A stretch of 64,000 bases of DNA from a virus. The number at the start of each line of letters is the position of its first letter. Positions within the stretch are counted from its first letter, which is position 1. Of the stretch, positions 1-64,000 are shown piece by piece. The notes under the pieces are model-generated. The model did no database searches. It was not told where the DNA came from and worked only from the letters and a program-made list of their open reading frames with translations. The DNA lies in IMG/VR virus record IMGVR_UViG_3300022916_000006, positions 32,001 through 96,000 of that record. One strand, given 5' to 3'. The position numbers were made by a program, and so were the translations under genes.

Positions 1-1
1 T

Positions 2-757
2 CAAGATTATTTGACCATTTTATTTAATAAATCAATAAAAGAAGCAGAGTCATTAGATTTGTATAAAATGTTATTGGATAATATGGTAGAGGAATTTACT
101 AAGATAAAAGATACTCATAATGTTCATATTTGTACTAAAGAAGATTTGGTTGAATTTTATAATGATGGTGTTGAGATAATAAAAGAATTTAAGGCACAGC
201 GAACATCGTTATTTAATACTGATGAATATGACTTAATAGGATGTGAAATTCCATTAGATGTTGAAATATCAAATGGAGTTAAGTGTATTGCATATTTAGA
301 TGTGGTGTTGTGTAATAAAAAGAATGGTATGATTAAAATAATTGATCTAAAAACTGCAACATATGGATGGAATAAATATGCGAAAACAGATAAAGCAAAA
401 GTGAATCAACTTGTTCTATATAAATATCTATATGCAACTCAATATAATATTGATATAACAACCATCGATATTGAGTATTTAATATTAAAGAGAAAACTAT
501 ATGAAAATGCTAAATTTAAAATAAATAGAATGCAAAAGTTTACACCAGCGAGTGGTCATGTTACAGTGGGAGGTGTTGTTAGATCATTACAGAAGTTTGT
601 CACAGAAGCATTTCTATTAACAAGTGAATATAATATGTCTGCAAAGTATGGTAGTTGCAAGGGTGTTGGTAATAAGAATTGTACATATTGTGAATTCAAA
701 AATAAACCAAAACTGTGTGATCCAAAAGGTAGAAAAACCACATTATTATTAAAATGA
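2..757 (+). CDS. PD-(D/E)XK nuclease superfamily protein (Cas4/RecB-like exonuclease), 5' partial
   Basis: Frame is open from the window edge; GCEIPLD...AYLDVV...IIDLKT...QLVLY motifs and C-terminal CTYCEFK...C cysteine cluster. Confidence 0.8.
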   Translation, partial: QDYLTILFNKSIKEAESLDLYKMLLDNMVEEFTKIKDTHNVHICTKEDLVEFYNDGVEIIKEFKAQRTSLFNTDEYDLIGCEIPLDVEISNGVKCIAYLDVVLCNKKNGMIKIIDLKTATYGWNKYAKTDKAKVNQLVLYKYLYATQYNIDITTIDIEYLILKRKLYENAKFKINRMQKFTPASGHVTVGGVVRSLQKFVTEAFLLTSEYNMSAKYGSCKGVGNKNCTYCEFKNKPKLCDPKGRKTTLLLK

Positions 758-797
758 AAATAAATCAAGAAAAGTTGTTGACTTGCGACTTTTAGCC

Positions 798-811
798 TAT
801 ATTTATATATA
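798..811 (+). promoter_or_regulatory. putative promoter/TATTTATA motif upstream of glycan operon
   Basis: TTGTTG(775)-N17-TATATT(798) overlapping TATTTATA; the same TATTTATATAT motif precedes the HNH gene at ~19665. Confidence 0.35.
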
Positions 812-851
812 TAAACAAATAAAAAAACAATGTTGCAGATAAAGGGAAATT

Positions 852-2270
852 ATGACAAAGAAAGTTAACACAAATTCTGAAATTCCATTCAAAGATAGAA
901 AAAAGATATTAATATTAGCAGATGATTTACGAACACATTCTGGTGTAGGAGTTATGACAAAAGAGATTGTTATGGGAATGTTACATCAATATAAAATATG
1001 TCAAATTGGAAGTGCTTTGAATCATCCAAATAGTGGTGAGATTTCAGATTTAAGTGATGCTGTGAAAAAAGATTTAAATCTCAATGATGCATATTTAAAA
1101 ATATATGCAAACAAAGGATATGGTAATCCTGATTTATTGAGAGAAATAATATCAATGGAAAAACCAGATGCTATATTAATTTATACTGATCCAAGATATT
1201 TTGAATGGTTGTTTACTATGGAACATGAAGTGAGACAGACTGTTCCAATTTCATATTATACAATATGGGATGACTTACCTGATCCACTATACAATAAACA
1301 ATATTATAAATCATGTGATCTACTACTACCAATTAGTAAGCAAACACATGGATTATTGCATAGAATTTTAAAAGATGAGAATCTACCAGACTGGGCTATT
1401 CAATATATACCACATGGTATAAATCCAAAACGATTCTTTAAAGTAGATGATGCAGATGAAAAATATGTTGAATTTAAAAATATATTTAAGTTAGATGATT
1501 ATAAATTTAAAATATTATATTCAAATAGAAATATCAGACGTAAAAATCCAGGTGATGTAATATTAGCATATAAACATTTTGTAGATAAACTACCAAAAGA
1601 TAAGGTTAAAGAAGCATTGTTAATATTTCATACTGCACCAGTTGATAATAATGGAACAGATTTACGTGCTGTATGTAAAGATTTATTACCTAAAGAATAT
1701 AATGTATTATTTACACATGATGTGTTTGGTAGACCATTCACCGATGAAGAGATGAACTACATTTTTAATTCAGCTGATATGTATATCAACATGGCATCAA
1801 ATGAAGGATTTGGATTGGGTAGTGCAGAAGCGTTGGCAGTTGAAACTCCAATCATAGTGAATGTCACAGGTGGATTACAAGATCAGTGTGGATTTAGAGA
1901 TGATAATGGTAAATTATTGACAGCAGATGATTATATTGAACTTGGATCAAATCATGAAAAACGATATTTAGATTATGGTGATTGGTGTGAGGCTGTGTTC
2001 CCAAAAGTGTTAACACTTCAAGGTTCTCCACCAACACCGTATATCTACGATGATAAAGCTGATTACAAAGACTTTGGTGATGGATTATTTAAGTGGTATA
2101 ATAAGACTGAAGAAGAACGTGCTGAAGCTGGTAAACATGGTAGAGAGTTCTTATATGGACCCGATGCGTGTATGGGAGTGGATGATATGTGTGCAAGATT
2201 CATTAATGCATATGAAGATTTATTTGCTAATTGGAAACCAAGAACTAGATTTGAATTGTATAAGGTATAA
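852..2270 (+). CDS. glycosyltransferase, GT4/GT-B fold
   Basis: KILILADDLRTHSGVG start, YIPHGIN, NRNIRRKN, ASNEGFGLGSAEALAVETPII (EGFG/E-x7-E motif). Confidence 0.85.
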   Translation: MTKKVNTNSEIPFKDRKKILILADDLRTHSGVGVMTKEIVMGMLHQYKICQIGSALNHPNSGEISDLSDAVKKDLNLNDAYLKIYANKGYGNPDLLREIISMEKPDAILIYTDPRYFEWLFTMEHEVRQTVPISYYTIWDDLPDPLYNKQYYKSCDLLLPISKQTHGLLHRILKDENLPDWAIQYIPHGINPKRFFKVDDADEKYVEFKNIFKLDDYKFKILYSNRNIRRKNPGDVILAYKHFVDKLPKDKVKEALLIFHTAPVDNNGTDLRAVCKDLLPKEYNVLFTHDVFGRPFTDEEMNYIFNSADMYINMASNEGFGLGSAEALAVETPIIVNVTGGLQDQCGFRDDNGKLLTADDYIELGSNHEKRYLDYGDWCEAVFPKVLTLQGSPPTPYIYDDKADYKDFGDGLFKWYNKTEEERAEAGKHGREFLYGPDACMGVDDMCARFINAYEDLFANWKPRTRFELYKV

Positions 2271-2273
2271 TGA

Positions 2274-2531
2274 ATGAATAAAAATAAGAAATTTGCAGAT
2301 GCATTAAAAATTGTAACTGATGAAATAAAAAAAGACCCTGGATTATATATAAGCTATCAATCAAATATAGCTATGATGTTCTATGATACTGTTCTTGATG
2401 ATGCTTATCAAGAAAGAAAATCTCATATAGAAGTAAAAGATATGCATAGATTAGTAAATGAGGCATCAGATAACTTTTTAAGAAGATGGTGTGAATTTAC
2501 AGATGCTGAATGGGTAGCTAAAAAATTATAA
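2274..2531 (+). CDS. hypothetical protein
   Basis: 85-aa ORF tightly packed in operon. Confidence 0.6.
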   Translation: MNKNKKFADALKIVTDEIKKDPGLYISYQSNIAMMFYDTVLDDAYQERKSHIEVKDMHRLVNEASDNFLRRWCEFTDAEWVAKKL

Positions 2532-2538
2532 GGATAAT

Positions 2539-3888
2539 ATGAAAAAACAAATTGCAATATGTGCTCCAGTCACATCAAAATCTGGATATGGGGCACACTC
2601 AAGAGATATAGTAAGAGCAATATTAAGTCTAAATAAATATGAGTTAAAGATACTTGATGTTAGATGGGGTAGTTGTCAAAGAAATGCATTAGATGAAATT
2701 AAAGATAAGAATATCATTGATTGTTTTTCTGATCAATTAACAAGAAAACCAGATGCATATATTGATATTAGAATACCAAATGAATTTGAACAGATATGTG
2801 ATATAAATATTGGAATAACAGCTGGGATTGAAACAACATCAGTATCAACTAAATGGATTGAAGGTTGTAATAAAATGACATCAATTATAGTTCCATCAGT
2901 GCATTCTGCTAATTCATTTCTTAATACATCATATGATATGTTAGATACCAAAGATAATAATAAAAAGATTGGATCACTTAAAGTTGAAAAGCCAATGCAT
3001 GTTATTTTCGAGGGTGCTGATGCAAATATATATAAACCACTTAAAGTGAATGAGATGGATACTAATATATTGAAATTGTTGAATGATACAATATCAGAAC
3101 AGTTTTGTTTCTTATTTGTTGGTCAATGGGGTAAAGGTAATATGGGTGAAGATCGAAAAGATATTGGCACATTAATTAAAACATTCATTGAAACATTTGC
3201 TAATAGAAGCAAACAACCTGCCTTGATTTTGAAAACAAATGGTGCTGGATATTCATGTGGTGAAGAATCAAATATAATCAATAATATAAATTTAATTAAA
3301 GCAATGTTTCCAGATACTGTGAAAATGCCAAATATATATTTATTGCATGGTGATCTAACAGATGATGAAATGAATAGTTTATATAATCATCCAAAAGTTA
3401 AAGCGATGGTATCATTTACACATGGTGAAGGATATGGAAGACCATTATTGGAAGCGACTATGGTTGGATTACCTGTCATTGCATCTGATTGGAGTGGACA
3501 AAAGGATTTCTTAACTGGTGAACATTCAATATTGTTGGGTGGAGAATTGCAACAAATACCACAAAATATTGTGTGGAAAGATATTCTAATTCCTGAAAGT
3601 GCATGGTTTAATATCAATATAGATCAAGCACGACAATCACTATCATACATGTTTTCGAACTATATGATTATGAAACGTAAGGCTGAAACATTAATGCGAA
3701 TGAATAGAGACAAGTTCACATTGAAGAAGATGGCAGTTCAGTTTGATAAATATCTTGATAGTATTTTTAATTCCTTTGGTGAACAACAAATAAAATTACC
3801 AGAAAAGATAAAATTACCAAAATTGAAAAAAGTTGAAAAACCACAAAAAATTGAATTACCTAAATTAAAGCGAATTGTGAAAAAATAA
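2539..3888 (+). CDS. glycosyltransferase, GT4/GT-B fold
   Basis: SGYGAHSRD, FLFVGQW...RKDI, FTHGEGYGRPLLEA...GLPVIASDWSG; C-terminal KLPKLKK repeats. Confidence 0.85.
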   Translation: MKKQIAICAPVTSKSGYGAHSRDIVRAILSLNKYELKILDVRWGSCQRNALDEIKDKNIIDCFSDQLTRKPDAYIDIRIPNEFEQICDINIGITAGIETTSVSTKWIEGCNKMTSIIVPSVHSANSFLNTSYDMLDTKDNNKKIGSLKVEKPMHVIFEGADANIYKPLKVNEMDTNILKLLNDTISEQFCFLFVGQWGKGNMGEDRKDIGTLIKTFIETFANRSKQPALILKTNGAGYSCGEESNIINNINLIKAMFPDTVKMPNIYLLHGDLTDDEMNSLYNHPKVKAMVSFTHGEGYGRPLLEATMVGLPVIASDWSGQKDFLTGEHSILLGGELQQIPQNIVWKDILIPESAWFNINIDQARQSLSYMFSNYMIMKRKAETLMRMNRDKFTLKKMAVQFDKYLDSIFNSFGEQQIKLPEKIKLPKLKKVEKPQKIELPKLKRIVKK

Positions 3889-3895
3889 GGAAAAC

Positions 3896-4366
3896 ATGGA
3901 ACAAAATAGAATAACAACAAATTGCCCACTGTGTGATTCATTGGGAACATTAGATGTAGTGACATTACCAAGTACAATACAGAATATGCAATGTATATCA
4001 TGTGGGTATACAACTTCAACAGATTATGATGCAACAAATATGGAATTTCATACTGCATATATTAATATTGAAGAGAAATTAAAACAACATATCAAGATTA
4101 AAAATGATACCTTTTGGATTCCAATTGTTATGATGTTACCAAGTGGAGCTATTACACCATCTGCTAGTAAAGATGATTCATTAAAATGGAATGTATCTCT
4201 ATTGGTAGATATTCCAGAAGAAGAACAGTTTGCTTATCCAGATAGTACGGGTGGTTTTTATCAACAGAGGTATGATGTAGAACATTATGTTATTTTTGAC
4301 ACGTTCAAAGGTGCATTAAATTCATTAATAGATTTGAACAATAGAATTGCAGATAATAGATCATAG
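3896..4366 (+). CDS. hypothetical protein with N-terminal Zn ribbon
   Basis: CPLC...CISC. Confidence 0.6.
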   Translation: MEQNRITTNCPLCDSLGTLDVVTLPSTIQNMQCISCGYTTSTDYDATNMEFHTAYINIEEKLKQHIKIKNDTFWIPIVMMLPSGAITPSASKDDSLKWNVSLLVDIPEEEQFAYPDSTGGFYQQRYDVEHYVIFDTFKGALNSLIDLNNRIADNRS

Positions 4367-4814
4367 ACGTAAGATAACACTTAGGCAATCAGTTTATCAT
4401 ATAAATAAACTATTACCTGGTATGATAATTCAATTTTCATATTATGGTGAGGAACGGGTTGATAAGCGACCATTGATATTATTTTTATATCATGATAGAA
4501 CGAAAAAACTAGTACATGGTATTAATTTAAATTATATATATGATTATGAAGTGCAACAAATATTTGATAATGCGGCTAAAATAACAAAAGTTAAAATGGA
4601 AAATGAATCAATATTATCAGAGAAAGAATATACAAGAATACTTATTCCAAGAAGTAGATCAGAGCAAACAACCAAGAAGTTATATGAGAATATAATTAAA
4701 CCAACTCTGATTGAATATGATATATATCGAACGTATAAACCAGCTAAAATTAGAAGAATTAAATTGGTTACATATAAATTAGGTAGAGGCAAGATCACTA
4801 AACAAAAATTATAA
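4347..4814 (+). CDS. hypothetical protein, possibly DNA end-protector (T4 gp2)-like
   Basis: PGMIIQFSY...DKRPLILF...HGINLNY resembles, from memory, the PG..Y.F.Y...D..PL...GLNLHY pattern of end-protector proteins. Confidence 0.4.
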   Translation: MQIIDHRRKITLRQSVYHINKLLPGMIIQFSYYGEERVDKRPLILFLYHDRTKKLVHGINLNYIYDYEVQQIFDNAAKITKVKMENESILSEKEYTRILIPRSRSEQTTKKLYENIIKPTLIEYDIYRTYKPAKIRRIKLVTYKLGRGKITKQKL

Positions 4815-4823
4815 GAGGTAGAC

Positions 4824-5672
4824 ATGAAAATATCATACGCCATTATGTGCCATAATGAGGGTGATGAGTTGAGAACATTAATAGATACTATTGTAGAACA
4901 TATTACAGACGAAGATGAGATAGTATTATTGGATGATTATTCAACAAACAAAGAGACAAAATTATTAATAGATACTTATGTTCCAATACATAATATCGTA
5001 TATGAACAACGTCATTTATATAGTGACTTCGCTGGACAAAAGAATCATTTAAGAAAGATGTGTTCAGGTGATTATATTTTTAATTTAGATGCCGATGAAG
5101 TTCCACATAAATGGTTATTAGCTAATATAAAAGAAGTGTTGTCATTAAATGATAATGTAGATTTATATTTATTGCCTAGACTTAATGTGGTACATGGCAT
5201 TGGTATGTCTCATGTGAATAAATGGGGTTGGAATATATCAGCACATCCACGTCATATTAAATATGAAGTTTTTGATACTGACACAGATCAATATGAATTA
5301 TTAAAGAAATCAGACTTAATTATAAATGAATATTTACCATCTGAATTGAGTACCAAATTAGCTGGTGATACTAAATTATTAACTGGATTATATAAGAGTA
5401 AATATAATAACAAAAATTTAGGTGAGTTCATGGCTGAAGTAGATGGAACTAAACAAGTTGTAGTATATAAAGCACCAATAGTTAATTGGCCTGATAGACA
5501 AGGTAGGATATGGAAAAACATACCAAATATAAGATGGGAAGGGTATGTGCATGAACGAATAGTTGGATACACAAAATACTCAAGATTTCCAGATGATATG
5601 CAATATTCAATTATACACGTCAAGGAAATAGCAAAACAAGTTACACAGAACGAATTCTACGATACAATATAA
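4824..5672 (+). CDS. glycosyltransferase family 2 (GT-A)
   Basis: MKISYAIMCHNE, LLDDYS, DFAGQKN, FNLDADE, WEGYVHERI. Confidence 0.85.
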   Translation: MKISYAIMCHNEGDELRTLIDTIVEHITDEDEIVLLDDYSTNKETKLLIDTYVPIHNIVYEQRHLYSDFAGQKNHLRKMCSGDYIFNLDADEVPHKWLLANIKEVLSLNDNVDLYLLPRLNVVHGIGMSHVNKWGWNISAHPRHIKYEVFDTDTDQYELLKKSDLIINEYLPSELSTKLAGDTKLLTGLYKSKYNNKNLGEFMAEVDGTKQVVVYKAPIVNWPDRQGRIWKNIPNIRWEGYVHERIVGYTKYSRFPDDMQYSIIHVKEIAKQVTQNEFYDTI

Positions 5673-5680
5673 GAGATAAT

Positions 5681-6529
5681 ATGCATTTTTGGAGAATAGT
5701 AGATAATGTTCTATATAAAGTCAATGATACTGACAATTTGGGATTCACAATTAATGATCCGTCATACATACCAGATGAATATTTAGATGATCAAAAGTTT
5801 TGCATTATGAGAACTTGTCATGGTATTGGAGATTGGGGAATCATATCGGCAATGCCTAGATTGTTAAAAGAGAAGTATCCAAAATGTACAGTGCAAGTTC
5901 CAAGTGAAATGATGATGAATACTATATTTGGTGATAATAATACTAAACATAAAATGTCCAATGTGATATTTAAAAACAATCCATATGTTGATGACTTTAT
6001 TGATTCAGTAGATGGTGATGTATATCATGACCATTATAGAATTTATGATGATAATAATGCTAATACACCACTCATCAATCAAATACTTAAATTCTGGCAA
6101 TTCGATGCTAATGAGTATGTAGATAATCAACCAGAAATATATTGGACTAGTGATGAAAAGAAATTAGGTAATGATATAATAGATGAATATGTGGGTGGTG
6201 GTAAGTTTGGATGTTTATTATTATCAGATAGATATGACTATAAACGAAATGATATGATATCAAAATATTTAAGATTACATAGAGATATTAAATGGTTATA
6301 TTGGACATCAAAACCATTATCTGAAATTGATATATATAAACCAGAATTTGTATTGGATATGAGACATATTGATATTAGAGTTCAACTATACATTAAATCT
6401 AAAGCTACGTTAAATTTAGGAAGTCAAACAGGAATGACTCAAACAGTTGCACGTTATTCAAATTTATTAACAATACAGAGACAGTTTCCAATTGGAAGTA
6501 ATTATGTTAAAGGTGAAATATATATATGA
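5681..6529 (+). CDS. GT9 (heptosyltransferase)-like protein
   Basis: HGIGDWGIISAMPRLLKEKYP resembles the GT9 N-terminal GIGD...P.LK..YP motif. Confidence 0.55.
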   Translation: MHFWRIVDNVLYKVNDTDNLGFTINDPSYIPDEYLDDQKFCIMRTCHGIGDWGIISAMPRLLKEKYPKCTVQVPSEMMMNTIFGDNNTKHKMSNVIFKNNPYVDDFIDSVDGDVYHDHYRIYDDNNANTPLINQILKFWQFDANEYVDNQPEIYWTSDEKKLGNDIIDEYVGGGKFGCLLLSDRYDYKRNDMISKYLRLHRDIKWLYWTSKPLSEIDIYKPEFVLDMRHIDIRVQLYIKSKATLNLGSQTGMTQTVARYSNLLTIQRQFPIGSNYVKGEIYI

Positions 6530-7482
6530 AAATAGTTGTTATATCACCCAAAGACAAGATGGATTATTTAGCTGAAACTATAATTGAAGGGTTGTATGCA
6601 AATGATGTTGAAATATATGCATCAGACGCAGGCAATGGTATAAAACCAAATGATGTATATAGTGATTTTGATATATTGAAACATTCGAAAACGTGTGATT
6701 TCATTTTTGTGATTTGGGGAAAAGTTATTGGTGGATATACTGGACCTAAATATTATTTACATGATATGATAAATTTACCACATAAGACAATATATATTGA
6801 TGGTAGTGAGTGGACACAAACAGGACATCCAAAACATAACCAAGTTAAACTAGCAAAAGCTGATCAGACTCTTCGTAGAGGAATGCCGTGGATTAATGAG
6901 AAGATGCTAACATCATGCAATTGGTATTTCAAGAGAGAATGTTATCCAGCTGATGTGGAGCTTGGAATTATACCATTGTTATTTGGGACACTTGATAGGA
7001 ATTTCTATAATGAAACTACTGATAAAGAATATGATGTATTCTGTGCATTTGGGCAATTGAATGATGGTTTGCGATCTGAAATAACGGAAGTGTGTCGTAA
7101 AATAAAATCAGATGGATATAATGTCATAGTAGATAGTGGTATGGAATATGATGAATATAAGATGAAATTATCAAAATCATACATATCAATTGATTCATGG
7201 GGTGGTGGTGATTGTTGTGCTAGATTGTGGGAAATATTTGCCAATAAGTCATGTGCATTTTCACAGAGATATAATATAGAATTTCCAGACAAATTCATTG
7301 ATGGTGTGAGTTTTGTAGAATTTGATACCATCAATAACTTTGAGGATAAATTGAGATATTATTTATACAATAGAGAAAAAACATTAGCAATAGCAGAAGC
7401 TGGTTATGATCACATGATGAAATATCATACAGCTAAATATAGAGTTGAATATATATTTAATATGATTGGATGCCCATTATGA
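6526..7482 (+). CDS. CgeB-like / GT-B glycosyltransferase
   Basis: C-terminal RLWEIFANKS...FIDG...EDKLRYYL...REKTLAIAEAGY..MMKYHT pattern. Confidence 0.65.
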   Translation: MKIVVISPKDKMDYLAETIIEGLYANDVEIYASDAGNGIKPNDVYSDFDILKHSKTCDFIFVIWGKVIGGYTGPKYYLHDMINLPHKTIYIDGSEWTQTGHPKHNQVKLAKADQTLRRGMPWINEKMLTSCNWYFKRECYPADVELGIIPLLFGTLDRNFYNETTDKEYDVFCAFGQLNDGLRSEITEVCRKIKSDGYNVIVDSGMEYDEYKMKLSKSYISIDSWGGGDCCARLWEIFANKSCAFSQRYNIEFPDKFIDGVSFVEFDTINNFEDKLRYYLYNREKTLAIAEAGYDHMMKYHTAKYRVEYIFNMIGCPL

Positions 7483-8378
7483 AACGTTTAATAACTGGTG
7501 GTAGTGGATTCATTGGTAAGAATTTAATTGGTGATATTAAGCTATCAAGTGCAAATATAGATTTAACTAATTATGATAATACGATTAATTGTTTTAGATT
7601 TCATTCACCAGATGTTATAATACACTGTGCCGCTAAACATGGAAATTATCTTAATATGAAGAATAATCCTGTAGATCATTTCACTGAAAATATGGCTATA
7701 AATATGAATGTATTAAGATCAGCTATGGAATTGGATATTGATAAAGTTATAATGTTTTCATCAGTTACAGCTTTTCCACATTCAGTTTGGGCGTGTGAAG
7801 AGTCATTGTTACATTTAGGTGAACCACATGCTGAATCGTATGGTCATGGGTATGCTAAACGTATGATTGAAGTGTTGGTTCGGGCATATAGAGAACAGTA
7901 TGGATTGAATTATGTGTGTATGTTTATGTCAAATGTATATGGTCCTCATAATGATTTTAATGTAGAAACGTCTACAGTTGTATCAAATTTAATACGTAAA
8001 TGTCACACAGCTAAAATTAAGAATGAAAATCTAACTGTATATGGTGATGGTACACCAGAGCGTGATTTTATGTATGTGAATGATATTAATGATGTGGTAG
8101 ATCGAGTGATAGATAATTTTGATGATGATACAGGTGGAAGTGTAATAATATCAAATAGCCATCCAGTATCGATTAAACAATTAGTTAATATCATATCAGA
8201 TGCTATGGACTTTAAAGGTAAGATTATATGGCAACCAAATGCCAATGTTGGTCAATCAATTAAAGTATCTAACAATTCAAAGTTGATGAGTATGTATCCA
8301 GATTTAAAATTCACTGATATAGAAGATGGGATAAGAATGACCGTTGAGTGGTTTTTATCTAATGTGAGTAAGATATGA
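7479..8378 (+). CDS. fcl: GDP-L-fucose synthase (NAD-dependent epimerase/reductase)
   Basis: LITGGSGFIG, IHCAAKHG, YGYAKRM (YxxxK), NVYGPHDNF-like, YGDGTPERDFMYV; ATG 7479 overlaps upstream stop. Confidence 0.8.
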   Translation: MKRLITGGSGFIGKNLIGDIKLSSANIDLTNYDNTINCFRFHSPDVIIHCAAKHGNYLNMKNNPVDHFTENMAINMNVLRSAMELDIDKVIMFSSVTAFPHSVWACEESLLHLGEPHAESYGHGYAKRMIEVLVRAYREQYGLNYVCMFMSNVYGPHNDFNVETSTVVSNLIRKCHTAKIKNENLTVYGDGTPERDFMYVNDINDVVDRVIDNFDDDTGGSVIISNSHPVSIKQLVNIISDAMDFKGKIIWQPNANVGQSIKVSNNSKLMSMYPDLKFTDIEDGIRMTVEWFLSNVSKI

Positions 8379-9166
8379 TAACAGTAGTGACTCCAATATA
8401 TATCAACACGGATGATAGACTTAGATATTTTAGAGAAACGATTGAGTCATTTTATGAACATTTAGAATATGATCAAGATATAATACATAATTTAGTAAAT
8501 GATAGATCAGACGATAAATATACTGAAGACATTCAAGAAATATGTGAAGATTATAATATAAACATTATACATACTATGCCTTCAAATAGAGAGTATTTTT
8601 CTGATGTTATTAAAATATTATTATCATCAGTTGATACAGAATATTATTTGTATTTAGAACCAGATTATCATTTTTATTTGAATTATGATTATATTACACC
8701 AATCTTGAAATTGTATGAGATTAGACCAGAATTACATCAAGTATATCTCAGACATGGTATACATAATAATAAAGGTCGTAGTGCATTTAAGAAACTATAT
8801 ATGCGAGATGATAAATTAATAACACCAGATAATACTATTTTGAATAGGCATGTTATTGATGATAATAATGTTGGGTGGACTGGTAAGGGAACTGAACATG
8901 AAACATTTTCAACAAATCCATCAATATTTAAATTGAGTACAGTGTTACCATATTTTAGTCAGAATTTAAACTTTAAAACACCAGGAACATTTGAAACACA
9001 TTGGTGGAGAGAATGGGAAAATAAAAAAGAAGTTGGTTATTTAAATGGACAAAGTTTTTGTTATCACATTGGTAAATTGGGTGGACTAAACAATAATAAA
9101 TTATATGCGGCATTGGAAATCAATGATATTGATTATGAATCAGTATATTCTAATAAATTCGTATAA
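8375..9166 (+). CDS. GT2-like glycosyltransferase
   Basis: ITVVTPIY, NDRS, YLYLEPDY (DxD-like), FSTNPSI. Confidence 0.55.
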   Translation: MITVVTPIYINTDDRLRYFRETIESFYEHLEYDQDIIHNLVNDRSDDKYTEDIQEICEDYNINIIHTMPSNREYFSDVIKILLSSVDTEYYLYLEPDYHFYLNYDYITPILKLYEIRPELHQVYLRHGIHNNKGRSAFKKLYMRDDKLITPDNTILNRHVIDDNNVGWTGKGTEHETFSTNPSIFKLSTVLPYFSQNLNFKTPGTFETHWWREWENKKEVGYLNGQSFCYHIGKLGGLNNNKLYAALEINDIDYESVYSNKFV

Positions 9167-9181
9167 TAATTGGAGATGAAG

Positions 9182-9829
9182 ATGAGATATTTGACAGAGC
9201 TTGGAAATAAGTATGGTACTGACAGAGCTAGTGTGGTTGGATGTAAACATAATTACACTGAAATATATGATGAGATATTCGGGACATATAGACATGATGT
9301 TAAACGAGTATTAGAGATTGGGACATATTTAGGTGCTGGTTTGAAGATGTGGCAAGATTACTTTCCAAATGCTACAATATATGGTCTGGAGTATAAGCGA
9401 TTTCCAGATGTAAAATATGATGATACTGATGAGAGAATAATATCAGTGATTGGTGATCAAACAAGTAGAACAGATTGGAGTTCATTTATTGACACATATG
9501 GTGGTGACTTTGATATAATAATAGACGATGGTGAACATGATACGTTTCACCATCAAATTAGTATGGGTATGTTATTTAAACATTTAAATAGTGATGGATG
9601 TTATATCATAGAGGACTTATTTACAACAAGAGCAACAGACACAAGAAATTTGATAACAACTTATGAACAATCAGGTAAAATTGTTGGAAGTCATTTTACT
9701 GAGGATGAAAGAAAATATATTGCATCTAATATTAAATCTCATATTAAGCATAATGGATATTGGCGTGGTAATAGTAAGAATCCTGGTAGTAATGACATAT
9801 TAAAATTATGGGTGGTGACTAAGAAATGA
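9182..9829 (+). CDS. class I SAM-dependent (sugar O-)methyltransferase
   Basis: KYGTD..HNYTEIY, VLEIG, MWQDYFPNATIYGLE, FDIIIDDGEH, GCYIIEDL; start placed after GGAG SD (ORF track starts at 9170). Confidence 0.8.
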   Translation: MRYLTELGNKYGTDRASVVGCKHNYTEIYDEIFGTYRHDVKRVLEIGTYLGAGLKMWQDYFPNATIYGLEYKRFPDVKYDDTDERIISVIGDQTSRTDWSSFIDTYGGDFDIIIDDGEHDTFHHQISMGMLFKHLNSDGCYIIEDLFTTRATDTRNLITTYEQSGKIVGSHFTEDERKYIASNIKSHIKHNGYWRGNSKNPGSNDILKLWVVTKK

Positions 9830-10638
9830 AAAACAATAAGATATTGGTTGTAATACCAACAACAGCAGGTAGATTGCCATTACTTAAAAAGGTATTAACA
9901 TCAGTGTATTCTAATACAGATTATGATATTAAAACGATAGTTGTTAAAAATGGTACATTCTCAGATTCAGAATATAATGATTTTGATTTTGAAATACCTA
10001 ATGTGATAAAAACAACATCAGATGTTGGAGGTCATATTGCAATGGCGATGAACGTAGGACTTGGATATTTAACAGATGAGCATTGGTTTTTATATCAAGA
10101 AGATGATTTTGTAATATCAACTGAAGATTGGTTGAATCAGATAATTAATACATATGAATCGATTAATAACTGTGGTGCATTGGGAGTTAGATTACATGGT
10201 AGTCAACGTAATAGAGTGATTAAAGACTTCAAGATCAAAGATAAAGACACGTATGAAGTATATTGGTCTGATGGTATAACATTGATAGATGCTGATATAA
10301 TTAGACAGCATAATTTAATATATGATCCACACATGATGACTGTACCTAATGCTGATATAAATCTACAGTTATTGGCATTAAAATATGAAAACTGGAGAAC
10401 AGAATTAACATATACACACCATCATACACCAGGATCGAAAACAGGCACACCAAAATGGAGATATGCAGATACATATGTTGATATGGATGTTGGTGATTGT
10501 CAAATATATTTGAAATATAATAATTCTGGTAATGATAAAATACAAGCATGGGTAGATTCTGATACAGTACGAGCTACCAATTGGTTAATTCGTAATAATC
10601 GACAAAATGAAGATTACAAAAAATTTAAAACTTTATAG
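9826..10638 (+). CDS. glycosyltransferase family 2
   Basis: ILVVIPT, AMNVGL, FLYQEDDF. Confidence 0.7.
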   Translation: MKNNKILVVIPTTAGRLPLLKKVLTSVYSNTDYDIKTIVVKNGTFSDSEYNDFDFEIPNVIKTTSDVGGHIAMAMNVGLGYLTDEHWFLYQEDDFVISTEDWLNQIINTYESINNCGALGVRLHGSQRNRVIKDFKIKDKDTYEVYWSDGITLIDADIIRQHNLIYDPHMMTVPNADINLQLLALKYENWRTELTYTHHHTPGSKTGTPKWRYADTYVDMDVGDCQIYLKYNNSGNDKIQAWVDSDTVRATNWLIRNNRQNEDYKKFKTL

Positions 10639-10646
10639 GATATAAT

Positions 10647-11804
10647 ATGAAAATTAGAAAAACACCATTGAAAGTATTAGGACCATGTGGTGATGAGGAT
10701 GACGTTCAAGCAATACGAGAAGTTATTGAAAGTGGATGGTGGGGTAAAGGTTCAAAAGTTGATGAGTTCGAAGATAAGTTTGCTAAAATGGTTGGTGCTA
10801 AACATGCGATTGCTGTTACAAGCAATTCACATGGTCAAGATTTGGTAATGAAAGCTATGGGATTTAATGGTATTGATGTTATAAATCCAACAATGTCATT
10901 TGTTGCAACAGCAGTGATACCACATTGGAATAATTGTACATCCAACATAGTAGATGTCGATAGTAGAACATTAAACATAACAGCAGATGAAGTGATGAAA
11001 TATAAAAAACCATCGAGTGAAGTTTGTGTAGCAGTTAATATGGCTGGAATACCTGCACCAATCGATGAGATACGAAAGATATTTGGTGGATTCATAATTG
11101 AAGATTGTGCTCATAGTTGTTATGCAAAGGGTGCTGGAACTAAAGGTGACGTTGCTGTTTGGTCATTTCAAGCAGTCAAAACATTACCAACTGGTGATGG
11201 TGGTATGATAACACTTAATGATGATGCATTAGCAGATAAAATAAGAAATTTACTTTGGTTTGGTGTATCATCTACTTGGAGTAGAGCATCAAATCGATCT
11301 GATATTAATCGTAAATATGTATGGGATTATCAAGTTGAAGAGTTGGGTTATAAATATTACATGACAGATATTGTAGCGGCATTAGGATTATCACAATTAA
11401 AGAAATTACCTAAATTCTTGGACAATAGAAGACACATTCAAAAACGATATAATGAAGAATTACATAGTGTAATAATAAGACCAGAACATTCAGAGACTGT
11501 ACAATATTATTGTGCTAGATTATCAGATAGAATACATGATATTGCACCAGATAATAGTGGATATTCAACTGTTGGTAGAAATAGTTTAATGGCATATTTG
11601 GTAGATAAAAATATTCATACATCAGTACATTTTAAACCATTACATCAATATGATTATTTAAAAACTGATAGATCATATCCAGTTGCAGATGTAGAGTGGT
11701 TAAAACTAGTATCACTACCATGTCACAATGGCATGACAGACGATGATATAAGTTATGTTGTATACTGGGTGAATAAATACATAACTGAGGTGTATAATTC
11801 GTGA
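10647..11804 (+). CDS. DegT/DnrJ/EryC1/StrS PLP-dependent sugar aminotransferase
   Basis: EFEDKFA, IIEDCAH, WSFQAVKTLPTGDGGMI (PLP lysine), GYKYYMTDIVAALG. Confidence 0.92.
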   Translation: MKIRKTPLKVLGPCGDEDDVQAIREVIESGWWGKGSKVDEFEDKFAKMVGAKHAIAVTSNSHGQDLVMKAMGFNGIDVINPTMSFVATAVIPHWNNCTSNIVDVDSRTLNITADEVMKYKKPSSEVCVAVNMAGIPAPIDEIRKIFGGFIIEDCAHSCYAKGAGTKGDVAVWSFQAVKTLPTGDGGMITLNDDALADKIRNLLWFGVSSTWSRASNRSDINRKYVWDYQVEELGYKYYMTDIVAALGLSQLKKLPKFLDNRRHIQKRYNEELHSVIIRPEHSETVQYYCARLSDRIHDIAPDNSGYSTVGRNSLMAYLVDKNIHTSVHFKPLHQYDYLKTDRSYPVADVEWLKLVSLPCHNGMTDDDISYVVYWVNKYITEVYNS

Positions 11805-12493
11805 GATATTTAATATTAGGTGATGGATTGCTTGGTAATGAATTGATAAGCCAAAGTGGTTGGGACTACATAAGTAGAACAACTGTTGGTGTAGATTTCA
11901 CTGATATAGATTCGTATTCTGAATATCTACATAAATATGATGTTATCATTAATTGTATTGGTTATTGTAATACATATGATACTGACAGAGATGTACATTG
12001 GGATGTAAATTATGCTGGAGTAGTATCATTAGTTGACTTCGTTAATAAATATGATAAGAAGTTAGTTCATATATCAACTGATTATATATATTCAAATTCA
12101 GATTCAAATGCATCTGAAGAGGATGTACCAGTTCATTGTAATACGTGGTATGGTTATACTAAATTATTATCTGATGCGTATGTACAGTTAAGATTAAATG
12201 ATTATTTATTAATTAGAGGAACGCATAAAGAAACACCATTTATATATGAAAAAGCATATATAAATCAAGTTGGTAATTTTGATTATGTTAATGTGATTGC
12301 TAAAATAATACATGATTTAATAAAAGATAATATCATTGGAATATACAACGTTGGTACTGAATTGAAAACGATGGTCGAATTGGCACGTAAAACTAAAAGT
12401 GTAGTTGAACCAACAACCAAGAAATTCAATGACGCAATGCCATCTGATATTAGTATGGATTTAACTAAATTGGATAAATACTATGATAAATAA
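11801..12493 (+). CDS. rfbD: dTDP-4-dehydrorhamnose reductase-like (RmlD family)
   Basis: LILGDGLLG, INCIGY, LVHISTDYIY, WYGYTKL; GTG start. Confidence 0.7.
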   Translation: MRYLILGDGLLGNELISQSGWDYISRTTVGVDFTDIDSYSEYLHKYDVIINCIGYCNTYDTDRDVHWDVNYAGVVSLVDFVNKYDKKLVHISTDYIYSNSDSNASEEDVPVHCNTWYGYTKLLSDAYVQLRLNDYLLIRGTHKETPFIYEKAYINQVGNFDYVNVIAKIIHDLIKDNIIGIYNVGTELKTMVELARKTKSVVEPTTKKFNDAMPSDISMDLTKLDKYYDK

Positions 12494-13178
12494 TAAAAAG
12501 ATAGCATTCGTATGTGCAGTGCATGAAAGTGTTGAGCATAGACCTACAGGATTTACTATGTTTAATAATTATTTTAAATCATTGAGAGAATCATGTAAAT
12601 ATCCATTCAAATTGTTTGCATATGATAATGCATCAAAACCAGTACCATATACAATAGATGGTGAATCTGATAAGATTAGAGTTATTAGGGTTGAAGATCA
12701 ATATGCTGGTGGTTGTACATATACTTGGAATGAGGGTATAAAATTAGCAATGAATGAGTCGTATGATGCAGTGATAATAATGTCTGATGATCAATTGGTT
12801 GATCATACTATAAATAATTTCATCGATACGATATTAACACATGAACTTAATGATGATGCAATATTTGGACCACTTAGTAATAATCCAAATAATAAACATC
12901 AATTGGGTGATAAACCAACTGGTGATATATTTGAAATATCAGGAGCTCCAGGACATGAGTTAAATGGATTCTGTATGGGTATGTCAGCGATCACTATTGC
13001 AAATAATTATTTTGATAAAGATGGTAATTTTTTCAATACTGGACCTAGTTACAGCTGGGGTGCTCAAGATGTAGAAGTACAAAAGAGAGTGAAGCATTCA
13101 ATTGTAGTTGGAACATGTTATGTTTATCATATGAAACACGGTGGGTGGCGTGAAATTAGGAGAGGTTATCGTGGATAA
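12483..13178 (+). CDS. GT2-like glycosyltransferase
   Basis: AYDNAS, YTWNEGI, IIMSDD, GPLSN. Confidence 0.6.
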   Translation: MINNKKIAFVCAVHESVEHRPTGFTMFNNYFKSLRESCKYPFKLFAYDNASKPVPYTIDGESDKIRVIRVEDQYAGGCTYTWNEGIKLAMNESYDAVIIMSDDQLVDHTINNFIDTILTHELNDDAIFGPLSNNPNNKHQLGDKPTGDIFEISGAPGHELNGFCMGMSAITIANNYFDKDGNFFNTGPSYSWGAQDVEVQKRVKHSIVVGTCYVYHMKHGGWREIRRGYRG

Positions 13179-14853
13179 AAAAGTAGTATATACTGCAATC
13201 ATAGGTGGATATGATGAATTGGTAGAAATTGACAATAAACCAAGTGATTGGGATTTTGTATGTTTCAGTGATAGAGATTTAAAATCTGACACTTGGGAAA
13301 TTCGTAATGTAATACCATTATATTCTGATAACACTAGAACAGCACGTAAATATAAATTATTACCACATAGATGGTTTCCAAAATATACATATAGTTTATG
13401 GTTGGATGGTAATATTAAACCACGAGGTGATATTAACGAATTGTTGACTTATTTGGATGATTGTAATTATGCAACATATAGTCACAATCAAAATAAACTT
13501 GATCCACGAGATTGTATATATGAGGAAGCATCTACAATATTACAATTGGGTGATAAGAATATTAAACGAAATCCAAAACGTGGCATGTTGTGTTATAAAG
13601 ATAATCCAAATCTAATACGACAGCAGATGATTAATTATCAAAATGTTGGATATCCAACACATCATGGTTTGGTAGTTCAGATGGAAGTATTACGTAGACA
13701 TAATGAATCTGATGTGAAGAATGCAATGGAAGATCATTGGGTTGAATTGAAACATAATAGTAAACGTGAACAGTTGAGCTTTAATTATATAGCGTGGAAG
13801 AATGGATTGAAATTTAATTATATAGATGGTGATTCTAGGGACAATGAATATTTCTTAAATATGGGTAAGCATATACGTGGTGAATCAATACCAGATGTGA
13901 TCAAGACTCATCAACCGATATCTATGCAATATTTTTTAAACATGGAACTACAACCAGGTGGTGGTGGTAAGAGAGAAATATTGGATAATTATACCCTAAG
14001 AACAGTCGAGGATGTAGTAAAACAGTGGGAAAATATGAACGTGACACTCAAGTATCAAAAAACATTAATACCCTCTAATTATCAATATTTTAATGCAATG
14101 GTAGGTGAGTTCAGGCATGGAGTTGAAGACCATCATAAAATTGGATGGGATAAATTAACTAGTGATTATTTTGAATCTAAAGAATTAATGACAGATGATG
14201 AAATAGCTGAGATGCTTAAATCGAATCCTGCTGAATTTGATAATGGATATATTAAACATAGTTATCATAGAGCATGTGCGATGATTGGTAGACTGATACG
14301 TGGAAAATCATATATTCCATTTTACATGAAAACTGAAGACATATTTGATAATCCTAGAGAGAAAGATAATATGCATAGAATAAAATCACCAATATATGAT
14401 GTAAAATATTTATTAGAAATAGAACATAAATTGGGAATACCACGTAGTGAGTTTACGGTTTGTCAAAGTGGCATATTGGCATTGATGGGAATTCGAGAGA
14501 ATGATGATATAGATATTATAATATCACAACATGCACGAGATAGCATATTTAATGGTAATAAGAAGTTTATGAGATTTGGTAAGTTTGAAATATTTGAATT
14601 AGGTAAAAGTAAATTTATGAAATATGGTGCTACAGATGAAGATGATTTAATAAATAATTACAGTATACAAGTGGATGGGTTTAATTTCTTAGAACCAAGA
14701 TTCTATTTTAGTAGAAAGAATAATAAGACTGCAAAGGATATGTCTGATTGGTCAGGAATACGTAAATTCTTTGATGATGAATCACATATTGGATATCCAT
14801 TTAATGAGATAACATTGAAACAGTGGGGACATGAGTTCATATGCCAAATGTAG
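13171..14853 (+). CDS. DUF616/TOD1-type glycosyltransferase-like domain fused to a C-terminal nucleotidyltransferase-like region
   Basis: VVYTAIIGGYD, ARKYKLLPH, SLWLDGN, REQLSFNY; later GILALMGIRENDDIDIII; GTG 13171 follows AGGAGAGG and overlaps upstream stop. Confidence 0.7.
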   Translation: MDKKVVYTAIIGGYDELVEIDNKPSDWDFVCFSDRDLKSDTWEIRNVIPLYSDNTRTARKYKLLPHRWFPKYTYSLWLDGNIKPRGDINELLTYLDDCNYATYSHNQNKLDPRDCIYEEASTILQLGDKNIKRNPKRGMLCYKDNPNLIRQQMINYQNVGYPTHHGLVVQMEVLRRHNESDVKNAMEDHWVELKHNSKREQLSFNYIAWKNGLKFNYIDGDSRDNEYFLNMGKHIRGESIPDVIKTHQPISMQYFLNMELQPGGGGKREILDNYTLRTVEDVVKQWENMNVTLKYQKTLIPSNYQYFNAMVGEFRHGVEDHHKIGWDKLTSDYFESKELMTDDEIAEMLKSNPAEFDNGYIKHSYHRACAMIGRLIRGKSYIPFYMKTEDIFDNPREKDNMHRIKSPIYDVKYLLEIEHKLGIPRSEFTVCQSGILALMGIRENDDIDIIISQHARDSIFNGNKKFMRFGKFEIFELGKSKFMKYGATDEDDLINNYSIQVDGFNFLEPRFYFSRKNNKTAKDMSDWSGIRKFFDDESHIGYPFNEITLKQWGHEFICQM

Positions 14854-15626
14854 TATTTATACCAAATATAGATTTAGGTAATAACAGAAATGATTCATAT
14901 AAATATTCAATCAAAAGTTGGAAATATTGGTGCAATATACATAATTGTGAATTAGTATTATTTGAAGATTTATTAGTGCCAGTTGAACAGATGAAAATTA
15001 CTTGGCAACGATATTATTTGTTTGATTTATTAGAAGAATCAAATATTGATTATAATCGAATATTAATGGTCGATGCTGATACAATAGTACATCCAGATAC
15101 ACCAAACTTTTTTGATATGTTGGGTATGGATACACGATATTGCGGAGTATTTAATAATGGTGATTATGAGTGGTTATCACGATCAATTAGGGATTTTGGT
15201 AAGTTATTATTTAAAGGTAAAAAGATTGATACATGGAAATATATCAACGGTGGATTTCAAATAGTAAATCCTACACATCGACGATTTTTTGATATAATGA
15301 AACAATATTATATTGATAATACATCTGAAATAATATCAGCAATTGATCAAGTTAAAGCTGGTACAGATCAAACAATATTAAACTATCAATTACAATTAAA
15401 TAACATTGATGTTAAAATATTACCAGAGTGCTTTAATCTACAAGATTTGAGTAGAAAGAACTTATTATATTATCACCCAAATCAGTGGTGGGGTGATACA
15501 TTAGAAAATCTTTATGCATCAGGATGGGTATATCATTTCAATGCTATACCAAAGAATCCTATGAATAGAGATGCTAACTACTGGATAAAACGAGTATACG
15601 GAGAATTATATGCTAATAAGCAATAA
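14841..15626 (+). CDS. GT-A glycosyltransferase (GT8/GT34-like)
   Basis: SWKYWC, ILMVDADTIVHPD, YINGGF, TDQTILN, YHFNAIP. Confidence 0.75.
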   Translation: MPNVVFIPNIDLGNNRNDSYKYSIKSWKYWCNIHNCELVLFEDLLVPVEQMKITWQRYYLFDLLEESNIDYNRILMVDADTIVHPDTPNFFDMLGMDTRYCGVFNNGDYEWLSRSIRDFGKLLFKGKKIDTWKYINGGFQIVNPTHRRFFDIMKQYYIDNTSEIISAIDQVKAGTDQTILNYQLQLNNIDVKILPECFNLQDLSRKNLLYYHPNQWWGDTLENLYASGWVYHFNAIPKNPMNRDANYWIKRVYGELYANKQ

Positions 15627-16044
15627 CAGCGCAACTGTGCCACAATTTACAATAACTTCAGGGTCATATGGAACTAATTCCAATTCACCAGTTTATTTTA
15701 CAACAAGTGGTGGGAGTAACGCATATACAATACCATCAAATACTGGTTGCACAGGAGTTGGAGTACAATCACCAGCAAATGGACTAGCTGTTAGCCCATC
15801 ATATATTATAAAAGTAAATGATAATAATTACGATGAAATAGCTAGAATTGAATCAAATGGAACTGTCATCGTCAGTCAGTATGGTGATTATAAAACATCA
15901 GCAAAAGTATTTTGGAAATCAATACAATTTGAAGGTAAATCATTATATGTTAAAATTGAAGATTTAGAAAATAATAATGAAGCATTGTTGCGAGAAGTTA
16001 AACGTTTGAAAAGACAAATAAAGGATAAGTCGTGCAAAAAATGA
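15610..16044 (+). CDS. hypothetical protein (Ser/Thr/Gly-rich N-terminus, coiled-coil C-terminus)
   Basis: 144-aa ORF overlapping both neighbours. Confidence 0.55.
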   Translation: MLISNNSATVPQFTITSGSYGTNSNSPVYFTTSGGSNAYTIPSNTGCTGVGVQSPANGLAVSPSYIIKVNDNNYDEIARIESNGTVIVSQYGDYKTSAKVFWKSIQFEGKSLYVKIEDLENNNEALLREVKRLKRQIKDKSCKK

Positions 16045-16979
16045 AAATAGGTTTTTTAAGTGAAAATGGATATTCTGGTAAAGTAGATAGAATGATGAAC
16101 AATTGCCGAACAGAATATGCATGGCAGATAGCATTAGATGCTGTACACATGCCGATGTATGGTAAATCACAAATTCCAACTGAAAAATTAGATTTGTTAA
16201 TATGGATAATACCAAAATCAAATATATCAAAAATGCAAAATCTTGATTGGTTAGTTTATATGAGATTACATGCAAATAAAATAGCAATCATGCAAGAAGG
16301 ACCACATTGGTATTTTCAAGATTTACCTATGGGTGAACAGATATGGTTTTATAATCAATTGAATAATGTTGATTATGTATTTTGCCATAATGAATATGAT
16401 AGAAAATATTATTCTGGATTATTAGGTACACATAATGTTCACACGATGCAGTCATTGATGATATTAGATACAGTTAAAGATGGATTGAGTGACACAAAAG
16501 AAGATGTTATTATTGGTGGTAATATGAAATCATGGTATGGTGGATTTGATTCATATATAGTTGCTCGTGAATTTGATACGGAAATATATGCACCATCAAT
16601 GGGAAGACGTGCTGAAAATGAATCAGATATTGCAGGTATATTTTTTTTAAACTATATGTCATGGACAACGTGGATAAAAAAACTATCAGAGTTTAAATAT
16701 GCTGTGCATCTTATGAGAACATTTGCGGCTGGTACATTTGCTATGAATTGTTCATATCTTGGAATACCTTGCATTGGATATAATGGATTAGATACACAAT
16801 CAACACTACATCCTTTAACAACAGTTGAAGTTGGTGATATGGAAAAGGCAATACAATTAGCAAACAATTTAAAAGAAGATAGATTTTATAATCTATGTGT
16901 AGAAACTACAAAGAAAAGATTCAATAAATACTATACAGAACAAGCATTTATTGACAAATGGGATAAATATAACTTATAA
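16041..16979 (+). CDS. GT-B glycosyltransferase-like protein
   Basis: MKIGFLSE, AGTFAMNCSYLGIPCIG; ATG 16041 overlaps upstream stop. Confidence 0.6.
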   Translation: MKIGFLSENGYSGKVDRMMNNCRTEYAWQIALDAVHMPMYGKSQIPTEKLDLLIWIIPKSNISKMQNLDWLVYMRLHANKIAIMQEGPHWYFQDLPMGEQIWFYNQLNNVDYVFCHNEYDRKYYSGLLGTHNVHTMQSLMILDTVKDGLSDTKEDVIIGGNMKSWYGGFDSYIVAREFDTEIYAPSMGRRAENESDIAGIFFLNYMSWTTWIKKLSEFKYAVHLMRTFAAGTFAMNCSYLGIPCIGYNGLDTQSTLHPLTTVEVGDMEKAIQLANNLKEDRFYNLCVETTKKRFNKYYTEQAFIDKWDKYNL

Positions 16980-16989
16980 GGAATAAAGA

Positions 16990-17433
16990 ATGAAAAACAT
17001 ATATTCAAAAAGTGGTGAATTATTACATAAAATAAATAGATTTGTTGATATAACTGGAAGAACAGATATATCAGATGCAAAAGAACATTTACAATTAGCT
17101 ACGTTGCGATTAGAGAAGGGTAAAACATTTAAACCACATAAACATATATATAAACAGGGTGAACCACAAATCATTGCTCAAGAATCTTGGGTTATAATTA
17201 GTGGTAAGGTAAGAGTATATTTTTATGATACTGATAATTCATTTATTGAATCTGATATTTTATATCAGGGAGATTGTTCATTGACATATAGTGGAGGTCA
17301 TACATATGAAATATTAGCAGATGATACAGTAGTATATGAATATAAAACAGGACCTTACACTGGAATAGAGAATGATAAAGTTCAATTCGTAGATGATAAC
17401 AACAAACACTTTGGAGTAAATAAAGATGAATAA
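16990..17433 (+). CDS. WbuC-like cupin-fold metalloprotein
   Basis: PHKH...QESWVIISG...GGHTYEIL...YEYKTGPY. Confidence 0.7.
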   Translation: MKNIYSKSGELLHKINRFVDITGRTDISDAKEHLQLATLRLEKGKTFKPHKHIYKQGEPQIIAQESWVIISGKVRVYFYDTDNSFIESDILYQGDCSLTYSGGHTYEILADDTVVYEYKTGPYTGIENDKVQFVDDNNKHFGVNKDE

Positions 17434-17980
17434 AATTAAATTACATATTGGATGTGGTAAACGAGATTTTGGTGATGATTGGATTCATATTGATGGAGAC
17501 GCTGAGAACTTTGATCATATAGATCATCATGATATTACTAAATTGAAATTTGGTAGTGATACAGTCGATTTGATTTACGCCTCACATGTCATATCTTACT
17601 TTGATGCAACTGAAGTATTGGATGTATTACAAGAATGGAAAAGAGTATTAAAACCAGGTGGAATTTTAAGATTAGCCGTACCAGATTTTAGAGCAATTGC
17701 TAAACTATATTATATACAAGGGCATATGCTTGATAGATTTATTGGACCGTTATATGGGAAGATGCAAATGTATAGTAAAACAATATATCACAAAATGGTA
17801 TATGATGAAGAGTCGTTGAGATATTTATTGTTAACTGATCTACAATTTAAATCATGTGATTTATGGAATTGGCAAGATGTATCTCATGGTCACTTTGATG
17901 ATCATTCTCAAGCCTATTTACCACATATGGATAAAGAACGTGGCACATTGATATCATTAAATATAGAAGCTATAAAATGA
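17426..17980 (+). CDS. class I SAM-dependent methyltransferase
   Basis: KLHIGCG, VDLIYASHV, EWKRVLKPGGILRLAVPDF. Confidence 0.85.
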   Translation: MNKIKLHIGCGKRDFGDDWIHIDGDAENFDHIDHHDITKLKFGSDTVDLIYASHVISYFDATEVLDVLQEWKRVLKPGGILRLAVPDFRAIAKLYYIQGHMLDRFIGPLYGKMQMYSKTIYHKMVYDEESLRYLLLTDLQFKSCDLWNWQDVSHGHFDDHSQAYLPHMDKERGTLISLNIEAIK

Positions 17981-18978
17981 TTTTAACAGTGAATATAGAT
18001 AATATAAAAATTAGATTATTTAATGAAGATCAAATAATTATACCACATAAAATTGAAAATACACCACATTATAAATTGTTATGTGGAGAGCATGAACCAT
18101 ATAATAATTATTATGATAGAATGCATACCTTCAAAAAAGCAAAGCGTAATTATATGAATGATGCTGAGTATTTAGAATTTTGTCAATATTTTAGATATTT
18201 GGATGCACCATATGAATCTGATTATATTCAAGTAAAATTAATTGGTAATCGATTTGAATCGGTGGATGGTGATCATCGATTGTGTATATTAAAAAAACAA
18301 AAATATAAATATGTTCAAGTGAATATCATTGGTGGTGATTGTAAACATACCAGCTATTCGAATTTAATTAATATTGCAAGAGATGTTCATGAGCTTGAAG
18401 ATTATGTTGTTATAAAATCGAATAGTTTTTTTCCAGATTATTATGATTATGATGATTTGGATATTATGTGTAAAGATGTAACTAAATCTGCAATACAGTT
18501 ACAAGATGCATTCAAAATAAACTATCCAGAATTCAAATGTACATATACTAATAAAGGTATACGAGTTCATTTAGATTTGATACCACCTAATTTCACCAAG
18601 TTGAATTTTAGATATGACTTATTAAGTAAATTTCCATATGAATTAGCATTGGATCATGAACATAATATAGTTAAAGTGGAAGAAGAATATTTATCATTAA
18701 TATTTGATCGAAAAGTTAAGCGTGTAGTAAAAACACCAGTTGCATTTGATGAAGAAGAATTTGATATATATTTTCCACATGAAATGGATGATTTAGTTAT
18801 TAGTTTTCTTGAATGGGTATGGCAACCACATAAAACAAGACACATATTAACGGTGAGAGATAATTTTAAAAATGGAGCTGAGTTTATAGATATTGTGAAT
18901 AAATATACAAACGTTGAAATTGATTCAGAATATATCAATACAGTATTTGAGAGTATAAAAGATAGGGTGATTGAATGA
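17977..18978 (+). CDS. ParB/Srx-like domain fused to nucleotidyltransferase-like domain
   Basis: ESVDGDHRL (ParB/Srx-like) then YDDLDIMC (DxD) region. Confidence 0.45.
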   Translation: MILTVNIDNIKIRLFNEDQIIIPHKIENTPHYKLLCGEHEPYNNYYDRMHTFKKAKRNYMNDAEYLEFCQYFRYLDAPYESDYIQVKLIGNRFESVDGDHRLCILKKQKYKYVQVNIIGGDCKHTSYSNLINIARDVHELEDYVVIKSNSFFPDYYDYDDLDIMCKDVTKSAIQLQDAFKINYPEFKCTYTNKGIRVHLDLIPPNFTKLNFRYDLLSKFPYELALDHEHNIVKVEEEYLSLIFDRKVKRVVKTPVAFDEEEFDIYFPHEMDDLVISFLEWVWQPHKTRHILTVRDNFKNGAEFIDIVNKYTNVEIDSEYINTVFESIKDRVIE

Positions 18979-19568
18979 GCTTTGAAATAGTAACTAAATT
19001 TGAAAATGAAATAGCAAAATATTTCAATGCACCATATGCTGTTGCAGTAGATTGTTGTACACATGGAATTGAATTGTGTTTAAGATATTATGATCTAAGG
19101 ATTATTCATGTACCAAAAAGAACATATGCATCAATTCCAATGTTAGCAAATAAATTAGGAATTGAATTAATGTGGAAAGATGAAAATTGGACTGATTATT
19201 ATCATCTTGCATTTGGTGCTAATATAATTGATGCGGCTGTATATTGGAAGCGAGGTGGATATATACCAAATACTCATATGTGTTTGAGTTTTCAATTTCA
19301 AAAGCATTTGAGTTTAGGTAGAGGTGGTATGATTCTAACTGATAATAAATTTGTAAGTGATAATCTTAGAAAAATGTCATATGATGGTAGATTACCAAAT
19401 GTACCGTGGAGAGATCAAAACATTAGTACAATGGGATATCATTATTATCTTACACCTGAGACAGCACAAATGGGATTGAAAAAGTTACCATTAGCTATTA
19501 TGGAGAAACCAAGACAATGGACAATAAACGATTGGCCTGATTTAACAAAAATGGATGTATTTAAATGA
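18975..19568 (+). CDS. short DegT-family aminotransferase
   Basis: KFENEIAKY, AVAVDCCTHGIELCL, IIDAA, LSFQFQKHLSLGRGGMILTD, MGYHYYL. Confidence 0.85.
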   Translation: MSFEIVTKFENEIAKYFNAPYAVAVDCCTHGIELCLRYYDLRIIHVPKRTYASIPMLANKLGIELMWKDENWTDYYHLAFGANIIDAAVYWKRGGYIPNTHMCLSFQFQKHLSLGRGGMILTDNKFVSDNLRKMSYDGRLPNVPWRDQNISTMGYHYYLTPETAQMGLKKLPLAIMEKPRQWTINDWPDLTKMDVFK

Positions 19569-19624
19569 ATAAAAAACGAAAAGCGGTAATATCAGGGATA
19601 GCAGGTCAGTTAGTAGTGGACTAA
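19565..19624 (+). pseudogene. gmd: orphan 5' stub of GDP-mannose 4,6-dehydratase (MNKKRKAVISGIAGQ-LVVD*)
   Basis: Translates to a near copy of the N-terminus of the downstream gmd (MKKRKAMITGINGQ); ATGA overlap with the upstream gene. Confidence 0.8.
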
Positions 19625-20469
19625 TATAATGTGAGTTATTTCACTAATAAATGTTCTTTCATATATATTTATATATATATGCAAATATAATGGGAGAATA
19701 TAATGAAAGTGAAACGTACAATTAAATTAACATGCAAGGGTATAAAATGTGATAAAGAATTTGAAGTACCAGATACAAAACGAGGTAGAAGTAAAATGTG
19801 TTGTTCACAATCATGTGCTAGCAGATTAAATAATACTGGTAAAAGGCACACTGAAGAATGGAAAAAAATGATTAGTGAAGGGCAATTAGGGGAAAAGAAT
19901 CATTTCTATGGTAGAACACATTCAGATAAAACAAAAGCTCAGATTGGAAAAAAGAATAGTGGTACATATGAGGAAAAATATGGAGAAGAGAAAGCGAATT
20001 TAATACGAGCAAAAATAAGTGAATCACAGATTGGTGAAAAGAATCATTTTTATGGTAAAACACATACGAGTGAAAGTAGAGCAAAATTAGGTAGAGATAT
20101 GAATGGTGAAAATAATCCAATGTATGGTAAAGGTTATTTATTAAAGGGTGATAAAAATGGAGCTTGGAAAGGTGGAATATCATTATTATATGGTGAAGAG
20201 TTTAATAATGAATTGAAGACTGAAATTAGAAAACGTGATAAGTTTACATGTGGAGTTTGTGAAAAAAATGGATATATAGTACACCATATAGATTATAATA
20301 AACATAATAACAATAAAAATAATTTAATAACACTATGCAGTTCAGATCATGGAAAAACGGGATTCAATAGAGAATCTTGGCAAGTGTTTTTTAAATTAAT
20401 AATGGAAAAAAAGGAAATATAAATATAATGAAAAAACGAAAAGCTATGATTACAGGAATTAATGGGCAG
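19610..20469 (+). mobile_element. homing-endonuclease insertion carrying a replacement gmd 5' end
   Basis: Bounded by two versions of the gmd N-terminal codons, both ending at GQ of GxxGQDG; contains an HNH/NUMOD3 gene. Confidence 0.7.
19703..20422 (+). CDS. HNH homing endonuclease with Zn finger and NUMOD3 repeats
   Basis: CKGIKC...CCSQSC; repeated GEKNHFYG(R/K)TH(S/T) motifs; CGVC...VHHIDYNKHNN...NLITLCSSDH. Confidence 0.9.
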   Translation: MKVKRTIKLTCKGIKCDKEFEVPDTKRGRSKMCCSQSCASRLNNTGKRHTEEWKKMISEGQLGEKNHFYGRTHSDKTKAQIGKKNSGTYEEKYGEEKANLIRAKISESQIGEKNHFYGKTHTSESRAKLGRDMNGENNPMYGKGYLLKGDKNGAWKGGISLLYGEEFNNELKTEIRKRDKFTCGVCEKNGYIVHHIDYNKHNNNKNNLITLCSSDHGKTGFNRESWQVFFKLIMEKKEI

Positions 20470-21408
20470 GATGGAAGTTTTTTAGCAGAGCACCTGTTAA
20501 GTAAAGATTATGATGTGTATGGGATTGTACGTAGAAATTCAGTAGCAGAACATCAAGAAAGTAGAATTGACCATTTAATAGGTAATGGTGTTCACACTGA
20601 ATATGGTGACTTATTAGATGTTGGTTCAATCGACAGAATGATAAAAGCAGTACAACCCGATGAGATATATAATATAGCGGCACAGTCACATGTTAGAATT
20701 AGTTTTGATATACCACAATTTACAGCACAGACAAATGCATTAGGTGTGTTGAATATGTTGGAATCATACAGATCACATTGCCCAACAGCTAAATTTTATC
20801 AAGCAAGTAGTAGTGAGATGTTTGGTAATTCATTTGATGGTGATCATTATCAAAGAGAAACTACAAAGATGTTACCAGTAAGTCCATATGGATGTAGTAA
20901 AATATTTGGATATAATATTGTAAGAACATATCGAAAAGCATATAATCTATTTGCATGTAATGGTATATTATTCAATCATGAATCACCAAGACGTGGTTCT
21001 AATTTTGTAACAAATAAAGTTGTTCAAGCGGCTGTTAAAATAAAGGTTGGATTGCAAGATCAATTGGAACTTGGTAACATGGATGCATATAGAGATTGGG
21101 GACATTCAAAAGATTATGTACGAGCAATGCATATGATATTAAATCATACGGAACCAGATGATTTTGTTGTTGCTACTGGAATTACACATTCAGTTAGAGA
21201 ATTATGTGATCATGTGTTTAGTAGACTTGGGATGGATTATAGAGATTATGTAGTTCAAAATCAAAAGTTTTTAAGACCTGATGAGTTGAAATATCTAAGA
21301 GGGGATTCAACTAAAGTTAGAGAAACATTGGGTTGGAAACCAGACTATACATTCGAAACGTTGTTAGATGAGATGGTCGATCATTGGATGATTAAATATG
21401 AAGATTAG
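20428..21408 (+). CDS. gmd: GDP-mannose 4,6-dehydratase
   Basis: ITGINGQDGS, PDEIYNIAAQSHV, FYQASSSEMFG, SPYGCSK, GILFNHESPRRG, RDWGH. Confidence 0.97.
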   Translation: MKKRKAMITGINGQDGSFLAEHLLSKDYDVYGIVRRNSVAEHQESRIDHLIGNGVHTEYGDLLDVGSIDRMIKAVQPDEIYNIAAQSHVRISFDIPQFTAQTNALGVLNMLESYRSHCPTAKFYQASSSEMFGNSFDGDHYQRETTKMLPVSPYGCSKIFGYNIVRTYRKAYNLFACNGILFNHESPRRGSNFVTNKVVQAAVKIKVGLQDQLELGNMDAYRDWGHSKDYVRAMHMILNHTEPDDFVVATGITHSVRELCDHVFSRLGMDYRDYVVQNQKFLRPDELKYLRGDSTKVRETLGWKPDYTFETLLDEMVDHWMIKYED

Positions 21409-22108
21409 TATAGTACAGAATTTCATATGCACATTGGACACTCGGTTGAAAATACTACAAGACAATATATCTAAATATTCTGAAGTATTCACTGATTGTA
21501 ATTTTGTTGTTAATTTTAATGATACAGTTAATTTTGACATAATAAATCATTTATATTCAACTGAACTTGATATAAATGGTGATGTATTTCTATTCAATAA
21601 TCTAATACGAGATTGGGCATTGACTACATTATCAATGATGGAATATGTTAATACTCCATATGTATTATATCTATGTGAAGATCAAGTTCCGAATATGACC
21701 AAATTAGATTTTGATAATATTATAAATGAATTTTCAGATGAGCTGGATATGGATTATATGTTGTTAACAAGAATAGGTAAATATACAGAAGATATATATA
21801 CTAAAAATTACACTGAACATAAATATGGATATTCGTATTTATGTGAAAATGCACCACATAAGAGATTATCATTAGATGCAATATATAGAACTGATTTTTT
21901 CAAAGAACGATTGGAAGAGTTCATATTGAATCATGATAAGTGTACACATGATATACCATTTAGACAGATAAACTTACCAAATTTTTATGAAGGTTATTAT
22001 GACTTTTATAATGGAACAGCAAGATTTAGTGGAGTGAAATGTTACATACCGAAACAGAATATATTAGTGGAGTACAACGATGAACGTGAAAAATATACCT
22101 ATATCTAA
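21398..22108 (+). CDS. GT-A-like hypothetical protein
   Basis: MKISIV start, YVLYLCED (DxD-like position). Confidence 0.4.
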   Translation: MKISIVQNFICTLDTRLKILQDNISKYSEVFTDCNFVVNFNDTVNFDIINHLYSTELDINGDVFLFNNLIRDWALTTLSMMEYVNTPYVLYLCEDQVPNMTKLDFDNIINEFSDELDMDYMLLTRIGKYTEDIYTKNYTEHKYGYSYLCENAPHKRLSLDAIYRTDFFKERLEEFILNHDKCTHDIPFRQINLPNFYEGYYDFYNGTARFSGVKCYIPKQNILVEYNDEREKYTYI

Positions 22109-22364
22109 TCCATTTTATATTATTCAATATAAACCAATGGGATTTTCTGTAAATCCAGTATATGTTGTTATTGATTTAACTCAAGTGGATGATTCAGATA
22201 TTAGAGAAGCACGAAAATTTGCAACAAAAGAATTAGCAGCCAAAGAAATACTTAATATTGTATATGAAGAAATGTTCGACATAGATGATGCGAGAGACTT
22301 GTTTACAATTATAGAGCATACTGTAGAGACAATAGAATCTACACATGTAGCTCAATTATTATGA
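22080..22364 (+). CDS. hypothetical protein, possible distant member of the array family
   Basis: PFYIIQY...ARKFATKELA...HVAQLL with TTATGA junction. Confidence 0.5.
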   Translation: MNVKNIPISNPFYIIQYKPMGFSVNPVYVVIDLTQVDDSDIREARKFATKELAAKEILNIVYEEMFDIDDARDLFTIIEHTVETIESTHVAQLL

Positions 22365-24115
22365 AAATAACAACAGTGAATACATTAGACTTTGATTTAT
22401 TAGAAATCATAAAGGATAAATCAAATAGAGTAATTGATGGAGTGAATCATGGTAGAATTACTTACTATGATCGTATAAGGGATCGATATATAAAGATATT
22501 TGATGAGGACTACTGTAGACTATCATATTTTAAGAACGCTATTAAATGTGGATATTATGATACATTAGCTCCAGCACTATCATCGGTCATATTTGATAAT
22601 GGCAATATAATTGGTTATATAACGAATGCTGGTAAAGTGTTAAATGATTTAAATCTATTAAAAGAATATGAAAATAAAATAATTGATGTATGTGATGCAA
22701 GTGGATTATTTTATTATGATTTAGTTCCAGAAAATGTAATACAATTACCAAATGGTGAGTTAAGCTTAATTGATTTGGATGGTGTATATGATATTTCAGA
22801 TTACAGTTTGATGAATTCACATAATGCAGAAATCAAACCAAATACATTAAAAAAATATATACAACAAAAATGGAGTGATAAATATATGAAGCCAATTAGT
22901 TTTATAATACCAAGCAGAACAAATCTAAAATATTTAAAACAAGCATATAATTCAATAAGACAAAATCTACATCCAATGCATGAAATTTGTATTGCCGATG
23001 ATGCTTCAACAGATGATACTTGGAAGTGGTTGACTGAAAAAGTCAAAACAGATGTTAATTTAAAATTATATAAAAATGAAGGTCCAGATAGATTAGGTCA
23101 CACAATATTATATGATACATTGGTGAATGAAATATCAACAAAGGATATTATCTGTATATTTCATGCTGATATGTATGCATGTAAAGGATTAGATGATGAG
23201 TTTATTAAATATCTAAAGCCAAGTGTAGTTGTGTCAGGTACTCGAATTGAACCACCATTACATCCAGACGGTCCTGAAAAGATAATAAAAGATTTTGGAA
23301 TAGAACCAGAAGAATTTAAAGAAAGTGAATTAAACGATTTTGTTGAAAATTTAAAAAATCAACATAGAACCAAATTAACAAATGGTATATTTGCACCCTG
23401 GGCTATGTATAAAGATGACTTTCAATCAATTCATGGACACGATCCATTATATGCCCCACAATCAAAAGAAGATTCGGACATCTTTAATAAGATGCATCTT
23501 GCTGGATATGATTTTATTCAGACTTGGAATGGTTTTGTATATCATATGACATGTCGTGGAAGTAGATTTGCTGATGGTGCAAAGAGAAATCCAAATGGTG
23601 AAGTATTTATGAAAAATCGTGAGACTGATGAATGGTTGACTCAGAATAAAAAATCACATAGAAACTTCATTCGTAAATGGAGCTCAACGGTATTACATGA
23701 TGCATATTTGAAACCAATAGTAAAGAATAAATATAATATTGGATTAGTAATATCAAATGCTAACTATGAATTAATTGAAATACTTGAACCATTCTTTGCA
23801 ACATTATATGTAGATTGTGATTTTAAAATATATGTTGACAATGAACAACCAAACACATTATATTCAATGATGGATAGAGTACAGAATATTGATGTTACAC
23901 CACATAATGATATTGTTGTAGAATTCGATGCATCAAAATTAACAAATGAATTGCTCAATGAATTCTTGATAAAATTATCAGATGTGATTGCAGATTCTGG
24001 TGAAATTGGTGAGTTCGAATATGAGATATTTAAAATAAAAATAAAAAGTGTTTCATCATATCAAAAAGATTTATTATATTATGATAACAATATAATCAAT
24101 AAAAGAGCGTTTTAA
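22361..24115 (+). CDS. kinase-like domain fused to glycosyltransferase family 2
   Basis: N-term YIKIF...YYDLVPENVI...LIDLDG; then MKPISFIIPSR, IADDAS, FHADMY, SKEDSD, VYHMTCRG. Confidence 0.75.
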   Translation: MKITTVNTLDFDLLEIIKDKSNRVIDGVNHGRITYYDRIRDRYIKIFDEDYCRLSYFKNAIKCGYYDTLAPALSSVIFDNGNIIGYITNAGKVLNDLNLLKEYENKIIDVCDASGLFYYDLVPENVIQLPNGELSLIDLDGVYDISDYSLMNSHNAEIKPNTLKKYIQQKWSDKYMKPISFIIPSRTNLKYLKQAYNSIRQNLHPMHEICIADDASTDDTWKWLTEKVKTDVNLKLYKNEGPDRLGHTILYDTLVNEISTKDIICIFHADMYACKGLDDEFIKYLKPSVVVSGTRIEPPLHPDGPEKIIKDFGIEPEEFKESELNDFVENLKNQHRTKLTNGIFAPWAMYKDDFQSIHGHDPLYAPQSKEDSDIFNKMHLAGYDFIQTWNGFVYHMTCRGSRFADGAKRNPNGEVFMKNRETDEWLTQNKKSHRNFIRKWSSTVLHDAYLKPIVKNKYNIGLVISNANYELIEILEPFFATLYVDCDFKIYVDNEQPNTLYSMMDRVQNIDVTPHNDIVVEFDASKLTNELLNEFLIKLSDVIADSGEIGEFEYEIFKIKIKSVSSYQKDLLYYDNNIINKRAF

Positions 24116-24390
24116 TGAAATATCCATGTTATATAGTCAAGATGAAGTCAACCAACAATATGGCGTTTAGTTGTAGTCCAGCATATTTAACCAAAGCATC
24201 AACAGGTGTTGTGACTGGTAAAATATGGATAGATTCTAATATTAATGATGCTATTAGATTTGAAAGAAACGTAGATATAAAAAACTTACATAAACATGAA
24301 ATTCCAATTAATTTATCAATATTAGTGGCTAAATATGGCGAACCAATGAAAATAAATTCAGAAGCTGAATGGGTAGCAATGATGTTATGA
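24115..24390 (+). CDS. MKYY..ELVAYLL-family small protein, unit 1
   Basis: MKYPCYIV / NSEAEWVAMML. Confidence 0.8.
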   Translation: MKYPCYIVKMKSTNNMAFSCSPAYLTKASTGVVTGKIWIDSNINDAIRFERNVDIKNLHKHEIPINLSILVAKYGEPMKINSEAEWVAMML

Positions 24391-24605
24391 AATATTATAT
24401 GATATATGATCCAGGTATGAGTGCCACCGAATTAAAATTTGTTTTTTATAATAGAGCATTGACTGTTTATAAATATACAACTGACTTTAGCAATAGTGAT
24501 ATTGTAGTATCAGATTCTAGAGATAAATTAAATAGTAATAGTGGTAAACGTTGGGGAAATGTTAAAGTATTTTCTGAAAATGAAATTATACCATATATAT
24601 TGTAA
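24387..24605 (+). CDS. MKYY..ELVAYLL-family small protein, unit 2
   Basis: MKYYMIY / FSENEIIPYIL; start moved to the coupled ATG. Confidence 0.8.
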   Translation: MKYYMIYDPGMSATELKFVFYNRALTVYKYTTDFSNSDIVVSDSRDKLNSNSGKRWGNVKVFSENEIIPYIL

Positions 24606-24610
24606 AACAT

Positions 24611-24835
24611 ATGAAATATTATATTATAAGACCCAAGACAGATATAAAAAATCCATATATTGCCCAAATGTCTAAGAATGATTATTATGCTACCCGTAAT
24701 GTTGAAGACATTGTATCATTTAAAACCAAGTCTGAAGCTCAAAGAGTGATAGCACATGAAAGTATGAGGTATCCTGAGTTCTGGTGTGATGCTTATGTGA
24801 TAGATGAAAATGAACTGATACCCCATCTGTTATGA
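24611..24835 (+). CDS. MKYY..ELVAYLL-family small protein, unit 3
   Basis: MKYYIIR / IDENELIPHLL. Confidence 0.85.
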   Translation: MKYYIIRPKTDIKNPYIAQMSKNDYYATRNVEDIVSFKTKSEAQRVIAHESMRYPEFWCDAYVIDENELIPHLL

Positions 24836-25062
24836 AATATTATATTATACGAATAAGTGATAATGAAAACCATTACAAATATGTTATGACAAGTGGATCA
24901 GGGTTACATTATGGGGCATCACCAGACTATACAAGGATAACAGCATTCAAGTCCAAAACACAAGCACAAAACATAATAACTGCAGGCTGTAAACGTGATA
25001 TGAATTTTTGGCATGATATGGTGGTAGTAAATGAGAATGAATTGGTTGCACATATTTTATGA
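24832..25062 (+). CDS. MKYY..ELVAYLL-family small protein, unit 4
   Basis: MKYYIIR / VNENELVAHIL. Confidence 0.85.
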   Translation: MKYYIIRISDNENHYKYVMTSGSGLHYGASPDYTRITAFKSKTQAQNIITAGCKRDMNFWHDMVVVNENELVAHIL

Positions 25063-25313
25063 AACGTTATTATATTGTATGGAAATATGTTGATATTGAT
25101 AAGAGTTCAGTTGGAAATTGGCTCTGGCATTATGCTTACATGCGTAAGTATGTAATTGATGATGAACATGATGTTTTTTATTGGACATTTAATATAAATG
25201 AAGCACGGGTTTTTAATTATAAACTTTATGCTAAATGGTACATGTGGAGTCGAAAACGAACAGCTCATATGTGTATATTATCAGAACAAGAATTAGTATT
25301 GAAATTATTATGA
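25059..25313 (+). CDS. MKYY..ELVAYLL-family small protein, unit 5
   Basis: MKRYYIV / LSEQELVLKLL. Confidence 0.85.
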   Translation: MKRYYIVWKYVDIDKSSVGNWLWHYAYMRKYVIDDEHDVFYWTFNINEARVFNYKLYAKWYMWSRKRTAHMCILSEQELVLKLL

Positions 25314-25522
25314 ACAAATATTATATTGTATATCGTGTTAGTAGCTCAAATGAGTACGTATATAGAGGATCGAATGGGTGGTTGAGTACAACAAATGATA
25401 GAAAAATTATACCATATGAATCATATGAACATGCTATGGTGGATTATGTTGGGTTGCATTGGGATATAGCGGATAACACATCAATAATGGATGAAATTGA
25501 ATTGCTTGCTAAATTATTATGA
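25310..25522 (+). CDS. MKYY..ELVAYLL-family small protein, unit 6
   Basis: MNKYYIV / MDEIELLAKLL; start moved to the coupled ATG. Confidence 0.8.
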   Translation: MNKYYIVYRVSSSNEYVYRGSNGWLSTTNDRKIIPYESYEHAMVDYVGLHWDIADNTSIMDEIELLAKLL

Positions 25523-25833
25523 ACAAAACGCTCAAACCAAGAATATATCCATATTATGTATTAAGATTAAAAGATGGTAAAAAAGGATATGCATCTCAAG
25601 TACATCATCGTAAAACATCTCACATATTTAGACGACAATTTGGATCATTTAAACAAACAGTCAAGCGACCTAAGATAATACATTCAGTGGATATGTTGGA
25701 AGCTCATAAATTTAAAACCTTTATTGAAGCATATGCTATGTGCAATATTAGTGTGAAATGGACCAATGAAGATAGTTTATATGATATAATTAAAATATCA
25801 GATGAAGCATGTGAAATGGTATATTTATTATGA
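25519..25833 (+). CDS. MKYY..ELVAYLL-family small protein, unit 7 (divergent)
   Basis: YPYYVLR / SDEACEMVYLL. Confidence 0.7.
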   Translation: MNKTLKPRIYPYYVLRLKDGKKGYASQVHHRKTSHIFRRQFGSFKQTVKRPKIIHSVDMLEAHKFKTFIEAYAMCNISVKWTNEDSLYDIIKISDEACEMVYLL

Positions 25834-26072
25834 AACATTATATAATATATAAAGATGAAAGAGATAGTGGATATGTTCAATATGATATTACGGCAAATTC
25901 TTATGAATTAACTAAAAATATTAATAATATTATTGGATTTGATTCCAAAAGAAAAGCACAATTTATGATTACAGAGAGAATTAATTATTGTATTAAGCGT
26001 GGGTATAATTATCACTTCTGGAGTTATGTAACAATAGTGACAGAAAGTGAATTGGTTGCATATTTATTATGA
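25830..26072 (+). CDS. MKYY..ELVAYLL-family small protein, unit 8
   Basis: MKHYIIY / VTESELVAYLL. Confidence 0.85.
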   Translation: MKHYIIYKDERDSGYVQYDITANSYELTKNINNIIGFDSKRKAQFMITERINYCIKRGYNYHFWSYVTIVTESELVAYLL

Positions 26073-26311
26073 AATATTATATTATAGCAATAAAGGGTGA
26101 TACAACATATTACAGATCATATTTCTTAAGGAGACATGAAGATATATATTCATACTGGTCAATAAAATTTAAAAAAGCAATAGAATTTATATCTAGGGAT
26201 GAAGCAACTAAGTTTACAAAAACTCATAGCTATAAATATACAGTTGGTGTACCATCTATGAGTGATCTTAAAATTGTATCAGAAACTGAATTAGTTGCAT
26301 ATTTATTATAG
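26069..26311 (+). CDS. MKYY..ELVAYLL-family small protein, unit 9
   Basis: MKYYIIA / VSETELVAYLL. Confidence 0.85.
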   Translation: MKYYIIAIKGDTTYYRSYFLRRHEDIYSYWSIKFKKAIEFISRDEATKFTKTHSYKYTVGVPSMSDLKIVSETELVAYLL

Positions 26312-26346
26312 TGTAAGAGAATAACATATGAATAAGGAAAATTAAA

Positions 26347-26493
26347 ATGACAAAGGTGGATTACAATGCCTTTGATGATGATAAGAATGACGGCTTTAAA
26401 AAAAGCAAGAAGCGCATCAAACGAATAAAAAAACGAAAAAGTGGCTATGATAAGAAATCATCAGATCACAGAAAAAACAAACCAAAGAGGTAA
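26347..26493 (+). CDS. small Lys/Arg-rich hypothetical protein (48 aa, not in ORF track)
   Basis: MTKVDYNAFDDDKNDGFKKSKKRIKRIKKRKSGYDKKSSDHRKNKPKR; AAGGA upstream. Confidence 0.55.
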   Translation: MTKVDYNAFDDDKNDGFKKSKKRIKRIKKRKSGYDKKSSDHRKNKPKR

Positions 26494-26498
26494 GTTAC

Positions 26499-26723
26499 AT
26501 GTTGGATTTTTCAAGAATGATAGCATTTGTTGAAAATGGTGTAAAGAAGATAAAATTACCAAAATTATGCGTAATTGGAATTCATAAATTTTCAAAGTGG
26601 GAAATTGTGGACGAAGGTGATCGTATTAATAATATATCAAAAGCACCAATTGGCAGATATATAGAACAAAAAAAAGAATGCCCAAAATGTGGTATAGTAA
26701 AACTTAGAATAGAACTTTCTTAA
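26499..26723 (+). CDS. small Zn-binding hypothetical protein (C-x-x-G-x-H...CxxC)
   Basis: LCVIGIHKFSKWE...KKECPKCG; paralog of 63395..63694. Confidence 0.6.
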   Translation: MLDFSRMIAFVENGVKKIKLPKLCVIGIHKFSKWEIVDEGDRINNISKAPIGRYIEQKKECPKCGIVKLRIELS

Positions 26724-26751
26724 ATAAAACAAAAAAAGGATATATAATTAT

Positions 26752-26964
26752 ATGGAAAATGATGCAGTAGATGTCGGTCAAGTAGACTGGGAAAAAGAGA
26801 GATTTGGAATGGTGGATGAATCAACAATATTTTGGTTAAAACCAAGAGTTGGGCACTTAGAACCATCATTTAGAAAATTAGATGATAATCATGCAATGAA
26901 TTTAAGGAGTAGAGCTACGATACTATTACAGTATGATTCTACAATATATCTGAAAGAATATTAA
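26752..26964 (+). CDS. hypothetical protein
   Basis: 70-aa ORF with AAGGA upstream. Confidence 0.5.
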   Translation: MENDAVDVGQVDWEKERFGMVDESTIFWLKPRVGHLEPSFRKLDDNHAMNLRSRATILLQYDSTIYLKEY

Positions 26965-26967
26965 ACA

Positions 26968-27498
26968 ATGTGTGATAATGGAGAAAAATTAAAACCAACG
27001 TTATTACCAATAAAATTACCAAATAAGCATCTACCATTAACCAAAGAGTTAATATTAGAAGCTCAAAGGCATACAAAATCTGGTGGAGCAGCCGCTAGAT
27101 TTCTTGGTGTTCATATTGTCACATATACAAAATATGCAAGAATATATGGAATATATGAATCACATAAAAATCAAAGTGGATTTGGAATTAGAAAAGGTAG
27201 AGCCGCACCAAAATTTGAAATGAGTAGAATATTCGATGGTGAACGACCACATAGATTTAATTGGAGATATTTTAAACGTAGATTGGTTGAAGAAGGATAT
27301 TTCAAAGAAGAATGTGGTATATGTGGATTCAATGAGATCAATTTAAATTCAGGTAGAGTGTGTCTTCATGTTGATACTGTGAATGGTGATCGTACTGATT
27401 TAGCATATGATAATGTAAGATTATTATGTCTTAATTGCTACGTGTCAAATAATGGATATTTACCAGCATCACCATTAAAGATATTTTGTGGTTGGTAA
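26968..27498 (+). CDS. HTH + degenerate HNH-like protein
   Basis: GGAAARFLGVHIVTYTKYA (HTH-like); ECGICG...LHVDTVNGDRTD...NVRLLCLNC. Confidence 0.65.
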   Translation: MCDNGEKLKPTLLPIKLPNKHLPLTKELILEAQRHTKSGGAAARFLGVHIVTYTKYARIYGIYESHKNQSGFGIRKGRAAPKFEMSRIFDGERPHRFNWRYFKRRLVEEGYFKEECGICGFNEINLNSGRVCLHVDTVNGDRTDLAYDNVRLLCLNCYVSNNGYLPASPLKIFCGW

Positions 27499-27681
27499 AT
27501 GTTTAAAATCAATGATATGGTGCGAATTAAAATTGATGTATATATAAATAAGAAAAGAGTTTTAAAGTATGGTGATTTAGTTGTAATATTAGGTATGGGA
27601 TATCCAGATAAAGATTTATGTGTGGGTACCAGTGACGATAGAATATATTATATTGATGATTACCAAGTAGAAGAAGAATGA
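27499..27681 (+). CDS. small beta-barrel-like (SH3/KOW) hypothetical protein
   Basis: MFKINDMVRIK...GDLVVIL. Confidence 0.45.
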   Translation: MFKINDMVRIKIDVYINKKRVLKYGDLVVILGMGYPDKDLCVGTSDDRIYYIDDYQVEEE

Positions 27682-27690
27682 GAAAGAAAA

Positions 27691-28065
27691 ATGATAAAGT
27701 TACAATTAGAGACTATTAGAAATATAATTCAACATTATGATGTGGAATGTTCTGTGATCATCACATCCAATGCAGATTTCTATGCTATGTACAATGTGGA
27801 CACAAACACTATTACGATATCGAGAGATGATAATAACTCAATAGCCAGATTAGTGAAATCACTATTGCATGAAATTCAACATGCAATCACTGCTAAAGAA
27901 CTTGGTAAAGAAAAATATAAAATTGATTATGAATTGGAAATGGAAGTGTTAATGCAAAAAGGATACTCTCATGAAAAAGCATATAAAAATAATAAATATG
28001 AGAAGATTGCCAACAAGTTTGCAAAAGATAATTTAAAAAAAATAAAAAAGTTGTTTTTTTATTGA
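27691..28065 (+). CDS. zincin-like metallopeptidase
   Basis: AMYN..TNTITI...LLHEIQHA (HEXXH)...NKYEKIANKFA. Confidence 0.7.
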   Translation: MIKLQLETIRNIIQHYDVECSVIITSNADFYAMYNVDTNTITISRDDNNSIARLVKSLLHEIQHAITAKELGKEKYKIDYELEMEVLMQKGYSHEKAYKNNKYEKIANKFAKDNLKKIKKLFFY

Positions 28066-28143
28066 GTAAATATGTTATAACTTTCATTGCATGAAAAATT
28101 GAATAAAGATAAAATAGAGTTTTAAACAAAAAAGGAACCGTAA

Positions 28144-29271
28144 ATGAGAATAATCAAAACGACTGAATATGCTACCATACTGGAATTGTGCTACACTGCA
28201 AAACAGCCACTATTTATACAAGGTGGACCTGGAGTTGGTAAGAGTGAAATTCCACGACAAGTATTTTCTGAAATCGCTAAACGAGATAAACTTGAATTTG
28301 TCGAATGGGACAAATGCTCAAATGAGAAGAAGGCTAATTTATTTGTTAATCCAGATAAATATTTTGTATTTTGTGATCAGAGATTATCACAAATGGATAC
28401 GACTGATTTAGGTGGGCTACCAATGCCAAGTGAAGCAAAAGATCGACTGTTGAAAATTCCACAAGCGTGGATTGTTTATTTTTGTGATCAAAAATCAAAT
28501 GGTGTTATTTTCTTTGATGAAATTAACTTAGCACCACCTGTTGTTACTGGATCAGCATATCAGATCATTCTTGATAGATCAATGTCTGACATGAAATTAT
28601 CCGATAATGTTTATGTGATGGCTGCTGGAAATAGATCAGAAGATCAAGCGTTCACACATCAAATGCCATTGCCACTACGTGACCGATTTAATGAAATTGA
28701 AATACGACCTGATAAGAAATCTTGGGTTAGTTGGGCATCTAAAAATGGTGTGAATCCTCACTTGATTGCATTCATTAACTGGAAAGAAAGTTATCTATAC
28801 AAAGTTGATCAAAACGCATCAAATAAAAGTGTAACTCCTCGTGGTATTGTTCGGGCATCACATTTGCTTGGTGATTTGAATTTCTTGGGAAGTGTATCGA
28901 ATACAAAGAAAGCAAGATTGTATCTTGATATTTCTGTTGGTGAAGGATTCTCACAAGAGTTCATGGCTTACATCAAATATTACAAAAAACTCAAATGGGA
29001 TACTATTTACAAAAACCCAAAAGAAGCACTTGCTAAACTTGAACGAAATGAAATCTTTGCTGTTACTGGTGGATTGATTGAACATTACATGGGAACTAAA
29101 TACAGCACTGATCAAATCATCAATGTCATTAAGTACTTGGGATCAGAATTCTCAATCATGACACTACGAATGATTAAAGATACTGATGAAGCTAAATTTA
29201 TGAAAGTTGCATTGAAGAATAAAACTTTCATCTCTGAAATCACTGACGATATTAAAAAATACTTACTATAA
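28144..29271 (+). CDS. MoxR-type AAA+ ATPase
   Basis: GGPGVGKS (Walker A), VIFFDEIN (Walker B), MAAGNR, PLRDRF, TPRG. Confidence 0.9.
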   Translation: MRIIKTTEYATILELCYTAKQPLFIQGGPGVGKSEIPRQVFSEIAKRDKLEFVEWDKCSNEKKANLFVNPDKYFVFCDQRLSQMDTTDLGGLPMPSEAKDRLLKIPQAWIVYFCDQKSNGVIFFDEINLAPPVVTGSAYQIILDRSMSDMKLSDNVYVMAAGNRSEDQAFTHQMPLPLRDRFNEIEIRPDKKSWVSWASKNGVNPHLIAFINWKESYLYKVDQNASNKSVTPRGIVRASHLLGDLNFLGSVSNTKKARLYLDISVGEGFSQEFMAYIKYYKKLKWDTIYKNPKEALAKLERNEIFAVTGGLIEHYMGTKYSTDQIINVIKYLGSEFSIMTLRMIKDTDEAKFMKVALKNKTFISEITDDIKKYLL

Positions 29272-29304
29272 ATTTTAATATCAAAAAGCAAAAAGGAGAA
29301 GTGA

Positions 29305-30600
29305 GTGAGTAGTAATAATACAAGTCACACGTTAAATGCTGAAGACAGATTGCTTCGTGGTAAAATTAAACTACAACGTGAACAGCCATTTTATGCATAT
29401 CTATTACTGGGGTTGGAATGTGTTAAAAACAATAAAATTCCAACTGCTGGTGTTGATATGGGAAGACACATGTATTACAATGAGAAGTGGGTTCAAAACT
29501 TATCTGATGAACATTTAAAGTTTGTCCTATGTCATGAAATCTTACATGTTGTGTTGTGTCATTTGATTCGTGGTGGAACTAGAAAACATCGTTTATTTAA
29601 TATTGCGGCTGATATAGTTATAAATGCTATGTTGGTTGAAGATGGATTTTCTACACCACCAGACGTAATTCAAATTGTTGATAACAGATGGGAATACAAA
29701 GACGCAAAAGGCAAAAAACATTACATTGACAAGTGCTCAGAAAAATCATCAGAAGAAGTATATGATGAACTTCAAAAGATTTCTGAAGATATGGATGAAC
29801 GAGATGCACATTATAAATGTGATGGTAATTGTCAACCTGGTGATGGTGATGGTCAGTGTAAAGGTGGTGGTGAATGTACTTGTGGTAATGAATTTGGTGA
29901 TGTTGATCAATTTGATGAACACATGAGAGAATCAGGAATGTCACAAGATGAAATCGATGAAGCCAAAGAGGAGTTCAGAAGACAAATGGTTGAAGCCGCT
30001 ACCCATGCAAAAAGTAGAGGCAACATGCCAGGATCAATGAAACGAATCTTAGATGATTTGTTAAACCCTCAACTTGATTGGAAAACATTATTATATAATT
30101 ATATCACAAAAGATATAATATATGATTTCACAATGAAACGCCCAGGTAGAAGAAGCTTTGCGGCAGGAGTATATCTACCAACCGTATTGAGAGAAAATCT
30201 TGATATTGATATTACAATTGATACATCTGGTTCAATTGGTGCAGAAGAATATAAGTCATTCATGAGTGAAGTGATTGGTATTGCAAATGCATTTGAAAGT
30301 ATCAAAATGAACATTATCTTTTGGGATACTCAAGTTAGAGAACCAATTGAAAAAGTTACAATGGGAAACAAAGAGCATTTGTTAAAAATGACACCAAAAG
30401 GTGGTGGTGGAACTACAATGTCATGTCTTGGTAAATACTATGAAGGTAAACAATTACCAAAATTGATTGTCACCCTAACAGACGGATATGTTGAATGTAA
30501 TCCTAAATTACCAATGGGTGTACAACATCTGTTTGTGCTATCAAAAGATAGCTCAGATGAACAGCTTAAAGGTCTTGGAGTCATAACCAAGTTAAAATGA
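29305..30600 (+). CDS. HEXXH metallopeptidase + VWA-like domain protein (DUF2201-like)
   Basis: TAGVD, LCHEILHV, FNIAADIVIN, IDTSGS (MIDAS), GGGGT, TLTDGY. Confidence 0.9.
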   Translation: MSSNNTSHTLNAEDRLLRGKIKLQREQPFYAYLLLGLECVKNNKIPTAGVDMGRHMYYNEKWVQNLSDEHLKFVLCHEILHVVLCHLIRGGTRKHRLFNIAADIVINAMLVEDGFSTPPDVIQIVDNRWEYKDAKGKKHYIDKCSEKSSEEVYDELQKISEDMDERDAHYKCDGNCQPGDGDGQCKGGGECTCGNEFGDVDQFDEHMRESGMSQDEIDEAKEEFRRQMVEAATHAKSRGNMPGSMKRILDDLLNPQLDWKTLLYNYITKDIIYDFTMKRPGRRSFAAGVYLPTVLRENLDIDITIDTSGSIGAEEYKSFMSEVIGIANAFESIKMNIIFWDTQVREPIEKVTMGNKEHLLKMTPKGGGGTTMSCLGKYYEGKQLPKLIVTLTDGYVECNPKLPMGVQHLFVLSKDSSDEQLKGLGVITKLK

Positions 30601-30953
30601 GCAAGTCAGATAAAAACAAAAATGATAATAAAACAAGATCATCAGGAACACCACCTGATGATCTTCTTCAACATATATTAAATTCTAAAACTACAGAATT
30701 GGATGATATTATCCTGCAATTACTGGGCACTGGAAAAATGAAAGATGATGATGAATTCTTTACTGTGTCGGATATTAATGTAGAACAATTTACACTTGAT
30801 GAAATTTTAGTCATGATAAAAGAGACATTACAAATAACATATGATACATCAAATAATGTAGTCAATATTAGTTTTAAAGGTGTTGATGCAAACAAATTCA
30901 ACAAACAAATTCAACAAAAATTAACAGCAGGTGCAGTGACTGATAAATTATAA
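30597..30953 (+). CDS. hypothetical protein
   Basis: 118-aa ORF coupled to the VWA gene. Confidence 0.6.
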   Translation: MSKSDKNKNDNKTRSSGTPPDDLLQHILNSKTTELDDIILQLLGTGKMKDDDEFFTVSDINVEQFTLDEILVMIKETLQITYDTSNNVVNISFKGVDANKFNKQIQQKLTAGAVTDKL

Positions 30954-30964
30954 TATAAAATTAC

Positions 30965-30994
30965 TTGATAGATGTTATGATTTAATCGTAATTT
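30965..30994 (+). promoter_or_regulatory. early-type promoter
   Basis: TTGATA-N18-TAATTT then TAAGTAGTTATG. Confidence 0.65.
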
Positions 30995-31039
30995 TAAGTA
31001 GTTATGACAGATAAGAATTAAACAAAGGATAAAAATAAA

Positions 31040-31243
31040 ATGAATGAAATCACAGTACATTATTGGCATGGTACAAAATATGAAGATATCAATTTTAATC
31101 ATGGAGCAGTGTTTCCGTATACAGTTCGCAAACGAAATCAAATTATTAATGCAGTTCAAAATGCTGGAAAATCAATCATGTTAAGACCATCTGGTGATAG
31201 CTTACAGATATGGATTGATGATGGTATGTTTAGGCAGAGGTAG
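31040..31243 (+). CDS. hypothetical protein
   Basis: First ORF after the promoter, AAGGA upstream. Confidence 0.6.
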   Translation: MNEITVHYWHGTKYEDINFNHGAVFPYTVRKRNQIINAVQNAGKSIMLRPSGDSLQIWIDDGMFRQR

Positions 31244-31246
31244 ATT

Positions 31247-31681
31247 ATGAAAAACGATATAAGAAATGCCACAAGAGGAACACCATCAGAGATTAAACTG
31301 GTGCTATATACTCAACTTGGTATTATCGGATTATTGATGCTTGTTATATTTAAAATATCTGGTATTTTTACTGTTATATTTGGTGCAATAAGTGTGTATA
31401 TGGCGTTCGATGCATTGGTAATAATCATTAATGCAATATCTCAAAATAAAACAACTCCATCACATTCTAAAAATATATTTGATGATAGAGTTAGAGACTG
31501 TTATACTACAGGCATATCTAATAATACATTTTGGGTTATGACTTGGAGTAAAGTATTTATACTTCTATTTGCTGGTTGGTATTTTTATGCTGTTCTATGG
31601 TTAATCATTGGATGGGTGCATACTGAAGTTCGAAATACTGCAATTGAAAAATATGTCACAAAAACAAATAAAGGTAAATGA
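31247..31681 (+). CDS. membrane protein
   Basis: Several hydrophobic segments. Confidence 0.6.
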   Translation: MKNDIRNATRGTPSEIKLVLYTQLGIIGLLMLVIFKISGIFTVIFGAISVYMAFDALVIIINAISQNKTTPSHSKNIFDDRVRDCYTTGISNNTFWVMTWSKVFILLFAGWYFYAVLWLIIGWVHTEVRNTAIEKYVTKTNKGK

Positions 31682-31685
31682 TATT

Positions 31686-32108
31686 ATGAAAGCTCGCTTA
31701 GTAACAAATCACGCTGTAGATTTTATATTAACTGCATTATTAATAACATTAATTGGTGCATTTGTGATATCAATGTTTGCTGGTGATCCAGATGATTCTG
31801 TATATGCTAATAGTCCTGAAACCATTTTACAACCAACAACACCAACAGATGTAAATGTGGTCACATATGATATGTCAATTGAAGTGACAAGACATAATGG
31901 TGATGTTGATACATTATCATATTCACATAGTACTAATAAATTATGGATTGATGGAAAAGGTGATCGTACATATTTAATGACATCATATCCAGAATCAGAA
32001 ATTAACATTAAATACAATACTGATGAAAATGGTAAAACTGATACTTTATATTATGATCGAGTAGTATCATATGATGTTAAATCATATAGGATTCTATCAG
32101 CTGAATGA
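31686..32108 (+). CDS. membrane-anchored hypothetical protein
   Basis: N-terminal TM (FILTALLITLIGAFVISMFA); start moved to ATG 31686. Confidence 0.6.
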   Translation: MKARLVTNHAVDFILTALLITLIGAFVISMFAGDPDDSVYANSPETILQPTTPTDVNVVTYDMSIEVTRHNGDVDTLSYSHSTNKLWIDGKGDRTYLMTSYPESEINIKYNTDENGKTDTLYYDRVVSYDVKSYRILSAE

Positions 32109-32401
32109 TACGTTATTATATTTTAGGAACCCATATTAATGGTAATGCTCCTGCTGGTATATATCTTGGTGATAACTTTTCAAGAGATACATATGGTAAT
32201 GGAATAAGATGGAGTAAATTATCAACATGCCCATCTACTGTAGGTGATGTATCATTTAGTGCTGGATCATATCATATATTTAAAAATGAACATACAGCAC
32301 AACAAAAATTAAATATGTTATTAAAACAAAAAAAGTTGAATATAGATGCTTATAGTTTTAAAGTTATTTCAGACTCAGAGATGGTAGCATTAATATTATG
32401 A
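32105..32401 (+). CDS. MKYY..ELVAYLL-family small protein, unit 10
   Basis: MIRYYIL / ISDSEMVALIL. Confidence 0.8.
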   Translation: MIRYYILGTHINGNAPAGIYLGDNFSRDTYGNGIRWSKLSTCPSTVGDVSFSAGSYHIFKNEHTAQQKLNMLLKQKKLNIDAYSFKVISDSEMVALIL

Positions 32402-32730
32402 AATCTAAAAAATATTATATCGTAGACGTTGATAATGAAGCAAATATGACTGATATGAGTATGTTGTATGAAGTATATTATTATAAGAAATTACCATTCC
32501 CTACAAATAAGAACACTCCAATATTATACAGTAGTACATGGAGTAGTTGGCAATATGGTTATCGTATAAATAAATCAGACATATTTAATAGATCGATGGA
32601 ATTGGATTCAAAAAAGAAAGCTGAGTTTTTAATAAACGAATTGAAAAAATTACAAGAGAATTTTGGTAAGAATATTGTTGCAATGTCAAGAGAGGACATT
32701 GAACTTAGATTGGTGATAGACGAATTATGA
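32398..32730 (+). CDS. MKYY..ELVAYLL-family small protein, unit 11 (long-tail type)
   Basis: MKSKKYYIV / EDIELRLVIDEL. Confidence 0.75.
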   Translation: MKSKKYYIVDVDNEANMTDMSMLYEVYYYKKLPFPTNKNTPILYSSTWSSWQYGYRINKSDIFNRSMELDSKKKAEFLINELKKLQENFGKNIVAMSREDIELRLVIDEL

Positions 32731-32990
32731 AATCTGAAAAATATTATATTGTATCTCAATTTATTGGTGATGCGTCTGCTATGGGATTTAATGGCGAATT
32801 TGATCGTATAGCTTGTTACGTTAATACAACAGCAACTTGGACTGGTAAGCTAAAGGACGCTAAACATTTCAATTCGAAAGATGAGGCTCAAAAATATTAT
32901 GATGATGTTATAACAATGCCAGATGGATATATTGATCATATATTAAATACAGATGAAATTGAAGCCCTTAAAATAGCTGTAGAATTATGA
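32727..32990 (+). CDS. MKYY..ELVAYLL-family small protein, unit 12 (long-tail type)
   Basis: MKSEKYYIV / DEIEALKIAVEL. Confidence 0.8.
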   Translation: MKSEKYYIVSQFIGDASAMGFNGEFDRIACYVNTTATWTGKLKDAKHFNSKDEAQKYYDDVITMPDGYIDHILNTDEIEALKIAVEL

Positions 32991-33238
32991 AATGGTATGT
33001 ATTCAATACGGGAGAATATGGTGAAGAAGATACTTATCGTGAAATATTTCTACATACTGGCAATGTTAATCTTAGTAGTGGATGGAGATGTCTACAATCT
33101 GTAATTGATGTGGATGGCATTTATCACTGTGAATTTAAAACAAAAGAAGACGCAATTGAGGCAATGGAAAATGCCACAGACAAACTACCAAGTGATATAG
33201 TTATTAATGGGTCAGAGTTAATGGTATATGTATTATGA
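32987..33238 (+). CDS. MKYY..ELVAYLL-family small protein, unit 13
   Basis: MKWYVF / INGSELMVYVL. Confidence 0.8.
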   Translation: MKWYVFNTGEYGEEDTYREIFLHTGNVNLSSGWRCLQSVIDVDGIYHCEFKTKEDAIEAMENATDKLPSDIVINGSELMVYVL

Positions 33239-33471
33239 AATGGTATATTTTATGGAAACATGATGCGAGTGATATAACAGTTTTCGTTCGCAAAGTTGAA
33301 GACTTCAATAAAAGAAATAATCTATATTCAATAACTATGGAAATTGAAGACGCTCTAGTATTTGATACTGAGAATGATGCTCTTGATAATTTAGAGATAA
33401 TGTGCGATGATAAAAATACAATTGGATATGAAGTAGTATCTGAAACTAAATTGATTGCTATGATGTTATGA
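33235..33471 (+). CDS. MKYY..ELVAYLL-family small protein, unit 14
   Basis: MKWYIL / VSETKLIAMML. Confidence 0.85.
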   Translation: MKWYILWKHDASDITVFVRKVEDFNKRNNLYSITMEIEDALVFDTENDALDNLEIMCDDKNTIGYEVVSETKLIAMML

Positions 33472-33722
33472 AGTGGTATGTAGTTAATTCTGGGCGTTAT
33501 TTTACTTACAAGGGGAAGCCAAAGATTGAAATACTTGTACACACTTTCAATATTAGGAATGGAACTGAAATTGGTTGGCAAGAGATTGAAGATATAGTTG
33601 ATTTTGATGAGTGTGCTTTTAAAACAAAAGCTGAAGCAACTAATGCTAAAGCAACCAATACATATAAACAATCAAGTGATCTTGTCGTTAATGAATATGG
33701 ATTGGTTGCATTTTTATTATGA
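33468..33722 (+). CDS. MKYY..ELVAYLL-family small protein, unit 15
   Basis: MKWYVV / VNEYGLVAFLL. Confidence 0.85.
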   Translation: MKWYVVNSGRYFTYKGKPKIEILVHTFNIRNGTEIGWQEIEDIVDFDECAFKTKAEATNAKATNTYKQSSDLVVNEYGLVAFLL

Positions 33723-33976
33723 AATGTTATATCATATATTACTCACCTACTACGTTAGATATTGTTTCTTATAATAATAATAGCGAATATAAGAATGTCT
33801 TACAATGGGAAGCATATATAGGGTCAGGAGCTAAACATAGTATTAATCCAAGGCCATATTTATTTAAAACCAAAGCTGAAGCTAAATTATGGTATAATGA
33901 TAGAAGTAAAAATGAAAATAAATTAATGAACGATAAAATCATATCAGAAAAAGAATTAATGTTTTATTTATTATGA
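33719..33976 (+). CDS. MKYY..ELVAYLL-family small protein, unit 16
   Basis: MKCYII / ISEKELMFYLL. Confidence 0.85.
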   Translation: MKCYIIYYSPTTLDIVSYNNNSEYKNVLQWEAYIGSGAKHSINPRPYLFKTKAEAKLWYNDRSKNENKLMNDKIISEKELMFYLL

Positions 33977-33991
33977 ATGATAATAAAAATG

Positions 33992-34021
33992 TTTCATTGT
34001 ATTATGTTTTATTCTTAAATT
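33992..34021 (+). promoter_or_regulatory. early-type promoter
   Basis: TTTCAT-N18-TAAATT then TAAGTAGTT. Confidence 0.55.
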
Positions 34022-34059
34022 TAAGTAGTTAAGAAATGACAAAAACAAAGGAAACACAC

Positions 34060-34329
34060 ATGCCAAAATTATATCAGATCGAAACAATAAACGATAATGA
34101 AGTTATTGAATCAGGTCTTTCAGAAAATGAAGTAGAGTCATTGTTGGAAACACTTGATTTTCAAGGGAAGTCTGTTCATGATGAATATGTTGTTGTTGAA
34201 ATGGAATGTGAATCTTGTCATGGTGAGCGTGTTGTTGAATATATTACAAATTGTGGACATACTGGACATGACGAACCAATTTATGATATGGTAGACTGCC
34301 CAATGTGTTCAAGCATCATTATTGATTAA
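34060..34329 (+). CDS. hypothetical protein with DnaJ-like CxxCxG Zn motif
   Basis: CESCHGE...CPMC; start after AAGGAAACACACATG. Confidence 0.6.
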   Translation: MPKLYQIETINDNEVIESGLSENEVESLLETLDFQGKSVHDEYVVVEMECESCHGERVVEYITNCGHTGHDEPIYDMVDCPMCSSIIID

Positions 34330-34539
34330 ATGAAATTTTATATTATACATGTTAGTGAGAAGTTTGGAATACGATATGCGACTGCACGAATTACATGGTC
34401 GCTAGATTTTAGTAAGTCTTTATCATTTCCCACCCGTAAGAAAGCACGAGATTATTACAGTGATAATTTAATTAAAATTGATCCATATTTTAAAAGAAAA
34501 ATCGTAGCTGATGCAGAATTGACAATAATGAAATTATGA
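34330..34539 (+). CDS. MKYY..ELVAYLL-family small protein, unit 17
   Basis: MKFYII / VADAELTIMKL. Confidence 0.8.
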   Translation: MKFYIIHVSEKFGIRYATARITWSLDFSKSLSFPTRKKARDYYSDNLIKIDPYFKRKIVADAELTIMKL

Positions 34540-34817
34540 AATCTGAAAAATATTATGTGATATATCACAATAGACCACATGATTTTGTGTATGTGAGATC
34601 AGACGCCGCTAAGATACGAGATGATGATTTAACGATTATGACAATTGATCCATTGTGGTCTAATTATTTTGATTGTGCTAAATCATTCAATTCGTATGAT
34701 GAAGCATTGAAATGTGCAAATAAATTATATCATAAATCTCAGTTCAGAAGTGGTTATGATTATATGGATGATATTCATATATTGACAGAAGAAGAATTGG
34801 TGGCGTATGCAATCTAA
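34536..34817 (+). CDS. MKYY..ELVAYLL-family small protein, unit 18
   Basis: MKSEKYYVI / LTEEELVAYAI. Confidence 0.85.
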   Translation: MKSEKYYVIYHNRPHDFVYVRSDAAKIRDDDLTIMTIDPLWSNYFDCAKSFNSYDEALKCANKLYHKSQFRSGYDYMDDIHILTEEELVAYAI

Positions 34818-34847
34818 TTACTAAAAAAATAAATTGGAGAAAGAGTT

Positions 34848-35081
34848 ATGAAATGTTATATATTTAATGAAAAATTTAAAGCATATCCATATTCTGGATT
34901 GGAATATGGATTGTGGTATAATGTGGATGATGTGAAACAAGGAATGATGTGTTCTGGTAATCCAAAGTGCAGACCATTTAAAACAGCAAAAGATGCAGAA
35001 GATGCTATTCAAGAACGATATGGTGAAGTCTCATGGATGTATGTTGTACTGGAATCAAAAATAATTGCAGATTTATTGTAG
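34848..35081 (+). CDS. MKYY..ELVAYLL-family small protein, unit 19
   Basis: MKCYIF / VLESKIIADLL. Confidence 0.8.
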   Translation: MKCYIFNEKFKAYPYSGLEYGLWYNVDDVKQGMMCSGNPKCRPFKTAKDAEDAIQERYGEVSWMYVVLESKIIADLL

Positions 35082-35085
35082 AGAT

Positions 35086-35310
35086 ATGGGATATTATGTG
35101 ATAGCATATTCATTAACTTTAACTAATATGTGGTATAAAACAACACCAGAATATAACTATTGGACATTTAATAAATCTCAAGCACTGGTATATAATACAT
35201 CAACTCAAGCTGAATATGTTAAATCACAGAATACATTAACTAAAGACTATGGGATACAAGTTGTGCGTGAGCAAGAACTTGAAACGTTCAAAGTTATGAT
35301 TGAATTGTGA
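35086..35310 (+). CDS. MKYY..ELVAYLL-family small protein, unit 20 (long-tail type)
   Basis: MGYYVI / EQELETFKVMIEL. Confidence 0.8.
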   Translation: MGYYVIAYSLTLTNMWYKTTPEYNYWTFNKSQALVYNTSTQAEYVKSQNTLTKDYGIQVVREQELETFKVMIEL

Positions 35311-35546
35311 TGAAGCATTATGTAGTATCAATGAGTGGTAATCATTTACGATTTTATGTTACTAAAAAGATTGATAATAATAAATTAATTTGGATAGGTG
35401 GCTCAAATTTAAAAGACACCTCAATTCATCCATTTAAGACTAGAGAGGATGCTGTCAAGTGGTATAAATATTGTGATGTTAATACTAAAGAGGATAAATA
35501 CGATAAAGTTGTATCAGATGCAGAATTGATGGTTATATTGTTATGA
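35307..35546 (+). CDS. MKYY..ELVAYLL-family small protein, unit 21
   Basis: MMKHYVV / VSDAELMVILL. Confidence 0.85.
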   Translation: MMKHYVVSMSGNHLRFYVTKKIDNNKLIWIGGSNLKDTSIHPFKTREDAVKWYKYCDVNTKEDKYDKVVSDAELMVILL

Positions 35547-35773
35547 AATATTATATTATATGCACAGACGATGCTAATAGTGATGTTGTTACGTATATTG
35601 AAGATACAACACATAGTAGGTATTCGTCTTCATTTTTAACTAACGATGTATCAAAAGCTGTGGTATTTAATAATGAGAAATCAGCTATAGATTATATGCA
35701 AGCTGGGTTATTTGCCACATCAACATGTGATATTATTATATCAGAAAAAGAATTGATTGCAAGGTTATTATGA
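35543..35773 (+). CDS. MKYY..ELVAYLL-family small protein, unit 22
   Basis: MKYYII / ISEKELIARLL. Confidence 0.85.
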   Translation: MKYYIICTDDANSDVVTYIEDTTHSRYSSSFLTNDVSKAVVFNNEKSAIDYMQAGLFATSTCDIIISEKELIARLL

Positions 35774-36036
35774 AATATTATGTAGTTGATAAAAGTGACC
35801 GTGAAGATTTACCATTCATGAGCAATAGTTTTGAAATGTGTACGGATGGTAAAGATCAATTTGATTGGTTTGGAAATGATAACATTGAACTGGTTGTACC
35901 ATTTAATTCACATGAAGATGCTTTGAGGAATGTAGTTAAAGAGAAAATAAGACTAGCAAAATATTATGAAATTACTCCTTATGAACTTGATATTGAAATA
36001 CTAACAGAAAATGAATTTGTGGCATATTTGATATGA
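35770..36036 (+). CDS. MKYY..ELVAYLL-family small protein, unit 23
   Basis: MKYYVV / LTENEFVAYLI. Confidence 0.85.
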   Translation: MKYYVVDKSDREDLPFMSNSFEMCTDGKDQFDWFGNDNIELVVPFNSHEDALRNVVKEKIRLAKYYEITPYELDIEILTENEFVAYLI

Positions 36037-36251
36037 CGAAAAAGAAAAAACTCTATTATTATCTATATGATCCAGATGATACTCGATATACATATGGTGG
36101 TATTGATGAAGAGTGGGATGATAAATTATCATTGATAACACCATTTGATTCTTATGAAGATGCTGAAGAAGAACAGGTGAGTTGGTCAGAATGTCCAAAT
36201 ATGACAATAGAGTCAATGACAGAAGCAGAATATATAGCACTTATATTATGA
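36033..36251 (+). CDS. MKYY..ELVAYLL-family small protein, unit 24
   Basis: MTKKKKLYYYL / MTEAEYIALIL. Confidence 0.85.
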   Translation: MTKKKKLYYYLYDPDDTRYTYGGIDEEWDDKLSLITPFDSYEDAEEEQVSWSECPNMTIESMTEAEYIALIL

Positions 36252-36258
36252 AATATAT

Positions 36259-36483
36259 ATGAAATATTATATTGTAAATACACGTAAATTTTTAATAACA
36301 AATGGAAGTGATAAGCGAGGTTATGCTTGGTCAACAGATATATCACTAGCCAAAGTATTTAAAACTAAGAAGAGTGCAGAAGATGCTATGCGCATTCTTA
36401 GTACATGGTGGAATTTAACTTTTGATGATCAGGACCACAATTATATACAAACTGAAGCAGAAGTGGTGGCAATGATATTATGA
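36259..36483 (+). CDS. MKYY..ELVAYLL-family small protein, unit 25
   Basis: MKYYIV / QTEAEVVAMIL. Confidence 0.85.
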   Translation: MKYYIVNTRKFLITNGSDKRGYAWSTDISLAKVFKTKKSAEDAMRILSTWWNLTFDDQDHNYIQTEAEVVAMIL

Positions 36484-36746
36484 AATATTATATATATAAT
36501 ACGACAAATATGAGACATCGATATCAAGGAATATCAGACTGGTGGTGCGAAATACCTGTAGATGGATACGACTCATTAACTAGGGAAATGATCATTGAGG
36601 AAAATACACATATCATACCATTCAATTCAAAAGGGGATGCACAAAAGAGGTTGGATCAATTAATAAAAAGTAATAGATATGGACGACAATTTACTGAAGA
36701 TTGCATTGTAGTATCAGAAAATGAATTAGTGGTTTATATGTTATGA
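36480..36746 (+). CDS. MKYY..ELVAYLL-family small protein, unit 26
   Basis: MKYYIY / VSENELVVYML. Confidence 0.85.
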   Translation: MKYYIYNTTNMRHRYQGISDWWCEIPVDGYDSLTREMIIEENTHIIPFNSKGDAQKRLDQLIKSNRYGRQFTEDCIVVSENELVVYML

Positions 36747-36943
36747 AATATTATCTATTTGATACGGATGAAACGTATCATCAATATTGTGGAAAAAACA
36801 ATAGCTGGTCTGGTATGTTTTCAGAAGTAATTCCATTTGATTCATATGAAGATGCAAAAAAATGTTATGATGATGAAACGTGGATGGAGTTTGAAGATAT
36901 AATAATAATATCAGAACACGAATTAGTGGCGAGAATGTTATGA
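36743..36943 (+). CDS. MKYY..ELVAYLL-family small protein, unit 27
   Basis: MKYYLF / ISEHELVARML. Confidence 0.85.
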   Translation: MKYYLFDTDETYHQYCGKNNSWSGMFSEVIPFDSYEDAKKCYDDETWMEFEDIIIISEHELVARML

Positions 36944-37191
36944 CTAAATATTATTTAATAGCAATAGATAAAACAGATATAGATATGATATATGTATATA
37001 CATCAGATATCGATGGTTATGTAAAATGGAGAAATTGGGCAATGTTAGAACATATTGATAAGGTAAATACTGATGTGCCATTACAAACTCTTAAAAAAAG
37101 ATATAATAAACGAGGCATACATAAATTAAATAGAACTCAGTATAATTTTGAAATAATGACAGAGGTTGAATTAGTGGCACTACTATTATGA
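36940..37191 (+). CDS. MKYY..ELVAYLL-family small protein, unit 28
   Basis: MTKYYLI / MTEVELVALLL. Confidence 0.85.
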   Translation: MTKYYLIAIDKTDIDMIYVYTSDIDGYVKWRNWAMLEHIDKVNTDVPLQTLKKRYNKRGIHKLNRTQYNFEIMTEVELVALLL

Positions 37192-37442
37192 AGTACTATA
37201 TAGTGGGAATTGCTGATGTGGTTGAACATACACGATATGCAGTGGATGGTGGTATGGTAACTGGAGAATCAAAGTTTGGTGAATATAGGGGGTATAATGA
37301 ATCATATGATGTTAAAAAATGTACTTCATTCAATTCATATGATGATGCACTTAATGCTATGACCACACCTTGTGATAATCCAGACTTTTGGAATGGTATG
37401 AAAATAGTATCAGAAACTGAACTAGTGGCACTACTATTATGA
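37188..37442 (+). CDS. MKYY..ELVAYLL-family small protein, unit 29
   Basis: MKYYIV / VSETELVALLL. Confidence 0.85.
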   Translation: MKYYIVGIADVVEHTRYAVDGGMVTGESKFGEYRGYNESYDVKKCTSFNSYDDALNAMTTPCDNPDFWNGMKIVSETELVALLL

Positions 37443-37651
37443 AGTACTATGTATTATCAATATCTAAAAAATACCATGATATACTATATTGGTATGATAA
37501 TAAACCCGTTAGACGATGGTTTACTTCAAAAAGAGAAGCTATTATTTATTTAAATTTACTTAATAAAAAAGAACCAATACATGATGATTGGTATCGGGTT
37601 ATATATGATGAAAATGAACTTAATGTATTATTGGTTGCTAAAGCATTATGA
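37439..37651 (+). CDS. MKYY..ELVAYLL-family small protein, unit 30
   Basis: MKYYVL / DENELNVLLVAKAL. Confidence 0.8.
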   Translation: MKYYVLSISKKYHDILYWYDNKPVRRWFTSKREAIIYLNLLNKKEPIHDDWYRVIYDENELNVLLVAKAL

Positions 37652-37860
37652 AACGTTATTATATATATGATCCAAATGATCCAACTGAATTTATTTTTAC
37701 TAGAGAAGGGTGGTCTACACGTGTATCGGATGCAAATCCATTTACTTCATATAAAGAAGCTAAAGATAAATTAGATGAATTTACATCATCATCATATAGT
37801 TTTATAATAGAAGACCTTATTGTTGTAAATGAAAATGAATTAGTGGTATATTTACTATGA
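37648..37860 (+). CDS. MKYY..ELVAYLL-family small protein, unit 31
   Basis: MKRYYIY / VNENELVVYLL. Confidence 0.85.
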   Translation: MKRYYIYDPNDPTEFIFTREGWSTRVSDANPFTSYKEAKDKLDEFTSSSYSFIIEDLIVVNENELVVYLL

Positions 37861-38111
37861 TGAAATATTATATATATGATCAACTAGATACTTATAAACC
37901 ATATAGAGGAGTTAGTGATCAATGGATGACTGATGCTCAACAACTTAGTCCTGATGATAGAAAACATCTACATATTGTTGAACATAAAGATATAATACCA
38001 TTCAAATCAAGAGAATCAGCCAGTTTAGAACTTGCTATGTTAAAAGATCGTAGGTGGCATAAACGTTGCATGGTAGTATCAGAACAAGAACTAATAATAA
38101 AAATGTTATGA
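37857..38111 (+). CDS. MKYY..ELVAYLL-family small protein, unit 32
   Basis: MMKYYIY / VSEQELIIKML. Confidence 0.85.
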   Translation: MMKYYIYDQLDTYKPYRGVSDQWMTDAQQLSPDDRKHLHIVEHKDIIPFKSRESASLELAMLKDRRWHKRCMVVSEQELIIKML

Positions 38112-38132
38112 AATGAAATGAAATGAAATGAA
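38108..38132 (+). repeat. (ATGAA)5 microsatellite at a unit junction
   Basis: ttATGAAATGAAATGAAATGAAATGAAatact. Confidence 0.9.
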
Positions 38133-38331
38133 ATACTATATATACGATCCAATTGATAAAATACAACCATATAGAGGATATAATAAATGGGTTAATAGTA
38201 CTACAACTTTAGAAGAATTAATTCCATATGAATCATATGATCAAGCTAAAAACGTTTTATTTGCTATAGAGCCACGTGATTCTACATGGAAAATAGTAAC
38301 AGAAGAAGAACTAATAGCATTAATGTTATGA
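38128..38331 (+). CDS. MKYY..ELVAYLL-family small protein, unit 33
   Basis: MKYYIY / VTEEELIALML. Confidence 0.85.
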   Translation: MKYYIYDPIDKIQPYRGYNKWVNSTTTLEELIPYESYDQAKNVLFAIEPRDSTWKIVTEEELIALML

Positions 38332-38338
38332 GATACAT

Positions 38339-38536
38339 ATGAAATATTATATATTAGATAAACACCAAAGATATTTAGATATAAATCAATATAGTTGGAC
38401 ATGGACAACTCGTATAGAATGTGCAAAGATATTTAATACTAGAGAAGAAGCTGAGCATTATGATATACATCACATTCATGGATATCCTAATACTAAAGTA
38501 GTATCAGACGCAGAATTGGTAGCAATGTTAATATGA
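38339..38536 (+). CDS. MKYY..ELVAYLL-family small protein, unit 34
   Basis: MKYYIL / VSDAELVAMLI. Confidence 0.85.
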   Translation: MKYYILDKHQRYLDINQYSWTWTTRIECAKIFNTREEAEHYDIHHIHGYPNTKVVSDAELVAMLI

Positions 38537-38829
38537 AGAATACTAATATGAATGATATGAATGATGATGGAAATATTATCAGGTATGTTATACTAATGAA
38601 TAATCCTACGCTTAATTATATACTTGGTACTACACAAAATAAATCAAGTATAGTTGAATATACGTATGTAAATAAGATGGGTCAAACTAAAATTAATATC
38701 ACTAATGATTGTATATATACATCAGAGTATGAAGCTCAACAAGTAATTGAAGAACATTTACCATATACATATCGAGAAGGTTTATTGGAAATCGTTAACA
38801 TGAAACATCTTGTGGCTTATCTATTATGA
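38533..38829 (+). CDS. MKYY..ELVAYLL-family small protein, unit 35
   Basis: IIRYVIL / VNMKHLVAYLL. Confidence 0.75.
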   Translation: MKNTNMNDMNDDGNIIRYVILMNNPTLNYILGTTQNKSSIVEYTYVNKMGQTKINITNDCIYTSEYEAQQVIEEHLPYTYREGLLEIVNMKHLVAYLL

Positions 38830-39062
38830 AATATTACGTAGTAGAAATAATTAACAATAGATTAGAATATTATATACACTATAATGGCAATAATAAAGGT
38901 AATATATGGATGGATTTAGAACATGAAGATGAATATCCAATACATGCATTTAACTCATATGAAGAAGCTAAAGAATATTATGATAATAGTGAAGATATAT
39001 ATAAAGCAAGCGGAACAGATAAAATTATAAATGAAAATGAATTAATAGCATATCTCTTATGA
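38826..39062 (+). CDS. MKYY..ELVAYLL-family small protein, unit 36
   Basis: MKYYVV / INENELIAYLL. Confidence 0.85.
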   Translation: MKYYVVEIINNRLEYYIHYNGNNKGNIWMDLEHEDEYPIHAFNSYEEAKEYYDNSEDIYKASGTDKIINENELIAYLL

Positions 39063-39280
39063 AATATTATATAGTATTTTGTGCATTATATAAACACCTA
39101 ATAAACGGTGATAATATGGACTGGTATGTGTGGCAAAATGCACATCATAATCCAGAAGTATTCAACTCTAAAGAGGACGCACTTATGTACATTAATATGT
39201 TTGATTATTTAAAGCAACATTATGCTAGTGGTAAAATGAAGATAGTAGATGAAAATGTAGTAGTAGCATATATGTTATGA
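39059..39280 (+). CDS. MKYY..ELVAYLL-family small protein, unit 37
   Basis: MKYYIV / VDENVVVAYML. Confidence 0.85.
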   Translation: MKYYIVFCALYKHLINGDNMDWYVWQNAHHNPEVFNSKEDALMYINMFDYLKQHYASGKMKIVDENVVVAYML

Positions 39281-39495
39281 AATATTATATAATAGCATAT
39301 ACAGATTATAAAAAATATATACATTTTAAAGGTAAACCAACTTATGGATATTGGACTAGAAATTTAGATCATGCTGAAACATATAAAACAAGACAAATTG
39401 GAGAAGATATCATTAAATTTCAACGGAAAAGAATGTTAACAACATATACAATTAAAGTATTATCAGAAAACGAACTAATACCATATCTCTTATGA
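39277..39495 (+). CDS. MKYY..ELVAYLL-family small protein, unit 38
   Basis: MKYYII / LSENELIPYLL. Confidence 0.85.
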   Translation: MKYYIIAYTDYKKYIHFKGKPTYGYWTRNLDHAETYKTRQIGEDIIKFQRKRMLTTYTIKVLSENELIPYLL

Positions 39496-39716
39496 AATAT
39501 TATTATATAATTCAATGTACTAATAGAGACGATACTAATTGTAATAAATATGCGGCCACTAACGAGTCTGATGATACATATACTACAAATTATAATCATA
39601 TGTTAATATTTGATTCTCGTAAATTAGCTAAACAAGATATAAAAGAATATGGTGATGAAACTATTGAAAGAGTTAGTAGAATATCAGAAGCAGAACTAAT
39701 GACATATCTATTATGA
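39492..39716 (+). CDS. MKYY..ELVAYLL-family small protein, unit 39
   Basis: MKYYYII / ISEAELMTYLL. Confidence 0.85.
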   Translation: MKYYYIIQCTNRDDTNCNKYAATNESDDTYTTNYNHMLIFDSRKLAKQDIKEYGDETIERVSRISEAELMTYLL

Positions 39717-39925
39717 AACATATGAAATATTATCTATATGATTCAACAGCTCCCAATTATATATATGGTGGAATAAATAATCATTGGAGTAGTGAGGTAT
39801 CAAATGTAACCCCATATGATACTTATGGTGAAGCATTATATACTTATAATAGATATTGGAATACTGATAAGTATAAACATATAAAAATAGTAACAGAGAA
39901 TGAACTAGTAGCATATCTATTATGA
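39713..39925 (+). CDS. MKYY..ELVAYLL-family small protein, unit 40
   Basis: MKHMKYYLY / VTENELVAYLL. Confidence 0.85.
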   Translation: MKHMKYYLYDSTAPNYIYGGINNHWSSEVSNVTPYDTYGEALYTYNRYWNTDKYKHIKIVTENELVAYLL

Positions 39926-40107
39926 GATATTACGTATGGCATATTAAAACAAATGAATTATATCATGTCCTTGAAAATAATATATATCTATCAAGAGAAG
40001 AAGCTATGGTAGGTGTTACAAATTATATGGCTGACTGGAGAACAATTATATCAGTAGATGATGTAATAATATTAAATGAAAATGAATACATAGCTTATAT
40101 ATTATGA
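39922..40107 (+). CDS. MKYY..ELVAYLL-family small protein, unit 41
   Basis: MRYYVW / LNENEYIAYIL. Confidence 0.85.
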   Translation: MRYYVWHIKTNELYHVLENNIYLSREEAMVGVTNYMADWRTIISVDDVIILNENEYIAYIL

Positions 40108-40364
40108 AAGAAAATCACAAATATTATTTAATAGCAACCGATAAACAGTCTGAAGTGGTATACGTATATTACATTAACAATACTCGTACTTACAGCAGTA
40201 CCAATTGGATAAATATAAAAACTATTAATGAAAGTAAAATCATAACTGAAAATGAGATATCATTGAGTGATCTCAAAAAAGAATTAAAATCACAAAAACA
40301 TAATCTAAACTCATTTAATTTTAAAATAATAACAGAGAATGAACTAATAGCCTATATATTATGA
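40104..40364 (+). CDS. MKYY..ELVAYLL-family small protein, unit 42
   Basis: MKENHKYYLI / ITENELIAYIL. Confidence 0.85.
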   Translation: MKENHKYYLIATDKQSEVVYVYYINNTRTYSSTNWINIKTINESKIITENEISLSDLKKELKSQKHNLNSFNFKIITENELIAYIL

Positions 40365-40576
40365 AATATTATATATTAGATAAAAGAGATGATGAATATG
40401 TACATAAAAATCGTGGTACACTAGGAACTCCAGGAAACAGGTGGACAACAAATATAATCAATGCTATAACATTTAATAATAAAGTAGATGCAACTGAATA
40501 TTATCATACAGTATTATTTACAAGTAAATATTATAGAGTAGTATCAGAAACAGAACTAATAGCACGTTTATTATGA
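40361..40576 (+). CDS. MKYY..ELVAYLL-family small protein, unit 43
   Basis: MKYYIL / VSETELIARLL. Confidence 0.85.
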   Translation: MKYYILDKRDDEYVHKNRGTLGTPGNRWTTNIINAITFNNKVDATEYYHTVLFTSKYYRVVSETELIARLL

Positions 40577-40800
40577 AATATTATATAATATATTCTTACT
40601 TACGTGATATGAGTACATATATTCCTTGGATTGAGATATTAGAAGGTGATCTCACATATACTAGAACTCCAATGATATTTAAAACAAAAAAGAAAGCCAT
40701 AAAATATATCAATGATGAGACAGTAATATTAAAACAATATTATAAAAGAGGACAGGTAAAAGTAGTAGATGAAAATGAATACATAGCCTATATATTATGA
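40573..40800 (+). CDS. MKYY..ELVAYLL-family small protein, unit 44
   Basis: MKYYII / VDENEYIAYIL. Confidence 0.85.
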   Translation: MKYYIIYSYLRDMSTYIPWIEILEGDLTYTRTPMIFKTKKKAIKYINDETVILKQYYKRGQVKVVDENEYIAYIL

Positions 40801-41051
40801 AACATATGAAATATTATATATATGATAGAGGAGATATAAGTTTTCCATTTAGAGGTAAAACTGGTTGGTATGATAAAGACTATCAACATTTAAGTGAAAT
40901 ATTACCATATGATTCATACGAAGAAGCAAGACAATATATTCAAGATGCTCCATATGTATTAGATATCTCATTTAGTAGAATATTACGTCGAAGTGAAATA
41001 AAAAGATTAAGCGTAATATCAGAATCAGAATTAATAATAATAATGTTATGA
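40797..41051 (+). CDS. MKYY..ELVAYLL-family small protein, unit 45
   Basis: MKHMKYYIY / ISESELIIIML. Confidence 0.85.
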   Translation: MKHMKYYIYDRGDISFPFRGKTGWYDKDYQHLSEILPYDSYEEARQYIQDAPYVLDISFSRILRRSEIKRLSVISESELIIIML

Positions 41052-41167
41052 GAAGAAGAAGCACATATGAAAAGATTTCAATTTTAAGTATAATTTTAAG
41101 TACGATTCATGCAATTCGTATGATTGTTATGATTATGATGATCATTATCTTCATACGTGGTCCTTAA
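41048..41167 (+). CDS. possible 39-aa hydrophobic peptide (not in ORF track)
   Basis: MRRRSTYEKISILSIILSTIHAIRMIVMIMMIIIFIRGP, coupled by TTATGA to unit 45. Confidence 0.35.
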   Translation: MRRRSTYEKISILSIILSTIHAIRMIVMIMMIIIFIRGP

Positions 41168-41415
41168 CCAAAGCACCCTAGAACGAACAGAATGACACCA
41201 AATCAGAGACTTTATATGATGGGTGTCATAATATGTGACATTTTCTTATTCGATAACATATATCATATGAAATATCATGAATATGCACTAAAGTATATGC
41301 AGTTGTACAACTGAACCGTACAACTGATTATACTATATATACATACTGGTGTATAGAGATAATGATATGTTGTTTTTGGGGGAGCTGGTGTAATCCACTA
41401 ACCAAATACATCGAC

Positions 41416-41468
41416 AACCAAAGAATATTTGGTGAAACAGCCCAAAAACCAAAGAATATTTGGTGAAA
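41416..41468. repeat. two 22-bp direct repeats with palindromic core
   Basis: AACCAAAGAATATTTGGTGAAA at 41416 and 41447 (ACCAAA-N5-TTTGGT). Confidence 0.85.
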
Positions 41469-41607
41469 TCAACCAAAACAACATAATATTCTGTTTTGAA
41501 GATACTTTTGAATAGTTCTTGCATCATATTGACTATTCTTCGTAACTTATGGTGTGATCTGAGCCAATTTATTCCATCTCTCTACCCATGAAAATGAATG
41601 ATTTGGA

Positions 41608-41716
41608 AGAAAACACTTGTTTTATGTAGCAAAATAGTCTTAAATTACTGGTAGAAGCCAGTTTTCCCATAAAATAAATAAGAAAACACTTGTTTTATGT
41701 AGCAAAATAGTCTTAA
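41608..41716 (+). repeat. 36-bp exact direct repeat (duplicated promoter)
   Basis: AGAAAACACTTGTTTTATGTAGCAAAATAGTCTTAA at 41608-41643 and 41681-41716. Confidence 0.9.
41617..41646 (+). promoter_or_regulatory. early-type promoter
   Basis: TTGTTT-N18-TAAATT. Confidence 0.7.
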
Positions 41717-41719
41717 TTT
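41690..41719 (+). promoter_or_regulatory. early-type promoter
   Basis: TTGTTT-N18-TAATTT. Confidence 0.7.
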
Positions 41720-41833
41720 ATGGGGGGCTCCCAGATTTGAACGCCTGGGTACGGAATATCAACAATATTATGAAGAAACACCGCGCCCACCAGTAGTGAA
41801 AATGAATGATTTTGAAGAAAAGTAGGAAAGTTC

Positions 41834-41863
41834 TTGCATTGTACATTGGAATAGTTCTAACTT
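41834..41863 (+). promoter_or_regulatory. early-type promoter
   Basis: TTGCAT-N18-TAACTT then TAAGCAGTTATGAGACAC. Confidence 0.75.
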
Positions 41864-41902
41864 TAAGCAGTTATGAGACACACAAACAAAGGAACTAAGC
41901 AC

Positions 41903-42064
41903 ATGAATATCACAAGAATTAACGATCTAATTGACACCAAGACTGATTCAATCGTAAATACACTATTAGTTCTATTAGTTATTATGATTGGAGTTGGTGG
42001 AGTTAGTCTTTTATTGGGACTTTCATTCATTTCTACACTTTTATTAAATTCAACATCATCATAA
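41903..42064 (+). CDS. small membrane protein
   Basis: Start after AAGGAACTAAGCACATG; hydrophobic LLVLLVIMIGVGGVSLLLGLSFI. Confidence 0.55.
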   Translation: MNITRINDLIDTKTDSIVNTLLVLLVIMIGVGGVSLLLGLSFISTLLLNSTSS

Positions 42065-42085
42065 ATAAAGAAAATAGGAGCACAC

Positions 42086-42478
42086 ATGTCAATCACTAAA
42101 ATGAACGGATCAGCACTTAGACTTATTAGAGAACGAATCAATCAAGCACTTGAATCGTTGGGTGAAGAGTTAAATGTATCGTTTGCAACTGGAAATGCTA
42201 GATATACTCCAGATAGTGCAACTTTTAAATTAAATGTATCAATCATTGATTCTGGTGGAGTAGCACTTAGACCAGAAGTTACTGACTTTAATATATACGC
42301 CAGTAGATATGGACTCAAACCAAGTGATCTTGGTAGAAAATTTAGAACGTATAGTGGTTTATATGAAATAACTGGTTGCAGACCACGTAGTCCAAAGTAT
42401 CCTATCTTGGGCAAAGATGTTAATTCTGGTAAAACGTTCAAGTTTGCACCACATTCAATTAAACACAATTTAATATAA
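42086..42478 (+). CDS. phage hypothetical protein
   Basis: AGGAGCACACATG start; YGLKPSDLGRKF...YEITG...KYPI. Confidence 0.7.
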   Translation: MSITKMNGSALRLIRERINQALESLGEELNVSFATGNARYTPDSATFKLNVSIIDSGGVALRPEVTDFNIYASRYGLKPSDLGRKFRTYSGLYEITGCRPRSPKYPILGKDVNSGKTFKFAPHSIKHNLI

Positions 42479-42493
42479 ATTAAGGATCACCAC

Positions 42494-42928
42494 ATGTCAA
42501 ACAACAAACCAGAATTTGATCGAATGTGTGAGGGCACTCTTATAGCTGTTAACACTCATCCTCAACTAGTCGAAGCTATGACAAATGCTATGACTCAAGT
42601 TATGACAGGCACAGTGTGTGATACAGACACAGTGCCCGAAGTGCGTAGAGGTGATAATGGTGAATTGTTGATATCAAATTTCTTATATAAAGTTTCATTT
42701 CATACAGATGAAATTGAACAAGCAATCAAAGATTGGTGTGGGGCAATAAATGACGAATCTACCAAATTGGAAATGGCTACATTTATAGTAGAATCAAGCC
42801 CAAAGGTGGAAATGCGTAATGCTCAAACTGATGAAGAAAAGATTGCAGTATTGATAAAAACACAATCAGAGTCAGAGTTAAGATCACTCTGTGGAACTAT
42901 CCAAAAGATATGGAGTACTAATAAATGA
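42494..42928 (+). CDS. hypothetical protein
   Basis: AAGGATCACCACATG start; 144 aa. Confidence 0.65.
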   Translation: MSNNKPEFDRMCEGTLIAVNTHPQLVEAMTNAMTQVMTGTVCDTDTVPEVRRGDNGELLISNFLYKVSFHTDEIEQAIKDWCGAINDESTKLEMATFIVESSPKVEMRNAQTDEEKIAVLIKTQSESELRSLCGTIQKIWSTNK

Positions 42929-43299
42929 ATGTTAAAGACCTAACAACACTAGAACTAGCTACCACAATTGCTGGTGCAATGAACAGAGTATTTCAACGCA
43001 TCAATGAAGGTATGGGAAGCCCACCTGATGTAGATGTACCAGAAATAATGGTAGATGAACTTCTTGATGTCAAGTCACGAGATGAACTGGAAGCTATGTA
43101 TAAAGAAGCTGTGAAGGTTGAAGAGACAATGGAAAGATTCCGTGGTAGTAAAGGTATATCATTGAGTGAACCATTTAAGAATATACCATTACCACCAAGT
43201 ACTGATCTGATCGACGAGAATGATGATCCTACGAAGGTTTATTCAGTGCGTGACATAAGAGCCCACTATCCATCTTTCTCAACAGATGAGATGAATTGA
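42925..43299 (+). CDS. hypothetical protein
   Basis: ATGA-coupled 124-aa ORF. Confidence 0.6.
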   Translation: MNVKDLTTLELATTIAGAMNRVFQRINEGMGSPPDVDVPEIMVDELLDVKSRDELEAMYKEAVKVEETMERFRGSKGISLSEPFKNIPLPPSTDLIDENDDPTKVYSVRDIRAHYPSFSTDEMN

Positions 43300-43300
43300 T

Positions 43301-43540
43301 ATGGATATATTATTTATTGATAGATATAATAATATGCGTATAATATATAATACTAATATTTTACCTAGACATGGTGATAGAATAGATATGTTTGATTACA
43401 TACCATGTCCTGTGGTAAATGAAGTATTATTATATCCTACACTTGATACGCTGAAAGGTGTACATGCAGAAGATTTGAAGAAAAATCCTAATTATCCTAT
43501 AACAATGGTAGATGCAATTATATATGTGAGGCATGCTTAA
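43301..43540 (+). CDS. hypothetical protein
   Basis: 79-aa ORF in operon. Confidence 0.55.
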   Translation: MDILFIDRYNNMRIIYNTNILPRHGDRIDMFDYIPCPVVNEVLLYPTLDTLKGVHAEDLKKNPNYPITMVDAIIYVRHA

Positions 43541-43541
43541 T

Positions 43542-43835
43542 ATGAAATCAAATTGGGATAAATTTAAACTATTACTTAGCACAGTTGAATCTGCTAAGAT
43601 TGCATTATTTGTGATTAGTCTAATACTATATATAATCATACTTAGTGTACTTTCAGTTATTCTGGATTCGGTGTTGGTTTTTGTTATGGGTATTATATTG
43701 TTCTTTGTATATTACATCGCTGGAATATACTTTTGGATGCTGTCAGAACATGAAAAAAGTAAGATGTTTCTAAAAACACGCAAGCAATATAAAGAATTTA
43801 AATCTAAATTAAATGATAAGGAAAACACATTATGA
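43542..43835 (+). CDS. membrane protein
   Basis: Two hydrophobic helices. Confidence 0.6.
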   Translation: MKSNWDKFKLLLSTVESAKIALFVISLILYIIILSVLSVILDSVLVFVMGIILFFVYYIAGIYFWMLSEHEKSKMFLKTRKQYKEFKSKLNDKENTL

Positions 43836-44065
43836 ACGCATATCAAAAAGTAGAAGTACGCAATGGCATCATACAAGGAATCATGTTATTATTATATGGT
43901 ATGTTGTTAGCATATTTAAACATTGGGTTCTGGTCATTCACAATCATATACGTTGCAACAATGGTAATATCCACACATGGATATGTCACAGGTGTGAAAG
44001 AACAAAGAGCCAATGCAGAGTGTGACAACAAAGATTTATTAAAACTATGGGGTAAGAACTCATAA
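43832..44065 (+). CDS. membrane protein
   Basis: Two hydrophobic helices; AAGGA upstream. Confidence 0.6.
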   Translation: MNAYQKVEVRNGIIQGIMLLLYGMLLAYLNIGFWSFTIIYVATMVISTHGYVTGVKEQRANAECDNKDLLKLWGKNS

Positions 44066-44189
44066 AGAACAAACAATTTTGTGGCAATGATCATGTGTGT
44101 GAAAGCAAGTGGTTCGATGAGTTTTTCCAAAATGTTAATTAATTGGCTCATCAATGAACTACTTGCTTTTTTCAATATAAGATGATGGT

Positions 44190-44456
44190 GTGAAGTACTA
44201 CATATTATCATCTGATAAGAGTTTAATATTGCATCAGCATAAAAGTGAAGTCGATAATAAATGGTGGGAATCTATAGATTGGACTCATGGTGGATATTAT
44301 GCTACTACAAGGGGTGGTCATACCTATAAGAGTTATGAACTAATGGCATTTGAATCACGAGAAGAAGCTGAAAAAATTATAAACAATCGTAAGTATGGTA
44401 CAGATCGAGATGATGAAGTTTTATCAGAAGCAGAAGTAGTGGCAATGATGTTATGA
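44190..44456 (+). CDS. MKYY..ELVAYLL-family small protein, unit 46
   Basis: (GTG)MKYYIL / LSEAEVVAMML. Confidence 0.85.
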   Translation: MKYYILSSDKSLILHQHKSEVDNKWWESIDWTHGGYYATTRGGHTYKSYELMAFESREEAEKIINNRKYGTDRDDEVLSEAEVVAMML

Positions 44457-44716
44457 AATGTTATCTATTAGCAATCCCAAAGACAAGCTTTAAAAAAGGT
44501 AAAGATTCAATGTGGTATTGTGGAGCTGTACAATATATAGGTCCTCTAACATATAACTTACATGGATGGATTGAAGACGTTGACGATGCTAAAATGATAC
44601 CATCAAAGACTATGGCTAGAAAGATAATAAAAGATAGTAAAACTCATGGAGACAATGAAAGTGGATATAATTATAGAATAGTACCAGTCTCTGAAGTAGT
44701 AGCTAGGCTTCTATAA
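44453..44716 (+). CDS. MKYY..ELVAYLL-family small protein, unit 47
   Basis: MKCYLL / VPVSEVVARLL. Confidence 0.8.
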   Translation: MKCYLLAIPKTSFKKGKDSMWYCGAVQYIGPLTYNLHGWIEDVDDAKMIPSKTMARKIIKDSKTHGDNESGYNYRIVPVSEVVARLL

Positions 44717-44743
44717 TGGTAGCATAGAGGGCTTATAATCATC

Positions 44744-45001
44744 ATGAAGTGGTACATAGTCAACACAAAATTTTTAACACAGAAGAATGGTAAAGAATAT
44801 AAAACATTCGAAATATATATACATACAAGACCATCAGGCACTGAATGGAGAGGAGCATATAAAGAACTCAATATAGACTATGAGAAGGACTGTTCATTCA
44901 AGACAGAAGTAGAGGCAACATTTGCAATGAATAATAGTGATAAACAACTAACTACTGATAGAGTAATATCAGAAGATGAACTAGTAATATTGATATTATG
45001 A
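44744..45001 (+). CDS. MKYY..ELVAYLL-family small protein, unit 48
   Basis: MKWYIV / ISEDELVILIL. Confidence 0.85.
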   Translation: MKWYIVNTKFLTQKNGKEYKTFEIYIHTRPSGTEWRGAYKELNIDYEKDCSFKTEVEATFAMNNSDKQLTTDRVISEDELVILIL

Positions 45002-45008
45002 AGTACAT

Positions 45009-45221
45009 ATGAAACGTTATTATATATACGATTGTGATGATAATATATTTCCATATTTTGGTATTAATGGATGGTGTATAATAGCACAAGAAAAGATTAA
45101 ACCATTTGAGTCATATAAAAAAGCACATAATGCATTGGAAATGATATTACATGGAGTAGGTAGAAATCGCAAACATTATAAGATAGTATCAGAAGATGAG
45201 CTGATAATATTACTATTATAA
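45009..45221 (+). CDS. MKYY..ELVAYLL-family small protein, unit 49
   Basis: MKRYYIY / VSEDELIILLL. Confidence 0.85.
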   Translation: MKRYYIYDCDDNIFPYFGINGWCIIAQEKIKPFESYKKAHNALEMILHGVGRNRKHYKIVSEDELIILLL

Positions 45222-45238
45222 GAAAGAAAACAAAACAC

Positions 45239-45268
45239 TTGTTCCATATAAGGAAAGAGTCGTAATTT
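45239..45268 (+). promoter_or_regulatory. early-type promoter
   Basis: TTGTTC-N18-TAATTT. Confidence 0.65.
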
Positions 45269-45316
45269 ATAGGCTAAACCCAGATGCACATATGCTAATA
45301 TAAGCAAAGATAAGTG

Positions 45317-45346
45317 TTGCATCGTATACGGAACTATTCGTAATTT
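45317..45346 (+). promoter_or_regulatory. early-type promoter
   Basis: TTGCAT-N18-TAATTT. Confidence 0.7.
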
Positions 45347-45502
45347 ACGTGCTAGGGTGGTTTGCATATTTGGGCCACAAAGATAACACTTGCATCACAT
45401 AACAAAAGAGTCGTGCAACGCATAATTTATGGGCTATGCCCATCTTCATTTGGTTGTTCGAGCTTTTTTATTGTGTTTTTGGGTGCGTCGAGTCTCCACA
45501 CG

Positions 45503-45641
45503 AATTTTTCACCAAAAATCATATGTCAACTTTTTTTTATGATGAAGACTACCACACTCCATAATTTTTCACCAAAAATCATATGATCGAAGATTCAACT
45601 TTTTTTCTGATATGATGAAGACTACCACACTCCATAATTTT
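45503..45641. repeat. imperfect 60-73-bp tandem repeat in non-coding DNA
   Basis: AATTTTTCACCAAAAATCATATG at 45503 and 45563; ATGATGAAGACTACCACACTCCATAATTTT at 45539 and 45612. Confidence 0.85.
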
Positions 45642-45714
45642 CCAACAAAAAACAGATATGAGGATATTCCCCATATGCCCCATATGCTCAAAAAATTTCC
45701 ATAAGAAAAAACAG

Positions 45715-45744
45715 TTGCATCATATCATATTTTGATTTTAAATT
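45715..45744 (+). promoter_or_regulatory. early-type promoter
   Basis: TTGCAT-N18-TAAATT. Confidence 0.7.
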
Positions 45745-45782
45745 TCAATGTGTTAAGAATGAACAAAAGAAAAGGAAAACGG

Positions 45783-46142
45783 ATGAACAAATATTTGGTA
45801 ACAATCGAGTTTAGATTCTCAGTTACACCAAAGCATGATGATGATTTTACCAGCAAAACAAAGAAAATAACAATTGGTGTTTATGACGATCTGAAGAGTG
45901 CTTGTGATAATGGCAATAAAAACTTAAAGGTGCTTGAGTCTAAATTTGAACTAAATCCCAACTACAATAATAAAGAACAAAGATTCAGTGCTAATGGTGG
46001 TTGTTTTAATATTCCAATAACTTTGGTTACACATCTAGGATATCTACTAACACCTTTTGAGTTTTATGCCAAAATAACAACATTGAATTTTGAGTCAACT
46101 GAGAATGCCATAAACGAAGTTGTGGATGCAATAAACGATTGA
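45783..46142 (+). CDS. hypothetical protein
   Basis: Start after AAGGAAAACGG; MNKYLVTIEFRF. Confidence 0.65.
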   Translation: MNKYLVTIEFRFSVTPKHDDDFTSKTKKITIGVYDDLKSACDNGNKNLKVLESKFELNPNYNNKEQRFSANGGCFNIPITLVTHLGYLLTPFEFYAKITTLNFESTENAINEVVDAIND

Positions 46143-46429
46143 AATATCACATTGTATATTTAATTACAGCAAAACACTTTGGAAAGCCACATGGTAGGCT
46201 ATCATTCTATTTGAAAAACAATACGTGGAGTACGGTGCTAAGTCGTACTTATCGAGAGTTGGGGTTTCAAGCAGTTGCATCCTTCGACACACGAGATGAG
46301 GCTACCACTAAAATGAAAACGTTATATTCCACACATAGGGTTAAAAATGGTAGAGCTCAAACATTGGTGGTGCGAACTGATGAGATTGAGTCAATGCAGG
46401 ATGCGTTGTCTGTGATGATCCAATTGTGA
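46139..46429 (+). CDS. MKYY..ELVAYLL-family small protein, unit 50 (long-tail type)
   Basis: (TTG)MKYHIV / TDEIESMQDALSVMIQL; paralog of unit 54. Confidence 0.75.
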   Translation: MKYHIVYLITAKHFGKPHGRLSFYLKNNTWSTVLSRTYRELGFQAVASFDTRDEATTKMKTLYSTHRVKNGRAQTLVVRTDEIESMQDALSVMIQL

Positions 46430-46444
46430 TGTGAAAAAAAGTCT

Positions 46445-46473
46445 TTGTTTATATTATATTATGGTTTTAAATT
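46445..46473 (+). promoter_or_regulatory. early-type promoter
   Basis: TTGTTT-N17-TAAATT. Confidence 0.65.
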
Positions 46474-46519
46474 TCAATCATGAGACAAGAGAAAGAAAAC
46501 AAAAAAGGAACACACACAT

Positions 46520-46582
46520 GTGTTTGCATCACATGAAGTTAGAGAAATATCAGAATCTGAATTGATTGCACTATTGATATGA
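46520..46582 (+). pseudogene. orphan C-terminal half of an array unit (VFASHEVREISESELIALLI*)
   Basis: Only the family C-terminal motif remains, directly behind a promoter leader. Confidence 0.7.
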
Positions 46583-46875
46583 AATATTACATAATACGAA
46601 ACATGAATATAAAAAAAAGAAGTAAACGTAATCGCACTACTTACGTGTACGATACTGGCAAAGTAGATAATGGTGCTCGTAATATTCATGGTTTAGTAAA
46701 TGAATTCAGAGCATATGATAATATTAATTATGCCACCACATATGATAATAGACAAGAACCACAAAATATTATTAAACTAGGAAAACTATATAGTGGTAGT
46801 GACACTTGGTGGAATGATGCTGAAGTATTATCAGAAGCACAACTTAAAGCATATATGGTTATATTAGAATTGTGA
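46579..46875 (+). CDS. MKYY..ELVAYLL-family small protein, unit 51 (long-tail type)
   Basis: MKYYII / SEAQLKAYMVILEL. Confidence 0.8.
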   Translation: MKYYIIRNMNIKKRSKRNRTTYVYDTGKVDNGARNIHGLVNEFRAYDNINYATTYDNRQEPQNIIKLGKLYSGSDTWWNDAEVLSEAQLKAYMVILEL

Positions 46876-47102
46876 AACGATATTTGATAATTGATCCACT
46901 TGATAATACATATATACTTAAAGATACGAGTGCTATATGGGGAAGATCAGTGGATGATGCCGCCTCATTTGATACTAAAGAAGAAGCTAAAATATATTTA
47001 AAAAAAATAATATATAAATATGTAGTGCGAAATCAATGTGAACCTGTTATGAAAAGACATATCATTTTAACAGAACCAGAATTAATTGTGAGGATGTTAT
47101 GA
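46872..47102 (+). CDS. MKYY..ELVAYLL-family small protein, unit 52
   Basis: MKRYLI / LTEPELIVRML. Confidence 0.85.
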   Translation: MKRYLIIDPLDNTYILKDTSAIWGRSVDDAASFDTKEEAKIYLKKIIYKYVVRNQCEPVMKRHIILTEPELIVRML

Positions 47103-47320
47103 AATTTTATTACGTAGTTGTTTTAAAGTTATCAGCGACACCATATCACAATGCATATTTAGATCGTTATGGGATGTGGCATAGGACCTTGGATGATGAT
47201 TGTAGATTTTCAAAAAAATATGATGCCATAAGTGTTTGTAAAGAACGTTGGTCCATCGCCTGGCATGAGGGTAGAATTGACATCATAACAGAACCAGAAT
47301 TAATTGCGAGGATGTTATGA
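47099..47320 (+). CDS. MKYY..ELVAYLL-family small protein, unit 53
   Basis: MKFYYVV / ITEPELIARML. Confidence 0.85.
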   Translation: MKFYYVVVLKLSATPYHNAYLDRYGMWHRTLDDDCRFSKKYDAISVCKERWSIAWHEGRIDIITEPELIARML

Positions 47321-47634
47321 ATAATAATAATAATAATAATATGAAGTTTCATATAGTACAAGCAGTTTCAATGATATGGGAACACGCCCCATGTGGAATA
47401 GTGTTATATTATTTAGCAGAAGATGCATGGATGGTCGAATATTCATTGTTGAAGGACAGTGGATGTTTGATTGCATCGTTTGATTCGCACAATGAAGCTA
47501 CCGATAAAATGGAATCATTGAAAAATCATGGACATATTTTTAAGACAAATGATTCCACGTCACAAATGATGGTGGTGCAAACTGATGAACTTGCTACAAT
47601 GAAAGATTCATTGGATGTGATGGTTAAATTGTGA
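47317..47634 (+). CDS. MKYY..ELVAYLL-family small protein, unit 54 (long-tail type, (AAT)7 leader)
   Basis: MNNNNNNNMKFHIV / TDELATMKDSLDVMVKL. Confidence 0.75.
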   Translation: MNNNNNNNMKFHIVQAVSMIWEHAPCGIVLYYLAEDAWMVEYSLLKDSGCLIASFDSHNEATDKMESLKNHGHIFKTNDSTSQMMVVQTDELATMKDSLDVMVKL

Positions 47635-47635
47635 T

Positions 47636-47860
47636 ATGAAATATGTTGCATTAAGATTGAAAGATTATATTAGTGATCCTTCTAGATATTCATATATATG
47701 TACCAATGGTATGTGGCAATATGATTATGATCCAAAGTTCTGCTTATTTGAATCAAAAGAACAAGCAATGAAAATAATAGACTTTCACTGGCCTCATGTC
47801 TATAAATCAAAATGTATAAAGTTATTAACTGAGAGTGAATTAATAGCTTACTTATTATAA
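47636..47860 (+). CDS. MKYY..ELVAYLL-family small protein, unit 55
   Basis: MKYVAL / LTESELIAYLL. Confidence 0.85.
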   Translation: MKYVALRLKDYISDPSRYSYICTNGMWQYDYDPKFCLFESKEQAMKIIDFHWPHVYKSKCIKLLTESELIAYLL

Positions 47861-47867
47861 AACATAT

Positions 47868-48098
47868 ATGAAAAAAAAACATTACATTTTTATAAAGCTT
47901 AGAGGAGAAGATCAATATGTTACAACTGAATCAATGTATTTTGATGCAGGTGCATATACATCAGATATAAGATATGCTAGAATATATGAATCAAAAAAAA
48001 TTGCAGAATTGGATATGGTTGGTTTTGGTGAAATTCCAAGAAAACATGAAAGAATTTTAATAATGTCTGAATCAGAATATATGGCTAGATTATTGTGA
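47868..48098 (+). CDS. MKYY..ELVAYLL-family small protein, unit 56
   Basis: MKKKHYIF / MSESEYMARLL. Confidence 0.85.
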   Translation: MKKKHYIFIKLRGEDQYVTTESMYFDAGAYTSDIRYARIYESKKIAELDMVGFGEIPRKHERILIMSESEYMARLL

Positions 48099-48331
48099 AA
48101 CAATATTTAATAGCAACATATATAATTGATGATACCTCATATTTATATACTCCAACACGCCCAAGTGGTATGGGTACATGGACAGCTATATCAGAATTAA
48201 CTATGGATATATTCAACGATATAAATACAAGTCAATCAGAGATGGATGATAAAGTGAAGTCATTAAGACACGTTCCAACTTATACTTTTAAGATCATATC
48301 AGAAATAGAATTAATGGTGATGGTATTATGA
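48095..48331 (+). CDS. MKYY..ELVAYLL-family small protein, unit 57
   Basis: MKQYLI / ISEIELMVMVL. Confidence 0.85.
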   Translation: MKQYLIATYIIDDTSYLYTPTRPSGMGTWTAISELTMDIFNDINTSQSEMDDKVKSLRHVPTYTFKIISEIELMVMVL

Positions 48332-48543
48332 AATATATGAAATACTATATAATATATATGTGGGCAAGTGAACCGTCAAACTGGCGTATATGGACTCATC
48401 TTGGTACTGATAAACCTCAATCGTTTAAAACTAGAAATAAAGCAATGAAGTATATTAATCATAGTATACCATTGAGTAGACATTATAAAAAGGGATATAT
48501 AAAAATAGTAAATGAAAATGAAGTGGTAGCTTATATATTGTGA
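48328..48543 (+). CDS. MKYY..ELVAYLL-family small protein, unit 58
   Basis: MKYMKYYII / VNENEVVAYIL. Confidence 0.85.
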   Translation: MKYMKYYIIYMWASEPSNWRIWTHLGTDKPQSFKTRNKAMKYINHSIPLSRHYKKGYIKIVNENEVVAYIL

Positions 48544-48788
48544 AACATATGAAATACTACATAATACGATTGAGTAAAGATAACTTTTTTAATGAATATG
48601 GATTTATACAACAACATTACGATGAGTTGAGAGTGCTACATTATAGAACAGTGAGAATATCAAAAGCGACAATATTTAAATCAAGAACAGACGCTCAAAA
48701 TATAATTGATGCTAAACCACATTATGATGCATTTTGGACAAATACTAAAGTGTTAAATGAAAATGAAGTAGTTGCATATCTATTGTGA
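48540..48788 (+). CDS. MKYY..ELVAYLL-family small protein, unit 59
   Basis: MKHMKYYII / LNENEVVAYLL. Confidence 0.85.
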   Translation: MKHMKYYIIRLSKDNFFNEYGFIQQHYDELRVLHYRTVRISKATIFKSRTDAQNIIDAKPHYDAFWTNTKVLNENEVVAYLL

Positions 48789-49042
48789 AACATATGAAAT
48801 ACTACCTACTAGGAATTGATAAAGAACATATAGATAGTGTATATGTATATACTACCAATAGTACACAACATAAGCGTGTAGATTATGCTAATTGGACACA
48901 TATAAGATATATCAATGAAGTGGATACAGAGATACCATTACAGACGCTTAAAGATGTGATTGATAATATAGATAAATTGAATACAACTGTATACAAATTT
49001 AAAATAGTAAGTGAGCCAGAACTAGTGGTAATGATGATATGA
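48785..49042 (+). CDS. MKYY..ELVAYLL-family small protein, unit 60
   Basis: MKHMKYYLL / VSEPELVVMMI. Confidence 0.85.
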   Translation: MKHMKYYLLGIDKEHIDSVYVYTTNSTQHKRVDYANWTHIRYINEVDTEIPLQTLKDVIDNIDKLNTTVYKFKIVSEPELVVMMI

Positions 49043-49263
49043 CCTCTAAAAGATATTATGTATATGATCCAATTGATGATTCTATGCCATTTGCCAGTAA
49101 GGATGGTCCGTGGAAAGTGTGTATAGAGGAGGTGATACCATTCGACTCAAAAGAAGAAACTCAAATGGAATGTGATCGATATAACACATGTTCAAGAAAT
49201 TATCCACAATCAATAAAAGTTCTAGTATTAACTGAAAATAAAATGGTAGCATATTTGTTATGA
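49039..49263 (+). CDS. MKYY..ELVAYLL-family small protein, unit 61
   Basis: MTSKRYYVY / LTENKMVAYLL. Confidence 0.85.
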   Translation: MTSKRYYVYDPIDDSMPFASKDGPWKVCIEEVIPFDSKEETQMECDRYNTCSRNYPQSIKVLVLTENKMVAYLL

Positions 49264-49478
49264 AATATGTAGCATTAATAAAAAGCGGTGCTGGAAACAA
49301 ACAGTCATATAGTTATATAAGCAATCACGCTAATGCTTACTTTTCATTCACTGACGATTGTAAATTCGATTCATATGCAGAAGCAATGGATATAGTTAAG
49401 TTAAAATGGCCCCATTCATATGCAGAAGGTTGGATAACAATAATACCAGAATCTGATTTAGTGGCATATATATTATGA
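49260..49478 (+). CDS. MKYY..ELVAYLL-family small protein, unit 62
   Basis: MKYVAL / IPESDLVAYIL. Confidence 0.85.
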   Translation: MKYVALIKSGAGNKQSYSYISNHANAYFSFTDDCKFDSYAEAMDIVKLKWPHSYAEGWITIIPESDLVAYIL

Positions 49479-49717
49479 GTGGTTACTATATATTTGATCC
49501 CAATGATAAACTCAGACCATATCGTGGTTCAAACATATGGGTTGGTGGCATGGGTTATGAAGAAGATAAAAAAAATGAACCAAGAGTTACCACGTTTAAA
49601 GATGTTATACCATTTGAATCATATGCAGATGCAGAACGTATTGTAATTGAAACGTGTAGTATAAATACTAATGTACGTATTGTAAACGAAAAAGAATTAA
49701 TAGCTTTGATGTTATGA
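49475..49717 (+). CDS. MKYY..ELVAYLL-family small protein, unit 63
   Basis: MSGYYIF / VNEKELIALML. Confidence 0.85.
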   Translation: MSGYYIFDPNDKLRPYRGSNIWVGGMGYEEDKKNEPRVTTFKDVIPFESYADAERIVIETCSINTNVRIVNEKELIALML

Positions 49718-49947
49718 AATATTATTTAATATCAACTCAAAATTATGATGCTGATAATATACAGGTGTTGGTTACAAGTTCAACATTGAATGTAAATTAT
49801 TGGTGTAGATTGGATCGTATGATGAAGGCTGATTTAGATAATACTGATATACCAATACGTAGATTGGATTATTTAAAAATAATGTATAGCTCAGGATTTA
49901 CAAGAAAGATTATATCAGAAGCTGAATTGATGATAATGATATTATGA
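49714..49947 (+). CDS. MKYY..ELVAYLL-family small protein, unit 64
   Basis: MKYYLI / ISEAELMIMIL. Confidence 0.85.
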   Translation: MKYYLISTQNYDADNIQVLVTSSTLNVNYWCRLDRMMKADLDNTDIPIRRLDYLKIMYSSGFTRKIISEAELMIMIL

Positions 49948-50168
49948 AATATATTGCATTGCTAAAGGATTATGATTCTCCCGTTGACAAGTCACCTAGA
50001 TATATTTCTAAACATGATGCCGCCGCCTATCCTAATCTAACTGATGATTGTAAGTTTGATTCTGATCGTGAAGCAAGAAGTTATGTAGAAACTTATTGGC
50101 CCGCTAATTATAAAATAGGGTTTATTGTTATCGTAAAAGAATCAGAATTGGTGGCATATTTATTATGA
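49944..50168 (+). CDS. MKYY..ELVAYLL-family small protein, unit 65
   Basis: MKYIAL / VKESELVAYLL. Confidence 0.85.
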   Translation: MKYIALLKDYDSPVDKSPRYISKHDAAAYPNLTDDCKFDSDREARSYVETYWPANYKIGFIVIVKESELVAYLL

Positions 50169-50413
50169 AGTTTTATATTGTAAATATTGAACATAATGAA
50201 ATATTAAGTAATGAGATGCACAATCCAGCAGATGCGTCTCCACGTTATTTTTGGTATGGGCTTGATGATATTGATGATATTATACCATTTGATTCATATG
50301 AGGATGCTCAAGTTGCGGTAAAAAATGAAAAAAAAGCTTGGAAACCATTTAGGTATGACACTACTCTATTTAAGATTATAGATGAAAATGAATTAATTGC
50401 GAGGATATTATGA
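50165..50413 (+). CDS. MKYY..ELVAYLL-family small protein, unit 66
   Basis: MKFYIV / IDENELIARIL. Confidence 0.85.
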   Translation: MKFYIVNIEHNEILSNEMHNPADASPRYFWYGLDDIDDIIPFDSYEDAQVAVKNEKKAWKPFRYDTTLFKIIDENELIARIL

Positions 50414-50820
50414 AAAAAACAAAAGAAATAAACAAAGCCCTTAGGAAACTTAATAATTTATTGGATTATGTCAAACTTGAAAAACAAGAATCTCTTTCAG
50501 ATGATATCATAAAATCTATTGATGTACTTTATGATAAGTATAATAAAGAAAAAACTCTTGATATGAAATATTACATATATGATCCAAAAGCAAAAAGTGG
50601 AAATGCATTTTGTGGTAAATATGGTGTATGGGCAAATGTTAATGAATTATGGAGACGCAAGACTTCAGATTACAAAACCATCATTCCATTCCCATGCAAG
50701 CGATTGGCATACGATGCCCTAGCTAGATATAGGAGTGCTTGTTATTGGGATGGTGGTCATACTTGGGCAAGAGATGCAAAAGTGGTATCAGGAGATGAGT
50801 TATTGATGATAGTGTTATGA
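50410..50820 (+). CDS. MKYY..ELVAYLL-family protein, unit 67, with 51-aa N-terminal extension
   Basis: Internal MKYYIYDP at 50563 / VSGDELLMIVL. Confidence 0.8.
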   Translation: MKKTKEINKALRKLNNLLDYVKLEKQESLSDDIIKSIDVLYDKYNKEKTLDMKYYIYDPKAKSGNAFCGKYGVWANVNELWRRKTSDYKTIIPFPCKRLAYDALARYRSACYWDGGHTWARDAKVVSGDELLMIVL

Positions 50821-51032
50821 AGTGGTATATTGTATATAAATCGATATTTCGTGAAGATGGTAATGAGATGATACCGTGGAGAAATGGTTTACACGATGAC
50901 CACCCTCACCCATTTGCAACAAAAGCTAAAGCTATAGAATATATTAATACTATGATATTATTAAAATCACAACTTAAATCTGGACATGCAAAAATAATAA
51001 CAGAAAATGAGTTGGTGGCTTATTTATTATGA
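50817..51032 (+). CDS. MKYY..ELVAYLL-family small protein, unit 68
   Basis: MKWYIV / ITENELVAYLL. Confidence 0.85.
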   Translation: MKWYIVYKSIFREDGNEMIPWRNGLHDDHPHPFATKAKAIEYINTMILLKSQLKSGHAKIITENELVAYLL

Positions 51033-51337
51033 ACGATCAATCACCATATATCATTGTTGTGTATTGTCGAGAATTTAATACACACACACCACAACCAATT
51101 GGTATTTATGTTGGATCAAGTGCATCACCAGCAAGGCGATTTAAACGAATTGATTCATGTCCAGATGATTTTCCAGATAGCTTATTTGCAGATGCAACCA
51201 CAAATATTCATTTGTTTAAATTGAAGAGAACTGCAAAAATGGTATTGACTAAATTAATCAACAATGGTAAGTTACACATTGAAGATTATAGTTTTAAAGT
51301 ACAACCAGAATCTGAATTGGTTGCTATGATGTTATGA
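51029..51337 (+). CDS. MKYY..ELVAYLL-family small protein, unit 69
   Basis: MNDQSPYIIV / QPESELVAMML; paralog of unit 10. Confidence 0.8.
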   Translation: MNDQSPYIIVVYCREFNTHTPQPIGIYVGSSASPARRFKRIDSCPDDFPDSLFADATTNIHLFKLKRTAKMVLTKLINNGKLHIEDYSFKVQPESELVAMML

Positions 51338-51525
51338 AATATTATATATACGATCCACATGATAAAAACTATCCATATCGAGGACACTTTAGATGGGTTC
51401 ATATAAACAATGTACATACTGTAAGACCATATAGTTCATATGAAATTGCCCACGCAGATTTATCTGCTTGTAGTGAAGACTGTATGGTTGTTAATGAAAA
51501 TGAGTTGGTAGCACTACTGATATGA
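51334..51525 (+). CDS. MKYY..ELVAYLL-family small protein, unit 70
   Basis: MKYYIY / VNENELVALLI. Confidence 0.85.
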   Translation: MKYYIYDPHDKNYPYRGHFRWVHINNVHTVRPYSSYEIAHADLSACSEDCMVVNENELVALLI

Positions 51526-51749
51526 AATGGTATATATACGATCCAAATGATAAAGACCTACCATATATGGGAAGGAATACAAAATGGTTGGGTGAATTCG
51601 ATGGAACTCTTACTACACACGAAGACATCATACCATTCAAAACAAAAAAAGATGCATTACATTATTTACACGATACTAGTGGTTTATATCTAGATGATGA
51701 TTATTTTATTGTTGTGAATGAATTAAAATTGATTGCATTGATGTTATGA
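51522..51749 (+). CDS. MKYY..ELVAYLL-family small protein, unit 71
   Basis: MKWYIY / VNELKLIALML. Confidence 0.85.
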   Translation: MKWYIYDPNDKDLPYMGRNTKWLGEFDGTLTTHEDIIPFKTKKDALHYLHDTSGLYLDDDYFIVVNELKLIALML

Positions 51750-52021
51750 AATATTATTTATATGCATATGAATTGACAGGTGATAATGCACCATACTATA
51801 TTGGTATGTATGGAGTGTGGGCACTTCCTAGAGTTAAAAGTTGGGCTAGTAAAGAAATATATATGCCAAAAGTGACACCATTTAATTCGAGAGAAAAAGC
51901 ACAACGTGCATTGTATCGTTATATAAGACTTTATAATGAAAATAAACCATTTACTTCATATCGTTGGGCAACTAAAAGTAGGGTGATAACTGAAACTGAA
52001 CTTGTTGCGTTAATGTTATGA
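51746..52021 (+). CDS. MKYY..ELVAYLL-family small protein, unit 72
   Basis: MKYYLY / ITETELVALML. Confidence 0.85.
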   Translation: MKYYLYAYELTGDNAPYYIGMYGVWALPRVKSWASKEIYMPKVTPFNSREKAQRALYRYIRLYNENKPFTSYRWATKSRVITETELVALML

Positions 52022-52245
52022 AAAAATATGTTATATATAATACGTCCGATAAACACTATCTAAGACATTTTAATGTAGATATTGATGATGTGTGTGAGTG
52101 GACACCCAATTATGATGAAGCATTGAATATTGATGATCGGGCTATGGGTCAGGGTATGGTAAAAGAGTTGCTATGCCCATGTAAATGTGATGAAATGAGA
52201 ATTTTATTAATGTCAGATCAAGATTTAGTTGCACACTTATTATAG
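52018..52245 (+). CDS. MKYY..ELVAYLL-family small protein, unit 73
   Basis: MKKYVIY / MSDQDLVAHLL. Confidence 0.85.
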   Translation: MKKYVIYNTSDKHYLRHFNVDIDDVCEWTPNYDEALNIDDRAMGQGMVKELLCPCKCDEMRILLMSDQDLVAHLL

Positions 52246-52253
52246 AAAACAGT

Positions 52254-52282
52254 TTGATTGTGTCATGTTTTATTCTTAACTT
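52254..52282 (+). promoter_or_regulatory. early-type promoter
   Basis: TTGATT-N17-TAACTT then TAATTAGTTATG. Confidence 0.65.
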
Positions 52283-52327
52283 TAATTAGTTATGAAAGAC
52301 CAAAACAACAACATTAGGAAATCACAC

Positions 52328-53074
52328 ATGTCAAACACATCAACACCAACAATGGGATTCACCAATAAATATTTCACACTGTGGATGGTAAGTGAGCCAT
52401 ATGAACAGTATATCGATAAACACTTATATGTTATGAGAATTGATTATACATATAGACAGAATCTTAGTTTTAATGAAAAGTCTGCAACTGCAAAGATGGT
52501 TGATAGATTTGGTGATGATTATAACGTAGACTTGGAATTACGATCTACACAATCATTCTACAGAGACAGTTCAATTAAGAATAACTATCCAGAAGATGTG
52601 TTTTCATTTGGTATGTTCTCTGGAGTAAAGTTCAGCGAATGTGATGATGTATGGCAGTTGAATCGAGCCAGATCAAGTGAAGAATCTGATGTCAGAAAAC
52701 AACATGCATTGAATCGATTAATTGAATTGAATGAAGTTGTGAAATGTGGTAATGAATATCTAACACAAAAAGAATATGAAAAAGTTATAATTAAAGATAA
52801 GATTAAATCACTAAATAGTGGACACTTATATGTTGATGGTAAACGAATTGAATTGTTAGTGAAAGAAATTGAGTCATTCTCATTTGAGGGTGCTTATGGA
52901 TCATGTAACGTTATCACATATGAAACTGATGATGGTAATCTTGTTAAATATGTTGGTGGTGGTTATCCAGATACACTTGGTACTGAGTTTACTAAAATTA
53001 AAGCGACCATCAAACATAGTGATTACAATGGTACATCAGAAACTAAACTACAACGAATTTTTAATGTTAAATAA
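52328..53074 (+). CDS. hypothetical protein, possible C-terminal OB-like domain
   Basis: AGGAAATCACACATG start; C-term KIKATIKHSDYNGTSETKLQR. Confidence 0.65.
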   Translation: MSNTSTPTMGFTNKYFTLWMVSEPYEQYIDKHLYVMRIDYTYRQNLSFNEKSATAKMVDRFGDDYNVDLELRSTQSFYRDSSIKNNYPEDVFSFGMFSGVKFSECDDVWQLNRARSSEESDVRKQHALNRLIELNEVVKCGNEYLTQKEYEKVIIKDKIKSLNSGHLYVDGKRIELLVKEIESFSFEGAYGSCNVITYETDDGNLVKYVGGGYPDTLGTEFTKIKATIKHSDYNGTSETKLQRIFNVK

Positions 53075-53086
53075 AAGGAATCACAT

Positions 53087-53425
53087 ATGAAGTCCATGAA
53101 TGCAAAAGAGTTTTTTGAAAACAATTATTATTCACTTGCTGAATATGATGAAGGTGGATTTATTGGTATCGATGAAGTAAAAGTTGTCGATCTATTGAAT
53201 GATTATGCTAATCAACTACCAAAAGAAACACTACGAGATAAATTAGCAATGTCTGCAATGCATACTAATGTGACCGTTTGGAATTCTCAGTTAAGGGATG
53301 ATCAACGAAAATTTTGGGAAGATGCACTAACGAATGAATTTGGTAATATTCCAATTGAGGAAGCTTTAGCCAAAGATAGTTATAAGATGGCAGATATAAT
53401 GTTAAAAGCTCGTACTAACAATTAA
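53087..53425 (+). CDS. hypothetical protein
   Basis: TLRDKLAMSAM...SYKMADIMLKAR phage-type motif. Confidence 0.65.
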   Translation: MKSMNAKEFFENNYYSLAEYDEGGFIGIDEVKVVDLLNDYANQLPKETLRDKLAMSAMHTNVTVWNSQLRDDQRKFWEDALTNEFGNIPIEEALAKDSYKMADIMLKARTNN

Positions 53426-53454
53426 AATTACCTTAATAACAACACAAGGAGATA

Positions 53455-53512
53455 GTGAGTAGGCAAGAAATACCTACATTGAATTTAGTGGTCATTGTAG
53501 GTGCTTACTCAC
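53455..53512 (+). other. bulged RNA hairpin overlapping a 25-codon GTG ORF
   Basis: GTGAGTAGGC/GCTTACTCAC and ACCTACA/TGTAGGT stems; AAGGAG immediately upstream. Confidence 0.55.
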
Positions 53513-53521
53513 GTTATTATT

Positions 53522-53794
53522 ATGACACGTAAAAATTATTATATATATTATCAATGGAATGCACCAGGAGCATATCCACAACATCGATATTGTGGAATGC
53601 ATGGTAAATGGTTAGTTGGTTGTTATTCTGATAATCTAATTGAACCGTTTTCAAAAAAGAAACATGCACAAAAAGCACTTAATCGATATAAAAGAAATGT
53701 AATAAATGGTGGTCCACAGGCTGAATATAAATATGGTTGGTCAGCAAACGCCAGAGTAATATCAGAAGCAGAAATAATTGCAATACTCTTATGA
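53522..53794 (+). CDS. MKYY..ELVAYLL-family small protein, unit 74
   Basis: MTRKNYYIY / ISEAEIIAILL. Confidence 0.85.
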   Translation: MTRKNYYIYYQWNAPGAYPQHRYCGMHGKWLVGCYSDNLIEPFSKKKHAQKALNRYKRNVINGGPQAEYKYGWSANARVISEAEIIAILL

Positions 53795-54045
53795 AACACT
53801 ATTTAGTAGCAATACCAAAAAATTATAACAACAACGTATTATGTGTTTTTATTCAATCCGATGGTTGTAAAAAAATTAAACTACCACAAGGTTGGGTGGT
53901 TGCACGAGATGTAACTACTATAATGTTGGATAATACAAATATGACAGACGGTGAGTTACATCAGGTGAGTAAACAATATTCATCCGTACCAGTACATGAA
54001 ATAAAGATTGTAACTGAAGCAGAGTTGATGGCATTGTTGTTATGA
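53791..54045 (+). CDS. MKYY..ELVAYLL-family small protein, unit 75
   Basis: MKHYLV / VTEAELMALLL. Confidence 0.85.
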   Translation: MKHYLVAIPKNYNNNVLCVFIQSDGCKKIKLPQGWVVARDVTTIMLDNTNMTDGELHQVSKQYSSVPVHEIKIVTEAELMALLL

Positions 54046-54182
54046 AGTGGATTATAAGATCAAAAGAACGTGTTAATAATAGAGTACTTTATTATGGTCA
54101 TATTGGATCACACAGTCGTTGGATTAGTATCGCAATTGGCCTCTATAGAGACCCATCATTGAAAATTGCAACACTATTATGA
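54042..54182 (+). CDS. MKYY..ELVAYLL-family, unit 76 (46 aa, internally deleted; not in ORF track)
   Basis: MKWIIRSKERVNNRVLYYGHIGSHSRWISIAIGLYRDPSLKIATLL, ATGA-coupled at both ends. Confidence 0.65.
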   Translation: MKWIIRSKERVNNRVLYYGHIGSHSRWISIAIGLYRDPSLKIATLL

Positions 54183-54448
54183 AATTTTATATATACGATA
54201 AACAAGATAAAGATTTTGCTGGTATATATGATGAAAATATATTATCTAAATATATATCTCATGATTCAGAAATGGTATCTTGGTGTCATATAAAACATGT
54301 TGATAAATTAACACCATTCAATTCATATAAAGATGCAAATGAGTTTGTGAAGTGGTATTCGGACATATATCTAGGAAATGATGATGATGCGGCTCGGCAC
54401 CAATTTAAAATTATAACAGAAACAGAATTGTTGGTGATGGTATTATGA
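54179..54448 (+). CDS. MKYY..ELVAYLL-family small protein, unit 77
   Basis: MKFYIY / ITETELLVMVL. Confidence 0.85.
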   Translation: MKFYIYDKQDKDFAGIYDENILSKYISHDSEMVSWCHIKHVDKLTPFNSYKDANEFVKWYSDIYLGNDDDAARHQFKIITETELLVMVL

Positions 54449-54672
54449 AAGAAAAATATTATATAATATATGCATTTGATGAATGTTGGGAAAGATTGCC
54501 AATGTATGATTGGAAGAACGAGAATGAGAATAATTACAAATGTAATGAAGATGATTCATTCACAACTCACGCTGAAGCGTTTCATGTTGTGCAATCAAAA
54601 TGGAAATCATTATTTAGAAGTAAGAGAATAAAAATTGTAACTGAATCAGAATATATTGCAACGATATTGTGA
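54445..54672 (+). CDS. MKYY..ELVAYLL-family small protein, unit 78
   Basis: MKEKYYII / VTESEYIATIL. Confidence 0.85.
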   Translation: MKEKYYIIYAFDECWERLPMYDWKNENENNYKCNEDDSFTTHAEAFHVVQSKWKSLFRSKRIKIVTESEYIATIL

Positions 54673-54679
54673 TGAACAT

Positions 54680-54892
54680 ATGAAATACTATATATATTAT
54701 AAAGCTGATAGTTTTGGTGATCAATGGATTTTAGATAAACATAGGTGGTCATTGATTGAGACGATTGGTAGAAGAGGATTAACACCATTTGATACTCATA
54801 ATGAAGCAGAGATACGACTTCGTGAAGCAGTAGAGTTATATGGTGAATCATACGTTATAACTGAATCAGAATTAGTGGTGATGCTGTTATGA
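54680..54892 (+). CDS. MKYY..ELVAYLL-family small protein, unit 79
   Basis: MKYYIY / ITESELVVMLL. Confidence 0.85.
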   Translation: MKYYIYYKADSFGDQWILDKHRWSLIETIGRRGLTPFDTHNEAEIRLREAVELYGESYVITESELVVMLL

Positions 54893-55113
54893 CACGTTAT
54901 TATTTATATGACCCAGTAGATAAACACATAACTGGTAAAGATGGTGGTTGGCGAAGTGATTATAATTTAGTAAAACCATATAACACTAAACTAGGGGCTG
55001 ATCTACATGTAGAGAGATTGCATATTGTTTTTCCAAACGTTGAATGGATAAATCGTGTTGAAATTATAACAGAAGAACAATTAATGGCAATTAAAGTCAT
55101 AGAGGAACTATGA
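54889..55113 (+). CDS. MKYY..ELVAYLL-family small protein, unit 80 (long-tail type)
   Basis: MTRYYLY / TEEQLMAIKVIEEL. Confidence 0.8.
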   Translation: MTRYYLYDPVDKHITGKDGGWRSDYNLVKPYNTKLGADLHVERLHIVFPNVEWINRVEIITEEQLMAIKVIEEL

Positions 55114-55352
55114 ATCCTTATTATATAATAATTGATGAGGAGTATGAACAATACGCATTTGTATCTGGATATGACGTTAGACCAGGGCAGAGCTATTTAA
55201 CTTATACTGACATTATAGAAGATGCGTATGAATTCGTATCGAAGCACTCAGCTGAAGAAGTATTACGTAAATTGCGTAAAGAATATGCTTATTATAATAT
55301 GGTAGATCATACCATTGTATCGGAAGCTGAGTTAGTAGCACTGGCATTATAA
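55110..55352 (+). CDS. MKYY..ELVAYLL-family small protein, unit 81
   Basis: MNPYYII / VSEAELVALAL. Confidence 0.85.
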   Translation: MNPYYIIIDEEYEQYAFVSGYDVRPGQSYLTYTDIIEDAYEFVSKHSAEEVLRKLRKEYAYYNMVDHTIVSEAELVALAL

Positions 55353-55368
55353 ATACTAAATATAATGG

Positions 55369-55398
55369 TTGCATCGTATTATATTTAATATCTAATTT
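55369..55398 (+). promoter_or_regulatory. early-type promoter
   Basis: TTGCAT-N18-TAATTT then CAATAGTTATGAGACACAC. Confidence 0.75.
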
Positions 55399-55442
55399 TC
55401 AATAGTTATGAGACACACAAATCACACAATTGGAGAAAACTT

Positions 55443-55634
55443 ATGATAATGAATACAATGATGGCAGTTAAACTGCATAAAACAATCAACTCAATGCATG
55501 TACCAAGAGTACGAAAAAATGTTGATTCACCTTCCACTCTCATATGGTTGAGAGACAATTTAAAACTTAAAAACAAATCACACCCAAAATTAAACGAAGC
55601 ACTAAACATCGTTAAATTATTATTATCAGCATAA
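55443..55634 (+). CDS. hypothetical protein
   Basis: GGAG SD upstream; 63 aa. Confidence 0.55.
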   Translation: MIMNTMMAVKLHKTINSMHVPRVRKNVDSPSTLIWLRDNLKLKNKSHPKLNEALNIVKLLLSA

Positions 55635-55651
55635 ATAAAGAATAAACACAC

Positions 55652-55882
55652 ATGGAAAATAATGAAAACAATGAAAATAATTATTATATCTACATTGAAG
55701 AATGGAATGATATACTGGATGCCGATGGACAGTTTTTTAATCTAGATAGGGATAAAGACACCTTAGATGAAATCGTACCATTTACATCATATAGTAGCGT
55801 TTGTGCAGTACGCAAAGAAGCATACGCTGTGCAGGAATCCACAATACTTACTGAGGCCGAATTTGTTGCATTAGTGTTATGA
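55652..55882 (+). CDS. MKYY..ELVAYLL-family small protein, unit 82
   Basis: MENNENNENNYYIY / LTEAEFVALVL. Confidence 0.85.
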   Translation: MENNENNENNYYIYIEEWNDILDADGQFFNLDRDKDTLDEIVPFTSYSSVCAVRKEAYAVQESTILTEAEFVALVL

Positions 55883-56061
55883 AAAACAAAATACAAATAA
55901 AAGATATGTGTTTCAATTGTAATAAAATCATTGATGTATGTATTTGTGATCAACCAATTACTGACATACAAGAATATTATAATCATATTCAAAGTAAAAC
56001 AAAAGTTGATACAGAAGAATATAGACTATATTTAAAATTGAAAAATAAATTCAGTGAGTAA
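55879..56061 (+). CDS. small Cys-rich hypothetical protein
   Basis: CFNC...CIC; ATGA-coupled. Confidence 0.55.
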   Translation: MKNKIQIKDMCFNCNKIIDVCICDQPITDIQEYYNHIQSKTKVDTEEYRLYLKLKNKFSE

Positions 56062-56296
56062 TAATCTAAATTATTATATCGAATATTTGGATATAAATAC
56101 GCTTAGTTATACACAACCAATGTATATACGTAGTACTGCTGTAATGTCTGATCGTATAACCGATGCTCGTATGTTTGATACTGAATTACAAGCTATTGCA
56201 TATCGACTTGTATTATATCGAAATGATATGGTTGAAAGATGTAGATGTACAATTAAATCAATATCAGATGTTGAATTGGTTGCATTGCATTTATGA
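56054..56296 (+). CDS. MKYY..ELVAYLL-family small protein, unit 83
   Basis: MSNNLNYYIE / ISDVELVALHL. Confidence 0.8.
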   Translation: MSNNLNYYIEYLDINTLSYTQPMYIRSTAVMSDRITDARMFDTELQAIAYRLVLYRNDMVERCRCTIKSISDVELVALHL

Positions 56297-56538
56297 AATA
56301 TTATATCACAAATATTAATACCGTTCATGGTGAACCAGCTACACTTTATTTAGTATATGTAAATGGTGAACATTTTTGGTCAACATTTATGACAAATGCA
56401 CTACATTTTAAATCAGCACATGATGCAAATTTATTTATTTTATTTTATAATCATAATCGCTCTAGTAAACATAAAAAAGTTAATTATAGTGAATATATAA
56501 TACAATCAGAAGCTGAATTGATAGCTCGTATATTATGA
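56293..56538 (+). CDS. MKYY..ELVAYLL-family small protein, unit 84
   Basis: MKYYIT / QSEAELIARIL. Confidence 0.85.
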   Translation: MKYYITNINTVHGEPATLYLVYVNGEHFWSTFMTNALHFKSAHDANLFILFYNHNRSSKHKKVNYSEYIIQSEAELIARIL

Positions 56539-56783
56539 GTCCAGAATATATATTCTATCTATATTATGATTCAGGTACGCTACACAGACATAAATATATA
56601 TCCGATATAAATCGTGAAAATAATGATATAACTATAAGCATGCGTTTTAATGATTCTATGATATTTGATACGTGGGTGGATGCTTGGAATACTCGATCAT
56701 ATATTTTAAGTGTTGGTAGATTACGTGATAATATATCAGTTAAAAAAATGTTATTAGCAGAGTATTTAATAAAAATATTATAA
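56535..56783 (+). CDS. MKYY..ELVAYLL-family small protein, unit 85 (divergent)
   Basis: MSPEYIFYL / MLLAEYLIKIL. Confidence 0.7.
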   Translation: MSPEYIFYLYYDSGTLHRHKYISDINRENNDITISMRFNDSMIFDTWVDAWNTRSYILSVGRLRDNISVKKMLLAEYLIKIL

Positions 56784-56797
56784 ATTTAAAATAATTG

Positions 56798-56827
56798 TTG
56801 TTTCACGTTATATTTTTTTCTTAACTT
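56798..56827 (+). promoter_or_regulatory. early-type promoter
   Basis: TTGTTT-N18-TAACTT then TAAGCAGTTATGAGAG. Confidence 0.75.
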
Positions 56828-56854
56828 TAAGCAGTTATGAGAGGACACAAACAC

Positions 56855-59233
56855 ATGAGAAGAACAAATTTTATTTCGAACTTAATCCCACAATTCGACA
56901 ATACATTAGGTACAGATTCAAAACTACAAGATATCATGTACAAAGCTAATGCATTGAAACTAATCAAAAATTTTGTAAATGTTATATCAGATAAAACTGC
57001 CATTGTAAAGTTCAATACTACTGATGGAGCTGGTGGTGGTCGTGCATCAATAACAGATAATGGTGAATATCAAGTATATATAAGTGGTAAACTAACAAAA
57101 TCTACTTTTGATCATCATGTTGGTCTTGCACTACATGAAGCATCACATCTAAGATACTCAGATATGGATTATCTTAAAAAAGTAATGGCACATGCACGAT
57201 ATAAGGAACTTGATCCACAATACATAACATCAGAAATGTACACTGATGCACTTATCAAACTAGGTGTTCGTAGATCACAATTAACTGGTGCATATAAATC
57301 AATTGTTAATATAATTGAAGATCGTAGAATCGACACGTTAACATTTGAAGATGCTCCAGGATATCGAATGTACTATGAAGCATTATATAAAAAGTTTTAT
57401 AGAAGTGCAATAGTGAACACTATGTTAAAATCATCAAAATATCGAGATGAAACACTTCAAAGTTATGTCGGTAGATTTTGTTATTTGATTAATAAAAATA
57501 CTGATCTAAGTGCATTGAAAGAATTAAGTACAATAAATGATATGCTTGATATATCAAACATCACTAGACTTGATACTCCAGAAAAATTATTTAAACTTGG
57601 TACTGATATTTTAAATCATATATTAACTTCATTATTCACAACTAAAGAAGAGGAAGAAAAAAAAGAAGCAGAGTTGAATAACGAATCAGATGAAAATGAA
57701 TCAGATGAAAACGAATCAGATGAAAATGAATCAGATGAAAATGAATCAGATGAAAATGAATCAGATGAAAACGAATCAGATGAAAACGAATCAGATGAAA
57801 ATGAATCAGATGAAAATGATGATGATGATGAAAATGAATCAGATGAAAATGAATCAGATGAAAACGAATCAGATGAAAATGAATCAGATGAAAACGAATC
57901 AGATGAAAATGATGATGATGAAAATGATGATGATGAAAATGATGATGATGAAAATGATGATGATGATGAAAATGATGATGATGAAAATGATGATGATGAA
58001 AATGATGATGATGATGAAAATGATGATGATGATGATGATGAAAATGATGATGATGATGATGATGATGGAACTGAATCAGATGAAAATGAATCAGATGAAA
58101 ATGAATCAGATGATGATGGTGATGATGAACTTGAAGATTTAACTCCAAAAGAGGAAAAGAGTTTATACAGATCAATGAAAAAAATGGCTGGGTTTGTACA
58201 TGATACACTTCAAAAACCAACAATGTCAGAAGGAAATGCAACAGCAATAACAGCATTTTCAAAAACAAAATCTACTGAGTTAATATCTTCATTTTCAGAT
58301 ATTCAGATACTTGAGATTGATGATATAAAAGCTACATCAGAAATGTCAAAAGTATTTCCATTTCTATCTCAACATAAACCATCAAGATATGTTGATGCAG
58401 TTGCACAGGGATTTATATCTGGAAAACAACTATCAAAAAAATTATCAATAATCAATGATGATAAAACTACTATTAGAATGAGAACAAAACACGGAAATAT
58501 CAGTCGAAGATTATTATCAAGTGCATCATTCAACTCTAATATATTTGATCAGAAAGTTACACAAGTATATGGTAATAGTTATATTCACATATCACTTGAT
58601 GGTAGTGGTTCAATGTCTGGTTCAAGATGGGTCAGTGCTTTGACTACAGCAACAGCAATTGCAGTTGCATGTGATATAGTTGGTAAATCTCATGTTGAAA
58701 TCGCAATACGAACGCAAATGGATAATTCACCAGTAAGTGCTATCGTATATAATTCAAACGTAGATAAGATTTCAAAACTTAAAAATATACTTCCAATGAT
58801 TACTCTTGATAGTTATACTCCAGAAGGATTATGTTTCGAATCATCAATGAATAGAATGATGTTAAATTCTAAAAAATCTCACAATTCATATTTTATTAAT
58901 GTATCTGATGGTGAACCTTATGGTTGTTATCGTACAAATACACTATCTCTAATGAAACGAACTGCAACTAGCAGATCAAATATGGATTCTACAACTTCAG
59001 TATTTAATGGAAGAAATGCTTTAGATTTTACAAAAAAACAAGTTGACACAATTAAAAGTCATGGATTTAAAGTACTGAGTTATTTTGTGACTAGTGGGAA
59101 ATCGGATGGTGGTGTTGATGATATGAAAGATATGTTCACTCATATGTATGGTAAAGATGCATTTTTTGGTGATGTCAAATCTACCATTATTCTTGCTAAA
59201 AGTCTTAACAACATGATCATTGGTAATAAATAA
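56855..59233 (+). CDS. CobT-like protein: HEXXH metallopeptidase domain, acidic repeat linker, VWA domain
   Basis: LALHEASHLRYS, VNIIEDRRID, Asp/Glu repeat linker, ISLDGSGSM (MIDAS), TPEG, NVSDGEP. Confidence 0.85.
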   Translation: MRRTNFISNLIPQFDNTLGTDSKLQDIMYKANALKLIKNFVNVISDKTAIVKFNTTDGAGGGRASITDNGEYQVYISGKLTKSTFDHHVGLALHEASHLRYSDMDYLKKVMAHARYKELDPQYITSEMYTDALIKLGVRRSQLTGAYKSIVNIIEDRRIDTLTFEDAPGYRMYYEALYKKFYRSAIVNTMLKSSKYRDETLQSYVGRFCYLINKNTDLSALKELSTINDMLDISNITRLDTPEKLFKLGTDILNHILTSLFTTKEEEEKKEAELNNESDENESDENESDENESDENESDENESDENESDENESDENESDENDDDDENESDENESDENESDENESDENESDENDDDENDDDENDDDENDDDDENDDDENDDDENDDDDENDDDDDDENDDDDDDDGTESDENESDENESDDDGDDELEDLTPKEEKSLYRSMKKMAGFVHDTLQKPTMSEGNATAITAFSKTKSTELISSFSDIQILEIDDIKATSEMSKVFPFLSQHKPSRYVDAVAQGFISGKQLSKKLSIINDDKTTIRMRTKHGNISRRLLSSASFNSNIFDQKVTQVYGNSYIHISLDGSGSMSGSRWVSALTTATAIAVACDIVGKSHVEIAIRTQMDNSPVSAIVYNSNVDKISKLKNILPMITLDSYTPEGLCFESSMNRMMLNSKKSHNSYFINVSDGEPYGCYRTNTLSLMKRTATSRSNMDSTTSVFNGRNALDFTKKQVDTIKSHGFKVLSYFVTSGKSDGGVDDMKDMFTHMYGKDAFFGDVKSTIILAKSLNNMIIGNK
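57680..58130 (+). repeat. 15-bp tandem repeats encoding ESDEN and DDDEN
   Basis: (GAATCAGATGAAAAY)n and (GATGATGATGAAAAT)n. Confidence 0.95.
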
Positions 59234-59252
59234 GTAATTATCTCATAACGAT

Positions 59253-59344
59253 GAACACAACACTATTCATTTCACCGATAAACACAATGTTGATAGTATG
59301 AACTCACATTGTAATTTACCTCGTGATTTGGTAGTGTTTTGTTC
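59253..59344. other. long imperfect intergenic hairpin
   Basis: GAACA/TGTTC, AACACTA/TAGTGTT, TCAC/GTGA, TAAA/TTTA, ACAATG/CATTGT, TGA/TCA nested stems. Confidence 0.55.
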
Positions 59345-59437
59345 GAAATTTGACTATTCTGTGATTATAGATGAATCAATAAATGGTAATGTGAATACCA
59401 AAAATTATAAGAAAATAAAAAAGAGATTAAAAAGTTC

Positions 59438-59467
59438 TTGTTTCGCAATATATTTATTTCTTAACTT
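59438..59467 (+). promoter_or_regulatory. early-type promoter
   Basis: TTGTTT-N18-TAACTT. Confidence 0.7.
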
Positions 59468-59511
59468 TCAGTAGATGAGAAACGAAACAATTAACAACTA
59501 GGAGAACACAC

Positions 59512-60639
59512 ATGATTTTACGACCAGAATTAAGAGGAACCAACACAACAGTATTAGTTGATGTAGATACTAACGAAATTGTAAAGAAAACTGCACTGTT
59601 TACTTACCAAAAAAGACGTGCATATAAAAGTAATATGTTGATTGATTGGAATGGTAAATTCAATAAAGAAAAACGATTTGCATACATTCCAAATGCAGAC
59701 GCCCCATCATTTGTGACTCCAACATCGAACGAACCTACAAAACTTTCACCAGTAAAAAAAGTATTATCTACTGTTAATTTTAACAATGTACCAAAACCAA
59801 AACATTATATAATCAATGATTTGAAATGGAAATTTTTAGCACGTACTGTTCTCACTGGTAGAAATGCTATGTTGCGTGGTGATCGTGGTTGTGGTAAAAC
59901 AATGGGTGCTGAAGCAATTGCAATCGCAACCAACAGACCATTTTTTAATATCAATCTTGGTTCTACTCAAGACCCAAAATCAACATTGATTGGTAACACT
60001 CATTATGATACTGACTCAGGTACATATTTCAAACCAAGTTATTTTGTTCAAGCTATTCAAACACCAAATGCTGTGATTCTATTAGATGAATTATCGAGAG
60101 CTAATCCAGAAGCATGGAATATCTTGATGTCAGTTTTAGATTTGAAACAAAGATATTTAAGACTTGATGATGCTGTTGATTGTGATACAGTTAAAGTTGC
60201 AGATGGTGTTTCATTCATCGCAACTGCAAATGTTGGAACTAAATATACATCAACAAATATTATGGATGATGCATTGATTGATAGGTTCGGAATTCTCGAA
60301 CTTGATTTACTTGATGTTAGTGGTGAAATGAAATTAATGAATATGTTATTTGGTAACAGTGATGGATTACATGATGATTATAAAAAGATTGCAAAGTTTG
60401 CGGCACTGAGTAGAACACAAGCATTGTTAGATTCAGTTATCATTGATGTTGGAATTTCAACTAGAACATCAGTTGAAATGGGTCACTTGATTGCCGATGG
60501 ATTTTCATTCATGGATGCGGCAGAAATCATGATCTACCCTCAGTATGATAATGATGGTGGTGTTGAGAGTGAACGTAACTTCGTCAAAGTCATGTTGCAG
60601 AAGTTCAATAGTGACGGGTCAGATGCTACGTTATTTTAA
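59512..60639 (+). CDS. MoxR/CobS/CbbQ-type AAA+ ATPase
   Basis: GDRGCGKT (Walker A), ILLDELSRA (Walker B), FIATAN, DDALIDRF, ISTR. Confidence 0.9.
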   Translation: MILRPELRGTNTTVLVDVDTNEIVKKTALFTYQKRRAYKSNMLIDWNGKFNKEKRFAYIPNADAPSFVTPTSNEPTKLSPVKKVLSTVNFNNVPKPKHYIINDLKWKFLARTVLTGRNAMLRGDRGCGKTMGAEAIAIATNRPFFNINLGSTQDPKSTLIGNTHYDTDSGTYFKPSYFVQAIQTPNAVILLDELSRANPEAWNILMSVLDLKQRYLRLDDAVDCDTVKVADGVSFIATANVGTKYTSTNIMDDALIDRFGILELDLLDVSGEMKLMNMLFGNSDGLHDDYKKIAKFAALSRTQALLDSVIIDVGISTRTSVEMGHLIADGFSFMDAAEIMIYPQYDNDGGVESERNFVKVMLQKFNSDGSDATLF

Positions 60640-60665
60640 GAATTGATGAAAGTCATGTGTGTGTG

Positions 60666-60701
60666 GACTGGGTGTGGTTTGGTCACCCACCCAGTCTTTT
60701 T
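60666..60701 (+). terminator. intrinsic terminator
   Basis: GACTGGGTG...CACCCAGTC perfect 9-bp stem followed by TTTTT. Confidence 0.8.
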
Positions 60702-60727
60702 AAAAAATTTAAATTGGGAGAAATGAA

Positions 60728-61138
60728 ATGGAATTTACAGAAAAAATGTTAAAAGAATTATGTGATAAGGCAAAATGTATAGGTATAATTGAATTTGGTG
60801 GCTCTGATAGTACAGTCACTGAATCTAATTTTGATGGAATTACCATATATTATGATGGTGAAATAGGCGCAAAATTTATCAAAAATAATGAGTGTGGATG
60901 TTGTTCAGAAAGAATAGTATCAATATCATTAGCTGATTTGAATAAATCGATGGATCAATTACAAGCTGAACAAGTAGAAGTAATAAAAAAAGAAGAAGAA
61001 GCTAAAATTGAAAAACACCGATTAGATAAAATAGCTAGAGATAAAAAAGCTAAAGAAGAACAAATTAGAAAAGATAAAAGAGAACATGAACTTTATTTAA
61101 AGTTACATGAAAGATACAAAAACACACAGGAGAAATGA
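60728..61138 (+). CDS. hypothetical protein with charged coiled-coil C-terminus
   Basis: GGAG SD; 136 aa. Confidence 0.65.
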   Translation: MEFTEKMLKELCDKAKCIGIIEFGGSDSTVTESNFDGITIYYDGEIGAKFIKNNECGCCSERIVSISLADLNKSMDQLQAEQVEVIKKEEEAKIEKHRLDKIARDKKAKEEQIRKDKREHELYLKLHERYKNTQEK

Positions 61139-61141
61139 AAA

Positions 61142-61573
61142 ATGAAACTAACAAAAAAAGATAAAGTATTAGGAATTGGTGCATTTGCAATTATTGGTTT
61201 TGTTGTAATATATGGTCTTGTAATGGACATGTTATCATTCGACCGTACTGAACCAACATTTACTACAGTTGACGGTTATGACGGAAAGATGTTGCGTACT
61301 ATGGTTGACATAGAATGTTTAAATTTCGATACACATAGCTATGAAGTTCAGTCACATATATATATAGTAGATGAAAGAGGTCGATATATACGGGGTGCTA
61401 ATTCTATTCCATATAATACCGTTTTTAATATCACAACATCTAATATAGATAGTGTATATTATGCTGAAGTAAATAGATTGGAGCAGATGATTGCCGATGG
61501 ACTTACATATAATGTGAATACAACGGTGTATGAAAATGAACGACTAGATAAATTAAGACATGATAGTTATTAA
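61142..61573 (+). CDS. membrane-anchored hypothetical protein
   Basis: N-terminal TM (LGIGAFAIIGFVVIYGLVM). Confidence 0.6.
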   Translation: MKLTKKDKVLGIGAFAIIGFVVIYGLVMDMLSFDRTEPTFTTVDGYDGKMLRTMVDIECLNFDTHSYEVQSHIYIVDERGRYIRGANSIPYNTVFNITTSNIDSVYYAEVNRLEQMIADGLTYNVNTTVYENERLDKLRHDSY

Positions 61574-61589
61574 TAAGGGATAAATTAAT

Positions 61590-62078
61590 ATGAAAACAGA
61601 TATACCAAAATATATGAAAATATTGATGATAGCTGGTGGAATAATGATAGGTCTTTTAATATTTTTTAAGGGTGTTATGGGAACATTATTATTTTTTGAT
61701 GTTATTGAAATCTCTATGGTTGATGAAACACCACCACCAACATCCACAATAATTGAAATTCTCCCAGATGGATCAGTGCTTAGAATAGAGTTGGATAATG
61801 ATATCGTTCTTACAGATAGTTTAATATCAGTTTTTATTGAAGAAGCTCAGCGACGAACTTCATTTATTATGCAACAAAAAATGAAGGTTGATTCTATTAG
61901 AATTGCTGATCGTGCCGTTGCTTATAGAGCGTATCAGAAAGCATTATTAAATAATATATCTAATTTCTCTGTACCAGAAATGCCAGAAATAATAGTATCA
62001 GATAATAATGCTCGGGAGAAATATATTAAAAAATGTATTGAAGATATTGAAGAATACATTAACATACAGGGAAATTAA
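61590..62078 (+). CDS. membrane-anchored hypothetical protein
   Basis: N-terminal TM. Confidence 0.6.
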   Translation: MKTDIPKYMKILMIAGGIMIGLLIFFKGVMGTLLFFDVIEISMVDETPPPTSTIIEILPDGSVLRIELDNDIVLTDSLISVFIEEAQRRTSFIMQQKMKVDSIRIADRAVAYRAYQKALLNNISNFSVPEMPEIIVSDNNAREKYIKKCIEDIEEYINIQGN

Positions 62079-62234
62079 ATGAATAACGAAGTAATGACAA
62101 AAAGTGGAATCAAAGTTATTCCAGTTAGACAATCTGAAATGGCAGTTACTCCAATGTTTATCAATCAAGCAGTTTGGAATTTTATCAAACCAATCGAATC
62201 TAAAAAAATTAAAAAAGGTAAGAAGAAAAAATGA
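62079..62234 (+). CDS. small basic hypothetical protein (51 aa, not in ORF track)
   Basis: MNNEVMTKSGIKVIPVRQ...KKIKKGKKKK, ATGA overlap with the next gene. Confidence 0.5.
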   Translation: MNNEVMTKSGIKVIPVRQSEMAVTPMFINQAVWNFIKPIESKKIKKGKKKK

Positions 62235-62569
62235 ATAAGATAAAAAAGTTTTATGATAATTTTAGAATTCGTATCTGTACACCAAATACTACATACGCTA
62301 CACTTGGTAAAACCACAATTGATAAAAAGGAAATATTTGAATGGGTTGAGATATTGGTAAGTGGAACTTTTATGATAATCCTTTTATTTTTAACATTTAA
62401 AGCATTAGAAATGCAATCAATAAATGCTCACAACGGTAAAGTTGCATATTTTGAGAATAGACTTGACAGTTTATCGGTTGAGGCAGAAAAGCTTGAAAGT
62501 TCAATAGTACGTGAAATGGATAGTCTAAGAATAATTATAAAAAATAATCAAACATTAATAACTATATAA
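62231..62569 (+). CDS. membrane protein with coiled-coil tail
   Basis: Central TM (ILVSGTFMIILLFLTF). Confidence 0.6.
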   Translation: MNKIKKFYDNFRIRICTPNTTYATLGKTTIDKKEIFEWVEILVSGTFMIILLFLTFKALEMQSINAHNGKVAYFENRLDSLSVEAEKLESSIVREMDSLRIIIKNNQTLITI

Positions 62570-62584
62570 TCGTTAACAAAATAA

Positions 62585-62833
62585 GTGAAATATTATATAA
62601 AATTTATGGAAAATAATTTACTATCTGGTTTTGTAATGCCAGGAAAGTTAGAGGATATTCCCATTCATAGGGGCATATCAGATGATCCTAAATTTGCTGA
62701 AGCATTCACATTAAAATGGAAAGCACAACATCTATCAGATGAAATAAATGCAGACAACCTAGAACATGGTATAACTCGTAAGACTAAATGTATTGTAATA
62801 ACAGAAACAGAATTGATTGCACTTATATTGTGA
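62585..62833 (+). CDS. MKYY..ELVAYLL-family small protein, unit 86
   Basis: MKYYIK / ITETELIALIL. Confidence 0.85.
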   Translation: MKYYIKFMENNLLSGFVMPGKLEDIPIHRGISDDPKFAEAFTLKWKAQHLSDEINADNLEHGITRKTKCIVITETELIALIL

Positions 62834-62840
62834 CGATCAT

Positions 62841-63131
62841 ATGAAATATTATTGTATTATACGATTGGGACCAAAACGATTATCATATTTAGATATGCAT
62901 TGGAGATTTAGGCAGGTTACTACCGATGGAACGGTTGATTATGCCATAAGAACGTTTTATACAGCTGAATATGCTGAAGAGCGAAAATCCAGAATTATAC
63001 GACGATCTGTATTTAGACAAAAGAAAAGAAATCGAAATCGAGATAAAACGCATCGTTGTGTTAAAATTCCAAACTTAAAAGTGATATGTATGGATGAACT
63101 ATCAGCATATAAAGTTGCATATATATTATGA
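62841..63131 (+). CDS. MKYY..ELVAYLL-family small protein, unit 87
   Basis: MKYYCII / MDELSAYKVAYIL. Confidence 0.8.
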   Translation: MKYYCIIRLGPKRLSYLDMHWRFRQVTTDGTVDYAIRTFYTAEYAEERKSRIIRRSVFRQKKRNRNRDKTHRCVKIPNLKVICMDELSAYKVAYIL

Positions 63132-63379
63132 AATATTATGTAGTAACTCCACCTGGTTGTAGACTATGGTATGTGCGTGGTATTATTAATCACAGATTCG
63201 TTTGGGTTGACGATATTAAAGATGCTATATCATTTAAAACTGCTCGTGATGGATGGAAGTTTACAGAACAAGCGGATAGAGGTGAGGGTAATCATAAATG
63301 GAATCGACAAATTCATAATCACTATTTTACTAAACGGGTTGTTATGTCTGGTGCAGAATTAATAATTAGAGAATTGTAA
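63128..63379 (+). CDS. MKYY..ELVAYLL-family small protein, unit 88
   Basis: MKYYVV / MSGAELIIREL. Confidence 0.8.
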   Translation: MKYYVVTPPGCRLWYVRGIINHRFVWVDDIKDAISFKTARDGWKFTEQADRGEGNHKWNRQIHNHYFTKRVVMSGAELIIREL

Positions 63380-63394
63380 AAAAAGGAAAATGAA

Positions 63395-63694
63395 ATGTCA
63401 GAACAAAATGAAAAATTATATTTTAACATTGATCTTAAAGCGATCATTGCAAAAATTAAAAAAATTAAATCAAGTTTGAAATTTAGAATATCATTCTGCA
63501 AAATTGGTGTTCATTCTTGGGACAAGTGGGAAGATGTTAAAGATGGTAAAGTTTATCAGCGAGAACATCATTCACAACCTAGTAAGGATTGGCCTACTGT
63601 TGGGGTTTGGTATCGGCAAAAACGATATTGTAGCTCGTGTGGTAAGATTGAGCTTAGAACAATCAATGAATACACAATCAAGAATAATAATTAA
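63395..63694 (+). CDS. small Zn-binding hypothetical protein
   Basis: FCKIGVHSWDKWE...KRYCSSCG; paralog of 26499..26723. Confidence 0.6.
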   Translation: MSEQNEKLYFNIDLKAIIAKIKKIKSSLKFRISFCKIGVHSWDKWEDVKDGKVYQREHHSQPSKDWPTVGVWYRQKRYCSSCGKIELRTINEYTIKNNN

Positions 63695-63706
63695 AGGAAT
63701 AATAAA

Positions 63707-64000
63707 ATGAAATTCAATAAAATAAAAATAGAATGGGTAGTTGCATTAGTATTAATTGTGATGGCATTGTTTATATTCACGGATTGTTCAAGTGATAATT
63801 ATAATGATGCTCCAAAAAAATCAAAGAGTAGACCGAAAATTGAATATGAAAAGGTATTAACAATTGTGGTTCATTATGAAACTTGTGAATCTGATACAAT
63901 AACATTTAGGACTCAAAGCAGTAAAGATGTTATTTGTGGATTGCGTCGTAATACAAGTACTCAACCATGTTATCTATTTGGATATGATAAAAATAATAAA
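63707..64000 (+). CDS. putative lipoprotein/membrane protein, 3' partial
   Basis: MKFNKIKIEWVVALVLIVMALFIFTDC (lipobox-like); frame open to the window end. Confidence 0.5.
   Translation, partial: MKFNKIKIEWVVALVLIVMALFIFTDCSSDNYNDAPKKSKSRPKIEYEKVLTIVVHYETCESDTITFRTQSSKDVICGLRRNTSTQPCYLFGYDKNNK

Follow-up and report, generated by a model that had tools for sequence, protein, structure and literature searches.

Ninety-four diverged paralogs encoding one small predicted alpha/beta domain, arranged in head-to-tail runs on an uncultured phage contig

Results

A single family of small genes fills long runs on one strand

Analysing a 118.7-kb viral contig, we found that it carries 94 members of one family of small proteins (iterated HMM, ORFs of at least 40 aa on both strands; E < 1e-3). 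We read the family tentatively, at somewhat below an even chance, as an old, very large, lineage-specific expansion of a small cytoplasmic alpha/beta domain that would serve as a co-expressed, putative intracellular binder repertoire. The window, i.e. the whole stretch of 64,000 nucleotides analysed (positions 32,001 to 96,000 of the viral record IMGVR_UViG_3300022916_000006), holds 85 of these, all solid, with E values of 2e-20 to 2e-5, as well as three marginal or truncated units and one outlier; nine more members lie downstream on the same contig. All 94 are on the + strand, no minus-strand ORF of at least 40 aa on the contig scoring below E = 0.3, and a six-frame search independent of the ORF-based HMM returned 93 members. 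They form 17 runs or singletons with up to 29 members consecutively, and their DNA amounts to 22.8 kb, a 19% share of the contig, family genes filling 52% of the span 24115-63379. The seven runs with 88 ORFs counted by hand in the sequence-only reading were recovered at matching per-run counts by ORF listing and iterated HMM.

Runs, outlier and promoter-like elements of the window:
22080..22364, + strand, outlier, highly divergent possible member of 94 aa (HMM E = 0.013)
24115..26311, + strand, run 1, nine family genes, eight of them solid (ORFs and HMM)
30957..31004, + strand, class B promoter-like element (TTGnnT, ~18 nt, TAAnTTTAAGnAGTT) (nhmmer E = 4.6e-7; regex match)
32105..33976, + strand, run 2, seven family genes (ORFs and HMM)
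33984..34031, + strand, class B promoter-like element (nhmmer E = 2.1e-7)
34330..41051, + strand, run 3, 29 family genes in 6.7 kb (HMM)
41825..41874, + strand, class B promoter-like element, the strongest (nhmmer E = 2.1e-9)
44190..45221, + strand, run 4, four family genes (HMM)
46139..52245, + strand, run 5, 24 family genes (HMM)
52244..52292, + strand, class B promoter-like element (nhmmer E = 3.7e-9)
53501..56783, + strand, run 6, ten solid family genes (ORFs and HMM)
56789..56837, + strand, class B promoter-like element (nhmmer E = 1.3e-7)
62585..63379, + strand, run 7, three family genes (HMM)

A second contig, G001, carries 11-14 further members and has an end 100% identical to the end of the 118.7-kb contig. 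G001 continues the same phage and brings the total to ~105-108 copies. The viral record is estimated to be 62% complete at 118.7 kb, and the genome is AT-rich (30% GC) with an estimated size of ~190 kb. By our own arithmetic, ~8% of random codons in DNA of 30% GC are stops and an 80-codon frame stays open by chance with a probability of ~0.001; the strand is nonetheless tiled with units, excluding a chance origin of the ORFs. The doubt that the region could be an assembly artefact was countered in two ways: the exact sequence of one member is present on 29 contigs (JGI, Logan, ENA), the longest of 126.8 kb, and the divergence between units is too high for assembler collapse or expansion.

The runs look like translationally coupled operons

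Adjacent family genes are joined by 4-nt ATGA stop/start overlaps at 63 of 77 junctions, which gives the runs the look of long operons with translational coupling. The stop codon is TGA in 82/94 members, an ATG or GTG overlaps the stop in 82/94, and the ribosome-binding bias is weak but kept. In run 3, ATGA overlaps join nearly all genes. Terminator-like sites did not exceed those of shuffled sequence in two 20-kb scans (5 vs 4.0 and 5 vs 4.9), which found none inside runs 2 and 3. A single long mRNA may cover each run, with coupled translation of its genes, and dozens of variants would then be made together.

Runs stand behind a conserved sigma-70-like promoter element, usually with one or more non-family leader genes as well. 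The element is ~48 nt long, and its seven strong copies are all on the + strand and confined to the array-rich region. Early-type promoters had been proposed for the array; a conserved sigma-70-like element indeed precedes runs (regex, nhmmer), but nothing marks it as 'early'. The element at 30957-31004 precedes non-family genes (31040-32108) and then run 2, and after that at 33984-34031 comes a leader gene whose 97-aa product is Cys-rich (34036-34329) and weakly matches zf-RING_5 (E = 0.006). The element at 41825-41874 closes an 821-nt non-coding gap, in which three weaker copies and direct repeats are also found, and a block of small non-family genes (41873-44065) precedes run 4. Leader genes at 52292-53074 and 53087-53425 separate the element at 52244-52292 from run 6, and the element at 56789-56837 precedes the gene of a 798-aa protein matching phrog_1576 (unknown function).

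Several units depart from the common pattern. The unit at 25519-25833 in run 1 is HMM-marginal with its motifs present, two of the seven genes of run 2 have a longer variant tail (...E-x-x-L-x-x-x-V-x-E-L), and the run 5 gene at 50410-50820 has a 51-aa N-terminal extension followed by an internal MKYYIYDP. Besides its solid members, run 6 includes a unit truncated to 46 aa (54042-54182) and small non-family ORFs at 55443 and 55879, and it ends in a degenerate unit (56535-56783). The outlier at 22080-22364, directly 5' of a 584-aa glycosyltransferase-like gene, has PFYII close to its N-terminus, an A-x-K-F-A-T-K-E-x-A segment and the end ...VAQLL.

Constant ends are predicted core elements of one variable domain

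Members are 60-110 aa in size and have in common M-K-Y-Y-I, one Tyr, one Trp, F-x-S/T-x3-A and the tail I-V-S-E-x-E-L-V-A-x-L-L. Beyond these motifs almost no position is conserved, and the rest of the sequence as well as four loop lengths vary freely. Column counts bore out the motifs, at the N-terminus (M 81/83, K 84/91, Y 73/92, Y 82/93), in the middle (Trp 71/88, Phe 71/94, S/T 76/94, Ala 79/94) and in the tail (two Glu, 73/94 and 80/94; last residue Leu in 86/94). Pairwise identity on the contig averaged 21% with a maximum of 51%, in agreement with the claim that no two units are near-identical; the highest identity to a G001 copy was 66%. Subfamilies are interleaved along the array, neighbours being no more similar than distant units. 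Net charge ranges from -13 to +14, and 38/94 members lack Cys, with no conserved Cys column or CxxC pattern in the family.

AF2 models of two distant members (pLDDT 86.8 and 83.0) showed an identical order of elements, i.e. beta1, beta2, beta3, helix, beta4 and C-terminal helix, an agreement that is not fully independent given that both models were built on one shared family alignment. ESMFold (Atlas), which works on a single sequence, likewise folded one member, at a pTM of 0.79. Each gene is thereby predicted to encode one compact beta-beta-beta-alpha-beta-alpha domain. In the models the constant ends are elements of its core, beta1 corresponding to KYYIV and beta4 with the last helix to (I/V)-x-(S/T)-E-x-E-L-V-A-x-L-L, while F-x-S/T-x3-A marks the start of the first helix; pLDDT reached 91-97 in the N-terminal strand and the C-terminal helix. 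The shared element order, together with pI values of 4.1 to 10.2, agrees with the proposal of one scaffold with hypervariable surfaces.

Selection maintains the core at the protein level

Comparing 21 independent closest pairs, we obtained a pooled dN/dS of 0.17 for the core columns as against 0.86 for the variable ones, dS being alike in both classes (1.04 and 1.03) and near saturation. Whole-gene dN/dS of closest pairs was 0.26-0.7. The information content at junctions shows codon periodicity, position 2 being far above position 3. Conservation acts on the protein, and the suggestion that the constant ends belong to a shared fold gained support from the AF2 models, the codon-position information and dN/dS alike. 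For the variable columns the near-neutral value is compatible both with diversifying selection and with a relaxation of constraint. Although divergence is saturated, every copy has retained an open frame and the ability to fold, the mark of a selected repertoire and not of junk.

The favoured reading of the family as a binder repertoire, which we hold tentatively, is that the variants may act as binders or inhibitors of differing specificity against host proteins, in host takeover or counter-defence. It counts against a repertoire that anti-defence proteins, as far as they are known, are as a rule singletons unrelated to each other and not one family of 100 members.

The same selection data bear on a genome-filling accordion, which we consider unlikely, where tandem duplication filled a larger headful capsid, by a ratchet of the kind put forward for phages G and 121Q, and the units were kept mainly as DNA length, with proteins of little or no individual function. 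Such a course is in line with the proposal that tandem duplication leads to jumbo genomes (Hua et al. 2017, PMC5646251), with the near-neutral variable columns and with the presence of one truncated and two degenerate units. However, ~105 frames are open despite dS of ~1 and 8% random stop codons, start codons, overlaps and the ribosome-binding bias are retained, dN/dS is low in core columns, and filler DNA would not preserve a fold.

Equally improbable in our view is that a constant terminal segment serves as an address which directs ~100 different cargo proteins to a common site or machine, e.g. as a capsid-targeting signal of the T4 internal-protein type, as a degron, or as a helix that docks on a chaperone or protease. 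Distant homologues elsewhere cover only profile positions 3-71 and lack the C-terminal helix, indicating that this helix is a lineage-specific addition; it is also the most conserved segment, and run-terminal genes, with no family gene 3' of them, still keep the tail motif. Moreover, the genes between runs encode two AAA+ ATPases of the MoxR type as well as a VWA/metallopeptidase protein (DUF2201). Against a shared tag, both ends are packed into the domain in the models, where they have the highest confidence, and are not free peptides; the conserved S/T-E-x-E has the appearance of a common capping box of a helix.

Searches for relatives

The statement that the units belong to no named family stood up to searches of Pfam, PHROGs and NCBIfam, which gave no recurrent match, and to a PDB profile search with a best E of 0.56. 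Foldseek found no match in PDB at E <= 0.001, and VIA-align comparison of two models gave best Z scores of 4.2 and 3.5.

It is distinctly unlikely, as we see it, that the family binds nucleic acids through an AP2/Arm-type or similar core, the paralogs being regulators or genome coats with differing sequence preferences. The W ... F-x-T-x-x-E-A pattern resembles the Arm-type strand-helix motif, a metagenomic repeat protein (P0083) matches both the family profile and Pfam Arm-DNA-bind_4 (41 bits), which provides an indirect link, and one of the structure neighbours in the Atlas is a domain that occurs in fusion with HNH endonucleases of phages (TM 0.59-0.63). Roles as specific binders or transcription factors were proposed for the zinc-ribbon proteins of phage G (Iyer et al. 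2021, PMC7824862). Yet none of the 85 window members matches the Arm or AP2 Pfam models at E <= 1, AP2 or integrase arm domains are absent from the structure matches at Z >= 2, and 47 members, half of the family, are acidic (pI below 6), with no conserved basic patch.

Across the 118.7-kb contig, an estimated 62% of the genome, no match was obtained to the reverse transcriptase (RVT_1) of a diversity-generating retroelement, while control genomes were detected. Immunity-gene arrays of polymorphic toxin systems adjoin a toxin gene with a variable C-terminal domain; no toxin-like neighbour was found among the scanned flanking genes, most of which have no annotation.

Junctions are enriched in repeats

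Repeated 16-mers concentrate at junctions: the 25 nt around the stops of units take up 4% of the contig but hold 37% of the occurrences, and certain junction pairs have 25-28 identical bases in common. This microhomology could provide a recombination substrate for gain, loss and reordering of units. That the ~35-nt junction is itself the selected element, as a recombination site or a translation-coupling signal with the amino-acid motif as a by-product, seems very improbable to us. In its favour, besides the repeats, the overlapping ATG fixes the last codon and stop as TTA-TGA, and codon choice is biased at the Leu 6 from the end (TTG, 42% vs 18-24%) and the Val 5 from the end (GTG, 43% vs 18-20%), these G-ending codons giving a GGTGG-like stretch that lies ~10 nt ahead of the following start codon. 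Against it, no other constraint is seen at third positions, the information is in second positions, dS of core codons equals that elsewhere, and run-terminal genes retain the motif, indicating that a nucleic-acid constraint is real but secondary.

We regard as a long shot a germline-encoded adaptor library, in which variable faces would capture different host proteins and the C-terminal helix would dock all of them on one common machine for remodelling or destruction. Targets could be polymorphic defence or toxin components across host strains, and the machine could be, e.g., the MoxR-type AAA+/VWA-metallopeptidase or a host protease.

Comparison with known multigene arrays

Phages G and 121Q carry tandem arrays of >30 'very similar' genes (PMC5646251), and Bacillus phage G encodes ~35 zinc-ribbon proteins, an expansion called 'unprecedented' (PMC7824862). 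The remark that no example was known at this copy number needs amending as regards precedent: the kind was already published, whereas the present family is ~3x larger and much more diverged. As in the G and 121Q arrays, which are explained by tandem duplication, tens of small paralogs follow each other head to tail in a large phage genome; unlike them, mean identity is 21%, dS is ~1, copies number ~105-108 with a 19% share of the contig, and another protein family is involved. With the zinc ribbons the family shares the multiplication of a single small domain within one phage lineage, but its predicted fold is alpha/beta, with no zinc ribbon or solved relative (none of the members matched a Pfam zinc ribbon).

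T4-type hyperplastic regions consist of ORFans that are unrelated to each other and have individual promoters and stem-loops, and they reportedly evolve by shuffling of PeSL (promoter-early stem-loop) cassettes, as Arbiol et al. are said to have described in 2010. They resemble the present array in having small fast-changing genes and short conserved boundary sequences in a large phage; here, however, all units are homologous, ATGA-overlapped and served by one upstream promoter per run. The analogy to these regions was not upheld, since no promoter or stem-loop cassettes stand between units and promoter-like elements are at run heads only. The T4 internal proteins IPI, IPII and IPIII, few per genome, have a constant N-terminus that is a cleaved capsid-targeting peptide, and IPI* is an anti-restriction factor. 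They too are small and variable with a short constant N-terminal segment, but in our family this segment is modelled as a core beta-strand (pLDDT ~91) and there are ~100 copies. In the accordions of eukaryotic viruses (ASFV MGF110/360/505, poxvirus K3L amplification, and giant-virus ankyrin, BTB and MORN expansions), a host-interaction scaffold is likewise multiplied in tandem and the copies then diverge; those genes are separately transcribed with immune-evasion roles partly known, whereas here the host is bacterial and the operons are coupled.

One undescribed small domain takes ~19% of a 119-kb contig, and large uncultured phages hold much unexplained DNA. If the members are specific host-protein binders, nature would have provided a library built on a stable scaffold of 60-110 residues, which could lead to infection-relevant host targets; if not, they would offer a clean case of how a multigene family is built and kept up via coupled operons and junction microhomology. 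The core domain also occurs in long metagenomic proteins, as tandem repeats, and in other phages, as single genes, so that a new, wider domain family could be defined.

Census of the small-gene family

Iterating an HMM seeded with 32 strict units over all ORFs of at least 40 aa on both strands of the source contig, we converged on 94 members (E < 1e-3, best 2e-20). All 94 are + strand ORFs; on the other strand, the best ORF reached only E = 0.3. The window holds 85 of them, which fall exactly within the seven runs of the sequence-only reading, and nine lie downstream. With three further window ORFs that are degenerate or truncated members (starting at 25519, 54042 and 56535), the 88 small ORFs previously counted by hand are fully accounted for, and the ORF list shows small + strand ORFs tiled end to end and carrying the start and end motifs described for them. 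A separate six-frame search with alignment A1 returned 93 matches, and ORF 22080-22364 is possibly a further, outlying member. Members take up 22.8 kb, or 19% of the contig.

The family continues in G001, a 57.5-kb IMG/VR contig which has two 127-nt stretches in common, at 100% identity, with sequence in the last 1.4 kb of the source contig (G000) and then runs on. Nine additional members lie 2.5-5.5 kb further along, and a separate group was found at:

L003:9214-10451 (G001), + strand, opposite to its neighbours: five-gene family mini-array

The mini-array has a 2136-aa tail-fibre gene (minus strand) on one side and an SbcC-like nuclease gene on the other, so family arrays are not restricted to a single genome region. 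Together the two contigs bring the phage total to ~105-108 members in ~176 kb of known sequence. Three database proteins with canonical ends (P0003, P0053 and P0076) occur in public data and are absent from both contigs, which makes gain or loss of units between strains probable. Contigs of three repositories, 29 in all (longest 126.8 kb), carry the exact sequence of one member, and this, together with the strong divergence of the units, makes an assembly artefact unlikely and bears out the array as real.

Divergence and turnover

Pairwise identity among members averages 21% and does not exceed 51%. Members can be grouped into subfamilies of 2-13, which are interleaved across runs; neighbouring units are no more similar than remote ones, rank distance and similarity being only weakly correlated (rho -0.06). 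Segmental (block) duplication was considered and rejected, as collinear similar neighbour pairs numbered 18 vs 13.9 +/- 4.7 expected (p = 0.2). Exact repeated 16-mers are ninefold enriched at junctions, some junction pairs having 25-28 identical bases in common, and such identity could plausibly serve as a substrate for unequal or ectopic recombination. The presence of one truncated and two degenerate units suggests birth-and-death turnover. ORF 54042-54182 (46 aa) keeps an MKW start and a ...KIATLL end and lacks the middle; it is probably a family member with an internal deletion.

The constant ends are under selection as protein

Members are 60-110 aa long (mean 80). Conserved columns comprise M-K-Y-Y-I-(I/V), one Tyr, one Trp and F-x-(S/T)-x3-A in the N-terminal part and middle, and, at the C-terminus, (I/V)-(V/I)-(S/T)-E-x-E-L-(V/I)-A-x-(L/I/M)-L immediately before the stop; columns outside these motifs are near background. 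In about nine members, among them the one starting at 32727, the tail is a longer variant that ends ...V-x-x-E-L. The contrast drawn earlier between constant ends and variable middles has a counterpart in the substitution rates: in 21 independent closest pairs, core columns gave dN 0.18 and dS 1.04 (ratio 0.17) and variable columns dN 0.89 and dS 1.03 (ratio 0.86), the choice of core columns being circular for dN and not for dS, and dS being close to saturation. The explanation that the units are genome filler is unlikely: the low ratio in the core speaks against it, although the near-neutral ratio in the variable columns would fit it.

One predicted fold with diverse surfaces

AlphaFold2 modelling of the member starting at 37188 with the family alignment gave a pLDDT of 86.8 and a pTM of 0.74, with strands at residues 3-7, 16-24, 33-39 and 71-75 and helices at 51-59, 65-68 and 76-83. 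The member starting at 48785, from the most atypical subfamily modelled and devoid of F-x-S-x3-A, gave a pLDDT of 83.0 and the same order of elements, so that the two models, which are not independent because one alignment is common to both, agree with the proposal of one fold under the constant ends. Confidence is highest at both ends of the unit, and with the order of elements this indicates that the constant ends would correspond to the first strand and to the C-terminal strand-helix pair of a single domain. That the units are instead cargo bearing a shared tag appears unlikely too beside models in which both ends form part of the domain. The conserved residues are, in the models, aromatic and aliphatic core positions, and the S/T-E-x-E at the start of the helix looks like a capping box. 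A homodimer prediction (two copies, family alignment) scored 0.00, which counts neither for nor against self-association.

The pI of members ranges from 4.1 to 10.2 and their net charge from -13 to +14, indicating extremely diverse surfaces. Some members are basic and others acidic, and a family of nucleic-acid binders is held improbable.

Relatives of the family

The absence of a named family, suspected from the sequence, stood up to profile and fold searches. Scans of all 85 window members against Pfam, PHROGs and NCBIfam gave no recurrent family, the best match of a PDB profile search was T4 gp53 at E = 0.56, and Foldseek gave no PDB match at E <= 0.001 and only weak matches in BFVD to small phage proteins without names (best E 2.4e-3, TM 0.64). 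VIA-align of both models against 48,161 chains gave best scores of Z 4.2, to the neck protein of phage 812, and Z 3.5, to the antitoxin ATfaRel2, and Z 3.7 and 2.5 for 8g9s_A, a small chain from an anti-CRISPR study, scores that are all below any meaningful level. In the ESM Atlas, the closest clusters were nameless viral proteins, and the closest named ones (DUF2849 and others) scored < 0.9.

Blastn of run 3 (34330-41051) against 50,697 phage records found nothing, two metagenome scans for relatives were both empty, and single-member searches of IMG/VR found only G001 and one unrelated phage with one distant copy. Among 1.84 billion representative proteins, the profile had only 94 matches at E <= 0.001, of which 61 were the source contig's own and several others strain variants or in G001. 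The remainder are of two kinds. Some are single small genes of other phage fragments, e.g. P0073, present in one copy per contig on contigs of 25-28% GC, with the MKYYI start and F-K-S-x-x-D-A and without the E-L-V-A-x-L-L tail. Others are long nameless metagenomic proteins with profile positions ~3-71 in 3-7 tandem copies (P0005, P0052, P0069, P0075, P0078, P0086 and P0087; 272-1207 aa), which carry the core domain without the C-terminal helix and point to a broader, uncatalogued domain family. The core domain thus extends beyond the phage, and what is lineage-specific is the C-terminal helix together with the hundredfold expansion.

Junctions and promoter-like elements

ATGA-type overlaps of 4 nt occur at 63 of the 77 family-family junctions. 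The junction logo is periodic by codon (second positions 1.1-2.0 bits, third positions 0.2-0.8), and run-terminal genes retain the tail. The equality of dS in core and variable columns shows that the ends are not maintained by gene conversion or a DNA motif. A secondary nucleic-acid constraint does exist at the junctions: the overlapping ATG leaves TTA-TGA as the only form of the final codon and stop, and G-ending forms of the Leu/Val codons 5-6 from the end are about twofold enriched, giving a GGTGG-like stretch ~10 nt ahead of the next start. With the constraint thus secondary, it is very unlikely that the junction acts primarily as a nucleic-acid element.

A conserved ~48-nt element, class B, consists of TTGnnT, about 18 nt and TAAnTTTAAGnAGTT, often leads directly into ATG, and reads as a sigma-70-type -35/-10 pair, a putative assignment. 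Seven copies at E < 0.01 and several weaker ones were found, all on the + strand and inside the array-rich region, typically ahead of a non-family "leader" gene, or a few of them, at the head of a run. A generic sigma-70 scan was uninformative as promoter evidence, its site count not exceeding that of shuffles, and two 20-kb scans found no terminator-like sites beyond chance. Two further features are:

window 41052-41872: 821-nt non-coding gap after run 3, containing three weak class B copies and ending with the strongest one
window 767-795, and genome 11747 and 99870: second repeated promoter-like element, TTGACTTGCGACTTTTACCCTATATTTAT, in a block of at least 50 nt

The gap contains direct repeats (41607-41643/41680-41716 and 41416/41447) and matched no tRNA or Rfam family. 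The second element precedes larger genes that are not part of the arrays, which suggests that the phage has two or more promoter classes. The simplest reading of the runs would be long translationally coupled operons co-producing dozens of variants. Between runs 4 and 5, the poorly coding stretch 45503-45622 has two 20-31-nt exact direct-repeat pairs (spacing 60 and 73 nt), with weak class B promoter-like sites nearby at 45308 and 45707.

A possible repertoire of binders

The data firmly establish a real, selected and very large multigene family, built on one scaffold and arranged in coupled runs. Its members may form a set of specific binders or inhibitors whose targets would be host proteins, a tentative reading to which we give somewhat short of an even chance. 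It draws on domains that are small, cytoplasmic and free of catalytic motifs, on a rigid core with unconstrained surfaces and loop lengths, on the presumed simultaneous co-expression and the retention of ~100 diverged copies. The family is of the same kind as the multi-copy small-gene expansions of large phages, such as the tandem arrays of more than 30 genes described for phages G and 121Q by Hua et al. 2017 (PMC5646251) and the ~35 zinc ribbons of phage G, called an unprecedented expansion (Iyer et al. 2021, PMC7824862), but differs from them in having about threefold more copies, greater age and divergence, a coupled-operon architecture and another protein family.

Genome context and host

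The source contig, an IMG/VR-type record, is linear, viral and 118,745 bp long (window, bases 32001-96000), with 30% GC and essentially all genes on the + strand; its CheckV completeness of 62% implies a whole genome of roughly 190 kb. In its first 24 kb the window carries genes for sugar and nucleotide-sugar enzymes, and the remainder is mostly family units. A glycosyltransferase gene has its nearest match in a Flavobacterium phage (42% identity), from which a Bacteroidota host was considered. Shine-Dalgarno-like motifs are rare in Bacteroidota. Here they lie 4-18 nt upstream of 58% of 57 large + strand genes (control windows, 4-11%), a frequency that makes a Bacteroidota host doubtful and argues for one using such motifs. 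No tRNA or Rfam match was found in the window and no reverse transcriptase or DGR in the 118.7-kb contig. Other genes include:

window 26968-27498: HNH endonuclease
window 28144-30600: MoxR-type AAA+ ATPase (AAA_5) adjoining a DUF2201 metallopeptidase/VWA protein, between family runs
window 59512-60639: second AAA_5/CbbQ-like ATPase, between family runs

A search for relatives via the DUF2201 neighbour found none. The 798-aa gene at 56837-59233, whose product matches only PHROG families without an assigned function, contains 15-nt-period repeats (window 57680-58100) that encode an extremely acidic Asn/Glu/Ser/Asp-rich segment. Past the window end, G001 (L001:127-138) directly joins the two 127-nt stretches that lie 1.1 kb apart in G000:C1:117501-118618, so that the source contig has a 1.1-kb insertion absent from the G001 assembly, and this insertion contains a 318-aa ORF (117666-118622).
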